Below are positions 1 to 64,000 of a stretch of 64,000 nt of DNA, piece by piece; the first letter of the stretch is position 1, and every line of letters begins with the position of its first letter. The stretch comes from Sphyrna mokarran. Its lineage: Eukaryota. Location of the stretch: NCBI GenBank assembly GCA_024679065.1, contig JAGIQG010000002.1, forward strand, positions 116,622,001-116,686,000. Reading direction: 5' to 3'. The translations under genes were made by a program, and so were the position numbers. The notes under the pieces are model-generated. The model did not search any database, had not been told where the DNA came from, and saw only the letters and a program-made list of their open reading frames with translations.

Positions 1-594
1 TGAAATTGAAATTTTTCATTGCTTGCCTAGCATCACACCTTTTAGCCTCATTTTTCAGGCTACTGTAGTCAATTCACTCATTGTACGCTTGCAATTAATT
101 TTGTTTAAATTGAAGACCCCAGTTTTGGATTTAACACCTTTTCTTTCAATAGTTCAGCACTATTGTTCTTCACTAGATGCTAAATTTAATTAATTACTTG
201 TGCATTAATTAGTCTCCATCAGTTGGATACATAAAAGCTTCGGAAACTCAGGATTTAAATTTGTGTATATTTTACATTTATATTCATTCCTATCATGAAA
301 TATATGACATGTTTATTAATCCATTGAGGTAGCTTAAAACGAACACATCCACTTCATTTAGTGTAGATAGTCAGTTTAATCTGAATGAAAGTATGACATT
401 TGTCATAAATTTTGATTGGGATATGTGCTATTCTAAGGGAGGGAGCATAATGATTTAAAGCCTTTGCAAATTTGATCAATAATCAATTGGAAAAGTGTTC
501 ATTGAGATTACTGGATAGTTCTACCTCAAAACACTGCTATTGTTGTTTCGGGAAAAGCAACATTAACAAAAATGATGCCTTTGTACTCATATAG

Positions 595-738
595 AGGAAA
601 ATCCAGAGTCATCACCTGGTCACATTTCCCCCAAAATTGCTCTGGTCCCACCTGTTCTCAGGCGAATGCCATCCGATAAAGATGGACAGAGCAGTCCTCC
701 TTTCAGTGGACCCAGCAACTGGTCATCTTCACATGAAG
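595..738 (+). CDS. CARMIL1: CARMIL1 (LRRC16A) near-terminal coding exon, phase 1-1
   Basis: Acceptor ...tactcatatag| and donor GAAG|gtaggc. Translates (E)ENPESSPGHISPKIALVPPVLRRMPSDKDGQSSPPFSGPSNWSSSHE, resembling the recalled mammalian CARMIL1 segment SPKVALLPPVLKKVPSDKERDGQSSP. Frame joins correctly to the last exon. Confidence 0.9.
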
Positions 739-1936
739 GTAGGCTCACACTACTTAATGTAAGGCAAGGGGGATTTAAAGAAATCCTGAAGTCAGAGGGG
801 AGGGAGAACTGCTTCAATACTTTACTGAAGTACAATTGAGCAATACAGCAGACAGTTAACTCTTCAATCCCAATGAGCAGGTCTGTCACCATACCAGTAC
901 CCCAAGCGAACTAGACCAGATATTCTACCACTATGTAAGAAGAAGAACTCTCAGTATTGAGTTTATGAATGTGAAGGCATATTTATGTAAAGAAAACTTG
1001 AAAAAAAACTTCCGTGATTTATCAAAAATGCACCAGTTTGTTCTATCTGGTACCAATTGGAGATTGGTAGGGTTCTACTACTTGTTGGCTTGAAGAGTTA
1101 TAAAATAGTGGCACACAATAGCAAAAAGTTTATAAAAAGGTTTAATCGTAACAATTTTGATATGCAAATGTAGTTTGTATTAATGCTTAATTCTATATTT
1201 GTCAATAATACTTTTCTTTAGTAATTGCAATTGTGTGAACCACTGCAATGTGTAAACCACCTTGCATGCATTTTACATAGTCACAACATGCAATTGGAAT
1301 AGTCATAAAATGTCTTTCATCGTGTATTTCATTTGTTTGTCTCCATAAACTGAAGCAAAAGTAAATTTACAAAAGAAACAAATTGTGTAATAAAGCTCAT
1401 CATTTCTGCACTAGGATCTCTTGTGAGGTTTTGTGATAAATTAAAATCTACTTTGCATCAGCAAAATGTTATGCACTTAAATGTCAGAACAACTCTAATT
1501 CAGTAGTATCAGTCATCTACACAAATGTCCCTATATTGTTTTAAACTTTTGGAACAGTATTTAAGTAGTGACATAAGCAAAACTATTTTATGTTCAACAT
1601 TGAACACTGATGTCCAGATGCTTGGCAGTATATATCTCATTGAGGCTGGAAAAGATTAATTGTATTACATTACAAATCAGAAAGAGAAATTCTCAGTTTT
1701 CTAGAATGTTGCTAAAATGAAATTTAATTCTGTGCATTTAAATTTATGTTTTGATATTCAAAACAAGAAGCAGGAAACTCATTTTTTTATACATTCTTAA
1801 ATCAAAAACTTTTGGACATGCAAAAAGTGTGCTAAAGGTCAATAAATACCTTCTTCAGGTTTATTTTGTGCTGCTCCAATATGCATTGAATGTATGTATG
1901 AAGTAAAGATTAAAAAGTGCCCTTTTTCCCTGGTAG

Positions 1937-2089
1937 AGCTATTTGGACTTGATAGTAGAGCTGACACAGAACATGATAATGAAATGGCAAAAAATGGAGC
2001 ACGTGTCAAAAGAACACTGAGGCAATCTTCAACTGGCGCAGTGAATGATGCAAGCGAGATTGAGCGCAAGAAATCACAGCCAATAACTG
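1937..2089 (+). CDS. CARMIL1: Probable CARMIL1 cassette exon (153 nt, symmetric phase 1-1)
   Basis: Acceptor cctttttccctggtag| and donor CTG|gtcaga. Open frame (E)LFGLDSRADTEHDNEMAKNGARVKRTLRQSSTGAVNDASEIERKKSQPIT is in phase with both flanking exons and retains CpGs. Confidence 0.65.
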
Positions 2090-3312
2090 GTCAGAATTTT
2101 TGCCTTCCTGGAGTGGTGGTGGGTGAAGTTGGCACCAGCAAGTATACAATTTATTTAAAGACATCCATACAAACTAATAACAGGTGCATATATGGAGTAC
2201 AAATTACAGAACTCTTACCTATGGTACCTAATTATCTGACTAGATTTGGGCTCATGGCATTTTCACATTGAAAACCTACTAAAGGTATGAGTTGGGCTCC
2301 TGTAGCATGGATGCAAAGCACAAGCCAGAAAATATGAGCATACATGCTGAAGAAGCATATCTCCAGTTGGCTTTAAAAACTCTTAGTTCTTCCATGACTA
2401 TTGAGTTCCAACTTGCATCTTAGTCACCCAACATACTGCAAGTTTGGAAGGAACTGGTCTGAGTCACTGCACAATGATCTTAAGCCAGTTAGGTTGTTGT
2501 GTTTGATTCAGAGCAACAAAGGAGTCCAATTTAGAAAAGATAGTATCATCTGTTCATGAGTGGCACAGACTGTAAATGCATTTTTGTTATTGGATTGCTA
2601 TAAATTTGCTGGTGCCATTTTAATGCTTGGAGGCAAACCTCGTAATTGAAAGCTGTAGTATCCCATTCCCTGTCTTATGTTCATTTTCATAGTCAAGCAA
2701 ACTGTGGCATTTATATGCTGAGGATTTCTTTATTACCAAGACTTTTGTTAAGTTTGGATAAAATTAGCATTCTTTTTAAACATTTGGAATGATTACAGAA
2801 AATGTTATTTTGTTATGGCTAAGTTTCCAAAGGAAGCAGGGATAGGGATGCTACAGTTACAAAAGCTTTGCTTTGATGTTACTTCCTACAGTGGTGGTGA
2901 TGGCTTTATTTGGTTTTTGGATGAACAAAAAGTTTCAGATTCCACCAAACTGTTATGTTAACCACAAACCCTACCACTAGCATTTGTATATCATAACTTA
3001 AGCCTTCATTTCATTCATTGTGATCACAATGTGAATATAGACTGTGTGCTGTATTACCTGAATATATTAATTCAGGCTGATTAATGAATTCACTGCAAGA
3101 TATGTTTCCTCAGTTTGGGAATAAAGCTGCTTAATTTGCTACCACTTTGGTATATCTGCACCTTCCCTTTGGCCTTTCCGATGTGTATAAACCTTTTGTC
3201 TTCTATAGCTTTGGAACATTTGACGTCTGATTGTAAAGAGATTGGGTAACTTTTAATGAAGGCTACAGGAACTTACACAATTCCTTGCTCAGAAGAGGCT
3301 GAAGTACTGGTT

Positions 3313-3518
3313 AAAAGCAAATTACTGGGGATGCTGGAATCTGAAACAAAAACAGAAAATGCTGAAAAATCTCAGCAGGTCTGACAGCATTTGTGAAGAG
3401 AGAATAGAGCTAAACTTTTCAAGTCTGAATGAATCTTCATCAGTGTTCATAAGAGCTTGAAATGTTAGCTTTGTTGTCCATAGATACTGCCAAACCCACT
3501 GAGATTTTTGTTCTTGTT
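3313..3518. mobile_element. Family B foldback mini-element with hammerhead motif
   Basis: 15-bp TSD gctgaagtactggtt / gctaaagtattggtt (13/15). Tail aaaagcaaattactggggatgctggaatctga. - strand CTGATGA-A-GATTC(attca)GACTT-GAAA at 3417-3443. Confidence 0.8.
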
Positions 3519-4424
3519 GCTAAAGTATTGGTTGGCCATGTGGACACATGCCCATGTTAATTTATCCGATCCTTAAGTTTATGATTTTTTTCAGATTGTG
3601 GTGATGATTTGCTGGATTTTGTTCATTTTTTTGCTGATTTTTGTTCTTCTTGGAGGAACAGGAAGAGTCCCTGAAACCTGTACTGCCACGCAACTAGATT
3701 ATGGCTATTTAAACCTTTAACTCCATTTACCTGTCTTGGCTCCATATCTGTTGATGTTATTATGCACAAAATCTCACCTTTGTATACTGATTCTTTGCTT
3801 GATTATAGTTCAGTATGAACTTGGCAATCTTTGCCTAGGTGGTTGCATCTATGTTTGGTTCTGCGTATCAACTCAATATTCAGTTGTAGAAGAGAACTTC
3901 TACTCTTCACTCAATGTTCAAACACTTAGCCAGTTTAATTGGCTAGTGATCTACAGCAGGAACCATAACTGATTTTCTGCTACCCAGCATGAATTATCTG
4001 AGACCAATGACAGAATGCCTACTGATTCTGATTAAAACCAGCAACTCAGGACAAATTGGAGTCTAATCTATAGGGTTAGGTCAAATCATCTGGGTCTGCA
4101 AAAAAGCCAAATGCCAAAACTCCTTAATAAATTTTAAGCTCAGAATTGAAAGAAATGTAAAAGACTGATTGGAACAAGTGGTTGGTTCATCTACAAAATA
4201 CGATCCATTTTTAAAAAAATTATTATTTATATTTTCAAACTCTACATATAAAAACAGGCAGGGAAAAAATCAATTCAAAAGGTGAAATTTATGAATAGCA
4301 GTCCGGTAACTACATCCATTCTGCTGTTGCAATATTTCAATCCATTTCATACCAACTGTTCTTTTTCTCCCAATGATACCAGTGTTTGCAATTGAGGTTT
4401 GCAATCATCTGAGGTTGGTCAGAT

Positions 4425-4915
4425 TTTTTAAAATTTACTCATTCACAGAATATGGGCATTGCTGGCCAGGCCAGCAATTATTGCCCATTCCTCATTGCCC
4501 TTCAGAAGGTAGTGGTTAGCCATGTTCTTGAACTGCTGCAGTCGATGTAGAGTAGGCCCACAGTGCTGTTAGGAAGGGAGATCCAAGATTTTGATGCAGC
4601 AACAGTAAAGGAACAGTGATATATTTCAATGTCAGGATGTCTTTGAAATATATGTGACTTGGATGGGAGCTTCCAAGTGGTTGCATTCCCATTCATCTAC
4701 TTCCCTTGTCCTTCTAGGCAGTCAAGGTTGTGGGTTTGAGAGGAGTCTGGGAAAGTTACTGCAGTCATTTATCAGCTCAAGCTTGAACATTGCTCAGGTC
4801 TTTGCTGCAGACTGCTGCAGTATCCGGGAGGTCATAAGTGGTGCTCATCATTTTGCAATCATCAGCAAACATTGCCAATTCTAAATTTATGATGCTGGGA
4901 AGGTCACTGATGAAG
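4425..4915 (-). mobile_element. L2/CR1-group LINE 3' fragment
   Basis: Reverse complement of the same 3' tail (gggcaataattgctggcc...gaatgag) as at 38085-39160 and 62455-62525. Confidence 0.7.
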
Positions 4916-6083
4916 ATAGCTTTTGTGATCTCTAGGTTTTAAATTTCTTCGTAGCATATTGGAGTGTCTGTAGAAGTTCTTTCTTTCATTTGCAGATAAA
5001 AATAGAGTCTGCATACATATATTCTGAAGTCACTGTATAGTTTACTCTCAGGAGAACATATTGGCTGATTTTGGCTGTTGGGGTATGTAGATGCTCACTC
5101 ATGGAAAAGCTCTGAGAGGAGGACAGGCGAATTTAGTGACAGTACCTGAATTCAAATAGATTAGCAGAATGTCAAATGTTCGTTCTGCATAGCAAATTAA
5201 TCTTGTACAGTTGGTTCCTTTTGAGGGAATTTTAAAAACCATTGTTAACTTGTGATGATAGGACAGATTGGCTTATTCTCCTCTGTTGTCCTGTGAATGT
5301 GGAAGATGTGTCTGGGTCATGAGACTTCCAGCAAGTGCCTCAAACACTAGGTAGAACTTTCATTAACACATTTGTTCTGAGTTAAGTGGATGCTGCAGCT
5401 GACAAAGAAGTGCTCTAGCCTAAATAGAGAATAGACTCACTAGGCTTGAAATGGTTCTACAATAACATAGGACAAAGAGCAGCATGTCTTTATCATTTAC
5501 CTTTCTGCAACAATCGGAGGGTGATTTGTAAAACATCTATGGTGTTTGATACAATGAGTGAATAGACTTTGATGCATGTGAAAATATGAATATCTCACTC
5601 CATGTCATTTTTTTAATGCCTTCACCTAGTGGTTTGGGATTGCATCTTGGCATTTGTGTTCCCAAGTTTCATTTGGCCTGTGTTTTTTGTTTCATTTGGA
5701 GAGGAAATTGGTACATTGAGCAGAGATCAGATTTGAAGTTGTTTATCAGGGACGGTGGACACGGTTTTAGAGCAATCAGCTTATGGTCAACTCTTTTGAG
5801 ATATTGACCCAGCGAGGAATAATCTTTTAGCACTGCTGTTTGATATAGCATTAGAGCTCTGGCAGAAACTTTAGACATTCTTAGTAAAAGTTAGAAGACT
5901 GAAGATATAGGGGGCGATCTTACCAAAAAATTCTAAATACCGATAGTGTGTGAAAACGGGAAAGTTATGGATCTATTTTTTTCAGCAAGAGAAAATTTAA
6001 AATCTTATCAGAACATAGGTAAAAAGAGGCAAAGTATGATTCTCATTAGTAGGGGGAATAGACAGAGTGCATTCATATACTGA

Positions 6084-6252
6084 GAGAATCATAGAATCCC
6101 TCAGTGCAAAAGGAGGCTATTCGGCCCATCCAGTCTGTACTGACCACAATCCCACCCTATCCCTGTAACCCCAAGTATTTATCCTATCAATCCCCTGATA
6201 CTAAGGGATAGTTTAGCATGGCCAATGCATCCAACCCACGTATCTTTGGACT
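6084..6252 (-). mobile_element. HE1-type SINE 3' half
   Basis: Reverse tail gaatcatagaatccct..ggaggctattcggcccat. Confidence 0.75.
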
Positions 6253-7814
6253 ATTCACGCAATTCATTGCTGACTGTCAGAGGGCGTTATTGCACATGCA
6301 CTTGATCTCCCAATGCACTAATGCACTCCAAGATCACAATAGACTCTTTTCAAGTTCCTCTGGACTGTTAAGAATCCAATCCTAATCTGAAATACAATTC
6401 CCTAACCCTGATGGAAGGTCATTAGGGATTCCTTTGAAACCTTGAATCTGGCCTGCCTTCTGAACATGGGACTGGATTAGCGGCTGAACCACTTTGCATT
6501 AGGACAGCGTAACTTTGTGGATCACCTTCACAGCGAAACAGACAAACCTCAAGAAAGGTTTATTGCACCCTGACAATCTCTACTCTCTCTTGAATCTGGC
6601 TGTCTGGGCGACTCCCAGTTGTATTGATAGTGGATTCTGAATCTGACACAAGGCCTAAAAATATTAAAAGTAAAAATGAAGATCGATATACTTGTATGGT
6701 GTTCTAAGTTATCATTTGCGAGTGTTTTAGATGAGATATTCAATCTAAATGTTTTGTTACGTGTGAGTGAATAGGGATGTGGAACCACGATGAGCAAATG
6801 GAGTTGAGACACAGATCAGCCACGAACTTGTCAAATGGCAACCAGGCTTGAGGACTGACCACTACTATGTTCCTAAATGAGTTGATGTTTCAGAGATAGA
6901 AACGACACAAATGTTCCAATTTGTTTGAATTCTGTTATAATTCATAGGGCAACTGTCATGAAGATGAGGCATATTGTTCTTCATACAATACATAATATAC
7001 TTTAATTTTTCAAACACATATATAAATTGCACTTCTTCAGAATTCATAAATTCATCCAAATACTAAAATAGAGCCACCTCATATTGACAGATGTTATATA
7101 AATTTAGTGGTCCAAGAACACAGTTTTGCCTTCTAAGATGATTTATATATTTTTCAAAATGAATGTCACAAAGCATTCTCAATAGCCTTTATCTTGGCAC
7201 AAATTTATTCTTTGTCTTGCCACAAATTTGCTTTTTTTTTTGTAACTTAATTTTGAATTTTCATTACATAACAAAAGCTATATCATATTAGACAAAAAAA
7301 ATTAAACATGATTGACATTAAAAAATATAACAGAATATTATAGCAACCTTTCGTAAATGTTGATAAAACTTAACATGGGATTGCACTCATTAGTAGTGAT
7401 GTCAAATTAAGATGAAGGATATTATGTTATATGTGCAATATATTGTGTTGACAAGGGGTAGTCATTGAGTTGTACAGCACAAATAACGCCCTTCAGCCCT
7501 ATGAATCTGCACTAATAATAACTACTACTGAAGTCGCATTAATCACAGGTTGAGGGGAGCCATGAAAGACCTTGTACTGCAGTTGGTTTAGAGCCAGAGA
7601 ACAAATTGTAGCATCTTCACCAGAAAAGATCTCACCAAATTTGTAGAGCTCCAAAGGATCAGAGCAGCAAAAGGAAATGAATATGTAGCGCAGACAGTAT
7701 AAAGCCTGGCAGGAAATTGGCACAGTTTGGCTTGCCACCACAGCCCAATCTAAATTTTCCTCCGCTGATGATGGGAAGGCCAAGCCAAGGCCTAAAATCC
7801 TCTCATTCCTCGTT

Positions 7815-8112
7815 GTGGCATGGTGGCACACTGGTTTGCACTGCTGCCTCACAACGCCAGGGACCCAGGTTCGATTCCCAGCTTGGGTCACTCTCTTTGT
7901 GGAGTTTGCATATTCTCCCCTGGGTCTGTGTGGGTTTCTTCTAGGTACTCCAGTTTCCTCCTATAGTCTGGAAGACATGCTGGTTAGTTGCATTGGACAT
8001 GCTAGATTCTTCCTCAGTGTACTCAAACAGGCACTGTCGTGTGGCAACTAGGGGATTTTCACACTAACTTCATTGCAGTGTTAATGTTAGCATACTATGA
8101 CTAATAAATAAA
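7815..8112 (+). mobile_element. tRNA-derived V-SINE (HE1-like) with AATA-type tail
   Basis: A box tggcacactgg, B box ggttcgattcc, V core tgtggagtttgcatattctcccc; tail cttcattgcagtgttaatg...ctaataaataaa. Confidence 0.85.
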
Positions 8113-8795
8113 TTTTACTTCCTTCTTCAGTGATGAACCTGGTAAGCAACAGCAGAATGCCTTTTGGTGTGGCTAATAAAGCCCTGTTACCTGGATGATA
8201 GGTTCATATCTTAGTGTACCTGCAAATGATTCCTTACCCAGGAGTCTGGGCCAGGATATCCTGTGCTCAATGCAAATATAAAATAGGAGCAAGAAATGAA
8301 GATCATTTGGTATATTCACTTTATTAAAAGAATTCAGTCATGGAACTGTGATTCAAAAAAAAAGCAGAAGATGCTAAAAATACACAGCAGATTTATCAGC
8401 ATTTTAACAAAGATCCCAAGTTAAAATGTTGGGTATTGATCCTTCATCCAGTTGTTCCCATCAAAATGAATATTTCTATCCAAAATATTAAACTGTCATT
8501 TTTTTTTTTGTTTCAGCTGCTTTGTATTTTTAACATTGGCATCGTGAAGGGAACATGTGTATTAGTTGGATTGGCATTGCTTAAATTTATGTTGTTCCCA
8601 GATTTGCACATACCTTGTGTTTGTTTTTTTTTCATGTTCTTGATGTATTATTGCTATTTATATTTGAGGCTGAGAAGTAACTACTATTAAAAGTTGCCAG
8701 AACCCCTCCATTCCTAAGAGGCAGTTCATACTAAGACATGCTACCATCTCCCACTTGCAGAAGTTTATGGGAGGCTAGCCAGAAATGTAAATCTA

Positions 8796-10490
8796 GGGCC
8801 ATGCCGATCCCAAAAGATAGTGCGTGGATCTAAAACTCGGCTTCACACCCGACGCAAAAGTTTGCAATCATCCCTGCCCCTTTCTAATGGCATGAGTCCA
8901 ATTAGCATATTTAAAGTAGAATTTAAACATGTACAGCCCATTCAAAACCCAGTGCATGGAATCTTCCAGCCTTTGGGCACTGCGTGATCTGGCACGATGT
9001 TCACACACTCTGAGAATATTAAGGCTCCTGGGTGGTTGGGGACGTAGCTAGGCAGTGTCTATTGAGCAGTGCCCGCTAGGTACCTCAGCACTCCAGTTGG
9101 GCACTGCTTGTGTGCCAGGAGGTGGGGACTGGATGGGAGATAAGTGGGCAGGATTGTGCAAGGGTAGATCATGATGGCAGTCAGTCAAGGGGACTCACAG
9201 GAAGGATCCAATGTGGGCAACCCGTGTTCAGAGATGTGAAATATGCCACCAATGAGGAGGAGTGGGTCCTAATGTCCATGGAGAGTGGGAGAGAATTTCC
9301 CAGTGCACTTAGAGATAAGGATGCCCTTATAGAACAGTGCCTGAGCATTCTGAAGCCAGGCTCACCATTTTATTAAGGCTGCGTTTCTCCAACTTCCCCA
9401 GTATTGGTGCAAAGCTCCCAACTCTCCAAAGAAATGAGTGAGTGTGGGAAGATTACGGTGCGGAGCGCACCTGAGAGACCGGTGTAGATTCACTTTGTTA
9501 TTCTCGCTGTTATCTTTCACATAGGGAGGAATTTTTCCAGAACATTTCTAAGTGTCATAACAACGAGAAACATGATGTGAATCATGCTGGGCTCTGAGCG
9601 AGCTCCGTATCGCAATCCTTCTGCATTCATTTTATTGTAGAGTTGGGAGCTTGCCGCCAGTACGGGGAAGTGGTGGTGATGGGGGGGAGCAGAGGGAACT
9701 TAAACATGCTGGTGAAATCAGCTTCAGAGCAGTGTGCTGTGTTGTTGTAAACAACAGCCCAATCTCATGGCTCACGGTGCACAGCCCACCACTCTCAGAC
9801 ATTGGGTCCTCTTTTCCTCACCCGTCCGACCCACCTACATCAGCAACATATCCTCTCCTCGCCCTGACACTGGTCATCTGCACCAGGACTATCCCACTAG
9901 GTCCCCTGTCTGACCCCGACATGCCACCCCCTATATTTCCTCAGCTATTCCCCCTCATCATTGTGACCTTTGACATGCCCTACCCCCCTATCATGACCCC
10001 CTTTGCGATTCACCCCTACGTGACTCACCCTTATAAGACTCCCCTGCATGTGTTCCTCCTCCCCTCCGGCATTGCCGCCCTACTTACCTGGCATGCTGAT
10101 GCTGCCTGATATCCACTGCCGGGGTGTCTGGTGGGCACTGCCGGGGTGTCAGGTAGGCGCAGCCTGACTTGCAGTGTCCACCATGCCCCCCCGCCATCAC
10201 CTGCCCCAGCGTGACCAGTTCGCCAGGTCTGCAGTAGTGTTTCACAGTGGACATTGCATCTCGTCAGGGAGATGGGAGACATGCATGGTGAACTCCCTAA
10301 CGGTATTGAAATCCAGCCAATCTCATGCTAATGAACTTCACATCCTTCCTGGGCATGAAGCATTCACACTCCTTGGAAGAAGCCAGGTAGATCAGAAGTT
10401 TTTCTTTTGCGCTAGGTGCGAATCAAATTTTTAGCTTAGCATGCTATTTTCCCTGACGGCCTAGCGCAGCAAGGTCGTAAAATTGTGCCC
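8796..10490. mobile_element. Probable Harbinger-type non-autonomous element(s) in the CARMIL1 intron
   Basis: Begins GGG and ends gtaaaattgtgccc; flanks cta / tta resemble a 3-bp TWA TSD; G-rich then C-rich interior. May be composite. Confidence 0.4.
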
Positions 10491-11122
10491 TTAACTTTTT
10501 GGGGAGAAGATTCCACTCGTTATTTTAAGTGGGACGGATGTGTCACAGATATCTGTAGCTGCTGACTTACTCCACCTGGTGGCCGTCACTTAAAGCACAT
10601 GTGTGATACTGTCCTGATGAGTAATGCTCTGTTTATGATTGTGAGCTTATGGAGGTTAACTGCCAGCTTCCAAAATTCTCTCCAGCATGTTTGAAGTATC
10701 TCCCTATTCATGATTTTGGCTCTAAATTCTTCAAATATGCAAAAACTTAATCTAGTTTCCATCTGGAGAAATGTGTTGTTATTAGTATCAAGCTGATGTG
10801 TATTCATTGCACACTGAGTGATTGTGGCAAATTTACAGGTTTCAATTGATTTAACAGATTGTCTCTTCAGCATTTGAAATCCAGCCACTGAATGGTGTTT
10901 TTCTTTTTTGAATTGAATAGTTGGACAAGAATGTATTTTAAAACTTCAGTTGCTTTACAACAAGGCTCTATAACCATCTGTGTCTTTCGATGTAAAACTC
11001 AAGCGTTCTGAACATGTTCCCGTGAACAATTTGTGACTTCATGTACCTGTTGTGTCTTCTGCTTTCCCTGTTTTGATGTGTTTTAAAATAACCTCTTCTC
11101 CGTTGTTATTAAAAATCACCAG

Positions 11123-11331
11123 TACGCCAAAGTTCTGTGTCAGAAACAAGTTCCAGACAAAGCCCACGCTCTGAAGAGGTCAAACCAGGCCGATTTTCTG
11201 AGGACCAGGAGTTGCGAGGGAAAGAGAAAATGTCCAAGAGAGAGCGGCAGCATTCGAAAACCGAGGGGAAGAATGGCAGCAAGTCCAGCGATTCTGGAGA
11301 GGAAGGCGACAAAGACTACATATTTGTATAG
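11123..11331 (+). CDS. CARMIL1: CARMIL1 last coding exon
   Basis: Acceptor ...aaaaatcaccag| gives G+TA = Val in frame. Ends GSKSSDSGEEGDKDYIFV*, matching the recalled CARMIL1 C-terminus GSKSNDSGEEAEKEFIFV. SCGN follows downstream as in mammals. Confidence 0.92.
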
Positions 11332-12770
11332 AGATTTTTGGGTTGGGAGGTTGCGCAGCACCAGAGCACACAATGATACAAGCAATCAGGGTGTAATGAT
11401 GATCTGATTGGTTTCTATTCACCAGCCAACTATCAAATTAATACTTTATAAAAATTGGAAAATGAATTTTTAAATTTCTGGCTTTCAAAACAATCAATTT
11501 TTAAAAACTCGATTGTTTATTGCATTTATTTACTGCATGCACAATATTTTACTTTTATTCCTGTGATTCCAATCTCTTCCCTTAATCATTCTTCTCTGCT
11601 TCCCATCTCTGACAAATTAACATTCCTTTTTATTTTTGCTACCATGCTTGCAAATGTTGGCATTTTTTTTTTCTCATGTACTGGAATTCTGTAAAGCAGC
11701 TGTGTGGAATACGTGTCTTGTACAAAGACATTGTAAACCAAGCAACCAAACTGGAAACTGTTTAGGGTCAGCTTAAATAGAATGGGGAGAAAGTTTACGG
11801 ATGTAATCCTGTATGCTTGTATGTGTGTGTGTGTGTATGTGTGTGTATCAGATGTGCACGCAAGATGTAATCCTGTATGCAATTGAGCAAAGTAATGATA
11901 CTAACTGAGCACACTAAATAAATACATTTGTGTAATTTATTATAAATAAGAGCTTGGATAAAGATTTGTAATGCTCTAGCAGGGCATCTTTTGTCCCCCA
12001 GGTGTACAAATAGTCCATTTCAGATTATTAAATCTGTTTTCATAAACATTGCCATAAGCACAATGAGCAAGACTATGTGGGGATGGTGGGTCCATCATGT
12101 GGGGTGTAACTTTTAGCAGTTTCATGCTAATGGACTGTTAGAACAGGGAAGTTTATTTTTATGTTAATCATTAGGCTAACTGATGATCTGTTTATCTACC
12201 CACTTTTACATCTGAAATTAATTAATCATTTATGCCTTCCAGTGGCCTATATTGCTCACTGTTAGTTCCAGTGTAGAGGGGATTTCTTTCTGTATATATT
12301 TGTACCAATAAAGAGAATGATTCTAAAGTTCTGTTGCCATTGTATTAATGCATTCTGTAGCAGTTTATCAATACATGTTGCATTGGTTTTATCTTTGTAT
12401 CGTAACGAAGGTGATTATGGTCACAGCATTCAATCCCAGTGAACAAAATGCAGGATCTGAATTGAATAATAAGAGCAGGAATGACATTTGTTCATTTTGA
12501 GACTAAAATTGAGAATTATTTATGAGTAGTTTTCTGTGTATATAGTTTATCCTTCTAATTTGTACTTGTATATAAATATGCATTCTAGTTTTGGGTAATT
12601 TTCCACTTTCTTCCCTCTAATAATTCTGAATTTCTTTGCATCTAATATATGTGTTTTTACACCTTTTTTCATGTTGAATATGGATCCGAAGGTAGCAACG
12701 ATTGCAGTTGAGGTAAAATGAATATTTTATATTTCTTCAGTTAAGCAGGTAACTTGTGAATAAACCACTA
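11332..12770 (+). other. CARMIL1: Putative CARMIL1 3' UTR with candidate polyA signals
   Basis: AU-rich stretch lacking recognisable transposons. AATAAA at 11917, 12307 and 12759; TGTATATA motifs at 12291, 12537 and 12567. True 3' end unknown. Confidence 0.6.
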
Positions 12771-13274
12771 ATTCTGTGGCCAGAACTAATCAAATGTATG
12801 ATTAAAATCAGAAAGATGAAGAGAATTAAATTAACAAACTGAGATTTACAACGCAATGGACAGTCATTCTGCTCATTGTCTCTGTATTGTACTTTTTGAC
12901 CTTTTTTTCCATATAAAAGATTTGGAAATGAGTCATCTTTAAGTATAATGTATTTTGAAGTAGAATTAAAATACTAAAGAAGCTTGGCACTATTCAGGAT
13001 AAAACAGCCTGTTTGATTGTTATCCCATCAACCACTTTAAACATTAATTCTGTCCACTCTGGCATAGAATAACAGCAGTGTATCCAAGAGAAATACCACA
13101 GCAACATGCCAAGATTCCTTCAATAACATCTCCCAAATTCATGACCTGAACTCCCAATAAGAATATGGGTGCAAATCCATGATGTACTACCACCTGTAAG
13201 TTTCCCTCCAAACAATACAGTAACCTGACTTGAAACAACCATTCTCCCACTGTCACAAAGTGAATATCCTACTA

Positions 13275-13715
13275 TTCCAAGTCAAAAGTCATAGGCTCAA
13301 GTCCCACTCTGAAGATTTGAGAACGTAATCTAAGCTGGCATGGAGGTACTCGTTGATTGAAGGTGCAATATTTCATGAGATATTAAACGAAGAATCAATC
13401 AAGTTGCATGTAAAAGATCCCATGGTATGATTCAAAGAAGGACAAGGCATGTTCTGATGTATTGGTCAGCAGTTATCCCTTAACCAAAGCCACTGAAACA
13501 TATTATTTCCGTATTTTATCTCCTTGTCGTTTGTGGGATTTTACTGTGCAGAAATATTACTTATATTTAATAAGTAAATTAAATATTTACTTATTTAATA
13601 ATAATTAAATAATAATTAATTTAATAATAATATTATTTACTTATATTGTAAGAGTGAATACATTTCAAACTATGCAATGCATTGGGATTTGCTAATAAAA
13701 TCACTCTATAAATGT
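13275..13715 (+). mobile_element. Deu-domain SINE (SacSINE1/AmnSINE-like), old
   Basis: gagatattaaacga, atgtaaaagatcccatgg, ttatcccttaacc and gtttgtgggatttt.ctgtgc are recognisable Deu-core blocks. Confidence 0.7.
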
Positions 13716-13872
13716 ACATTCTTCCACCACATAAGTTTAACAGCAACAATCCCTCCACATCCCAGGATCAGAAGCAGCAAAAAAATGCTTCATGTTCAAC
13801 CTCAGTTAGTACAATTAGAACTGGGTAGAGAGTTTGGCTTAATGAGGGAAAAAGTATGCACAAGCTCAGCTA

Positions 13873-13999
13873 TGATGTAGAGATGCTGGCGTTGGACTGG
13901 GGTAAACTCAGTAAAGTTTTGCAACACCAATTTTAAATCCAACCAATTTTACTATCAAATAAATTGGTTGGATTTAAAATTGGTGTTGCAAGACTTTAC
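13873..13999. mobile_element. Family A Penelope-pLTR-derived foldback mini-element
   Basis: 12-bp TSD caagctcagcta (13861-13872 / 14000-14011); tail 13873-13910; near-perfect 39-bp inverted arms. Confidence 0.85.
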
Positions 14000-14851
14000 C
14001 AAGCTCAGCTAGCCAGAACGAAGATCTTCTGATGTGGATGGTGTGCGACATGGTGTATTGTTTTTTAGTCACAAACATAGGTTTGAAGTTAGGTGAAATA
14101 AACACCTATAAAACTTCATTTTCTACACTCACTTGAAATGATACCAAAATACCAAAAATAATAGATTCACTGCTGCCTGGAAAATAAAACTTAATGATTA
14201 ACTTAATAATCTTGATCATTTGCATTGAGCCTTGTTTCAGTATAACGTACTTTGAATTCACCTACTTAAAGATTGGGGAAGTACATAACATGAGGACACA
14301 ATGTGTATGACTCTGATCACCAGGAGGATTCAATTGCTACATCCCTGTTATTTTGACTGAATTCTTTGATTGTTGCAAGTTGTTTTTTTTATTGGTAGCT
14401 GTCCATTTACTTATTATGTTTTCATATGTTTGTAATAGTGCATTATTGGTTGCTTTTCGTGGCATTTGTTCATTAGTACATTTCTTATCTATTCAATGAT
14501 ATTTTACTGTTCTTTGAAGATGAAATGTGAGCCAGTCAACTACAAGGGGATGTATATAAATGCACACTTGGCACAAGTCATTTCTAATTCTGAGATCTCC
14601 ATGTAATCTGGAGCATGGTTAAATCAACATATGAAGAAGGACAAGAAAGATCCTCTGCTTTGGCCACATAGCACCAGATGCATCCCAAAAGATAGTGTCC
14701 TCACCAACTTATGGAAAAACAATGGGGAAATTTATCTCTGATTTTTTCCAGAAACGCCACTCTTTTCCATAAATCTACTGATTTGCTAGTTTTTCCCTTC
14801 GGTAATGAAACATACACATGGACAGAGTCTGTTCTCTTTGTTATTCTAAAG

Positions 14852-15928
14852 CAGTTATTCCCAACCTTTTATATGTCATGGCACACCTCTATACTATATG
14901 AAAACAAGGGTTTCAGGCGTACTTCCTACTTTTCTCTGTCTTCCTCCCTTACTGGGAACTTTGGTTTTAGCTTTTCTGTGCTCTTGTCTGTTTTTCTGAC
15001 TTCTCACCGAGTCTCTTGTGTCTCCGAGGGTTTTTGTGTCCTTCTTGAGTTTTTCTGGGCGCATGAAGATAAAGGTTTATCTTCAGCTCCAAGTCCCGTT
15101 GATCACGCACATGGGCCTGACCAACATAAAAAAATCTTAGTCACAGTTTCTTCCAGCTGGCGGATCTATGGGAGGCCCAAGATTTGTCAGGTCGTGGAGA
15201 TGTCAATCATAGAGCAGAAGTCAAAGGTTTTATTAGCTTTTATTGGTAGTGGGATTGAATTTCGGAGCCGCAACGTCATGTTGCAACTGTACAAAACTCT
15301 AGTGCGGCCGCACTTGGAGTATTGTGTACAGTTCTGGTCCCCACATTATAAAAAAGATGTGGAGGCATTGGAGAGGGTACAGAGGAGGTTTACCAGGATG
15401 TTGCCTGGTATGGAGGGCAGGTCTTATGAAGAGAGGCTGAGGGATTTGAGGTTGTTTTCGTTAGAAAGGAGGCGGCTAAGAGGGGACCTAATCGAAACAT
15501 ATAAGATGATTAGAGGTTTAGATAGGGTGGACAGTGATAGCCTTTTTCCTAGGATGGAGAAAGCTAGCACGAGGGGACACAGCTTTAAATTAAGGGGTGA
15601 TAGTTATAGGACGGATATCAGAGGTAGGTTCTTTACCCAAAGGGTGGTTCGGGAGTGGAATGCCCTGCCTGCAGCAGTTGTAGATGCGCCAAGTTTGGTG
15701 GCGTTTAAGAGGTTAGTTGATAAGTATATTGGAAGAGAAGGGAATGGTTTAGTTTGGAGGGGCATTGCTTTTTATATTGGTTGGCGCAACATCGAAGGCC
15801 GAAAGGCCTGTTCTGTGCTGTAATGTTCTATGTTCTAAGATTAGATTTAGTTTAATTACATGAATTTTGAATGTATTTTCATAGCACTCTTGGAAGATGT
15901 GCTGTGGCACACTGGTTGGAAACCACTG
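14852..15928. mobile_element. hAT (Charlie-like) MITE interrupted by a CR1-linked insertion
   Basis: TIRs cagttattcccaacc / ggttggaaaccactg; 8-bp TSD ttctaaag / ttctaaaa, resembling the NTCTAGAN preference. Confidence 0.75.
15229..15837 (+). mobile_element. Young CR1/HER1-type LINE 3' fragment
   Basis: [21 protein letters not shown]...RRRLRGDLIE...TRGHSFKL...FFTQRVV; tail taatgttctatgttcta. Confidence 0.95.
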
Positions 15929-17224
15929 TTCTAAAAGCCTCAAATCTAATCCTGTCAAAAGTCTTTGCGTTTCCAAAATAAAATTTTATGACTTTCCCAG
16001 CCTAGCCTGAAAACTATGAACTTTAAACTGTGCAGCAATCAAGTGACTCTCTTCTGAATCTTTTGAACAGTTTCAGTTCCCTGCCAAGAGAGCAAAACAA
16101 AATCATGCACCATATTCTGGAATGCAACTGGCCCCAAAGCCTTGATCAATTAGAAGGTTTTTATATTTATTTGCTAGCTGTGCCACTGCATTCAATTTTG
16201 CAAAACTGGTCATGAATTGTCTGTGACTCGTGACCTATAATCTATTTTTATCAGTATAGATCTCCTTTGACATTTTTCATGTTAAATGGGTGGATTGATT
16301 TCTTTTTTGCATCATTGATTTTGGATTTAAATATAACTAAATATTTTAAATATATATTTTAATTTATGCTTTGGTGATTGAATTGCCCAATTTTTTGTGG
16401 GAAAGTAAGTAGCTTTTATTTTGTGTAAAAGTGGGACTCCCAAGCTGGGAGTCAGTGTAGGGTCTTCAGGGGGTCTGTGGAACTGGTAGCTGTTGCATTT
16501 ACTGGCAAGAGCCTGTTTGAAAAGAACAAGCAGCCAATTTCAAAAAATAACAACAGCAATGAAATAAGCCAGTCAGAGCAAGGTTTCTTCGAGCATTGGA
16601 CAGTCAAGTCTATCAGCATTCAATACGCCAAGAAACTTTTTTCTGGCCCATTTGATGTATTCCATCTCACTGTCGCAGTGCAAAAGAGCCCACAGCTTTT
16701 TGGACAATGATTGGACCTGAAAATTGAGCCCATGGCAAAAAGGAGCAGGCAGAAGCTGCGTGGGAGTGTTTGAGCCTTGGAGCGAGTTTGTGTGAGGAAA
16801 TTACATGGAAGATGAGACATAATATATTAACTATCTTTTATATTCTGTGATATTAACCATGACTAGGAAATCTTCCAGTTGCCCTATAAAACCTTTTAGT
16901 TAATCTACACAAGCTAGCAATTTGTTTCAAAGGTCAATGACATTTGGTGAGAATGACTCCTTAAAATCTAGGGCAAGATTCTCCGGCTTCCCTTCAATGT
17001 GTTTCTCAGTGATGAGAAGCAGCCCACCATTGGCCAACAATGGGATCTTTTGATCCCCCCTCTGTCTATAGGATTTCCCTTTGGTTCCACTCCATGCTGT
17101 TGGGAAAGCTGTGATAGGAGTGCATCCCAGTGATGTGAACAGCTGCAAGATATATCCTCTAATCCAGCATACTTCAGCACCGGCTTAAGACATAGAAATC
17201 AAGCTTGCTGTCATACACCTCATA

Positions 17225-19523
17225 TGCAGTGCTGATGATGACTGGGAACGCTTCAGGGATGCTGTCCATACATCTGCATTGAAGATGCTCGGACCCTGTA
17301 CCCACAAGCAGTGTGACTGGTTCGATGAGAAGGATGAGGAGATACAGGCTCTACTTGTTGAAAAGCACCATCTTCATTGGGCCTGTCAGAATGACCCATC
17401 ATCAGCTGCCAAGAAAAATGCTTTTGCCGGTGCTCACAGAACAGTACAGAACAAATTGCGTAAAAAGCAGGATGCCTGGCTAAGCGCCAAGGCAAATGAA
17501 ATATAGGGATACGCTGACAGAAATGACTTAAAACAGTTCTGTGAAGTCCTTAACACTCTCTATGGATCTTAATCTCTCGGGAGATCCCTCCTGCTCAGTA
17601 CAGATGGTACAGAGAGGGCTCAGATCCTGCAGAGATGGGCTGATGACTTTGAAGCTGTCCTCAACCAACCGTCATCGTGAGTGATGAGGCAATAGACAAG
17701 ATTTCCCAGGTTGATATCAACAGCGTCATGGATGACTCACTGGTAGTAGCCAAAGTCACAAAAGCTGTCAGCTAGCTATCCAATGGCAAAGCCACAAGGA
17801 CACATCCCATACCCGTAGAGATTTGCAAAGCTGCTGGTCCTATATTTATCGAGAAGTTCACCCAGTTGTTCCAGTCCTTTTGGAAGCAAGGATCCATTCC
17901 TCAGGAACTTAAAGATGCTTCCATCGTACACCACTACAAGAGGAAGGGCAAAGGGCAAGTATGCAACAGCCACCAAGGAATCTCGCTGCTCTCCATCACA
18001 GGAAAAACCCTCAGAAGAGTCCTGCTAAATTGTCTGATCATTCATCTGGAACTGAGCCTGCTGCCAGAGTCATAGTGTGACTTCCGCAAAGGTTGCGGGA
18101 CTATTGACGTGATTTTTGCTGCGCACCAACTTCAGGAGAAGTGTCATGAGCAGAATTGCGAGCTCCACACAGCCTTTGTTGACCTTGCGAAAGCCTTCAA
18201 AACTGTAAGCTGTCAAGGTCTGTGGAGGATCATGTCAAAGTTCAGTCGCCTTCCCAAATTCATTCAGATGGTACACCACTTCCATGATGGCATGATGCCC
18301 AGGGCATTGGATGGCAGAGAATCTTCTGCGACATTCCCAGTCACCAATGGCATCAAACAGGGCTTTGTGCTTGCACCCACACTGTTCAGCATGATGTTTA
18401 CTACCATGCTGAATGATCCCTTCCAGGACAGTGTTGCTGGAATCAGCCTCAAGTACAGAGTGGATGGGAAGGTCTTCAACCTTGGAGACTTCAAGCTATT
18501 ACCAAAGTGAAGGAGACTGTTCTGAGATACTTCCTGTTTGAAAGCGCCCTGCGCCCTGTATGCTGGCTCAGAGTCAGAGATACAAGTCAGAATAGACAAG
18601 TTTTCTGCGGTTTGTGACAACTTTGGACTCACCATCAACATTAAAAAGACCAAAGTCATACATCAGCCTGTTCCTCATGCACCGTACACAGAACCCATAA
18701 TCACAATCAAAGGACAGAAGCTATAGGCAGTGGACCAGTTCACTTGGCAGCACGCTCTCCCAAGCAGTGACTATTGATACAGAAGTTAGCTGCAGAATAG
18801 CAAAGGCAAGTTCTGCTTTCGGTAGACTGCGTTCCACTGTATGGGAACATTGAGGAATCAGCCCAGCAACAAAACTGAAGGTCTACAGTGCTGTGGTACT
18901 CTCTATCCTCCTGTATGTCTGTGAAATGTGGACTGTGTATCGAAGGCATGCAAGACAGCTCAATCATTTCCACGTGACTTGTCTTCGCAGAATATTATGC
19001 ATCAGATGGCAAAACAAAGTACCAGACACTGAAGTCCTCTCTAGTGAAAGTCTACCATCAGTCCACACACTGCTGATAAGAGTACAGACCCAGTGGGTAG
19101 GTCATGTCATCTGTTTGTCAGATGAGTGCATACCCAAGCACCTCCTTTTTGGAGAACTCTGTGTTGAAAGACGCTCACATGGAGGGCAGAAGAAACATTT
19201 CAGAGATACACTCAAGGCTTCTCTGTAGTCGCTGGACATAGATACAACCACCTGGGAAACCACCCTACCTAGCGCTGCCTCATTCACAAAGGCTGTCCAG
19301 CTTATAAAGTAAGGAGTACTGTTGAAGCACAACATAAACGTGAGCTGCTCAAGTCCAGAGCTATTAGTGCAACAACTACAATGCCTACACAAGTCTGTCC
19401 AATATGTGCCAGGACGTTCCATGCCTGAATTGGCCTGATCAGTCATTCTTTGGACAGGTCGCAACCACCGTCAAAATGACGAATGGTGTCAAGGTCCTCA
19501 TGGATGACGATGGACAAACAACA
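17225..19523 (+). mobile_element. RTE-clade LINE, 5'-truncated, degenerate
   Basis: RT motifs MIFAAHQLQEKC, AFVDLAKAF, GIKQGFVLAPTLFS, FGLTINIKKTKV; C-terminal LRRILCIRWQNKVPDTEVL, GGQKKHFRDTLKASL and a CPxCxRxF zinc-finger remnant. Confidence 0.9.
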
Positions 19524-20245
19524 TGTATTTGTAGAAGTTCTTCGGATTTTCCTACGCCTTATCTACCAAACAATCTTGTGTTCCTTTTTTGGCCTCCTGA
19601 TTTCTCTCTCGACTCTACTCCTACATCCCCTATACTCTTCAAGGGATTCACTTGATCCCAGCTGCCTATGCATGTCATTTGTCTCTTTTTTTCTTCTTGA
19701 CCAGGGCCTCAATAATCCAAGTCATCCAGGGTTCCCTACTTTTGCCTAAGAGAAATGTACTCATCTTGAACCCTGGTTAACACACTTTTGAAATCTCCCA
19801 CTTGCCCAGATGTCCCTTTGCCTTCCCAGAGACTCCCCCAATTCAACTTTTGAAAGTTCCTGCCTGGTACCATCAAAATTGGCCTTGCGCCAATTTAGAA
19901 TTTTAACTTTTGGAACAGACCTATCATTCTCCACAGCTATCTTAAAACAAACAGAATTATGGTCATTGGTCCCAAAGTGATGCCTCACTAACACTTCTGA
20001 CACCTGCTGTTCCCTATTTTCCAAGAGTAGGTCAAGTTTTGCCCCCTCTTTAGTCAGGCCATCCACATACTGAATGAAAAATTCCTTCTGAATACACTGA
20101 ACAAATTTCTCTCCGTCTAACTCTCTAATACTATGGCTGTCCCAATCAATGTTGGGTAAGTTAAAATCCCCTACTATTGTCACCCTATTTTTCTTGGAGC
20201 TATCTGTCATCTCTTTACATATTTGCTCCTTAATTTCTCGCCAAT
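19524..20245 (-). mobile_element. CR1 LINE endonuclease-region fragment
   Basis: IVGDFNLPNIDW...LDLLL...HFGTNDHNSV (AP endonuclease motifs). Confidence 0.9.
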
Positions 20246-20262
20246 TATTTGGGGATTTGTTT

Positions 20263-20427
20263 GGTGCTCCGGTTTCCCCTCACATTCCAATAATGTGCAA
20301 GTTAGGTTAATTTGCCATGTTAAATTTCCTCTTAGTGTCAGGGGAATAGTGAGGGTAGGTGGTATTGTCGGTGCAGGCTCGATGGAACCAAATGGCCTTT
20401 TTCTCTACTATAGGAATTCCGTGATTG
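20263..20427 (+). mobile_element. HE1-type SINE 3' half
   Basis: ggtgctccggtttcc...ggtgcaggctcgatgga...ggaattccgtgatt. Confidence 0.75.
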
Positions 20428-21678
20428 ATATAAAAGGAAATACACGTCACCAAAACTGAAAGTAATCACAGCCTGATGTTGGACAGACACGGGTGCTGTG
20501 TGGGAATGGCTGGGCAGAGCCAGCACAGATGGATGATTGAAAGAGAAGCCTAGCAGACAGCATTGGAAAAGCTCAGGACAGTCAGTAAGTGTGATGGTTG
20601 GAGGGAGGATCAGCGTGCAAGGTGTTATGCTGCAAAAGGCTCATCACAGACACTTGTCCCTCCAGAATCACTTGTAGTGAAGTATTGTGCAGCTGAACTG
20701 TGGGTATTGGGGTGGGGAGGGCTCTCAAACCTGATATAATAATGTTGCAAGATAATAAACATTATTTAGTGAATATCTTATAAATACAGTGACAGTGTTC
20801 ACCGGTGCTCAGAATTTCTTTATTTTTCCCGGACTGTTACTTCCTCTCAGTGCTGCCGGGCCAATGTGGTGTCTTGGTGTCACTGTTGCAGGAACTCATC
20901 CATGGTGATGGAGTACAGGTCAGTGAGCATCTCTAGAAGTATCTGGGTGTTCTGCTGGACCTGGGTCTCCTTGGATTCCACTACCCTCCCTATGGAGATT
21001 TCAATACATGCACATATAAGCACCACTTCACAGAGAAGGCAGATGGACTCCTCCAACTTGTATGCCACTTCATTAATGACATTCAACAGCATTCCCTGTT
21101 CCCCCAACTCTTGCTTACTCTCCACCATGAGTTGGAAGGCAGATTCCAGAGATTCTTTCTTGGACTCAGAGGTTACAAGTATCTCTTCCCCAGTTATCCT
21201 CTGAGAGGCAGAGAGCTTGGCTCAATTTGCCTCATATTGCTACAGACATGTCCGTGTAGTGTCCACCACAATGTGAGACTGTTCCTGAACTAGCACTAAG
21301 TCCCACCGAGCTGTGTAACCCTGAGCAGGTGGAGGGTGCAGGTAAACACTGTGACATCTCAAACAGTGTGGAATTCTCCACTTCCACTCCCACCTCGTAC
21401 TTTAAGGACTGTGGCCATGGCTGGGGCTGAAGAAACCGTCCGCCTCTTCTTCCTCCTCAGGCCATGGTCTTTTCCTGGAGGCGTCTGCATAATAAAGAGT
21501 GCAAATGACAGCATCAACTATCTCCAAGATGGAGGCACATTCAATCTTCATTCAACCTCCGTGGAGGAATCCTTACTCAGTGAACGACCAGAACCAAGCT
21601 CTCCATCACTGACATCCCTATACCATATGATTCCCACAAACTCTGACGCCTTTTCTTCAAACTCAATTAGAACCCACA

Positions 21679-23094
21679 GGGTGCCACTTTACCAAAAATT
21701 CACGACCATTTTCGCGGTAAGTTCAGGCGTTGGGCCTCTAATGCGATCTGCACATGAATCCGAGCAGATTGCGGCTTTACCAACACTCGATTTGGGCGCT
21801 GATCCGTTCTGCAGCCGAATTGGGCGGCCCGACAATTTAAATGTGTTACCGTTCATGAACCGCACGCCTAACTCTCCCACCAAATCCCATTTTACCGTCT
21901 TCTGGTCTGTTCAAAGCAGATTCAGAGCCTGCAGTGGCTCTCTGATACAGATCATCCTCGGGATGGGGTGCAGGACAGATGTATTTCGGAGGGGATTGGG
22001 GAGGAGGGAAGTGAGGTCAGATCTTTCTCTGGTTTGGGGGGGGTGGGTGTGGAGAGGAGGCAAGTCAAATGTATCTCTGGCGGAGGGGAGGGCTGATTGT
22101 TATCTGGTGGGGGGGATCAGATGCTCCTCTGGAGGGGAGGAGGAATGAGGCCAAACCATTCTGTGGGAGGGTGGGGTGGGGCGGGGGGGGGGTGAGGCCA
22201 GCTTTTTATTGGGAAAGTGAGTCAGATCACTGTGTGGGGGAGAGAGTGAGGCCAGACCATCCTCTGGGAGGAGAGTGAGCCAGTAAGTCATCTGGGAGTT
22301 GGGAGAAGGGAGGGGGGCACAGGGAGGTCCGCTGCCACTCTGTGGGCACTTGGTAGGGTGGAGGGGGTCAGCGGTGGCTGTCAGACTGGGTGGGGGTGGG
22401 GAGGGGGTGGACCTGTCAGGGAGAGAGAGCAACAAGGGACCAACCACAGAAGAGGAATATATATCGGAGCTTGCACTTGGACTGAAAGAACCAAACAGTG
22501 GAGATTTGAAATGCTGTTGGAAGATTCGCCCAGCTTGCACTCATGGGCAGATCTCCAGAGAAAACCCTCACCATGAAACACAGTTCTGGGCTAGAAAAAA
22601 AAGAATAGGAGTAGATTCTTGAGAGCTAAAAATCACCTCCCCTCTCCCCTCCCCCCTCCCCCCTCCCGTCCTGATTACCCAGACTGACCGCCACCCCTGG
22701 CCCCCTCCTTCTCCCCCCCCGATGCAGCGGACCCGCCCTGACCCCCCATCCAACAGAGAGATCCTCTGCACTCCACCAACCTCCCCAACACCCCCTCCCC
22801 ACACTCCACCCACCCCCCCCCACTCCAAATGTACTCTGGCTCCTGTTCGCTCCCGAGCCACTTTCTCTGTTTTTTTGCTGCTCGGGGGCAATCCAACTTG
22901 GGCGCATTTTTTTTCTAACTGTGCATGCACAGTTCAGAGCTCCGATCGTTCCGGCATCGCTAAGGTCCACCCACAGCGCGGATCAGACTGGAGCCAGCAA
23001 AAAGTGTGTACGCGCGCTGCTAAGAGGCTTCCAGGCTGAGATGTGTATTATGCCTGGATCTGGCCCTTAGATTCCAAATGGTAAAATCAGTCCC
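21679..23094. mobile_element. Non-autonomous TIR element (GGG...TTTACC termini) with G-rich and C-rich halves
   Basis: Termini gggtgccactttacca / tggtaaaatcagtccc; CpG-rich ends; splits the Myb/SANT exon of the host element. Confidence 0.55.
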
Positions 23095-23249
23095 ATGGTA
23101 TTTGTTTATGTCCTCCAGTTTTCTCCCATCCAGCTCCCTTTGTCAGAGAAGAGAACACTTGAAAGGAGCTGCAAGTTACATCAGCTGGAACACTGCATTT
23201 TACAACATTTCTCCTGCTCACCCCATCTCGCTTTATAAGACAGCCCACT

Positions 23250-23621
23250 TAGAACATAGAACATTACAGCGCAGAATAGGCCCTTCGGCCTTCGATGTTG
23301 CGCCGACCAATTAAGAAAAAGCAATGACCCTCAAACCTAAACCATTCCCTTTTCATCCATAAACTTATCTACTGACCTCTTAAACACCCCCAAACTTGGT
23401 GCATCTACAACTGCAGCAGGCAGGGCATTCCATACCCTTATGGGTAAAGAACCTACCTCTGACATCCGTCCTATAACTACCACCCTTTAATTTAAAGCTA
23501 TGTCCCCTTGTGCTAGCTTTCTCCACCCTAGGAAAAAGGCTATCACTGTCCACCCTATCTCAACCTCTAATCATCTTACATGTTTCAATAAGGTCTCCTC
23601 TTAGCCGCCTTCTTTCTAACG
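23250..23621 (-). mobile_element. Young CR1/HER1 3' fragment
   Basis: Starts with tagaacatagaacatta (reverse tail); reverse complement of the subfamily at 15229. Confidence 0.9.
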
Positions 23622-25309
23622 ACACTTCTACTTGACAAGTCACTGGTGTGAATTGAACAGAGCTTCTGGAGCAGCTCCCTTCACATCGCACATCCGCACG
23701 CAGGAGGAATGTTCATAATGCATGTGGAGGCTGCTCGCTCCCTCAGCACTGATGCCAAGCCCCACCCCTTCCACCAACCCCCATGCAGTGCTCCATGCCT
23801 GTTGAAGGGTGAAGGAGTCTATGGTCACCCCACCTCACTGGGTGCATTGAAGTGAGGCAAGACATACTGTTGCCAATGGGCCTTGGACTCTGACATGTTG
23901 GGAGTCTTGGTGGATTGAGTGACCAATGATGAGATTTACCTTGGCAGAATGAACAAGGTCATTCATCCGTGTGTGACACTGGGCTGCTCACATCCTGTGC
24001 ACCCCTGAAGGACTGGCTTCATCAGCCACCCGCCCCACTTTGATTTCTCGGTTGGTCTGTCAGGTCTTCCTGACCTCGACATGGTTGAGGAGCACCCACA
24101 GAGGGCAGCGTTAAACTTAGATGCTTCATAACTTCTGCCCTTAGTGATATCTATGCTTCAGTTGGTGCTGACAGTAAGGATTTCAGGTGCCTTTTAAACA
24201 TACTGCCCTGATATGATGGCAGGATGTGTGTCATTAGGTGTGCCTCATCACAGAATATAGTGCAAAATACCCAGATGTGTAAGTTATGAGGTTGAGGATG
24301 GATGATCTGATGTGGATTGCTGTAAACCTCTGCAATCTCTTCCTTTGATTTTATTCCCCTGTGGAGTTGACTTTTGGCAGTGTGTATCAATTTCCCTATC
24401 TCTCCACTTTGAAGTTACTACTTGTTTTCTTTAGTCGTTTCTGTAAAATAGTTGGTTTCTACTAATAAGCTTAATGCACATCATTTCTCCAGCCATCTGC
24501 CTCTAATCAACTCTCTACTTTATTTTGTTTTTTATTCTTAATTTTCTCCAATTCTTAACATGATGTACAATATTCATTCGTAAATGAATAAATTCATTTA
24601 TCTAAGAGCAAAAAATTAATGTTAGAAAATGTCGGTAATATACCGAGTTGCATCAGCAATCAAAAGGCGGGCATTTTGTGAATATCTACAAAGTAAAATG
24701 GATAAGTTAGATTTCAAGGATGCTGAAGAATGTCACATTATTTCATAGCAACTGAGCAGTGGCTGGAATGATGAATGTTTCAATTTATTTAAAATTGTGC
24801 AGAAAGATTCTAACAGGAAAGCAATTTGTACATGAGATTCAGGTTTTAAAATGATTTTTTTTGACAGTGGCATTTCTTGAACTTATGGACATTGATAAAA
24901 TAGTGCTAAAATGGAAATTCTCAGCTTTTTTCATGCTATCATTCTGTGTCACAACAAATTATTATATTTATGCACAAGTGACGTGTACAGAAGGATGCAT
25001 TGCAAGTGATACAGAGATATAGGGAGGATGGGAATAAACCTGATCCAGACACTTTTGGATAGAACTGGAACAATGTAAATTGTAGATGGAGGCTCTATGG
25101 AAAAAAAAAACTTTTGTAGCAAAGGGTTTCCTCTAATGGGAGTTCTGGCTTATGGTGTTCATATAAATTTAGCAGCTTTACATATAGTGTAAATTAAAAT
25201 TAGTAACCAGCCAAATTGGATAATCATTAAGAAAACATTTCTTGTTTCCTTCATATTAATAACCAAAAGACAACCTTGTCTTTGTTCAATGATATTAAAT
25301 CATTTACGC

Positions 25310-25542
25310 GATGTAGAGATGCCAGCATTGGACTGGAGTCAGCATAGTAAAAAATCTCACAACACCAGATTAAAGTACAACAGGTTTATTTGGTAGCATG
25401 AGTTTTCAGAACACTGCTCCTTCATCAGGTGAGCAATGAATAAAATAATTCACTCACTTAATGAAGGAGCAGCACTCCAAAAGCTCATGCTACTAAATAA
25501 GCCTATTGGACTTTAACCTCGTATTGTAAGACTTTTTACTGT
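25310..25542. mobile_element. Family A foldback element with two divergently oriented hammerhead motifs
   Basis: Tail gatgtagagatgccagcattggactggagtc plus ~90-bp inverted arms. Hammerhead motifs at 25398-25431 (-) and 25455-25489 (+). Homologous to 30399-30530. Confidence 0.85.
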
Positions 25543-27317
25543 ACATATTACATACACAACATACATACACTATAAATTACATCCAAGAAAGAGGTTGAAG
25601 ACTGCCCCAGGAGTTGTCAGGTGCTGTTTAAAAACAAAACCCAGTGCTGTCTGACTTTGGCCCAAAGTTAGAACAAAAGAATGCTCTCCAGGCCTGCCAC
25701 TCACATTCCCTCATGCCTACATGCTTCCCTGGTCTCTCATGCTCTCTATGCCAAACTGCCCCATGGTCCCTCATGTCCTTCATGCAAAGCTATGGCACTT
25801 CACATCCAATGACCCATGATAGAACCAAATAACTCCATAACGGAAAAAAAACTTTCAAAAAAGGTATTAATTCATTACTTACACTGCATAAAGTATTTTC
25901 ACTACAGCCCTATAAAAGTGTCAATCATCTTGGCCCCTTTAAAGTATCAATAATAGAAACTGAGAGCACTTGGAACCTCAGCCTTCTGTAAATAAACATT
26001 ATGCAATTGACAGCATGGATCAGAGTGCCTAAGCAGTGAAGACATTTTTTCCATCAAGTGTTTGATTACAATAATGGCTATCTGGACTCTCAGCTTGAAA
26101 CACATCATGAGGCTTGACTGAAAATCCAGAAATCCATTACTCTGATAAAATACCTAAGCCTCAGGAAACATTGCTTGATTGCTCTTTTTAGCATGTTGAA
26201 GAGCTATAAAATATTCTCTTACACGTTCTAATATCGCTAAAGGGTTCATTGGCCCTCTTTACACTATATAGAAACCAATGTGCATGGATGTAACATATAG
26301 TTAGGCTTTGGGACATGAGGGGCCCTGGGTGTGGGTGAATGGGTATAGCTTGGCATGGATTGGATGGAGGATCATGGATTGATATCGAAAATATGAAGAA
26401 CCAAGGGGTGGGTGGAGAGCCATAATCTGTCATGAAGAGGCACTTGGGGAGGGCCATAGCTTAGTATATTAAGTGTAGCAAGCTGGGGTACAAATGAGGG
26501 ACATAATTGAGAAAGTTCTTCTGAACTCAACCTTTTAAAAGGTCCCCTCACATAGACTATCATTTATGACTCCTCCGGGACATTGTCAATTGTGACTCTC
26601 TAAAAACTTGGTCCACTTCCATGAGAATTGTGGATGAGTGTGACCTCATTTTCTACAAAATGGTACCAGCCAGATCAGGTGTCAGATGCAGGCTTACGAT
26701 CAGAATCAGCCCAAAGAGGCAGTCCTGAAAATCAGACAGTCTGGGCGTGGGGAAAAGAATACTGAATTCACACCCACACACCATTTTTAAAAAGTTCCTA
26801 AGTCATCCCAACTGGGTGAAATTCCAGACCATACATTGAAACTGTCCAAAGTTGAGAAATAGAATTAAATTCTAGATGTAATTGACAAAGGGCATTTTTT
26901 AACTTTTAAAGTGTTTGATCCTGGCCTTTTATAAAATTATCTTCATGTTTGTTCTTGTGACTTCTAGAAAACTTGGCTTGGACTAAATTAAATGAAATGA
27001 CCCGCGGCTATGACTGCTTGCGAGCCCAGACAGACTTGAGTGCTTTCCACCAGCTTTTACCTTGAAAGCTTTTCGGTCTTCTGTTCCTGTCCAGTTTATT
27101 TATCTTTTTGCTGAAAGCATTGTAAATGATCTCCATATTTTTATTTTTATGCTATTAGGAGGAAGATGAAGAAAATGGAAGGGAAAAAAATTCAGTGTAA
27201 TCTTTAAAATTATACAATTTGCAATGAGTAAAATTTTTTGGTGAGATTAAAGTGACCATCCTGGCGGACACTAAAAAAAATAGCCATGCAGGCAAAAGTA
27301 TGACATATTCTAGAAAT

Positions 27318-27540
27318 CAGCAGCAAAAACAGAAAATGCTACAAACTTGTAGCAGATTAATCAGTGTCTGTGAAGTGATTAGGAGCCAGTGTTTATGTAA
27401 AAGCAAAATGCTGCAGATGTTGGAATCTGAAACAATCTCAGCAGGTCTGATAGCATCTGTGGAGAGAGAAATGTCAACATTTTAAATCTGGATAATCCTT
27501 CATCAGAGACAATATTTTGAGCCTGGACTCTTAACAACCG
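27318..27540 (-). mobile_element. Nested family B single-arm fragments
   Basis: 27398-27508 has tail + arm + - strand CTGATGA-A-GGATT(atcca)GATTT-AAAA, inside an older related arm starting near 27318. Confidence 0.6.
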
Positions 27541-28502
27541 GATATAGTGAGAGATAAGTTAATATTTTAATAGGATTTAATTAAGTGGGAACAAAAGACA
27601 AATTTCATTGGCATGCTTATTAAATGATGTATCAGATCATCTCTGTCAAGTAATGGAAGAAACATTGTCGACATTAAGAATGTAAAGAAGCAAATGTTAC
27701 GTGGATGAATGAGAGACAGTTCAACATTCACTGTCAAATTGATAAAGCATTTAAATTGGTCTGTGCCACCAGTGCAAGCTGATACTTCAGGTAACGTATA
27801 CAGAATGAAGATCCAATTAGAATCTGTTTTAAAGAGGATCCTGCCAGTTTGGGATAGCTGTTCTTGCTGCAGGTAAGTCCCTGGCTCCGTTTTACCTGCT
27901 GTTCATGCCTAGTTTTCATTGGATGTGCAGATTAAAATTCTGCCAAATAATTGTCTTACTTGAAGTGAATATGGAAAGAACAGGGAAGATGGTTTTAAGG
28001 AGGCATTGAATAAAACAGGAGAAGAATCAATGAGAATCTTTGGATTCCAGGTTATCTACATGTAATGGGAAATTTTAATTGAAGAGACCAAGACTTTCTG
28101 AAGCTTGATGCGGTCAGGAGCTACAGTTGATTGTTGAGTCAGTCGCGCACTAGATATAGTAAGATTGCAGCCCATCTGTTTGAGTGATCAAAGGTAGAAC
28201 CAGACTAGTGGGAATGACAGGAACTTGTGCAGGGTTTTGATGCGGGCACAGATATCGAAAAATGAGGTATTGGTTAACCAAATGAACACGTGCAGAAATA
28301 TCACAGTTAATGAAGGACTAAGTCTAGCAGTCAGAAGTTGAGAATGCCATTAGAATTGAATTCTGGTAAGTTGTTTCTAGACAATGGCAGGTGTTTAACA
28401 ACACACAAAATTGGAGAGTTAATTTGAGAAGGAAAGGATTTGAGGATGCAGTAAGGTGGTGAATTTCGAGGAGAGAGCACAAGTAAGCTGAGAAAGGAAT
28501 GA

Positions 28503-28713
28503 GGGCCAGAATTTTACCAGCCTTTTGGAAATGGGCTGGAAGACAGGAAGGCAGACGAAATGGCCCAGAAATTGTATGGGTACAACTTGCCCTCCTCGAT
28601 TAGACAGCATCTCTGAATTAACAGGGAATATGCCTCCCGGGGTCTCATCGCCAGCCTAAGCAGGGGTTATATCCCACTTACCAGGACTTCTGCATCCCTA
28701 TAAAATTCACCCC
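28503..28713. mobile_element. Short TIR element of the GGG...AATTTT family
   Basis: gggccagaattttaccag ... ctataaaattcacccc. Confidence 0.45.
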
Positions 28714-29541
28714 AAGCTATGCCAAGGTCAAAAGAAGAAGGAAAGGAGGAGCTTGAGCAGATGACAGATAATGAGCTTAGCGAAGACAGGAGGTTGGAGT
28801 AAGGCAAGATAAGTTACTGGAATGAATTCTGATTCAGTGAGAAAGGCCATTCCTTGAGTTCGATGGCTGCTGGAAAGTGAAGCCAGGCAGGGACGATTTG
28901 ACAAACCGTAAGATCTGTAACTTCTGTCTGGAGTAAACTAAAATAATGTGATTGCTGTTTTTGTTTTGCATTTCCTGCATCTGTACTATTTTGCTTTTGT
29001 ACACAGTTCTCCTGATGTCTAACAACTTCAGAAACACTGAAGAAATTTCACTGTCAGCATTGGTAAGATAACATTTGGATTACTGTGTATAATATTGGTC
29101 TCCTTATTTCAGGAAGGATGTAAAAACATTGGCAGCAGTTTGGAGAAGATTTACTGGACTATTACCTGGAAGAGGTAATTTGCCTTATGAAAAAGATTGG
29201 ACAGATTAAACTTGTATCTGCTGAAGTTTGAAACAGAAAGGTGACTTGACTGAAACACAAAATCCTGAAGGGTTTTGGACAGGGTGGATATGGAGAGGTT
29301 GTTTCTTCTTGTGGTGGAATCTACAACAAGGGGTCACTGTTTAAAAATAAGTAGTCGCTCATTTAAGACAGAGAAGAGAATTTTCTTCACTCAGTAGATT
29401 GTGTATGTTTGGGACACTCTCAAAATGTGATGGAAGGCAGATCTGATAGATTCTTCATAATCAAGGAGATGAAAGGTTATGGGGGGTATGTGGGAATGTG
29501 GAGTTCAGGTCACTATCAGGTTGGTCGTGATTTTATTGTAT

Positions 29542-29972
29542 GAGGAGGCAGTGGCAAAGTGGTTTTGTCACTGGACTACTAATCCAGAGATGAAGAGGAT
29601 AGCCTCGAAAGCTTGTGAGTTTACTATCAAATAAATCGGTTGAACTTAAACCTGGTGTTGTCAGACTTCTTACTGTACTAATCCAGAGATCCCGGCACTG
29701 CTCTGAGGACCCAGGTTCAAATCCCACCGCAGCAGATGGTGAAATTTGCATTAGATAGAAATTGGAATTAAAGTCTAACGATGACTATGATACAATTGTC
29801 GCAAAACGCAGTTGGTTCACTATGTCCTTTATGAAAGGAAATCTGTCATTGTTACCTGGTCTGACCTACATATGACTCCAGAGCCACAGCAAGGGGCTCT
29901 TAAATGCCCACAGGGATGAGCAATAAATGTTGCCCAACAGTGACATCCACATCCCATGAATGAATTTAAAAA
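29542..29972 (+). mobile_element. tRNA-derived SINE with L2-like LINE tail (related - strand copies at 57813-58155 and 60387-60628)
   Basis: A box tggcaaagtgg, B box ggttcaaatcc, core ggttcactatgtcctttatgaaaggaaatctg, tail gatgagcaataaatg..catcccatgaatgaat. Sits inside a CR1 3' fragment (29070-30030). Confidence 0.8.
29592..29675 (+). mobile_element. Family A single-arm pLTR fragment inserted in a SINE
   Basis: 15-bp TSD tactaatccagagat (29577-29591 / 29676-29690). Contains GA-A-GAGG(atag)CCTC-GAAA-GC-TT-GTG. Confidence 0.8.
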
Positions 29973-30492
29973 ATTAATGGCAGAGCAGACTCGAGGTGGC
30001 CAAATGACCTATTCCTGCTCCTAATTCTTATCACGTGTGTTAGTATGACAGGATTAAGTAGCCCACCATATTGATAGCTGTCCACCATCTTAAATATTTA
30101 AACTCAAATGGATCAGACCAGAGACACCTGCAGTGACAACAGGAGTGTAAGAGTGAGAGAGAGAAAGAGAGCAAGGTGAGCCAACAAAGCTGATGGGTGT
30201 ATTTCCAAAATGGAGTGATGTCTGAGGATAACAGGTAGGTGATTTGTTGCTGTGTATTATGTTTCATTTTGGCACTAGAACCAGAAAACTAGATGCACTG
30301 TTTTAAATTTATCACCTAACAAGTAAAACTAATTAATACAATGTTCTCAGTGCTCTCACACAATGTGTCCACAAGATGGTGCTTTGGCTGTGTGAACTGA
30401 TGTGGAGATGCCAGCATTGCACTGGGGTAAACACAGTAAGAAGTTTCACCACACCAGGTTCAAGTCCAACAGGTTTATTTGGTAGCAAACAC

Positions 30493-30527
30493 CACTAGCT
30501 TTCGGAGAGCTGCTCCTTCGTCAGATG
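30493..30527 (-). ncRNA. Minimal type I hammerhead ribozyme motif in the Penelope pLTR (core intact)
   Basis: - strand CAT-CTGACGA-A-GGAG(cagct)CTCC-GAAA-GC-TA-GTG: CUGANGA box, stem II, GAAA box, palindromic AGCU mini stem III, UH cleavage site and stem I. Confidence 0.75.
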
Positions 30528-33304
30528 ACTGGGGAGTTCTGATCACAAACTGGGCATATAAAGGCACACACAGTTTACAGAATAATGAGAAAGTGAGTCT
30601 TTACAGCTAGTCAAGTCTTAAAGGTGCAGACAATGTGAGTGGAGATAGCATTAAGCATAGGTTAAAGAGATGTGTATTGTCTCCAGACAGGACAGTAAGT
30701 GAGATGTTACAAGCCCAGGCAAGTCATGGGGGTTACAAATAGTGTGACATGAACCCAAAATCCCAGTTTGAGGCCATCCTTGTATGCGGAACTTGCCAAT
30801 CATCTCTGCTCAGCGACTCTGCGCTGTTGTGAACCGTGAAGGCCACCTCGCAGAATGTTTACCCGAAGCTCAAAGAGTCCGAATGCCCGTGACCACTGAA
30901 GTGTTTGCCAACAGGAAGAGAACAATCTTGCCTGGTGATTGTCAAGCGGTGTTCATTCTTCCATTGTTGTAGTGTCTGCATGGTCTCCCCAATGTACCAA
31001 TGCTTGGGACATCCTTTCCTGCAGCGTATCAGGTAGACAATATTGGCTAAGTTGCAAGAGTACCTACCATGTACCTGATGAATGGTATTCTCACATGAGA
31101 GGATCGCATCAGTGTCAATAATTCCACAAACCCCAAGAGACCAATAGCGAACACAATGAGACAGCCAATGAACTGGAACAGCTGACAGAGAGATTCGCAG
31201 TGCAGCAACCAAAGAGAAAGAGTCCAATTGGACTCCTCCGGAAGGCCACTGACCTCAACTGGACATATACACCCAAGCCATCATGAGGTGCATCAAAGCA
31301 GATTCATCAACCGCACTCCTAGACAGCCCCAAACATCAGTCAAGCACAACATCATCATCAAAGCAGCAAAGGAGGGGCCATCGTCATACTGAACAGTTCA
31401 GATTACTGCAAAGTAGTGTACCGACAACTGAACAATGAGGAACACTACAGACAGTTAACTGCAGATCTGACTAAAGAACACACCCTTCAACTCAACATTA
31501 TGATCAAGACATTTGATCCAACCTTCAGAGCACCATCTGTGCTCTCATCCCATGTATCCCCGTGTTGGAGATCTCTACTGCCTCACAAGGCAAACACACC
31601 CGGCCGTCCCATTGTATCGGGCAATCCTGTGTGAGAACCTCTCCCACAACGTCGAGTGCATCCTGAAACCCATTGAACAAAAAACTCCCAGCTTTTGCCA
31701 TGACACTACAGACTTCCTACAGAAACTCAGCACACATGGAGAGGTTGAACCAGGAGTGCTCCTCGTCACAATGGATGTCTCGGCACTCTACACCAGCATC
31801 CCCCACGATGATGGCAACTGCCTCAGTGCTCAATGCCAATAACTGCCAGTTTCCAGATGCAATTTTATAACTCCTCTTCTTCATCTGGATCACAATGTCT
31901 TTATCTTCAACAACAAGTTCTTTATCTGGACACACGGGATAGCCATGGGGACCAAATTTGCACTTCAATATGCCAACATTTTCATGCACAGGCTCGAACA
32001 AGACTTCTTCACCACACAGGACCTTCAACTGATGCTATACTCTAGATACAGCAATGACATTTTCTTCCTTTGGACTTATGGTGAACAATCATTGAAACAA
32101 ATATATGGTGACATCAACAAGTTCCATCCCACCATCAGACTCACTATGGACTACTCTCTGGAATTGGTTGCATTCTTGGACAGACGCATTTCCATTAAGG
32201 ATGGTTACCTCAGCACCTCACTGTACCGCAAGCCCATGGATAACCTCATGATGCTCCGCTTCTCCAGCTTTCACCCAAGCACGTTAAAGAAGCCATCCCC
32301 CACGGACAAGCCCTCGGTATACACAGGATCTGCTCAGATGAGGAGGATCACAACAGACACCTCCAGACGCTGAAAGATATCCTCATAAGAACAGGATATG
32401 GTGCTCAACTCATCGATCGACAGTTCTGACACACCACAGCGAAAAACTGCACTAACCTCAGAAGACAAACATAGGACACAGTGGACAGAGCATTTTTTGT
32501 CATCCAGTAATTTCCTACACAGAAAAGCTATAACATTTTCTCCAGAGCCTTCAACATGTCATTGATAAAGATGAACATCTCGCCAACGCCATCCCCACAC
32601 CCCCACTTCTTGCCTTCAAACAACCGCACAACCTCAAACAGACCATTGTCCACAGCAAATCACCCAGCCTCAGGCAAACAGTGATCACGATACTACACAA
32701 CCCTGCCACAGCATCCTCTGCAAAACATGCCAGATCATCGACACAGACACGTGAGAACACCATCTACCAGGTACATGGTAGTATGCTTGCAACTCGGCCA
32801 ACATTGTCTACCTGATACACTGCAGGAAAGGATGTCCTGAGACATGGTACATTGGGGAGACCATGCAGACACGATGACAATAAATGAATGAATACCACTC
32901 AATAATCATCAGACAAGAGTGTTCTCTTCCTGTTGGGGAACACTTCAGCAATCACCGGGCATTTGGCCTCTGATCTTCGGGCAAGCATTCTTCAAGGCAG
33001 CCTTCACGACACACGACAATGCAGAGTCGCTAAGCAGAGACTGATAGCCAAGTTCCATACTTGTGAAGACACCCTCAACCGGGATCTTGGCTTCATGTCG
33101 CACTATCTATAACCCCCCACATCTTGCCTGGGTTTGTAAAATCTCACTAACTGTCCCAGCTGGAGACAATACACATCTCTTTAACCTCTCTCTCTACTCA
33201 CATTGTCTGTACCTTTAAGACCTGATTACCCGTAAAGACTCGCATTCCAACCATTATTTTGTAAATTGAGTTTATATGCCCTGTTTGTGAATAGAACTCC
33301 CACT

Positions 33305-33338
33305 CACCTGATGAAGGGAAGTACTCCAAAAGCTAGTG
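33305..33338 (+). ncRNA. Decayed hammerhead motif in the 3' pLTR
   Basis: CAC-CTGATGA-A-GGGaagtaCTCC-AAAA-GC-TA-GTG; the GAAA box has become AAAA, consistent with CpG decay. Confidence 0.6.
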
Positions 33339-33434
33339 GCTTTTGCTACTAAATAAACCTGTTGGACTTTAACCTAGTGTTGTGAGATTTCTTACAAGAG
33401 GCAGCAGTGCTAACCACTATGCCACTGTACTGCA

Positions 33435-34790
33435 CATTTTCATCACCACCAAAGTTAAATTGACTGGTTTGCTATAGAAAATTGTCCTGAATACACTCCA
33501 GAAATCTTTCCCTCCTCTGTTCTTTACACTACTATTATGCCAGTCTATATTCAGATAATTAGAAACTCCCATTGTAACAACTCTTATTCATGCATCTCTC
33601 TGTAATTTCCTAGCAAGTTTGTTTCTTTACATCTTTCCCACCAGTTGGTGGCCTATAGACTATACTGTGCAATTTAATTGCATGCTTTTGTTCCTTAGCT
33701 TTAGCCAAATTAGCTCTGCCCTTGACCTCTCCGGAACATCTCCTTCCTCCAACATTGTTATGTTCTTAGCCAATATTGACACTCCTTCCCCCTTTCATTC
33801 CTTTTCTATCTTTCTTGAAAACCTTGTGTCCAGAATATATAATACCAGTCCAACCCTTCTTTAAGCTAAACACAAAATGCTGTAGATGCTGAAATCTGAA
33901 ACAAAAACAGAAAAATGCTGGAAAATCTCAGCAGGTCGGATAGCATCTGTGGAGAGTGAGTAGAGGCAACGTCATCTAGCCTTGAAACATTGGCTCTACT
34001 CTCTCTCCACAGATGCTGTCAGACTTGCTGAAATTTTCCATCATTTTTCTGTTTTTGTTCCTTCTTTAAGCTAGGTGCCCTGATAACCACAACCACATAT
34101 TTCCACATAGCCATCAGAGATTGCAACTCACCAATCTTATTTATCACTCTCTGCATGTTCATGTACACAGTAACCTGAGGTTAGAATGAATTATTTTCTC
34201 CCTTATTCCGAACCTATCTAATAATTTAATATTTCCTATGCTAGTGCCATTTGTCTCTTCCAGTAGTTTGTGCATTATGGTAATCCATAGTCTCATAATT
34301 CATTCTGCCTCCACATCTCTGACAAATTAGTTTAAACTCTTCCTGCAAATTGCCTTGCTAAGATTTTAGTCCCACTCTGTTCAGATGCAGCCCATCAGAT
34401 TTGTACAAATCCCAATGCCCTCAGAGATCCTCAGAGTCTAAAGGCCTACTGCCTGTACCATCTTTCCAACCCATACATTCATTTGCTTTATACTTCTATT
34501 CCTATACTCATTCACGCATGGTACTGGGAGTAATTTAAGATTACCACTTTTGAAATCCTGCTTGCTAATTTCCTACCTAGCTTCCGAGGTTCTGACTGCA
34601 AGATCACATCTCTTTCTATCCATGTCATTAATACCAGTGTGGACCAAGAAAGCAGCTGTTCAGCACCATCAAGCTCCCTCCTCCTTAGTGTTCTGCTAGA
34701 ACATCCTTGACTCTGACACCAGGGAGTCAATATTACCATCCTAAATTCATATCTGCTGCTATAGAAATGCCTATTTATTATTATTACTCT
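33435..34790 (-). mobile_element. Old CR1 5' region (ORF1 esterase-like / endonuclease remnants)
   Basis: VILQSEPRKLGRKLASRISKVVI resembles the CR1 ORF1 SGNH domain; heavily degenerate. Confidence 0.65.
33869..34059. mobile_element. Family B foldback mini-element
   Basis: Perfect 14-bp TSD ccttctttaagcta (33855-33868 / 34060-34073); ~31-nt tail and ~73-bp inverted arms; inserted in a CR1 fragment. Confidence 0.85.
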
Positions 34791-35230
34791 CCCATCTCCT
34801 TCAAGTCATACTGGCATATGTGTCTATTGATGATGGCACTGTTTTAAAAAAAAGTTGCTAAACACCATTCAATACATTTAAATTCCTTCAACTAATCTCT
34901 CATGAAACAGACATTACTATTCAATAACCACTTGCAGCTGTCAATCAAACTGCTCACTTAACAGGCAACCCACTGTTAGATTGTAAAGTCAGTCATGCAG
35001 CATCAATCCTATAAAAAAAAGATCTCGGCATATATTATCAGATAGTATGAAACAAAGGATTTTTTTTAAATTTCATACTTTTTATCAAATATAATGTCCA
35101 TCAGAGTTAAATCACTTGACTATTCCAATGAACTTTGATAGTGCCAATGAGTTTTGATAAGTTTTTGACAGTCAGATAGTTATTTGATAGCTTGGATGAT
35201 TGTTTTATTGCTTAACAGGTCTTTTACCAT

Positions 35231-35402
35231 CTGGACAGTTCCTTGACTGCTTGGACAATTCTATAACTGCTTGGACAATTCTATAACTGCTTGGACAATT
35301 CTTTGACAGCTGAGACAATTCTTTGACAGCTGAGACAATTCTTTGATAACTTGGATAGTTCATTGATAACTTGGATAGTTCATTGATAACTTGGGTAGTT
35401 CC
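35231..35402. repeat. 20-bp minisatellite, ~8.5 units
   Basis: Units such as ttggacaattctataactgc, tgagacaattctttgacagc and ttggatagttcattgataac at an exact 20-nt period. Confidence 0.9.
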
Positions 35403-35959
35403 AATGAGTTTAAGTATTTTTATATATAATCATGTCTACTTTTATGCTTACATCTCTCAAAGGGTATCTTACTTCAGAGTACCTTGCCATTCCTTGCCTC
35501 AGTTTCAAGTGTTTGGTGAATTTCACTACCTTGCTGTTTGAGGTATTGGTGAATTTCATTCCCTGTCTCAATTTCAGCTAAGAAGTACATTACATCTCCC
35601 AAAGAGTACTTTACCTATCCCAAAGATATCCCAGGATCATATCCAAAAGAACAGCTATCCAAATGAATCCATAAGATTCCTGCCTGCTCTTGTCTGATCT
35701 ACTCTGTGTACTTCGAGTTTCAGTGTGTTTGAGTGGAGATATCTCTTGATTTATGTGGGCAGCTGCCTCTGTTAACCACAGATGTGTAATTTATAACCTG
35801 TCCCTTCCCCATTTTAAAAATGGTGGAAACAGGATTCAGGGGGCAGGATTTCCAGATTTTGATCTCTGTCACAGTTTCAAGCAGAGCCTCTCCGTCCGTA
35901 CAAATATTCAGGCCTTAGTGTCTGTTTTCATAAGAAATAGGATGATGGATTCACTTTAA

Positions 35960-38065
35960 ATATTGAGATAAAAAAAATATTAAGACATTTCCTGAGATAT
36001 ATTCCAGGATGGTAAAGGAAAAAATAGTGGAAATTCTGACCATCATTTCCCATCTGCCCTTGGCTGCAGGTGTGATGCTAGAGGACTGGAGGACAGCTAA
36101 CATTGTGCTGTTGTTTAAAAATGGAAGAAAGAATAGATCAAGTAATTACAAACCAATCAACCTATTGGCTAACGGTATAAAAGAATGTCGCTTTGAAAAG
36201 AACAAGTTAATCAAGAACCGTCACCATGGAATAGTTAAGGGGAGGTTATGTCTGACTAATGTGATCAAATGTTTTGAGAAGGTAACAAGGAGGATTGATA
36301 AAGGTAGCATGTTTAATGTGGTCTACATATTTTAGCAAAACTTTTGACAAGATCTCACATGGCAGACTGGTCATAAACTTAAGAGCTCATAGAACCCAAG
36401 GGAAGGTGGCAAATTGGATCCAAAATTGGCTCAGTGGCAGTGAGCAAAGGATTATGATTGACAGATGTTTTTGTGAATGAAAGGCCATTTCCAGTGGTGC
36501 TTGCCATCGGGATCAGGACTGGGTCAATGAATCATATATAAATCTAAAGGATACAATTAAAATACTTGCAGAGAATACAAAAAAAATCACCTTGTTGTTG
36601 AGGGTGGCAAGAAAGTAGGATGATTTCAATTGTTTGTTTCAGGTGGGCAAAAGGAAGGCAAATGGAGCTCAATCCAGGGAAGTGAGAGCTAATATGGGAA
36701 GACAAAAAAGACAAGGGAATACACAACAGGATACTGAGATGTATAGTAGAACCAAGAGACTTTGTATGCATGTCCACAGACTCCTGAAGGTAACAGGAGA
36801 AAGATACATACAGAATACTTCCTTTCATTGGCCAAGTCCAAGAGACTATAAGAGCTGCAAAAAGTTGCTAAAACCATATATAAGAATGTTTAAACCACAG
36901 CTGTGCTATTGTGTTCATTTCTGATCACCATAAGTAGGCAGTCAAGTGGATAAAGTTGTTAAGAAGGCATATGGAGTCTTAGCTTTTATTGGTAGGGGGA
37001 TTGAATTTAGGAGCCGCAGCATCATGTTGCAACTGTACAAAACTCTAGTGCGGCCGCACTTGGAGTATTGTGTGCAGTTCTGGTCCCCACATTATAAGAA
37101 AGATGTGGAGGCATTGGAGAGGGTACAGAGGAGGTTTACCAGGATGTTGCCTGGTATGGAGGGCAGGTCCTATGAAGAGAGGTTGAAGGATTTGAGGTTG
37201 TTTTCGTTAGAAAGGAGGCGGCTAAGAGGGGATCTTATTGAAGCATATAAGATGATTAGAGGTTTAGATAGGGTGGACAGTGATAGCCTTTTTCCTAGGA
37301 TGGAGAAAGCTAGCACGAGGGGACACAGCTTTAAATTAAGGGGTATGAGTTATAGGACGGATATCAGAGGTAGGTTCTTTACTCAAAGAGTGATTAGGGA
37401 GTGGAATGCCCTGCCTGCAGCTGTTGTAGATGCGCCAAGTTTGGTGGCGTTTAAGAGGTTAATTGATAAGTATATGGAAGAGAAGGGAATGGTTTAGTTT
37501 GGAGGGGCATTGCTTTTTATTTTGGTCGGCACAACATCGAAGGTCGAAGGGCCTGTTCTGTGCTGTAATGTTCTATGTTCTATAAGGAGGTGCTCATACT
37601 AATGCAAAGAGAATTCATGAGGATGTTGCCAGGAATGGAAAATTTTAGCTATGAGGAAAGTTTGTTGGATAAGTGTTATTTTCCTTTGAACAGAAGAGGC
37701 TGAATGGAGCCTTTATTGAGATATGTAAAATTATGAGAGGACTAGAAAGAATGACTTGGAAAACATGCTTCTTTCAGCAGAGACATCAGTAACCAGGGGA
37801 CACAGATATAAAGTAACTAATAAAAGGATTAGGACAGGCTGGAGTATTTTTATTTATTTTTACTGAGAGGCTATTTGGGTTCTGGAACTCACTGCCTGAA
37901 AGGATGGTAGAGGCAGGAAACCTCATCACGTTGAAAAAAATCACTGAAGGTGCTGTAGCATTAAAGAGTAGGGACCAAGAGGAGGGATTAGATTGTATAG
38001 TTATTTTTTGGCTGGCATGGACAGGGTCGGAATGGCCTCCTGTGCTGCTGTATGTTTCCATTGGT
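35960..38065 (+). mobile_element. Old CR1 RT region interrupted by a young CR1
   Basis: EDWRTANIVLLFK..NYKPINL, HGIVKGRLCLTN, FSKTFDKISHGRL; resumes after 37582. Confidence 0.85.
36935..37582 (+). mobile_element. Young CR1/HER1 3' fragment
   Basis: Uninterrupted 183-aa ORF2 C-terminus plus tail taatgttctatgttcta. Confidence 0.95.
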
Positions 38066-38084
38066 TGGATTCCACAGGTAAGTT

Positions 38085-39160
38085 GAGAGTGAGTGTCCAA
38101 GACAACAAGGCAGCATTTCACTAAGTATGGCATCAATAATCATTAGCAAACCTAATGCCAATGGGAATTAGTGGGAAAGCTCACCAATAGCTGGGATCAC
38201 TCCCCGCATAAAAGAAGATGGTTGGAGGCCAATCATTTCAGTCCAAGGGCTTCACTATAAGAGTTTCTCAGGGTAATGTCCAACCATCATCATTAACCTT
38301 TCCCTCATCATAAAGTCAGAAGGGGTGAGGTTTGCTGATGAATGCACATTATTCTGCACCATTTGCAGCTCCTAAGATATTAAAGCAGTTCATGCCCACA
38401 CATAGCAAGATCTGGACAACATTCAGAAGATGAGCAGCTAATAACAATTCTGCCATATGAGTGCTCATCTTCAATAAAATAAAATTTAACCATCTCCCTT
38501 TGGCTTTTAATGGCATTACCATTGATGAATGCCCCATTCTCAATATTCTGGAGTCTACATTGACTTAAAACTTAATTGGATCAACCATATAAATATTGTA
38601 GCTACAAGAGTAGCTTACAGGCAGGGGAGTCTGGGGTGAATAATTCCAATTCAAAAGCCTGTCCATCATCTAGCAGGCACAACTCAGAAGTCTGATGGAA
38701 TATTCTCCACTTGCCTGGGTGAGTGCCATGCCAACAACATTCAAAAATTCAACAGCTTCCACAACAAAGCAATCCAATTGATTAGTACCCCATCCATCAT
38801 TCACTCCCCCATTACTGGTACACCCATTACTTTACTTTGTGTCATCTACATAATGCACTGCAACAATTCCCCAAGGCCCCTTCAACAATACCTTCCAAAT
38901 CAGTGATCTCATTCATCTAGAAGGACCAGGGCAGTGGACTCTCAGGAATGCCACCACCTGTAAATCTTTATCCATATCATATTTCTCAGTCAGAATGGTG
39001 TACATCTCCATTCTTTCATCATTATTCAAGCTCTCTACCTGATGCTTCATCATATGGACTGCTGCAGTTCAAGAAGGTGGCTCATTATCACCTTCTCAAG
39101 AATATTTAGTGATGGACAATAAATGTTCACCTTGCCAGTGATGCCGATGTAAGTGAATAC
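38085..39160 (+). mobile_element. L2/CR1-group LINE 3' fragment (different family)
   Basis: Degenerate RT and C-terminus (tttgctgatga = FADD region; MEYSPLAW). 3' end gatggacaataaatg...gaat is shared with the SINE at 29542. Confidence 0.7.
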
Positions 39161-39600
39161 ATTTCAATACATTTCAAAAATTACTATTGGCAAATGAGGC
39201 AGAGGTATTGATTACCAGCTGTGAATTGAGGAGAACTTGGATGTATTTCTGCTATTTTACACAAAATAGTTTTACTTTAATTGCTTCTAACACACTATCT
39301 ATGCTGGTTTAAATGGAGTCTTCATTGATAGACAAGTATGCAGAAAAGTTTATAAACAACCCTGGGAATCGCTTCTCCCTCTTGCTGTCAACGAGAACCA
39401 AACTGCAACTTGTATGTCTAGGTATTTGCTAAAACATGCAGCCAACAGCTGGTGAGGGTAATGATACTGGGAATGTCTTAAACTCCAGGTTCAGGCTCCT
39501 CAATAAATGAAGGCCTCCTACGGAAAATCTTGTTACAGGCTTTCCAACATACCACAATGTTGCTGCAAAGGTGAGCTCATTTTTCTTTTAACATGAACCA

Positions 39601-39957
39601 CAGCATGGTGGTTAGCACTGCTGTCTCACAGTATCAGGGACCCAGGTTCGATTCCAGCTTCTGTCTGTGGTCACTGTCCAAATGGAGTTTGCACGTTCTC
39701 CCCATGTCTGCATGGGTTTCCTCCAGGTGCTCTGCTATTCTCCCAGTCCAAAGATGTGCAGTTTAAGTGGATTGGCCATGGTAAATTGCCCCTTAGTATC
39801 CAAAGATGTGAAGGTTAGCAGGATCAGCCATGGTAAATATGCAGGATTATAAGGATAGGACAGGGGGCTTACCTGGCTGAACTGCTTTGTCAGACTGTTG
39901 GTGCAGACTCGATGGGCTGAAAGACTCCCTTCTGCAATATAGGGATTCTTTGGATTT
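39601..39957 (+). mobile_element. HE1-type V-SINE with CR1/HER1-like tail
   Basis: ggttagcactgctg, ggttcgattcc, V core; tail ggtgcagactcgatgggctgaa...gggattct. Confidence 0.85.
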
Positions 39958-40789
39958 TAGATTTTCTGTCAAGTATGTTCAAATCCCTGCTTCACGGTAA
40001 ACAGAAGGCTGTTGAAAAAATTGTTGGAGAATATTTTGAGTAATTCAATTGGTTCACCATTATTGATTATTGTTGCTAACTATTCATTATTGGACTTGAA
40101 AAAAAGTTCCCATGTTTGCTATTTTTATTGAGTGCTACTTGCTGATTGGCACTGCGCCTAACTGAGATATGGGATTTGTTAATTTATGGATATAAAATTT
40201 AAGTCAATCAAATAAGAGTGCAACATAAACTTGATTAGAGACAGCTTGACATCTGAATGCAATGGGCAAATTGCCCACTGTACATTTGGTAATTAGAATG
40301 TTAGTGTACATATTGTAATATTACAGTAAAGATTGAATTATATTAGTGTAAGTAATGAGCAAGGAGTAGAACAAAAACAAAAAGAAATTTATTTTTCCTG
40401 GTCTTAAGGTTGGTAACATTGGTGCATTTCAGTTTTATATTTCTCATAGTTCCATTTATTAACAATGCAAGCTTTACATAAAGTAAGTTCAAACTGCAGT
40501 TATGGTTTGTACAATCTGACATAGCCAAAATAATGAAGTGGATGGAATTTTCCGAACTTAATCCCTGCTGTGACAACAGAATCCTTTGTGGATCAGGAAC
40601 CCCATTTTACAAATTAGTGAGTGTATCAAAGCTCTTTCCCTAAATTACAGCACTGTCCTCCAACTGAGGGTAGACTGATTGATTAGGGAAGACAGATTAA
40701 AACATTTAAACAGTCATTAAGGGATCTCTTTGAAAGGGATATTGGGGGAGCTTGTAATGGCAGCATTGAATATACCTGGGGGAAGAAGG

Positions 40790-42125
40790 AAACTGCTGCA
40801 GGATGGAAACACTACAGAGAATGCCTCTCCCTCTCAGTGCCCCTTCCCCCTCCACCCCCCAAACGTCAGCCTCATCCGTAAAGGTAATGATGTTTGCAGT
40901 CAGGGCCAGGGAAGAAGTCCTCATCCTTAAAGATGAGCCATCCAGCAGAAGCAAGCTGGGGGTAGCTGTAAGTAACTAAGATGGTGACCATCGAGAGTGT
41001 GATGCTTAGTATCTGGATCCGATGCTGCAACAAGTTTAATGAACTCGTGAGATCCGACATGGTGCCCCATTTGATAGCCATCACTCTCTTGTCTTTTTTC
41101 TGCAGCATTCTTCTAATCAACACATCTTGCTTTCCAACATATTCCTTCCTCTCCAACCTCCTCTCAAAGTTCCATCGCAGCTTCATTCCATTGCACTCTC
41201 CCACCCGTTCCTCACAATCACTCTATGTTTCACCCATTCATCCTCAGCAATCATTTCATATCTCACAGACACAATCTTTGCCTTCTCTCATTGAAGCTGA
41301 TGGACGAGGATAACTCCAAGCAATGACAGAATCAGGAGTCGGGGTTGAATCTGCAGATATGGCATCACCGATGGAGATGGAGGAGGAAGCTTTTAAATTG
41401 GCATGGTGGCACAAAGTGAGAGTGAGATGGAAGTGGTCTGGAGAACTGTTGATAACATTAGATTTTGCACCAGGCACTGAATAATAGCTCATGTTGAACT
41501 GAGACTGAAACGTGAAGTATCATGACCATGCTAATGTGGATCCCTAATTCATTTCCATTCATGCGAATAGCTATCTTTGATCTTCTATAGGTCCTTCACA
41601 TGGCCAACAGAGGAGATGAGGGAGAAATGCAAGGCATCCTTTGAGGAGACCCAGCATTCAATGGGTGCACCATCAAATGATTTGTGCGCACCTTGCACCA
41701 GTGTAGATACAGACAACTGGGTGGATTCAACTGATAGATAGGATGGCACAACTCAAGAACATGCAAACAGAAGCAGGTACTGGAGACACTGACAGCTATG
41801 GAAAGTCATAGTCAGAGGGTACAGGACACTTCCAACTCCAATCAGCTTTACACAGATGTTGAGCCTTTCAGAAATCATCAACAAAGAGGGGATGTGTGGA
41901 GCAGCAGCAAAAAATATCAGAAGTTCTGTCAGCATTTCTAGAGACAGCAAGTATATGGAGGATTCAATTTCACTCCATGCATTTGCACTCCACCAACTTG
42001 ATAGAGAATTGGACATGACAGGCCACTGTATGCTTGCTGGCCAAACCAAAGATCTACACACTCTGGCTATCAATTTCCAGAGAATTGAGTAAAGCATTGC
42101 CTTGGTGATTGAACATCATACTTCA
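40790..42125 (+). pseudogene. Harbinger Myb/SANT-like accessory gene remnant
   Basis: AVRAREEVL..., SIWIRCCNKFNELVRS (RTWxQCRKKFNDL-like), TESGVG..PMEMEEEAFKLA; stops and frameshifts. Confidence 0.7.
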
Positions 42126-43325
42126 AATGCTAGACAATGGGGAACCTGTGGATGTGATGTATCTGGATTTCCAGAAAGCATTTGACAAGGTGACGCACCA
42201 AAGACTGTTACGTTAGATAAAGATGCACAATATTACGGGTAATGTATTAGCATGGATAGAGGATCGGATAACTAAAGAAAGCAAAGAGTGGGAGTAAATG
42301 GGTGTTTTTCTGGTTGGTGATCAGTGACTAGCGGTGTGCCTCAGGGATCAGTATTAGGACCACAATTGTTTACAATTTACATGATGATTTAGATGATTTT
42401 GAGTTGGGGACCAAGTGCAGTGTGTCAAAATTCGCAGATGACACTAAGATGGGTAGAAGAGCAAAGTGTGCAGAGGATGCTGAAAGTCTGCAAAGGGATA
42501 TAGATAATTTAAGTGAGAGGGCGAGGGTCTGGCAGATGGAGTACAATGTTGGTAAATGTGAGGTCATCCATTTTGGTAGAAATAACAGCAAAATGGACTG
42601 TTATTTAAATGGTAAAAATTTGCAGCATTGCTGCTGTGCAAAGGGACGCGGGTGTCCTTGTGCAGGAATCTCAAGGAGTTGGTTTGCAAGTGCAGCAAGT
42701 AATTAAGAAGGCAAATGGAATTTTGTCCTTCACTGCTAGAGGGATGGAGTTTAAAAACAGCGAGATTATGTTGCAGCTATGTGAGGTGCTGGTGAGGCTA
42801 CATCTGGAGTGCTGTGTACACTTTTGGTCTCCTTACTTGAGAAAGGATATACAGGCACTGGAGGGGGTACAGAGGAGATTCACAAGGTTGACTCCGAAGT
42901 TGAGAGGGTTGGCTTATTCAGAAGAAAGAGAGGAGATCTAATAGAAACATATGAGATTATGAAGGGAATAGAGATGATAGAGGCAGGAAAGTTGTTTCCA
43001 CTGGTGGATGAAACTAGAACTTGGGGGCATAGCTTCAAAATAAGGGGAAGCAGATTTAGGACTGAGTTGAGGGGGAACTTTACACAGAGTTGTGTATCTG
43101 AGGAATTCTCTCCCAGTGAAGCAGTTGAGGCTACCTCATTGAAAATTTTTAAGGCAAGGACAGATAAATTTTTGAACAGGAAAGGAATTAAGGGTTATGG
43201 TGTGCGGGCGGGTAAGTGAAGCTGAATCCACAAAAAGATCAGTCGTAATCTTGTTGAATGGCAGAGCAGATTTGCGGGGCCAGATGGCATACTCCTGCTC
43301 CTAATTCTTATGTTCTTATGTTCTA
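42125..43325 (+). mobile_element. CR1 LINE 3' fragment inserted in the Harbinger element
   Basis: YLDFQKAFDKV, SKFADDTKM, WQMEYNVGKCEVIHFG; tail cttatgttcttatgttcta. Confidence 0.92.
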
Positions 43326-43584
43326 CCAGCGAGCATAGACTTCTTCTGAGAGGGAAGATGAAAAAAGAATACATTGTGGGGACTCTTTTTGAAGTGCCAC
43401 ACTTCTTGGCACACTGTCTCCCCCTCCAGTCACAGCTCTGCCCACTGCCTCCTGCACCAATGACAGAGTCTGTCCTGCACGAGTGTAGGTGAAGCAATCA
43501 GGGTCCTCATTGACTCCAGACCTCTGAGGATGTCTGCTACGGGCACCCTCATGTCAGAGCTGGGGAACAAATAACCTGTTTCTA

Positions 43585-44220
43585 ACATTTGAAGCATGAA
43601 TGAATCATAACAGCTCCCTGGATATCCAGCACAGACATTCATAATGTTCTATAGTGATTATAGACCAGCTGCACCTTAAGGGAGTTGAAATCCTTCCAGT
43701 GCATAAATATGATTGTTGTATGAGTGAGATCAATCATCCACTGGATCATTGGAAATCCTGCAACTGAAACAAGGCTGAGTGGCATCAACAAGCAAGGCAC
43801 TGATAACTTGAACTCTGCAGTTTTGAGCCACAGATTGTGAAATCCTGCAGATGCCATCAGCAGATGTGAAAAAATTAAGGGTCACCTTGACAGTCATTGG
43901 CTGTACCTGGGCACACACTCCTCTTGGGAAGAGATCTCCAGTCTCTAGGTTCTGGATGCCTGTTAGCTGCCTGACAAGCTTAGCTATTAGACACATTGTT
44001 GCCTAAACATATCAAGGAAGCTGACTTTTGGCCTAGACCTGAATCTGTGCCAAGAGTACCACTTCCTTTGAGATATGGCCCTGTCTCCATCTCTCCTGTT
44101 TCATGATTATAATTGTGGAGAAGGCATTTTCCAGTTGCTGTCTCTCATGTTTTGACTGCTGAGCTGGGTGCTCCTCAGAGGTCTCAGCTACTTCAGTGTA
44201 AGCAGCACCCATGCTGCAGG
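43585..44220 (-). pseudogene. Harbinger (HARBI1-like) DDE transposase remnant
   Basis: PMTVKVTLNFFTS..ICRISQSVAQNCRVQVISAL; AGFPMIQWMIDLTH..HWKDFNSLKVQLVYNH; VCAGYPGSCYDSFML. These correspond to the GFP..GAIDCTH, NRKGFHSLNVQ and YPGSCHDS motifs. Confidence 0.85.
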
Positions 44221-45269
44221 AACATTTCGTGGGTGAGGGGTTGAGATCCAGTTCAGTGACTGCAAAGCATTTGAAAATCACGTGATAAAGTTACTATTCT
44301 CAAAGAAAGCAGTGAGTTCAGGTTGAAAGAACTACTGCTGTCGGTACTAACATTACACTGTAGCTAACCACAAGCTTTATAACATACAGTTATTTTCAGG
44401 TTGGCCCCTGCGATGCATTCATCTTCTCTGAGCTGTAGAAACAATGTGCACGGTACGCACTGGCTGGGGAAGTCAGCCTGCCAGATAGAAGAAGCACTTA
44501 ATATCTTAATTGGAGAAACTAGTCCTTGGGAAACTCAGAGAAGGCTGGATAACGTCAGGTCTGAGCCAGTGTCACTATCAGGGGATTTAACTCCTCGCTT
44601 AATCCCAACAGTCAGAAACTTTGCAGATTGTTGGATATCGGGACTATATGTGGGTCCAGAAACTGCTGGTATCTAAGACCCATTGGACAATCTTTCTGGA
44701 GATGGCCAATTAACAGGCCATCAAATTTGAGGCATCTGCAGCTGGAAGGGCTAACCGCAGTAACCAAGGCTCAGGGTGGCTGCAGCCCTGGTTAAATGCC
44801 CCACTTTCATTCTGTTCAATGTGTCTGATGCATCACAAAATGATTCAGTTTAATGTCTTGTTTTCTCAGTTGTTAGCCGAGCTTGGAATTAGAGAGAGCT
44901 GGCTGAGGGTCACAATTCTAGTTAGCAGGGAAGTGACCATGCACATCAAGGCGTAACCAAGACTGTTAGTTACACCAGGGATTTCTACAGTTGAGAAAAT
45001 GATTCTTCTCCAGTAGAAAAATAATAGAACAAGCACTTTATTAATTTCATAAAGCATGGCTGTTTAAAACCCTTCAGAATATTGCCCCTCTACTCCCAAT
45101 ATGGCCTTTGTTCTGGGTCAGTTAGACTGTTCCTGTTTTATTTTTTAATTTATTTTCAATTAAAATTATAAATGACCTCGGCAAGAATATCACTTTATCT
45201 GTCCTGGATCCTGTTGTTATTTCCAAACAGCCTTTCAATGCGGACTTGTGTGTGATATTAACAAGTGAG

Positions 45270-45570
45270 GGCACACTGGACGCTGATCAATAGGATGCTG
45301 AGATGGGTGGAGCCGGAGCTTGTCAGCTAAGCTGAGGGGGCAGAGCTCCGGACTGCCTCGGCGGGGCGGCAGGTTGACACTTGGCTGTTTGGTTCGGAGG
45401 AGAGACAGTGAGTGAGCTCTGTGCTTGTTAACTGGACTTGTCTTCTTGCTTAGTGTGAAGAAAGACGGCTGAGCACCGCGAAACTCTGCACCTCTCCTGC
45501 GAGCTGCAGTACAACCACCAGAAAATCTTTACCAGCTAGGGGAAACTTTTCCTTTCGACTCCCCAGCACC
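45270..45570 (+). promoter_or_regulatory. SCGN: SCGN CpG-enriched promoter / 5' UTR
   Basis: Local rise in GC and CpG in a CpG-poor window; GC-box-like ggcggggcgg near 45360; directly precedes the SCGN ATG. Confidence 0.7.
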
Positions 45571-45582
45571 ATGGACAGCCTG
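45562..45582 (+). promoter_or_regulatory. RE1/NRSE (REST-binding)-like element overlapping the SCGN start codon
   Basis: CCCAGCACCATGGACAGCCTG versus consensus TTCAGCACCnnGGACAGCGCC. Both half-sites (CAGCACC, GGACAGC) and the 2-nt spacer are exact. Confidence 0.75.
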
Positions 45583-45643
45583 GACTTCGGCAGCGTGGAC
45601 GCAATGGGGTTCCTTCAGATTTGGCAACGGTTTGACGCTGATG
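45571..45643 (+). CDS. SCGN: Secretagogin exon 1 (coding part)
   Basis: Kozak accATGG; MDSLDFGSVDAMGFLQIWQRFDAD + G|gtaatt. Matches the secretagogin N-terminus (DAAGFxQxWQxFDAD). Confidence 0.95.
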
Positions 45644-47423
45644 GTAATTCAAAGTTACTTTATCAGATTCGATGCTAAATGCTAAAGTAATTTTAATGTT
45701 ACGTGGGACCATTGCATAAAAACCTTCAAGTTATTAATCTGGTTGTAAAATATAAATTAATTTCCCCATCATGTTTTGGAAACTTTTTGCGATCAAATTA
45801 AATTCTTTAATATTTCGGAAAGGATAAAACAAATGAATTTTACAAGATTTGCATAAAGCAGTTGTTGAGAGTGCACGCTTTTTGACACAGTTTTAAATTT
45901 GACTGTGTTTGACCCGCCCAGGTTTTATCCCACTCTAGACAAGGTTCATGAAGACTGGGATCTGCTTCCTTTTTTTTGTTTTCCACGGGCAAACTCTACC
46001 AATTTATTCCAGTGTTGCAGCTTGATGCTTTTAACACTGATCCAACTCCCGGAGTGATCCCATCTCTTGAACCAACAAATTAGTCTTACATGGGTTATTA
46101 TCTGAACAGGAGATGAGATGCAGTTGGTTATGTTTGGACATTAGCCCTATCAGAAACTGAATTCTATTTGGTATTTTCATCTTATTTTAAAAAATTTAGA
46201 TAATGGAACTAAATCTGGTGAAATCTTCAGTTTTGCCATTTGTAGAAAGTTGACCTTTTGAGAGTTCCAATGAAGAACGGGTGCAAGGTTCAATTCTGTG
46301 ATTCATGGGTAACAATGTCAGTATCTCCTTCCCTGTGGGGAAGTTATGAACTGTAGGTCAGGAATCTTTCCAGTTTGTTTCTATTTTCTTGGTTTAAAAA
46401 TGCTTTTGCTTTACAAAAGGACAAAGACAATTGAAATTGTCTTTCTGTTAAATGTCTGCATTTCTGAATGAATTATACTATCATTGGTGCAGATCAGGAC
46501 AATCTTCTCACTCTAGAACCAAATGTGTCAGCACCATGGAGCCAAGGACCTTACAAATGCTACTGGACATTCTGAGTACTCCCAGTGTTTTTGGTCCTTA
46601 ATTCCACTTTTTTGGCATTTGCAATATTTTGATGTGGAGTCCACCCAACATCTGCCTTCTAAAGGTACTGCTAGATGTCACTCTACTGTTTAGATAGTGT
46701 GGTGTAATTTCAATTGTGTTTGTCTTTTTACGAAGCAAATGTATTTTTTAACCAAGAAGGTAGGAAGATACGCTGTTATAGTCAATAAAAACATTTTGTT
46801 TGCAGTATATGCACTACTCACTCCATTCATGCCAATATGTAAAATGGTGGAACCTGGTCTTCAAGAGCCCTCACCTGAGGGTAGTATTTCTTCATTCTGA
46901 CTTCTGTATATCCTTTTGGAACAGCAGCAGTTGAACAGAATCACTACACTTCCAAAGCAAGCTGATCATTTTAAAATTGCAACTCTTAAGTAGCTCCGGC
47001 ATTAGAGAGACCAATGTCTGTTAAAGTAGTTTTTCGTCACCTTTTAAAGCAATCTGGTCAGCCCTCTTATTCAGTCATTTTCTGAGTGTTGCAAAGAGTT
47101 GCACATCTACCTAGAGGACAAATGAAAGTTTGAATTTAAAAAAAACTTTTAATACATGAATAATAAAGGCAACTTAGTGAAATCAACCTAATAATAAAGT
47201 GCCTCAAACTCATACAGTTTTAATCCTAAGTATGCAAGATGTTGATGCTCCCAATGTTGTTTTCTAATAAGTTCAATCCTACTTGCAATATTATATTACT
47301 TATTCTATAACAAATGTTTTTCAGGCAGAAGTTCCAGAAAATGGCTGTTTTTACTGATCTTATTCAATACTTCCACAAATGATTTTATTAAAGTCATTAC
47401 ACTGTTTGTTGAACTCTCCCTAG

Positions 47424-47494
47424 ATAACGGCTACATTGAAGGCAAGGAACTGGATGACTTTTTCCGTCACCTCATGAAGAAGCTAGGTACTGAA
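47424..47494 (+). CDS. SCGN: Secretagogin exon 2 (EF-hand 1 loop and helix)
   Basis: ctctccctag| (D)NGYIEGKELDDFFRHLMKKLGTE |gtaagt. Completes EF-hand loop DADDNGYIEGKE in frame with exon 1. No exon 3 was recognised within the window. Confidence 0.95.
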
Positions 47495-48174
47495 GTAAGT
47501 ATGTTAGTTGTTAGATAACCTAATCAGAAGCATTTCTATGACAACAAATTTAGTTTCCCTCAGCAGCTGGTTGCCAGATGCATAGATAAAAAGATGAAAA
47601 CTACTTTCATAAAAGCCATAGTAGTGACAAAGTCAATCATGCCAGAGATTAACAATGTTTGAATGCATTTGCAAAGACAGAAAATAATTAATTATTGCAC
47701 AATGTTTTCATGACATTCATTCTCTTTTAAAGGCCCAGAAATCCAATCATTTCCATGTATATAAAATCTCTCATCTTTGCTCTTTTCTGTAGCTAGTTCA
47801 TTCGAGATTTCAAATCATAATTGTTTAAATAGTTCTGTAACAATTATTTTCCTCAGTTGGTTTGCTCTTTATAGTGAGTTTTTCTTGACATTTTTAAATG
47901 TATGTAATTTTGACTTTGTGTCTTCTGCAAAAAATCTCTGAGATATATGGAAGCAGTAAAATATGTTATTGAAAATAATGAACTGCAGTTGCTGGAAATT
48001 CAAAACATTCATCAGTGGAAACACAGAACTGATCAGCCATTATCCATGGAGAAAACTAAAAGGTTACCATAAGACTGAACCTCCTTTGGGATTGAGCATG
48101 ACATCACTTGAAGGAAATGTGTCATGCGATTGAATTTTCATCTCACTTCCGCTTTTAAGCAGAGCAGCTCTATA

Positions 48175-50307
48175 TACTGCAGGGCAAGAATTATAGCTGG
48201 GGGAAAAGAAATTATGATGTGATTAGATGAGATTTAGGATGCATAGGATGTGGAAGGAAACTGCAGGGTATGGGCACAATTGAAATGTGGAGCTTCTGCA
48301 ACGAACTGTCCTTGATAAGTATGTACCTTTCAGGCAGGGAGAAAGTGGCCGAACGAGGGAACCATGGCATACTAAATAAGTTGAATCTCTTGCGAAGAGG
48401 AAAAAGGAGACTTGTGAGACATGAAGGCTCAGTTAGGGCTTTTGAGAGTTACAAGTTAACCAGAAAGGACCTAAAAAGAGAGCTAAGAAAAGCCCGAAAG
48501 AGACATGAGAAGTCTTTTGCAGGTAGGATCAAGGAAAACCCTAAAGCTTTCTAAAGATATGTCAGGAATAAAAGAATGACTAGGGTAAGATTAGGGCCAG
48601 TCAAAGACAGTATTGGAAAGTTGTGTTTGGAGTCTGAAGAAATAGGAGAGGCGCTAAATGAATATTTTTCATCAACATTCACACAGCAAAAAGATAATGT
48701 TATCGAGGAGAATACTGAGATACAGGCTATTAGACTATTTGGGGTTGAGGTTCATAAGGAGGAAGTGTTAGCAATTGTGGAAAGTATGAACATAGATAAG
48801 TCCCCTGGACCGGATGGGATTTATCCTAGGATTCTCTGGGAGACTAGGGAGAAGATTGCAGAGCCTTTGGCTTTATCTTTAGGTCATCATTGTCTACAGG
48901 AATAGTTCCAGAAGACTGGAGGATAGCAAATATTGTCCCCTTGTTCAAGAAGAGGAATAGAGACCATCCTGGTAATTATAGACCAGCGAGCCTTACTTCT
49001 GTTGTGGGCAAAGTTTTGGAAAGGATTAAAAGAAAGGATTTATAATCATTTGGAAAGACAATTTGATTAGGGATAGTCAACATGGTTTTGTGAAGAGTAG
49101 GTCGTGCCTCACAAACCTTATCAAGTTCTTTGAGAACTGACCAAAGAGGTGGGTGAGGGTAAAGCAGTTGATGTGGTGTATATAGATTTCAATAAAGCAC
49201 TTGATAAGGTTCCCTATGGTAAACTATTGCAAAAGATATGGAAGCATAGGATTGAGGGTGATTTAGCAGTTTGGATCAGAAATTGGCTAGCTGTAAGAAG
49301 ACAGAGGATTGTGGTTGATGGGAAATGTTCAACCTGGAGTTCAGTTACTAGTGGTGTACTGCAAGATGTGTTTTGGTGCCACTGCTGTTTGTTACTTTTA
49401 TAAATGACCTAGATGAGGTGTAGAAGGATGGATTAATAAATTTGCGATGACACGAAAGTTGGTGGAGTTGTGGACAGTGCGGAAGGATCTTGCAGGTTAC
49501 AGAGGGACATAGATAAGCTGCAGAGCTGAGCTGAGAGATGGCAAATGGAGTTTAATGCAGAAAAGTATGAGGTGATTCACTTTGGAAGGAGTAACAGGAA
49601 TACTCTAATGGTAAGTTACTTGGTAGTGTGGATGAGCAGAGAGATCTCGGTGTCCGTTTGCATAGATCCCTGAAATTTGGCACCAGGTTGATAAGGTTGT
49701 TAAGAAGACATATGGTATGTTAGCTTTCATTGGTAGAGAGATTGAGTTTCAGAGCAATGAGGTCATGTTGCAGCTGTACAAAACTCTGGTGCGGCCGCGC
49801 TTGGAGTATTGCGCACAGTTCTGGTCACTGCATTAAAGGAACGATGTGAAAACATTGGAAAGGGTGCAGAGGAGATTTACCAGGATGTTGCCTGGTTTGA
49901 AGGGAAGGTCTTATGAGGAAAAGCTGAGGGATCTGAGGCTGTTTTCATTGGTGAAGAGGTGACTTAATAGAGACATACAAGATCGTTAGAGGATTAGATA
50001 GGGTGGACTGTGAGAGCCTTTTTCCTCAGATGGAGATGGCTAGCACGAGCGGACATAGCTTTTAATGGAGGGGTGATAGATATAGGACAGATGTCAGAGA
50101 TAGATTCTTTATTAGTAGTAAGTGGAATGGCCTGCCTGCAACAGTAGTGGACTCACAAACATGAAGGGCATTTTAAATGGTCATTGAATAAACATATGGA
50201 TGATATTGGAATAGTTTAGGTTAGATGGGCTTCAGATTGGTTTCACAAGTCGGTGCAACATCAAGGGTCAAAGGGCTTGTACTGTGCTGTAATGTTCTAT
50301 GTTCTAT
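48175..50307 (+). mobile_element. CR1/HER1 LINE, ~2.1 kb 3' part, SCGN intron 2
   Basis: IKENPKAF, DKSPGPDGIYPRIL, VDVVYIDFNKALDKV; tail aatgttctatgttcta. Confidence 0.93.
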
Positions 50308-50863
50308 TTTTAAACTATCTACCTTTGTATCAATATTCCCATGTGCCTAGGCTTAATAATGACATGTTTAACCAATCCATTATGAATGATTTGTGCCTTT
50401 ATATCATAATAACAACATGAGACTAACCAGGTGGAACTACTAAATTAGACAATTTGTTAAATGTTAGTGATTATTAAGAACACTTCAAATATTTTGAGTG
50501 GGGGGAAGGATTTTTATTGATTATCAGCCATTATTAAAAGCAATACTTGTTAATTTAAGAGTGCATTTTGAAATCTGTGCAATTGTGTCAGAATTTATTG
50601 AAGCTCAAATGCAGCTAATACTTGGGTGATACAGGGCATTTTGGTTTGTCTGTCAAGATGCCAATGCCAAAGGGGCACCTCTCCCCATGCCTTACCCTCT
50701 AGGGGGAGGCCTTGATTGCCCCTCCTTCACTCCAGCAGAGTCGGGCCACCAGATTTCCACAAGTGGGAAGCTACTGTAAACCCTGCTGAAGTGAATGACT
50801 CATGTGTTTGTGAGGAGTGTGGGGGTTGGGGGGAGGTTAGTGGGCTCAGAGACTTCAGTCCCA

Positions 50864-51150
50864 GGCAGCACAGTCACACAGTGACTAGCTCTGCTGCCTC
50901 TCAGGGACCTGGATTTGATTCCTTGCTTGAGTCACTGTCTGTGTAGAGTTTGCACATTCTCCCCTTGTCTGCAGGGGTTTTCTCCAGGTGCTCTGGTTTC
51001 CTCCCACACCTGAAAGATACGCTAATTAGGTACATTGACCAATTCTCCTAATGTACCCAAACAGGCACTGGAATGTGGCAAGCTGGGGATTTTCACAGTA
51101 ACTTCATTGCAGTGTTAATGTAAGCTTACTTGTGACACTAATAAATAAAC
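50864..51150 (+). mobile_element. V-SINE with AATA-type tail
   Basis: Same structure and tail as 7815-8112. Confidence 0.85.
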
Positions 51151-52771
51151 AAATGCTATTCAAAATACTGATAATAAGAAACTGCATACATTTCTGATTT
51201 CCAGTGCAGAATTGACAGTGTTGGAAATCCAGAGCTGGGAAACATGCTCAGATCTGGAAGCCCAGTACAGCTGGCACGAATCTGCTAAAGTCCGCTGGCC
51301 ATTGCACGAAAAAAACAGCACAGTGGGATGAGAGAATCACCCCCCATTGATGTTGGGCAGATTTTCAACATTTGAGTGCAAAGAATGGAGCAAATGTAAT
51401 CTGGCCTCTGGAGGATTAAAATTTCAAGAAACTGGGAGCAATAAATAACGAAATTTTATCGGTTTTTGAGGCATACTGAAATTCAGAAAAAATCAAATAT
51501 GGAGTTTGTAGAAATGAGCGCTTCCAATCCAAAACGTAATGCTGTATAAAAGCAATAGCCTGTGCACCATTGATGGTGAATCTTTCTGTTGAATTTGTTC
51601 TGTTACGAAGTCATTAGTTCAATTTTTTGGTTTTAAGACCAGAAGCTTTTTTGTGTAGGAGAATAATTTAATTTCAAATGCTGATGTCAATTCGGAATTG
51701 CTTTATTTGTTAGTGCGTGGAACAAAAGCCTGACATTGACTGTGGAATTTGTTTAATGTATGAAACTCAGTGTTTGAAGGAGATTTAGATTTAGGCAGTG
51801 GGTAGTGTGGTGATTTCAAGGTGAAATTGTCATGGAATATCAGGGTGACCTATTAGTGAAGTGTACTAAGTTGTCATGGGGTAAATGCTAGAATTCAATG
51901 TTAAGCAGGTAGTTACAGGACATTAAAAAGATCAAAATATAATCAGGCTAAGTCAACAAGGCTTTATCAAAGGGAAATTGTGTTTGCCAAATTTATTAGT
52001 TGTTTAAAGATATAGTAAGCAGAGTGGATAAAAGGGAACCAGTAGATATAGTGTATTTAGATTTCTAAAAAGGCATTTGAAGAGATACCAATGTCAAAGG
52101 TTAATGCTCGAGGCAAGAGCACATGGTGCTGGAAGTGATGTATTAATATGGACAGAGGATTAGCTAACTGACGGGGAATAGAGTTGGGAGAAATGAATCA
52201 TTTTCAACATGACAAAGTGTAACTGTCAGCGTGCCATTGGTCTCAACTATTTGCATCTATATTAAAGACTTGAATGAAGGGACACATTATTATAGGCAAA
52301 TTTTCTGATGTTACAAACAGAAGAAGGAATGCAAGTTGTGAGGAGGCTAAAACAGTCTGCAGAGGGATATGGATAGTTTATGTGACTGGGGAAAATGGCA
52401 TATGGAGTATAATGTAGGAAAATTGAGATTATCCACTTTGGCAGGAAGGATAGAAATCAGAGTATTGTGATAAGAGACTGCAGAGGATCTGGGTGTTCTT
52501 ATACACGAATCATGTTGGTACAGCAAGAAATTAGGATGGGAAATGGAATGCTGACTTTACCTCACAGGGGATAGAACATAAAAGCAGGAAAGTCTTGCCA
52601 TATCTATACATGGTATTAGTGAGACTGCATCTGGAGTATAGGAGTGATATAGTTACATTGGAAATAGTTCAGAGGACATTCATTAAACTGCTTTCTGGGA
52701 TGAAGGGGGTCTCGGATGAGGAAAGATTGAACAAAATCTTTCACAAACAAACAAAGATTGAACAAATCTTT

Positions 52772-53357
52772 GCCGCAGCATCATGTTGCAACTGTACAAA
52801 ACTCTAGTGCGGCCGCACTTGGAGTATTGTGTGCAGTTCTGGTCCCCACATTATAAGAAAGATGTGGAGGCATTGGAGAGGGTACAGAGAGGTTTACCAG
52901 GATGTTGCCTGGTATGGAGGGCAGGTCCTATGAAGAGAGGTTGAAGGATTTGAGGTTGTTTTCGTTAGAAAGGAGGCGGCTAAGCGGGGATCTTATTGAA
53001 GCATATAAGATGATTAGAGGTTTAGATAGGGTGGACAGTGATAGCCTTTTTCCTAGGATGGATAAAGCTAGCACGAGGGGACACAGCTTTAAATTAAGGG
53101 GTATGAGTTATAGGACGGATATCAGAGGTAGGTTCTTTACTCAAAGAGTGATTAGGGAGTGGAATGCCCTGCCTGCAGCTGTTGTAGATGCGCCAAGTTT
53201 TGTGGCGTTTAAGAGGTTAATTGATAAGTATATGGAAGAGAAGGGAATGGTTTAGTTTGGAGGGGCATTGCCTTTTATTTTGGTCGGCACAACATCGAAG
53301 GCCGAAGGGCCTGTTCTGTGCTGTATTGTTCTATGTTCTATGTTCTATGTTCTATGT
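52772..53357 (+). mobile_element. Young CR1/HER1 3' fragment
   Basis: Nearly identical to 37013-37582; tail (tgttcta)x4. Confidence 0.95.
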
Positions 53358-53456
53358 TAAAATGGGCCTGTTTGAAATTTAAAAGAATGAGGGGTGATCT
53401 CACTGAAACTCAGAAAACCCTGAGAAGGTTTGACAGGGTAAATGCTGGGAGGATGT

Positions 53457-53890
53457 CAAAGGCAAATTATTGTGGATGCTGGAATCTGAAACCAAATGGG
53501 AAAATGTTGGAAAATCTTAGCAGCTCTGGCAGCATCTGTAAGGAGAGAAAAGAGCTGATGTTTGGAGTCCTGACGACCCTTTGTTAAAGCTAAAAAGGAT
53601 AGAAAGTGGGAGATATTTACGTTGTAGAATGAGGGAATGAAAGATTATCCATAACCACAAAAACAAGGGGAAAGACTGCTAATGGCAGCCTATAGAGAGA
53701 ATAGGAGATGTGAAAGTTCAAACAACAGAAAAGCTGAAATAAGAGGGTAAGGTGTAACAGATGAAGATGTGGGGAAGGGGAAAGATGGGTTAAAGAGAGG
53801 TAAAACAGAAAAAAAGGAAAGCAAGTGGAGGAAGTGTAAGAAAAGGGGAAAGAATGGGGGGGGGGAAGGAAACTAAAGAGAGACAATGAA
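53457..53890 (-). mobile_element. Family B longer pLTR fragment (tail, arm, hammerhead remnant, purine-rich body)
   Basis: Same tail and arm as family B. - strand gctttaacaaagggtcgtcaggactccaaacatcagctc is a hammerhead-like remnant, followed by ~300 bp of A/G-rich sequence. Interrupts an old CR1. Confidence 0.6.
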
Positions 53891-54506
53891 GAAATGTTCT
53901 CTACCTTGCACTTATAATTTTTGATCAAGAAGTAAGGTAAAGGTTTGAGGAGCAGGAAGGAAATTAGAATTAAGGTCTTGATTGGATTAACCATGATCTC
54001 ATTGAGTGGTGGATAAGACTTGCCAGGATGATTGACCTACCTCTGCTTATACTCCTTATGATCTGATGAGGTTTGGAGAGTCTAAATGGGTGACAAAGCG
54101 AGAGGCTGAGTGACTAGCATGAGAAGCTCTTTAGCTCCTTAGGATAGATCACTCATTCTGGACAGTTTTTGTGAAAATGCATGTTAATTATGGTGAAAGG
54201 AGTTTTGCCCTGGTTAATTTCAGGTTTGGAACAGGATTTATTTGCTATCAACGGCCAGGAGTAGTGTTATTGAGTATGCAGTACCATGGAGAGTTTCACT
54301 GGTTAATTTTAGCAAATGGGAAATGATGGGCATTGTCTGTGCCCTTAATATTTGATGTTGGAGGATAAAACATCCCAAATTTGATGAATCTGGTCAAAAG
54401 TATCAGTATTACTCTGCATTTGACCTGAGTGATGTTCAGTCTAGTCAGATGTATGTTAAATCCTAACTTCACTGTAACATCTCTCAGTGATGCTTTATAT
54501 TAACTT

Positions 54507-54796
54507 ATAGAACATAAAACATTACAGCGCAGAACAGACCCTTCAGCCTTCGATGTTGCGCCGACCAATTAGGAAAAAGCAATGACCCACTAACCTAAAC
54601 CATTCCCTTTTCGTCCATAAGCTTATCTACTAACCTCTTAAACTTGGCGCATCTACAACTGCCACAGGCAGGGCATTCCATACCCTAACCACCCTCTGGG
54701 TAAAGAACCTACCTCTGATATCCGTCCTGTAACTACCACCCCTTAATTTAAAGCTATGTCCCCTCGTGCTAGCTTTCTCCATCCTAGGAAAAAGGC
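54507..54796 (-). mobile_element. Young CR1/HER1 3' fragment
   Basis: LFPRMEKASTRGHSFKLRGGSYRTDIRGRFFTQRVV on the - strand; reverse tail tagaacataaaacatta. Confidence 0.9.
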
Positions 54797-55059
54797 CTTC
54801 TTTACGCGATAGACCATGTTTTAACAATGAACTGAGACCGCCGACATTGATTTGCTTTCGTGTCAATGTCTAACATGCAGAACAAGGCCTTCATTGATCA
54901 ATTAGTATACATTCCTTCCAATTTATTCTACTGGGAAGAGCTGAGTAAGGAAATGGGTAAGGAAATTCAAGAATTATTCTGTTACCTCTCTTAGGATGGT
55001 TTAAATATTCAGGTCAGAGAGGAATTTTCTCGAATCGTTTTTGCCTTATTGATCCTTTC

Positions 55060-56790
55060 AAAGAACAAAGAACAAAACAGTACGGGAAAGAGGCCCTTCA
55101 GCCCAACGAGCCCGTGCCGCCACCCCGAAGTTCCCACCTCTACCCGTGGTCCCTGTCTATGTTTATAGATCAATGGATTGAAACCAAATTTGAGACAATT
55201 TAGGGAGAATTTGTTCTGCCAATTAGTCTAAGAGCACATCTTTGGGATGTGGGAGGAAACCGGAGCACCCGGAGAAAACCCACGCAAGCACGGGGAGAAT
55301 GCGCAAATTCCCACAGACGCAGCCCCAAATCCATGTATCTGCACAGCACAGTGATAGTCACTGAGCTGTCGTGTTGCCCATCAAATGGTCCAGATCAAGT
55401 GTACACTAACGACGTGAAGCACTAAGATACTCTCGAAAAATCCAAGAGCAGCCCTCTCACGACCCATTGTGTGTATGCCCCTTGTTAGACAACAATGCAG
55501 ACCAAAGCACCTGTAGGATAAAAAGAAGTACATCAATATCATCGTCTATTTACACACTTCCCAGGAACTCTCAAGGCTCATGATCTCTATTTTAAATCAG
55601 TTTTCTATACCCCTCCATTCCCATTCTGTTCATGTGCCCATCTAAGTATTTCTTAAATAACTCCAGAGTGCCTGCCTCCACCACTTTACTTGGCAGCGCA
55701 TTCCATACCCCCACACACCCTCTGTGTGAAAAAAAACTCCCTCTAGCATCCAAATTATACCTTACCCCCCTCACCCTAAGCCCGTGACCCCTCGTGGTAT
55801 TTGAGTCCATCCTAGGAAAAAGCTTAACCTTATTTACTCTATCTATACCCCTCATAATCTTGTACACCTCTGTTAGATCTCCTCTAAGTCTACGTCTTTC
55901 TAAAGAAAACAGCCCCAATTTGCCTAACCTCTCCTCGTAACTCAGACCTTCCATACCAGGCAGCAGCCTGGTAAATCTCCTCTGCACTTTCTCCAGAGTC
56001 TCCACGTCCTTCTGGTAGTAAGGTGACCAGAACTGGACACAGTATTCCAAATGAGGTCTAACCAACGTTTTATACAACTGCAACATTAAAGGCCAGCTCT
56101 TGTACTCTACACCCTTTCCTATAAAGGCTAACATACCATATGCTTTCTTCACAATCTTTTCCACCTGCTCTGCCACCTTCAGAGACTTATGCACCTGCAC
56201 CCCCAGGCCCCTCTGCGGTTCTATACTCTTAATAGGTCTACCCTTTATCATATACCTCCTCCCTACATTCTTTCTCCCGAAATGCATCACCTCGCATTTA
56301 TCAGGATTGAATTCCATTTGCCATCTATCTGCTCAAGCTACCAGCCTATCTATGTCCTGCTGCATCGCCTGACAATGCTCCTCACTATCCGCAAGTCCAG
56401 CCATCTTTGTATCATCTGCAAACTTGCTGATCACTCCACTTATTCCCTCTTCCAAGTCATTTATATATATTACAAATAGAAGAAGTCATTTATATATATT
56501 ACAAATAGAAGAAGTCATTTATATATATTACAAATAGAAGAGGTCCCAGTACCGAGCCCTGAGGCACAACACTAGTGACCAACCTCCAGCTAGAAAAACA
56601 CGCTTCCACTATTACTCTCTGTCTCCTATTACTAAGCCAGTTACTTATCCATCTAGCTACCTGTCCTTGTATCCCATTAGCCTTTACCTTTTCGACTAAC
56701 CGCCCATGAGGGACTTTATCAAACATCTTACTAAAATCCATATAGACAACATCAATGGCTCGCTCTTCGTCGACCGTTTTTGTCACCTTT
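55060..56790 (-). mobile_element. Second young CR1 subfamily 3' fragment, with a V-SINE-like segment downstream of the stop
   Basis: ORF2 pieces 56499-56786 and 55592-56317. 55060-55380 carries the V-SINE core (ttctccccgtgcttgcgtgggttttctccgggtgctccggtttcctccca) and tail tgttctttgttcttt. Confidence 0.85.
56454..56540. repeat. Perfect 29-bp x3 tandem repeat inside a CR1 RT
   Basis: aagtcatttatatatattacaaatagaag x3. Confidence 0.95.
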
Positions 56791-57271
56791 CTTTTATCTC
56801 TCTAGGAAAAATATGGTAGTGATGGAGAAGGGAGAAGGGGGAAAAGTTCAGGGAAAATGGTTCCATAGGAACCACCCATTGTAAGTGTGCAGCAGGTTTG
56901 ATGGGACCAACTGTTAATTCCTTCCCTGTGGTGGTACTGGTTACAGCTAGGTCAAACCCAGTCGGCAGAGTGACTTAACATTAACCAAAGAGACGTTACT
57001 GCCTTGAATTTAATGATTCTTGAAGCTTTCTCTCCCTTAGTAGGTTTATGTAAAAGTTTTTTTAATAAGTTAATGCCTTCACAGAGAAAATGAAGAGCAG
57101 AATTTCAGCCAACTACTACTACCCTTTCATTATAATACCATCCTTGCCTTCATGAAATCCGACAAAATAGTGGCAAAGCTTACATTTTGGTTTCAGTTCG
57201 TCGAACAAAAATACGAGCTGAAAGTAACTATTACTAATAAACTTGTGGTAAAGCAAATGTATACAAACCAC

Positions 57272-57325
57272 GACACATCAATGAGAGCATAAATGTTTGA
57301 CACATCAATGAGAGCATAAATGTTT
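57272..57325. repeat. 27-bp tandem duplication
   Basis: gacacatcaatgagagcataaatgttt x2. Confidence 0.95.
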
Positions 57326-58894
57326 GTATACATCCACCAATTGAAAATACTATTTATAAGCTTAGTTCCAGTTCAGTGTCTGGCTTCTGTTTGACAAACA
57401 GTTCAAAATTAAAAAGGAGGCATGCCAGATGCTTTATAATTGAAATACTCTGCTATTGTCAGATCTGCCTTGTGTCAATAGATCTGTGTTTTCTTCCACA
57501 TGATTAACCAGACTGCTTCAGGCAAAATTAAATCATGTTATCTGTGCAACTGCATCCACAAAGTTGACCGTCATGTTTTCATGAAGATTTAAATTGCCCC
57601 TTTTTCACTCTTGTATATATCAGAAGGTGCAGAATTCTGCTGAAAATCATAGCAGATAAATACTTTGTCCAAGTGACCATTTCTTTGGGTGTTCTTGTGT
57701 CAGAATGGTGAGTTGCTGTCAAACTATTTCATCAGGGGGTGGGGGAAACCTCAGACAGGTAGGACCTCTGTTTAATGTCCCATTCAAAAGACTCTCTAAA
57801 GTTTCAGATAGATTTTTTATTTGTTCATGGGATGTGGGTGTCACTGTGCCTGGGTCAGCATTTATTGCCCATTCCTGAGGGTGTGTAAGAGTCAATTACA
57901 TTGCTATGGATCTGGAGTCACATGAAGGCTAGACGAGTTAGGATGACAGATTTCCTTCCCTAACAGATATTAGTGAATCCAGATGGGTTTTTACTACGAT
58001 CAACAATGGTTTCATGGTCACGATTAGATTTTTAGTTCCAGATTTTTTATTGAATTCAAATGTCACCATCTGCCATGGTGGGCTTCGAACCCAGGTTATC
58101 TGGTTTTCTGGATTACTAGTCCAGTGACAATACCACTAGGTCACTGCCGCCTCCTTTGTTTGAAGCAAAAATCAAAATAAAGTTACTATTTGTTATTGAA
58201 ATGTCATTGGTCATCATTACAAGTAATTATAATGACATTATTATAAATACAGAGAATACTCCTGTGTCCGTTTATCCCTCAGTTCGTGATACTGCAAATA
58301 AATCAATTGGTCATTGCTCTCACTCACTATTTGTGGGACTTTGTGTTCAAATTGGCAGCTACATTTCCCTGTGTGAGTATGCTGACTATCTTAAAAAATA
58401 ATTGTTTCTGAAAGAGACGACCTGAAAATATACAAAACAAATTGAGACAAATATGATTCTCAGGAAACTTGACAGAGTAGATGCTGAGAAGTTGTTTTCC
58501 CTTTGTGGGAGAATATAGGAGCAGAGTAAGGGGTCATTCATTTAAGACAGAGAAAAGGAGGAATTTCTTCTCAGAGGATTGTGGATCTGTGTAATTTCGA
58601 CCGCAGATGGCCACAGAGGCTGGGTCATTAAGTAGGTTCAGTGCTGAGACAGATTTTTACTCAGTAAGGGAATCAAGGGTTATGGGGATAAGGCAGGAAA
58701 GTGGAATTGAGGATTATCGCATCAGATCACGCATGATCTCATTGAATGGTGGAGCAGACTTGATGGGACAAATGTCCTACTTATTCTTATGTCTAATAGC
58801 CTCAAATGTAAGCTCCTTCTTTTTAAGATTCTTAATGATTAGCTGCTGTTAACATGATTTGTCAAAATCTGACAATGGACATTGTTTAGTTTAT

Positions 58895-59081
58895 AAAGCA
58901 AAATACTGAGGATGCTGGAAATCTGAAATAAAAACAAAAAATGCTGGAAAAACTCTGCAGGCCTGGCAGCATCTGTGGAGAGAGAAACAGCATTAATGCT
59001 CTGAAGAAGAGTCATATGGACTCTAAACATTTACTGTGTTTTTCTCTTCGCTGATGCTGCCAGACCTGTGTAGATTTTCCA
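58895..59081. mobile_element. Family B foldback mini-element with central hammerhead remnant
   Basis: Tail aaagcaaaatactgaggatgctggaaatctga; centre CTGAAGA-A-GAGTC(atatg)GACTC-TAAAC-ATT at 59001-59031. Confidence 0.8.
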
Positions 59082-61050
59082 TTAGTTAATTAATGTTCCT
59101 TGTTTCACTGGTCATACAGTATTATTGCAGACCTGTTAAATGAAAACAACCATGAAATAAAAGATAGCTACCATGTTCATTTCACAATAGCTTCAGCCTA
59201 ACAACATATACATTCAAGAAAATCATGACAAAAGGAACAATGAGGTAACTGGACTGATCTCACGTGCCTAGCTGGGAGCCAGCCCCAAAGGGAGCATAAG
59301 TCAGAGATACAACAAGAACAGTGCAGCTCCAATTCAATATTCTCACTTTCCAAGCATGGCATTAGAGATGCTAGACTTTCTTGCATGATTACATAAGAAA
59401 AGATAATATATTGTGCTTGTGATAGTTTACAGAGTGAGAGATACAGCTTCCTCTTACAAGACTTGAGTCATAAGCAAAATGAATCCTGACTATCTGCCGT
59501 TATCTGTTTCCTGTACATTCTCTGCAGGGAAGTCTGTAATAGATTTGTAATAGATTTGAAATGCTTGTCATAATTCATGCCAAAAACCATTCATTTCAGA
59601 TCCATTCTAATCCTTTCCAAGTTTTCAGGAAAGTCAGAGTTTGGGATTGGTATTTGATCACACATGTGATCCTATCACGGTAGATTTATAAAATGTATGA
59701 GCAGATGATTAAGTTAATCCTCATGGCTCTAGATTTTACACAATCTGAAGTTTTTGTTGGGAATTTAGACCCAACCTCGTCATGGCACCTGAATTTCCAA
59801 TATTGACAACCATTACGTGCAACTTGGTGCACAGAAGACAAATTTATAGCATCTCACCTTTAATTGAAAAGCAAATTCCCAGCTGGCACATTCAAAACAC
59901 TAGACCTCTTGGCAAATGTGGACCAGACGACAGAAAGAGACTATGCTTTTAGGAGAAACTGATGTTTAACTCAATACAAAAAACATTAAGAATAAGATAT
60001 AATGTGGCTTCAAATACCAATTGAATTATCTTGAAATCTACCACTGCATTTGTATGAGATTTTGCTGTTACATTAGCTGTCATTTATCTTCAACTTAGAC
60101 CATATTAAGTTCTCTGAGAACTATCAGTTAAAATATAATTATATTTCATTTGAGTGTGCTTGCTTTATAACTTAAATATTATATATTTTTAAAATACCAT
60201 CAATCTGTGTCCTCTCCACCAGCTTTTTAGTCAGCGTAATGCACCAATTTCACCATTTCGTTTTAAACAAATGACATTGGCATAATTATGTATGTATGCC
60301 TATATGTTCTATATATGTGTGTAAACATACATATGAAGGTGTGTGCAATTACAAGCACATAGAACAAAGTTGGACCATTCACTTCTATTTATTATTCATT
60401 CATGGAGTGTAGATGTCACTGGACTAGCATTAGTGCCTGGAAATGAGTGGCACTTAGTTCAATGTCACTGAGAACACCTAAAAGTCAACCACATTGCTGT
60501 GGATCTGGAGTCACATGCAGGCCACATCACATAAGGCGGCAGATTTCTTTCCCTCAAGGACACTAGTGAACTAAAGCAGTACGTTGAATCTCTGGATTAC
60601 TAGTCCAATGACAATACCAATACTCCACCCACAATGAATAACCTGCATTCCCAGCTGACATAACTTTGTACCAGGAGTATAAATCCAGAATCTGCATCCC
60701 TCACATAATCCATTAAGTGCCATAGAACTTTAGTAGCTATATATTTTAATCACAAGAACATTTTGTACAATTAAAGTACCTGATTTGGTTCTAATTCTAG
60801 TAGAATTAAAATAAAATCTGTTTCTTAACTGAGATTACGGCAGCATTATTTAAGTTCCAAGTCACACAGGGCAGTAGATAAATCTCTCTGTACTAACACT
60901 GCATGATTGATCCCAGTAGGTCACCATAACCTTTATGGATTTCAGTGCAAACTAACTGCCAGATTCAACTTGATCTCTCCAGAGGCTGCATGAGATTGGC
61001 AAACACAGTTTTCCTCCTTAAAGAACATGAATAAACCTTTTCACAAAATA

Positions 61051-61190
61051 ATGTGGTGATGCCGGCATTGGACTGGGGTTAGCGCAGTAAGAAGTCTCAC
61101 AACACCTGGTTAAAGTTCTGACTCACCTGATAAAAGGGTGCTTCAAAAGCTCGTGTTGGACTTTAACCTGATGTTGTGAGACTTCTTGCT
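61051..61190. mobile_element. Family A foldback element with one central decayed hammerhead
   Basis: Tail atgtggtgatgccggcattggactggggtt; arms agtaagaagtctcacaacacc.../...gttgtgagacttcttgct; centre ctcacctgataaaagggtgcttcaaaagctcgtg. Confidence 0.8.
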
Positions 61191-61725
61191 TTGCACGACA
61201 ATCTGCGACAACTTTATGATCACTTCCTTTTCAAAGCATCAAATATTGTTTATTTGTTCAACCTTTGATATCAAGTAAGATAGCCAGAATATTGTCTCCA
61301 TTTTTGAAATGAATTCTTTGGTGAGTGATGAGACTTCTATTATGTTTGAAATGAGCATCTTCAGTTAATAAATAACAGAAGTGTGCCTCATCAGGATATA
61401 TTTAGTCCACCTAGTAAATGGGAAATCTCATAGCAAACAGTCCACTCTCTTATCCCTGACAGCTACAGCTACACTTGCCAACAGCAATCAAGGAGAAATG
61501 GAACGATTTGTACTTCCATCAAAGCTCAGAAGGGCAACTGTAATACTTGTATTGACTCCGATTAGCTAAAAGCACAGAATTTGGCCTCTTCCACATTAGT
61601 GTCTCACAGCACAGTGATTTTTCAAGCTGAATCATTGAGTAAGTTCTGCGCTCTTGTATTTGCCTAGAATGCCATGTGAAGGGCTCCATTGTCATAAACC
61701 AGAAGAGAAGCTGTCACCATTCACA

Positions 61726-61919
61726 AAAACAGAAAAATTCAAGAAAATCTCAGCAAGTCTGAGAGCATCTGTGGAGAGAATAGAGGCAACGTTACAAGTC
61801 TGGCCAAAGGGACATTCAGACTCAAAACGTTGGTTCTATTCTCTCTCCACAGAGGCTGTCAGATCTGCTGTTTTTCTGTTTTAGTTTCAGATTTCAGCAC
61901 CCACTGTATTTTGCTTTTA
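61726..61919. mobile_element. Family B foldback mini-element (tail on the right)
   Basis: Perfect 14-bp TSD tgtcaccattcaca (61712-61725 / 61920-61933); inverted arms; centre gggacattcagactcaaaacgttgg is a stem II/GAAAC-GTT remnant. Confidence 0.85.
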
Positions 61920-62759
61920 TGTCACCATTCACAGTTGTCTTAGACTTTGTCTTCTAAGCAGAATTATAGCTTAGAAGAGATAGCAAAATGTTGTTATCTT
62001 TTGTCAATCTACTTTGACTTTAGCTGCTTTTTTGTTGCTTCTGGCAACTTTGCCTGTATTACCACCTGATTTTTCCACATTCAATGTAAGTCAGTGGAGA
62101 AGAAAACACAAAATTATTGTAGGAGACTACATTGTTTTGCAAATGCATAGTTATAAACATTACAATATCCAATGTATTAGTTGCATATTTACAAGTTTAC
62201 AGCATGAACGCTATCTGTACTCTTGGTCTAACAGAGTACCTTCCACTCAGTACCATTCACTTCTTTATCTTCAGCACCAAGTCCCCATCCCTTACTCACC
62301 CCCACTCCCACAGAAAGGACAGGCACTTGGATTGGTACCAAAAGTATTGGCACGTAGACTGTTAAGTTTAAATGTTACTGAAAGCAATATAATTCCTTTT
62401 AAAAAAAAGGAATGAAAATCATTTTCCTTTGTGAGAATAATTTAAATTTAAATTATTCAAGGGCAACTAGGGATGGGCAATAAATACTGGCCAGCTAGCG
62501 ATACCCTGTGAATGAATAAAAAAAGGTGGCCCCAGAAAGCAATCTGTTGTTTTATTCCAGAGGTGACAATAGCTATAACTTCTGTTACAAAAATAAAATA
62601 CTCATGCACAACTATAAGTTCTGTGTTTGCTAGTTTGTTATTGACGATTGTGGGGAGGTATGACAGAGAGAGTGTCTTTAGGAAAATTGTGCTATAAGGT
62701 GACTTTAAAGGCAAGTGATGGACTGAATAAGGTTCTTAAAGCTGTTTGGGACAAGCTGA

Positions 62760-63460
62760 TGGGAGATGACTTTTGGACGAGATGGTGATTGGTTCAGCAG
62801 GTCTAGATGCCTGAGATAGGACAGGTGATATGGACAATTCTGTGGTCCCTTGCTCAAACAGTAATATAGTCAAGCAAGCACCAGTGTTTAGAATATAGGT
62901 GTTGCCCTGTGGCCTTGCACTTGTCTTGTTGGTGGAACAGGGAGTCAGTTGTGACAAAGTCATTTTCCAGGTGTTTTGTCAGGAGGACATTCAGGTTTGC
63001 TTCTCCCTATTCCATCATTGCTTATAACACTCTTCCTGAGATGTGTTTGTCACCTGCTAGGATTCCGGATGGAGATTGCACAAGGTTAGTGTAGAATCCC
63101 TCCTTGGCCGTGTCTGTTGCCTCAAGAGTGTGTGTGCTGATGGTAGTGGCTGCTGATTCTTTGTTAGGGTGAACTGGGTGGTCTATTCCACAGGGGAAGT
63201 CACTGAAGTGCCAGACAAGCTCGTTTTTGATGACAGAGCCCATCCTGTGGAGGCACGAAAGGCCCTTCCAGAAAAAAGTATATTTGCAGCCCTGTTCCTT
63301 AAGTCGCTTTTCTGCACATTATAATTCGCTTAGGACTACAATGTTGAATTTCTCAGGCTGTGATGGTGGCCTGTCGCTGTTTGGGTTGTCCACATGAATC
63401 TTGACATTCCAGCTCATAAACCTCATTGACAAGTGGAAGATGCCTGTGCCTGATTTTTTT
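62760..63460 (-). mobile_element. RTE LINE endonuclease (5') fragment
   Basis: - strand SWNV...YTFFWKG...IKNELV...TLEATDTAKEGFY, typical of the RTE AP endonuclease. Confidence 0.7.
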
Positions 63461-63510
63461 TCCTAAGCATATGGTGGTCATTGCATACTTGTTCCATACT
63501 AATGGCTCTC

Positions 63511-63690
63511 AGCACAGGATGGCACAGTGGTTAGCACTGCTGCAATACTGTCAGGGACCGAGGTTCAATTCCAGCCTCAGCTGATTGTGTGGAGTTTGCA
63601 TATTCTCCCCATGTCTGCGTGGGGTTCTTCTAGGTGCTCCATTTCCTCCCATAGTCCCAAGATGGGCACATTAGGCAAATTGGCCATGGT
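63511..63690 (+). mobile_element. V-SINE 5' part
   Basis: tggcacagtggttagcactgctg, ggttcaattcc, V core. Confidence 0.8.
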
Positions 63691-63719
63691 ATGCAGTATT
63701 CATCAAGGAGAAGGACATG

Positions 63720-64000
63720 AATGAATGTTGAGGTCAGGGATAGATGTGTGAAATGTCAATATATTGAAGGAAAAGTGTTGGGTGTTCTAAATTGCAGTAA
63801 GATAGATTAGTCCCTGGAGCTGGATGGGATCCATCCCAGGTTACTGTGAGAGGCAAGGGGAGAAATAGCTAGGGCCTTAACAGATGTCTTCACATCCTCT
63901 TTAATCACTGGAGAGGTTCCAGGGGACTGGAGAATAGCCAATGTTGTTCCCATGTTTAAGAAAGGAAGCAGAGATAATCCAGAAAATTGTAGGCTGGTGA
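63720..64000 (+). mobile_element. CR1 fragment running off the window
   Basis: SPGAGWDPS/DGIHPRLL..GEVPGDWRIANVVPMFKKGSRDNPEN motifs. Confidence 0.85.

Follow-up and report, generated by a model that had tools for sequence, protein, structure and literature searches.

Penelope-like elements (PLEs) with an inverted pLTR, a one-sided tail of 30–40 bp, a TSD and a minimal hammerhead have been published (PMC3846280, PMC8557442, PMC4209133). In Neptune-clade EN+ PLEs (Arkhipova 2006, via PMC8557442), a single ORF combines RT, a CX2-5CxxC linker and, at the C-terminus, a GIY-YIG domain, and copies show partial-tandem pLTRs, an inverted 5'-truncated copy, a 30–40 bp tail at one end and a hammerhead within the pLTR. 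The Penelope element of Adineta vaga has head-to-head inverted pLTRs, one of which may carry a 31-bp tail, together with TSDs, palindromic junctions and a pLTR that contains a putative TATA box plus initiator (PMC3846280). The minimal hammerheads (min-HHRs) of metazoan PLEs are of type I, with a 4-bp helix I, an extra base between positions 9 and 10.1, a G10.1-C11.1 pair, palindromic positions 15.2–16.2 and a helix III without a loop; a U3-A8 variant is described for Schistosoma Cercyon (PMC4209133). For Poseidon_Ac from Anolis, both strands are cut and extended in vitro, with RT starting on mostly uncleaved RNA at two internal positions that delimit the tail, and a dimer is predicted (Frangieh et al. 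2024, PMC11167929). Non-LTR retrozymes, which also carry a type I hammerhead, derive from PLE pLTRs (bioRxiv 10.64898/2026.07.22.740005).

We analysed a 64,000-nt stretch of the Sphyrna mokarran genome (the window) containing a repeat, family B, that resembles all of these systems, in the case of Poseidon_Ac through the copying mechanism proposed below. Compared with Neptune-clade elements, family B has very many stubs of 100–190 bp, and its TSDs are not microsatellites. TSDs in A. vaga are 8–10 bp and copies are few, whereas those of family B are 9–17 bp and copies are many. Helix II is 5 bp, against 7–8 in the published min-HHRs, and U3-A8 characterises an entire vertebrate subfamily (B1), whose sister subfamily B2 has C3-G8. 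Poseidon_Ac belongs to a different clade and its ORF starts in stem II, whereas the likely start codon of the family B ORF lies just 3' of the tail. Finally, retrozymes form head-to-tail arrays with intact ribozymes, while family B copies are dispersed, solo or head-to-head, with decayed cores. The element class and architecture are already known, and the finding of family B is one of annotation; it may already have a library name in Repbase or Dfam. The literature searched yielded no publication dealing with hammerheads of shark Penelope elements or with twin priming by Penelope.

A profile search identified 11 family B arm matches in the window, representing 6 insertions, with no match in 600 kb of reversed control DNA (Table 1). 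These are the four hairpins and two single arms of the original prediction, each present where it had been placed, and each of the 4 hairpins has its tail on a single side, as stated there. The TSDs had been given as 14–15 bp; matches of 14/14, 14/14 and 13/15 bear this out for three hairpins, but not as a fixed length (range 9–17 bp). The TSD of hairpin 4 was read by eye, as the alignment ran into it and the automatic search missed it. The single arm at 53457 belongs to the U3-A8 subfamily and extends into ~280 bp more of the element 3' UTR. In total, 12 family A and B insertions were counted in the window, in agreement with the about ten copies given originally.

Table 1. Positions of family B copies and neighbouring features in the window.
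Feature	Position	Strand	Details
Left TSD, hairpin 1	3298..3312	+	13/15 match to 3519-3533
Tailed arm, hairpin 1	3313..3449	-	hammerhead degraded, of C3-G8/GUU type; followed by arm and 34-nt tail (~3313-3346)
Inverted arm without tail, hairpin 1	3446..3518	+	degraded
Right TSD, hairpin 1	3519..3533	+	
Weak, older arm fragment adjoining solo copy	27308..27394	-	23 bits
Solo tailed copy	27398..27512	-	G12 mutated; 5' end in the unit-start hotspot (~-32)
Family A Penelope-like element, for comparison	30399..33395	+	family A arms at both ends; broken RT/EN ORF 31217-32970; inverted 5' piece 30862-31131
Left TSD, hairpin 2	33855..33868	+	14/14
Hairpin 2, subfamily B2	33869..34059	-	most of hammerhead core gone; tailed arm 33869-33972 (minus), tail-less arm ~33978-34059 (plus)
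Right TSD, hairpin 2	34060..34073	+	
Secretagogin exon 2	47424..47494	+	exon 1 near 45630; exon 3 ~2.5 kb past window end
Subfamily B1 copy, 5'-truncated	53456..53880	-	antisense, secretagogin intron 2; CT-rich 3' UTR, degraded U3-A8-type hammerhead, arm and tail
Hairpin 3	58895..59081	-	secretagogin intron 2; significant TSD absent; tailed arm 58895-58987 (minus), tail-less arm 58991-59081 (plus; start -33, G12 mutated)
Left TSD, hairpin 4	61712..61725	+	14/14
Hairpin 4	61726..61919	+	secretagogin intron 2; tail-less arm 61726-61803 (minus), tailed arm ~61800-61919 (plus; partial core)
Right TSD, hairpin 4	61920..61933	+	

Family B is almost certainly the end repeat (a pLTR made up of a minimal hammerhead, an arm and a 34-nt tail) of a broken Penelope-like RT/GIY-YIG retroelement. 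A Penelope origin had been predicted, with arm copies attached to RT/GIY-YIG ORFs as the check. Walking out from the arm indeed leads to a broken RT and GIY-YIG ORF, and the linkage was found for both B subfamilies, the B2 arms with an ORF upstream being L073 and L257. The 3' UTR walk shows a 5'-truncation gradient. Using tblastn, we found full-length RT and GIY-YIG homologues collinear up to the arm, to which the family B RT pieces, themselves collinear with the arm, are 32–54% identical. Nearly all of the 37 homologues contain PF00078 and/or PF26215, and several contain PF01541. The B ORF pieces remained below the Pfam cut-offs (24.5 bits for RVT_1, where 29.6 is required; E 0.21 for GIY-YIG), so the family assignment depends on the homologues. 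For the GIY-YIG endonuclease, three loci (L152, L136 and L120) could be aligned with the C-terminal part of homologues P0009 and P0018, which exceed the Pfam GIY-YIG cut-off. Protein-atlas matches at 0.92–0.95, including GIY-YIG and HTH_animal clusters, serve as a lead only.

Full-length copies, with a unit of ~3.2 kb, have two arms as pLTRs, one at the ORF's 3' end and one in front of the ORF. Read by eye, a tailed arm lies directly upstream in 12 of 30 ORF-start loci (B1 loci only), including 5 partial tandems and 5 loci with a start between −34 and −30. A zinc-finger-like linker, C-X4-C-X2-C, precedes GIY-YIG in L121 and in homologue P0002; the CX2-5CxxC linker is a Neptune-clade feature, also found in Nematis (PMC8557442), and this motif places the family B element in the Neptune clade as a likely member.

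The window also holds a family A element (Table 1). DNA similarity between A and B repeats did not rise above shuffles in 16 comparisons and the RT pieces are ~35% identical, which upholds the view of B as a second, sequence-unrelated lineage. The mechanism-driven class that had further been proposed is the known Penelope-like class itself. Family B divides into B1 (U3-A8) and B2 (C3-G8), with cleavage triplets GUC and GUU, respectively. The T3A8 core pair is present in 83/90 B1 arms, and a hand count of the 100 matches listed of 2132 gave T3A8 in 61, C3G8 in 21, C3A8 in 15 and T3G8 in 3 (Fisher p = 3e-9). As judged from sequence, the existence of a U3-A8 subfamily points to selection on the ribozyme fold although the copied RNAs were mostly uncut. 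Counts include two L150 pairs, a more diverged B-like variant, and L001, the same insertion as window hairpin 2, is counted once.

The predicted hammerhead consensus is real, the exact-core pattern giving 29 genome matches against 0 in the reversed control, but two of its details were revised. Stem I has 4 bp (AGCT paired to either AGCT or GGCT) rather than 5 bp, and palindromic helix III is ACGT only (positions 15.1–16.1), the outer A and T of AACGTT being core bases. Pattern searches of the genome yielded 29, 2132 and 115 matches (controls 0), and exact cores number 144 genome-wide; the motif was also examined in 18 hand-picked, mostly core-selected copies. Catalytic boxes are intact in none of the window copies and in 1 of 36 sampled arms, 17 of which span the core. 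Isolated 40-nt hammerheads fold no better than shuffles (z −0.44 and −1.42), with the core mispaired in the predicted fold. Family B is estimated at ~157,000 insertions, nearly all with decayed cores, and family A at ~199,000. The very large genome-wide load that had been predicted is therefore large (A and B together ~350,000 in one genome), but it is a load of relics; it lies far above the 4,000–9,000 min-HHRs of coelacanth and Xenopus, which were counted with a stricter descriptor (PMC4209133).

Among 63 short hairpins, exactly one tail was present in 57, none in 4, a partial tail in 2 and two tails in 0; one tail was likewise present in 27/30 hairpins from subsets chosen without regard to hairpin likeness. 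This coupling was not found in the accessible portion of PMC11167929 or in the literature searched. Arm 3' ends are bimodal, at ~+66 and ~+100 from the predicted cleavage base. TSDs of 9–17 bp exceed the 99% control level in 31/66 one-tailed pairs and a significant TSD is lacking in the other 35, while the fixed short TSD of DNA transposons, which would have spoken against the prediction, was not seen. We lean towards priming from both target ends as the origin of these hairpins.

Self-priming, in which one cDNA folds back or switches template on itself and the tail stems from endonuclease resolution of the intermediate, is the interpretation given by Arkhipova et al. 2013 and by Craig et al. 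2021 (PMC3846280, PMC8557442). We consider it rather unlikely here, although it would explain, with no need for a second primer, why a hairpin has exactly one tail and arms of one subfamily. Both arms are indeed of the same subfamily in 31/31 classifiable pairs, which could simply mirror separate periods of activity. Junction palindromes are also reported (PMC3846280), and the AGCT at −34 is itself palindromic. However, fold-back of a tailed cDNA predicts a shorter, nested tail-less arm, and among 50 hairpins the tail-less arm is the longer in 20 and the tailed arm in 12 (18 unclear). Moreover, both arms extend to ~−34 in 6 hairpins, 3 of which (L080, L227 and L242) have a loop-free centre with 3–4 shared bases, and two annealing cDNA ends fit this better than a zero-base loop. 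The copy numbers of family B allow junction-geometry counts that argue against pure fold-back. Arm identity is 0.857 within and 0.849 between hairpins, with no difference (p = 0.21, n = 29), so a common RNA template for both arms is not supported by this measure.

The 5' ends of 74 unselected arms fall in −37 to −31 (25), −30 to −21 (7), −49 to −38 (3) and −2 to +4 (2), with no pile-up at the predicted cleavage site (2/74); 41 of 64 core-selected arms reaching −31 end there. The pile-up at −34 coincides with the base at which stem I begins, and the majority sequences of both subfamilies have TATAAA 30 nt upstream of this base (the B2 upstream majority was built from 4 copies). TSDs flank 11/40 solos starting at this boundary, compared with 1/44 inner-truncated solos. 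By eye, family A has a similar 5' stop in ~12/28 cores and a TATA-like box ~29–31 nt upstream. We regard −34 as a probable transcription start, and the regular ends as likely to record the RNA start and the mode of copying into DNA. The promoter of D. virilis Penelope is described as TATA-less and internal (PMC2377424). The literature searched yielded nothing on pLTR, transcription start and TATA together or on a 5' pile-up at stem I; figure S2 of PMC11167929, on genomic-copy coverage, may bear on novelty.

It is unlikely that −34 is instead a splice acceptor or a position where RNA structure halts RT. In B1 and B2, a pyrimidine tract and an AG lie exactly at −34, and in D. virilis Penelope the intron stops at the 5' end of helix I (PMC4209133), so the boundary could also be read in this way. 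Nevertheless, the AG is retained in most copies (ends at −34), upstream flanks are unrelated with no common first exon (shared sequence in only 4/27) and the family A stop site lacks the AG. RT would run into a structure from the 3' side (+1 to +4), and no more than 2/74 ends lie there; the TATA-like box recurs ~30 nt upstream in B1, B2 and A.

With −34 as transcription start, the TATA box would come from an upstream partial-tandem copy. The element endonuclease would cut the target in staggered fashion and RT would initiate within the RNA at two sites: initiation at the downstream pLTR would give long 5'-truncated copies, and initiation at the 5' pLTR would give run-off cDNAs of 100 or 134 nt, the stubs. 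For one target end RT would initiate at +100 and for the other at +66, probably with one and the same uncleaved RNA as template; since the two ends would rely on different start sites, each hairpin would receive exactly one tail. These 'strong-stop-like' 100/134-nt cDNAs from both cut ends would join head to head, sometimes via the palindromic AGCT, into dead-end hairpin insertions. In LINE-1 twin priming, cDNA synthesis is primed from each of the two target ends, and head-to-head joining of the products results in a 5' inversion flanked by a TSD. That process copies two different parts of the RNA, whereas family B is proposed to copy the same end region twice, from sites 34 nt apart. The hammerhead may have been kept under selection in active master elements, as the U3-A8 swap hints, with copied RNAs usually uncut and genomic copies decaying neutrally.

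The combination of family B identity, a transcription start at −34 and two-end-primed hairpin insertions is the best overall explanation, and we hold it with good confidence. More tentatively, the stubs might be a genome-scale fossil record of a start at the hammerhead's first base and of one dimeric RNP priming both ends, at sites 34 nt apart, on one uncleaved RNA. If true, a single rule would account, in two unrelated families, for why the tail is one-sided, why the pLTR is inverted and why tandems are needed. The end counts yield testable rules (a single tail for each insertion, arms that are not nested, and 5' ends located at stem I instead of the cleavage site). These rules connect genomic products with the in vitro result of 2024, and they bear on how PLEs make inverted pLTRs with a one-sided tail and on the purpose of the hammerhead.

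That the hairpin is a non-autonomous mobile unit, whether a MITE or fold-back DNA transposon or a retrozyme/SINE-like RNA re-mobilised by PLE proteins, is largely refuted and very improbable. Huge copy number, long inverted arms and TSDs would suit such a unit, but the ends are asymmetric, the TSDs vary in length, and the arm and the 3' end of the RT/EN ORF are collinear. The central junction differs among the 50 mapped hairpins, so no master hairpin is evident. Neither the symmetric terminal inverted repeats, fixed short TSD and single master structure of a MITE or fold-back transposon nor, in the window or sampled copies (solo or head-to-head), the head-to-tail array with complete hammerheads of a non-LTR retrozyme was encountered.

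Stable hairpins (−108 kcal/mol for hairpin 2), the exact cores and the three intronic copies might suggest selected host features, such as active intronic ribozymes or miRNA precursors, but this is highly improbable: all window cores are mutated, only 1 of 36 sampled arms has intact boxes, minimal hammerheads did not cleave as monomers (PMC4209133), and the miRNA matches of an Rfam scan of the window (E ≤ 1) all lie far below gathering scores and reflect long hairpins. The scan returned no hammerhead family. A Pfam search of the 150 longest of 377 non-repeat open frames did not recover the host gene. Three window copies lie in secretagogin intron 2, as the original prediction of copies inside host introns anticipated, with an intact core in 0/3; secretagogin was first noticed by eye and then confirmed against solved structures.

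Family B is real and very abundant: a new, apparently dead representative of a known class, the end repeats (pLTRs) of Penelope-like elements (PLEs). All four hairpins and both single arms of the original prediction were recovered in the window, as were the predicted target-site duplications (TSDs) of three hairpins. A profile built from genome copies identified 11 arms in 6 insertions within the window, and 40 arms in 34 insertions within a 600-kb genome sample taken at fixed coordinates; the reversed sample gave no family B matches. For the 2.77-Gb assembly, this extrapolates to ~157,000 insertions (95% range 109,000–220,000), a value drawn from 14 large contigs, while the 43 family A insertions extrapolate to ~199,000. 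The exact 36-mer of the arm occurs 1,339 times in the genome, compared with 0 for the control.

Coordinates of repeats and exons in the window
Feature	Position	Strand	Remark
Family B hairpin	3313–3518		TSD 13/15 at 3298/3519
Family B hairpin	33869–34059		TSD 14/14 at 33855/34060
Family B hairpin	58895–59081		TSD search: none significant
Family B hairpin	61726–61919		TSD 14/14 at 61712/61920
Family B single arm	27398		
Family B single arm	53457		
Family A PLE	30399–33395		broken RT/EN ORF and inverted 5' piece
Family A ORF remnant	31217–32970		
Secretagogin exon 1	near 45630	+	
Secretagogin exon 2	47424–47494	+	
Young LINE 3' ends	15216–15839, 23248–23622, 36943–37583, 49703–50307, 52772–53341, 54508–54796		
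Further LINE remnants	17189–18507, 63025–63318		
RVT_1 match	18076–18507		E 2e-12
Minisatellite	35215–35394		20-bp unit, ~9 units

The arm carries a minimal hammerhead, as predicted: exact-core patterns of the C3-G8/GUU and U3-A8/GUC types matched 29 and 115 times, respectively, with 0 matches in controls. The motif corresponds to the minimal type I hammerhead of PMC4209133. It has an extra base after A9 and a 5-bp stem II; stem III is palindromic, as anticipated, but the palindrome replacing helix III is ACGT rather than AACGTT, and stem I has 4 bp rather than 5. Seven diagnostic sites, all outside the core, divide 338 arms into subfamilies B1 (134) and B2 (91), with 113 unclassified. Among arms not picked by their core, T3/A8 was present in 83 of 90 B1 arms, while 10 of 22 B2 arms had C3/G8 and 5 had C3/A8, the expected product of CpG decay. 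Hand counting of 100 listed from 2,132 looser matches gave 61 T3A8, 21 C3G8, 15 C3A8 and 3 T3G8 pairs (association of T3/C3 with A8/G8, Fisher p 3e-9); one further pair count rests on 18 hand-picked copies. The U3-A8 swap is a single inherited double change, not the product of many events, and is predicted to preserve the C3-G8 tertiary pairing; PMC4209133 describes it for Schistosoma. Median divergence from the subfamily majority was 12% for B2 and 8% for B1, the latter biased to best matches. Intact catalytic boxes were found in 1 of 36 sampled arms (17 of which span the core) and in none of the window copies.

Searching for the proposed linkage to a Penelope ORF revealed one for both subfamilies. 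The single arm at 53457 extends into a CT-rich stretch common to 40/40 scored genome matches, and walking upstream from the arm uncovered a 5'-truncation gradient followed by broken reading frames. These align collinearly (RT, endonuclease, arm) with full-length homologues of ~900 amino acids, two of which pass the Pfam GIY-YIG cut-off; the B ORF pieces on their own fall below Pfam cut-offs. The closest named homologue, from Chiloscyllium, is 51% identical, which, like the repeat landscape, suits a shark genome. Upstream of the endonuclease lies a C-X4-C-X2-C motif, a linker that marks Neptune and Nematis according to PMC8557442. By eye, hammerhead, arm and tail lie directly 5' of the ORF in 12 of 30 loci reaching the ORF start, including 5 partial tandems and 5 that begin at the first bases of the hammerhead. 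We infer a B unit of ~3.2 kb. The ORF linked to B2 (loci L073 and L257) is ~70% identical to that of B1 in DNA. No intact copy was seen among 150 scored of 8,854 RT candidates, as their open frames span just 83–414 amino acids. In three full-length B1 loci (L275, L280 and L288, ~1340–1400), the sequence beyond the tail runs through a branch-point-like stretch and a pyrimidine-rich, acceptor-like AG to a likely start codon, which suggests that a 5' intron was retained, as in D. virilis Penelope. Another B1 ORF copy (L145, ~2300–2800) contains a 14-codon tandem expansion in the endonuclease linker region.

The element at 30399–33395 is direct proof, within the window, that family A is also a PLE end. 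The two families represent separate lineages, as originally proposed, because their repeats are no more similar in DNA than shuffled sequences, and identity between their RT pieces is ~33–40%. One family A inverted pair occurs twice on a contig (~0.82 and 1.64 Mb; L304/L305 and L307/L308); the two occurrences are separated by 0.8 Mb and oppositely oriented, reflecting either segmental duplication or duplication in the assembly.

We compared the 5' ends of 74 arms drawn from the random sample and an arm-pattern search: 25 lay at −37 to −31 relative to the predicted cleavage base, 7 within the next 10 nt inwards, 3 within the next 12 nt outwards and just 2 at the cleavage site; 41 of 64 core-selected arms reaching −31 end there. 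These are true insertion ends, since TSDs flanked 11 of 40 solo arms starting at this hotspot versus 1 of 44 truncated further in, and only 4 of 27 hotspot-starting copies shared upstream sequence. Stem I begins at position −34, and in the B1 and B2 majorities (B2 from 4 copies) TATAAA precedes this base by 30 nt. By eye, family A has a TATA-like box 29–31 nt before stem I and a similar 5' stop in ~12 of 28 cores. On this sequence evidence, we read −34 as a putative transcription start. A splice acceptor at this position, as in D. virilis, is a weaker reading, because the AG is mostly retained in hotspot-starting copies and family A lacks an AG at its stop. D. virilis Penelope shares the composite tandem arrangement with B and has a TATA-less internal promoter (PMC2377424). 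Minor 5'-end clusters were observed at ~−13/−12 (stem II loop) and at +7 to +9; the latter may have arisen from how older B-like subfamilies (L150, L157) align.

At the other end, arms terminate at ~+66 and ~+100, giving a tail of ~34 nt. We identified 75 head-to-head pairs: 63 short (57 one-tailed, 4 untailed, 2 with a partial tail, none two-tailed) and 12 long (9 one-tailed, 1 untailed and 2 two-tailed, the last being ~1 kb apart and possibly separate insertions). In subsets not chosen by hairpin likeness, 27 of 30 pairs had one tail (p 8e-6 versus 0.5). Of 66 one-tailed pairs, 31 had TSDs above the 99% control level; these varied in length from 9 to 17 bp, beyond the 14–15 bp first noted. 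Both arms belonged to the same subfamily in 31/31 classifiable pairs, and arms were no more alike within hairpins than between them. In three hairpins (L080, L227, L242), both arms reach the unit start and have a palindromic AGCT in common; the junction lacks a loop and resembles the product of two annealed cDNA ends.

For a lizard PLE, PMC11167929 describes cutting and extension of both target strands, RT initiation at two internal sites bounding the tail, and a mostly uncleaved RNA template. By analogy, RT starting at the 5' pLTR would reach the end of the RNA after 100 or 134 nt, leaving stubs, whereas starts at the downstream pLTR would yield long truncated copies; one start site per target end would generate a one-tailed hairpin with a TSD. 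Fold-back self-priming (PMC3846280) would also account for the single tail, but it predicts a nested tail-less arm, and in 20 of 50 mapped junctions the tail-less arm extends further upstream (the tailed arm in 12; within 10 nt in 18). We favour it less, but it may still apply, because that source leaves room for other templates.

Inverted pLTRs, one-sided tails and TSDs (PMC3846280, PMC8557442) and the minimal hammerhead (PMC4209133) appear in published work, while the accessible part of a retrozyme preprint (10.64898/2026.07.22.740005) differs in describing tandem arrays only. A literature search, whose reach excluded supplementary figures and repeat libraries, found no paper on start-site pile-up or tail coupling. 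Family B adds useful mechanistic statistics to the known PLE class.

Secretagogin exon 3 lies 2.5 kb beyond the window end, with later exons within the next 40 kb (L334–L337). With exon 2 inside the window, the B copies at 53457, 58895 and 61726 therefore lie in the ~19-kb, repeat-rich intron 2, in keeping with the predicted intronic copies; none of the three has an intact core. The young LINE 3' ends, which we take to be CR1-like, are 93–99% alike and carry a short tandem-repeat tail, and the further LINE remnants include, besides the RVT_1 match, RTE-like peptide text by eye.

Follow-up and report, generated by a model that had tools for sequence, protein, structure and literature searches.

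A segment of ~230 bases at 25310-25542, in a genomic contig of Sphyrna mokarran, carries a hammerhead ribozyme motif in each half, which raises the question of whether it is a mobile unit with working ribozymes or the residue of a larger element. We analyzed the whole stretch of 64,000 nucleotides in which it lies, referred to here as the window. The preliminary description of this locus had left two alternatives, a non-autonomous retrozyme-like family and abortive insertions of a Penelope-like element (PLE) with a stereotyped end.

The segment proved to be a hairpin made of a one-sided tail and two inverted arms (Table 1). The arms were 88 nt each and 81% complementary, with 71/88 positions identical, and 15 of the 17 differences between them were transitions, which is a neutral-decay pattern. 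Folding gave a single long hairpin for each strand (-103.3 and -122.8 kcal/mol; z = -12 and -17), and none of 200 shuffles was as stable, in agreement with the foldback anatomy described earlier. The tail lay outside the inverted repeat on the left side only, while the right arm had none; it was one-sided as first described, with a length of 36 nt rather than ~33 nt, and matched the tails at 30399, 13873 and 61050 at 80-83% over 35 columns. The hammerhead motifs, previously placed at the arm ends, were indeed found one in each arm, and their position was at the inner (5') ends. The arms are equal in length and may close on a 6-nt loop. The A+T-rich junction between them may be read in two ways: either the arms run 5 nt further around a 3-nt bulge, or the junction weakly resembles sequence from upstream in the PLE. 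As a continuation of that upstream sequence, it was not significant (p = 0.11).

Table 1. Coordinates of the foldback at 25310, its relatives and other annotated repeats in the 64-kb window
Feature	Coordinates	Strand	Remarks
PLE tail, 3' extension of pLTR, one side only	25310-25345 (36 nt)	-	aligns with tails at 30399, 13873, 61050
Left arm, inverted 5'-truncated pLTR copy	25346-25433	-	stops 5-6 nt upstream of hammerhead C3
Minimal type I hammerhead, core boxes intact	25397-25431	-	C3 at 25428; predicted cut between 25400 and 25399
A+T-rich junction between arms	25434-25452	.	two candidate readings
Right arm, tail-less 5'-truncated pLTR copy	25453-25540	+	starts 6-7 nt upstream of C3 position
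Hammerhead motif, core mutated (UUAAUGA, AAAA), stem III AGCU kept	25455-25489	+	motif alignment
Long PLE insertion, same outer architecture as 25310	30399-33395 (~3 kb)	+	homology, tblastn
Tail of long PLE	30399-30435		outer end of 30399 insertion
Inverted copy of long PLE, ~660-700 nt	30436-31097 (31131 by tblastn)	inverted
Best-preserved family-A hammerhead (CUGACGA, GAAA, AGCU palindrome, stem I closed)	30493-30527	-	descriptor and folding
Direct 5'-truncated copy of long PLE, ~2250 nt	~31147-33395	+	broken RT + CX4CxxC + GIY-YIG ORF
Family-A mini-foldback, no hammerhead in either arm	13873-13999	.	12-bp target-site duplication perfect; arms 38/39 identical
Family-A solo tail-less arm, starts within hammerhead core	29592-29675	+	perfect 15-bp target-site duplication
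Family-A asymmetric mini-foldback	61050-61192	.	short arm bears tail; longer arm starts at hammerhead 5' edge, small internal deletion
Family-B two-armed insertions	3310-3518, 33868-34059, 58894-59085, 61726-61919 (also given from 61723)
Family-B single arms	27398-27506, 53455-53590
LINE fragments	14696-15840, 18076-20279, 36934-37583, 49500-50307, 52535-53341, 54500-56801		Pfam: RT at 18076 and 56502, endonuclease at 19764

The tail and left arm matched 30399-30528 at 78% (E = 2e-25) and the right arm matched 33301-33395 at 78% (E = 9e-17), so that the homology to a Penelope terminus at 30399/33300 noted earlier was recovered at both ends of a long PLE insertion; further homology was found at 13874, 29624 and 61051. 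The 25310 element is a scaled-down version of the 30399 layout, consisting of tail, inverted copy and direct copy. It had rightly been called ORF-less, MITE-looking and Penelope-derived rather than a DNA transposon, the arms being collinear with the terminus of an element that encodes RT and GIY-YIG. Pfam matched none of the seven ORF fragments of the 30399 element, and its identity was therefore taken from homologues. Homologues of the broken ORF occurred in sharks (Mustelus, Heptranchias, Scyliorhinus and Chiloscyllium) at 60-70% identity. RVT_1 was detected by Pfam in 5/5 of the homologues scanned and a weak GIY-YIG match, below cut-off, in 1/5, and all four homologues placed by tblastn mapped across the element. 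A CX4CxxC motif preceded the endonuclease in the frame 32575-32754 and in 4/4 homologues. Since PMC8557442 (in the part available) gives this motif as a marker of the Neptune and Nematis clades and not of Penelope/Poseidon, the partner element classifies by its sequence as a Neptune/Nematis-type PLE. The spacer that follows the cut site was 7 nt shorter in both 25310 arms than in the 30399 element, indicating that the template of the former belonged to a sibling subfamily. We also noted a TATA-like motif in the pLTR (33271-33278 and 30553-30560), ~30 nt upstream of the family-A arm start, which makes a better TATA box on the antisense strand and echoes the bidirectional motif of Adineta pLTRs (PMC3846280, available part). 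A bacterial promoter scan of 33150-33420 gave 0 matches, with a model that does not apply to shark DNA.

A descriptor for a minimal hammerhead with intact core boxes gave two matches in the window, at 25428 and 30524, both on the - strand, and 0 matches in each of six random 64-kb Markov sequences. At 25310 the CUGANGA and GAAA boxes and the UH site were present in the - copy only, which read as previously given; the + copy, already described as decayed, had three core changes, reading UUAAUGA and AAAA instead of GAAA. The stem III 4-mer of the - copy was AACU, which is not self-complementary, whereas AGCU was present in 5/6 family-A motifs. The self-complementary AGCU is needed for stem III of a dimer, and this palindrome is lost from the - copy. 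Dimer cleavage was reportedly studied by Lunse et al. The - copy also had a C.A mismatch at the stem I pair adjoining the cut site. Its stem II probability in isolation was 0.005, as compared to 0.95 for the 30524 copy. Stem II probability was 0.000 in both full transcripts of the element and in all five co-transcriptional prefixes tested on the - strand. Forcing the ribozyme fold in the two transcripts cost 28.5 and 23.4 kcal/mol, and the penalty in a model undecayed foldback was 53.2 kcal/mol.

The preliminary description had expected an intact copy to contain a ribozyme whichever strand is transcribed. In the folding models this expectation failed: with the arms running outward from the centre, transcription of either strand reaches the antisense arm before the motif, which is therefore buried by pairing. 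The two motifs were inverted and only ~30 nt apart with one sense motif per strand, so that a transcript can undergo no double cut and release no monomer. Nearest-neighbour folding leaves proteins out, and the anole hammerhead is protein-assisted (PMC11167929, available part); as modelled, both motifs at 25310 are probably dead. The Rfam search proposed earlier returned no hammerhead family for the window, the - motif or the best-preserved copy, and gave only generic microRNA-hairpin matches, all below gathering thresholds. Since even the best-preserved copy had no match, Rfam was uninformative on minimal motifs. Across the six family-A motifs, stems were paired in 85% of cells as compared to 29-53% for slid controls, and stem II covariation amounted to 2 two-sided changes, which was not above shuffles (219/500).

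Family A comprised five insertions in the 64-kb window (25310, 30399, 13873, 29592 and 61051). Three of these had been listed as relatives of the 25310 element, and they are homologous to it, but they are different units: among the three minis there were two hammerheads at 25310, one decayed motif in one arm at 61051 and none at 13873, while 29592 was a single tail-less arm. The arms at 13911-13999 were 97% identical mutually and only 64-77% identical to other family-A arms, with a tail 80-86% like the other tails; this locus may be a young distinct subfamily or a product of arm-to-arm homogenisation. The solo arm at 29592 interrupts another repeat (29540-29960), which resembles a tRNA-headed shark SINE, and stem I of its subfamily could be 5-6 bp. 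A second pLTR-like family, family B, had a tail, inverted arms and its own minimal hammerhead with a palindromic stem III; the window contains no autonomous partner for it, and it is classed as a putative PLE family by architecture. Small family-B fragments at 8350, 27315, 28956 and 41910 were left out of the analysis. On the - strand of 53560-53590 the family-B motif core read UUUAACAA, and the sequence ran on upstream with no second arm; this motif is possibly a decayed U3-A8 hammerhead variant, as in Schistosoma (PMC4209133, available part).

Duplications of 12-15 bp enclosing the whole unit were found in 5/9 insertions tested, with scores of 9-15 (12/12 at 13873, 15/15 at 29592, 14/14 at 33868, 14/14 at 61723 and 13/15 at 3310). 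In the null set 4/400 random pairs reached 9, the level of the weakest insertion, and none exceeded 10. No target-site duplication was recognisable at 25310 (score 3, null-like) or at 30399, 61051 and 58894. The preliminary description had proposed checking whether copies share identical centres, and we found that they vary, with different junctions in 7/7 mini-foldbacks examined in the window from the two pLTR families. Among eight two-armed insertions, the tail was on the shorter arm in five and on the longer arm in two, the arms being equal at 25310. The mini-foldbacks probably do not form a foldback family, a conclusion that, like the others on families, rests on one 64-kb window.

Pfam matched 3/98 of the other stop-to-stop frames of at least 85 aa, all three being LINE-type RT or endonuclease, and the same scan identified no host exon near the 25310 element. 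The LINE fragments, presumably CR1-like, had 3' ends in common at 77-99%. There were no tRNA genes in the window. A decayed, G+C-richer inverted repeat at 9392-9671 (67% over 294 nt) was unrelated to families A and B and is possibly an old MITE. A 61-nt inverted repeat pair (82%) lying ~270 nt apart at 46378-46766 resembled the TIRs of an old non-autonomous DNA transposon, and 35215-35394 held a tandem array of ~9 copies of a 20-nt unit.

We then considered where the arms stop. The 18 arm 5' ends that were placed (partly by eye, and excluding the arm at 53455, for which no definite end could be assigned) included 8 within -7 to +7 of hammerhead C3, 8 downstream and 2 long ones. Under constant-rate truncation the tail probability of this cluster was 6e-6, or 0.001-0.014 on conservative recounts, for an interval picked after seeing the data and with arms of one insertion being non-independent. 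The clustering at the hammerhead 5' edge is thus suggestive only. In family B, three arms had their ends inside the stem II-stem III region. At 29592 the solo arm, which lies within a perfect duplication, starts at +1 to +5 of C3, indicating that the clustered end is independent of foldback formation. Truncation at the hammerhead cut site was rejected as the main cause of short arms, as the cluster lies ~30 nt upstream of the cut. A splice acceptor is one candidate cause by analogy with the D. virilis intron, which ends at helix I (PMC4209133) and has 46 nt of exon upstream of it (PMC2377424; both sources in part), and RT stalling is another candidate. Run-off at the template RNA 5' end is possibly to be favoured over both. 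A weak TATA-like TATAT was located 35-36 nt upstream of C3, ~30 nt ahead of the family-A arm start.

The outer architecture of the 25310 element has already been described for PLEs. According to the available parts of PMC8557442 and PMC3846280, a typical PLE insertion has an inverted 5'-truncated copy beside a direct one and carries, at one of its ends, a tail of 30-40 bp; EN+ elements (Penelope/Poseidon, Neptune and Nematis) share with 25310 this one-sided tail, the paired copies and the pLTR hammerhead. Such insertions are enclosed by a duplication of variable length, as were those 5/9 in the window, whereas none was recognisable at 25310. The 25310 element differs in that both copies are cut to ~90 nt, so that no ORF is left, and clustering of arm ends at the hammerhead 5' edge is not reported in the parts of these two sources available. 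Minimal hammerheads have been reported in PLE pLTRs, and dual ones on opposite strands, 100-700 bp apart, have been attributed in Schistosoma to truncated PLEs (PMC4209133, available part). The type I motifs in that source resemble family A in the CUGANGA box, the extra base before stem II, the G10.1 position, the GAAA box and the short stem I, and their palindromic 15.1-16.1 stretch corresponds to the AGCU of family A. At 25310, in contrast, both copies are decayed and lie much closer together, and Rfam detected not even the best-preserved family member. The 25310 element also resembles Anolis Poseidon PAc (PMC11167929, available part), which has two discrete 3' ends ~36 nt apart. From the start of stem II to the end of the tail there were 111 nt at 25310 and 118 nt at 30399, near the anole RT start at 111-118 nt, a likeness that may across clades be partly coincidence. 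PAc belongs to another clade, the shark element having the CX4CxxC linker, and short head-to-head products are not described in the available text of PMC11167929. A literature search, with most subscription papers and the supplements of PMC4209133 and PMC11167929 (which may show fish or reptile examples) outside its scope, returned no description of shark mini-foldbacks or of arm ends clustered at the hammerhead edge.

We consider it likely that the 25310 element is a minimal PLE insertion, now decayed, in which two short cDNAs were joined head to head, a single, old event that was dead on arrival. The parts of this account with direct support are the homology, the architecture, the duplications at the sister insertions, the differing junctions and the folding energies. 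The source would be a Neptune/Nematis-type PLE of a sibling subfamily of the 30399 element. Its RT-endonuclease would nick both target strands ~12-15 nt apart, as the duplications at sister insertions suggest, and each nick would prime a cDNA on PLE RNA, an outer RT start presumably giving the arm with the tail and an inner start the arm without it. Both cDNAs would halt near the hammerhead 5' edge, for a reason that we can only infer, and their 3' ends would then be joined head to head and filled in. Every foldback would thus be made afresh at insertion and not copied as a unit, and the hammerheads would be pLTR passengers, mutated at 25310 and locked in a ~90-bp RNA duplex in read-through transcripts.

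Several of these steps have a counterpart in the anole Poseidon protein (PMC11167929, in the part available), which nicks and extends both DNA strands and is predicted to be a dimer; RT starts at two internal sites, the gap between them being the tail, and insertion did not need hammerhead cleavage. These two-nick data are from a Poseidon-clade element in vitro, whereas the 25310 source is Neptune-type. The anole protein also needs sequence beyond the tail on its RNA (same source). The 25310 unit has no sequence beyond its tail, which by analogy would favour the account given above. A bolder proposal, possible but on balance doubtful, is that a dimeric double target-primed reaction yielded the stubs as 'strong-stop' products: RT from tail sites in the PLE RNA leader (or in a short SINE-like pLTR-only RNA) would run off the 5' end at the hammerhead edge on both nicked strands at once.

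The closest competitors of joining two cDNAs concern how the foldback arose. A non-autonomous foldback family, in which PLE machinery acting in trans copies whole a master hairpin of tail and two arms that stop at the hammerhead 5' edge, and parts of the palindrome centre are lost from the copies later, would account for one arm ending at the hammerhead 5' edge in 5/7 minis (25310, 61051, 3310, 58894 and 61723), and pLTRs can mobilise unrelated sequence in trans (PMC3846280, available part). Nevertheless, the 7/7 differing junctions leave no common internal structure at independent loci of this one window, and the minis stem from several subfamilies. The insertion at 13873 looks young from its perfect duplication and near-identical arms yet has no hammerhead, and at 29592 a solo arm with a similar end lies in a perfect duplication without any foldback. 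Moreover, PLE copying of a foldback should, as we reason, add a further inverted arm and tail, which was seen in 0/7. Self-priming would have a single cDNA bend back at the junction and serve as its own template, or an antisense template do so, as suggested for Adineta PLEs; the idea was put forward on the basis of junction palindromes (PMC3846280, available part). It fits the equal arms and possible 6-nt loop of 25310, the two insertions out of eight with the tail on the longer arm and the short overlaps at the 13873 and 61723 junctions. Against it, the tail-less arm reaches further in 5/8 insertions, and a copy of a single sense-RNA cDNA needs later deletion to give this arrangement. No tail can be added by snap-back copying of a long arm that lacks one; those five therefore need two templated events, unless later deletion reshaped the centres. 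Palindrome centres are unstable and prone to deletion, so that a copied family and self-priming both stay alive, each as an unlikely explanation and about equally so. Deletions after insertion, starting from one ancestral foldback, could account in part for the differing junctions and the arm asymmetry. Comparing the divergence of arms with that of duplications as a sign of two templates was too biased, and the sample too small, to be of use.

The remaining explanations would make the element a ribozyme-bearing or DNA-based unit. As a retrozyme-like element it would use its hammerheads on either strand to release or circularise RNA. It is short, non-coding and retro-derived with type I hammerheads, like metazoan non-LTR retrozymes, its size is within their range of 170-400 nt (PMC7229834, available part), and the minimal motifs are real, one with intact core boxes. 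In these retrozymes, however, canonical hammerheads lie in direct tandem repeats and release circular monomers (same source), whereas 25310 is an inverted pair of minimal motifs. With one sense motif per transcript it would give no double cut and no monomer; its motif is buried in the hairpin with a stem II probability of 0.000, its + core is mutated, its - copy has no dimer palindrome and the other family-A minis hold 0 or 1 motif. We consider this reading very improbable. The inverted rather than tandem motifs and the 7/7 differing junctions led us to reject the retrozyme-like family of the preliminary description, and abortive Penelope insertions with a stereotyped end, its other alternative, fit best. 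A MITE derived from a DNA transposon and bearing long terminal inverted repeats would likewise be short, ORF-less and flanked by inverted arms, but the arms are collinear with the terminus of an element with RT and GIY-YIG, the 36-nt tail extends past the inverted repeat at just one end, and the duplications vary from 12 to 15 bp, which leaves this origin scarcely credible.

The 25310 locus itself is ordinary decayed transposon debris. As a class, PLE stubs may nonetheless record how PLEs insert, a matter in which the origin of the inverted ends and tails was called unresolved in PMC8557442 and has been answered only partly in PMC11167929 (both in the parts available). The seven mini-foldbacks in 64 kb suggest, by extrapolation from one window, a very large genome-wide sample, and its arm lengths, tail sides, junctions and duplications could allow two-cDNA joining and self-priming to be tested against each other by sequence analysis, with no bench experiments. 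Such foldbacks also carry an annotation risk, since they resemble MITEs and score against unrelated microRNA precursor models (in this window always below gathering thresholds), and transcribed copies would be long double-stranded RNA. If the strong-stop reading is true, the foldbacks would amount to a very large fossil record, mapping the template 5' end and settling how the inverted-plus-tail ends of PLEs are formed.
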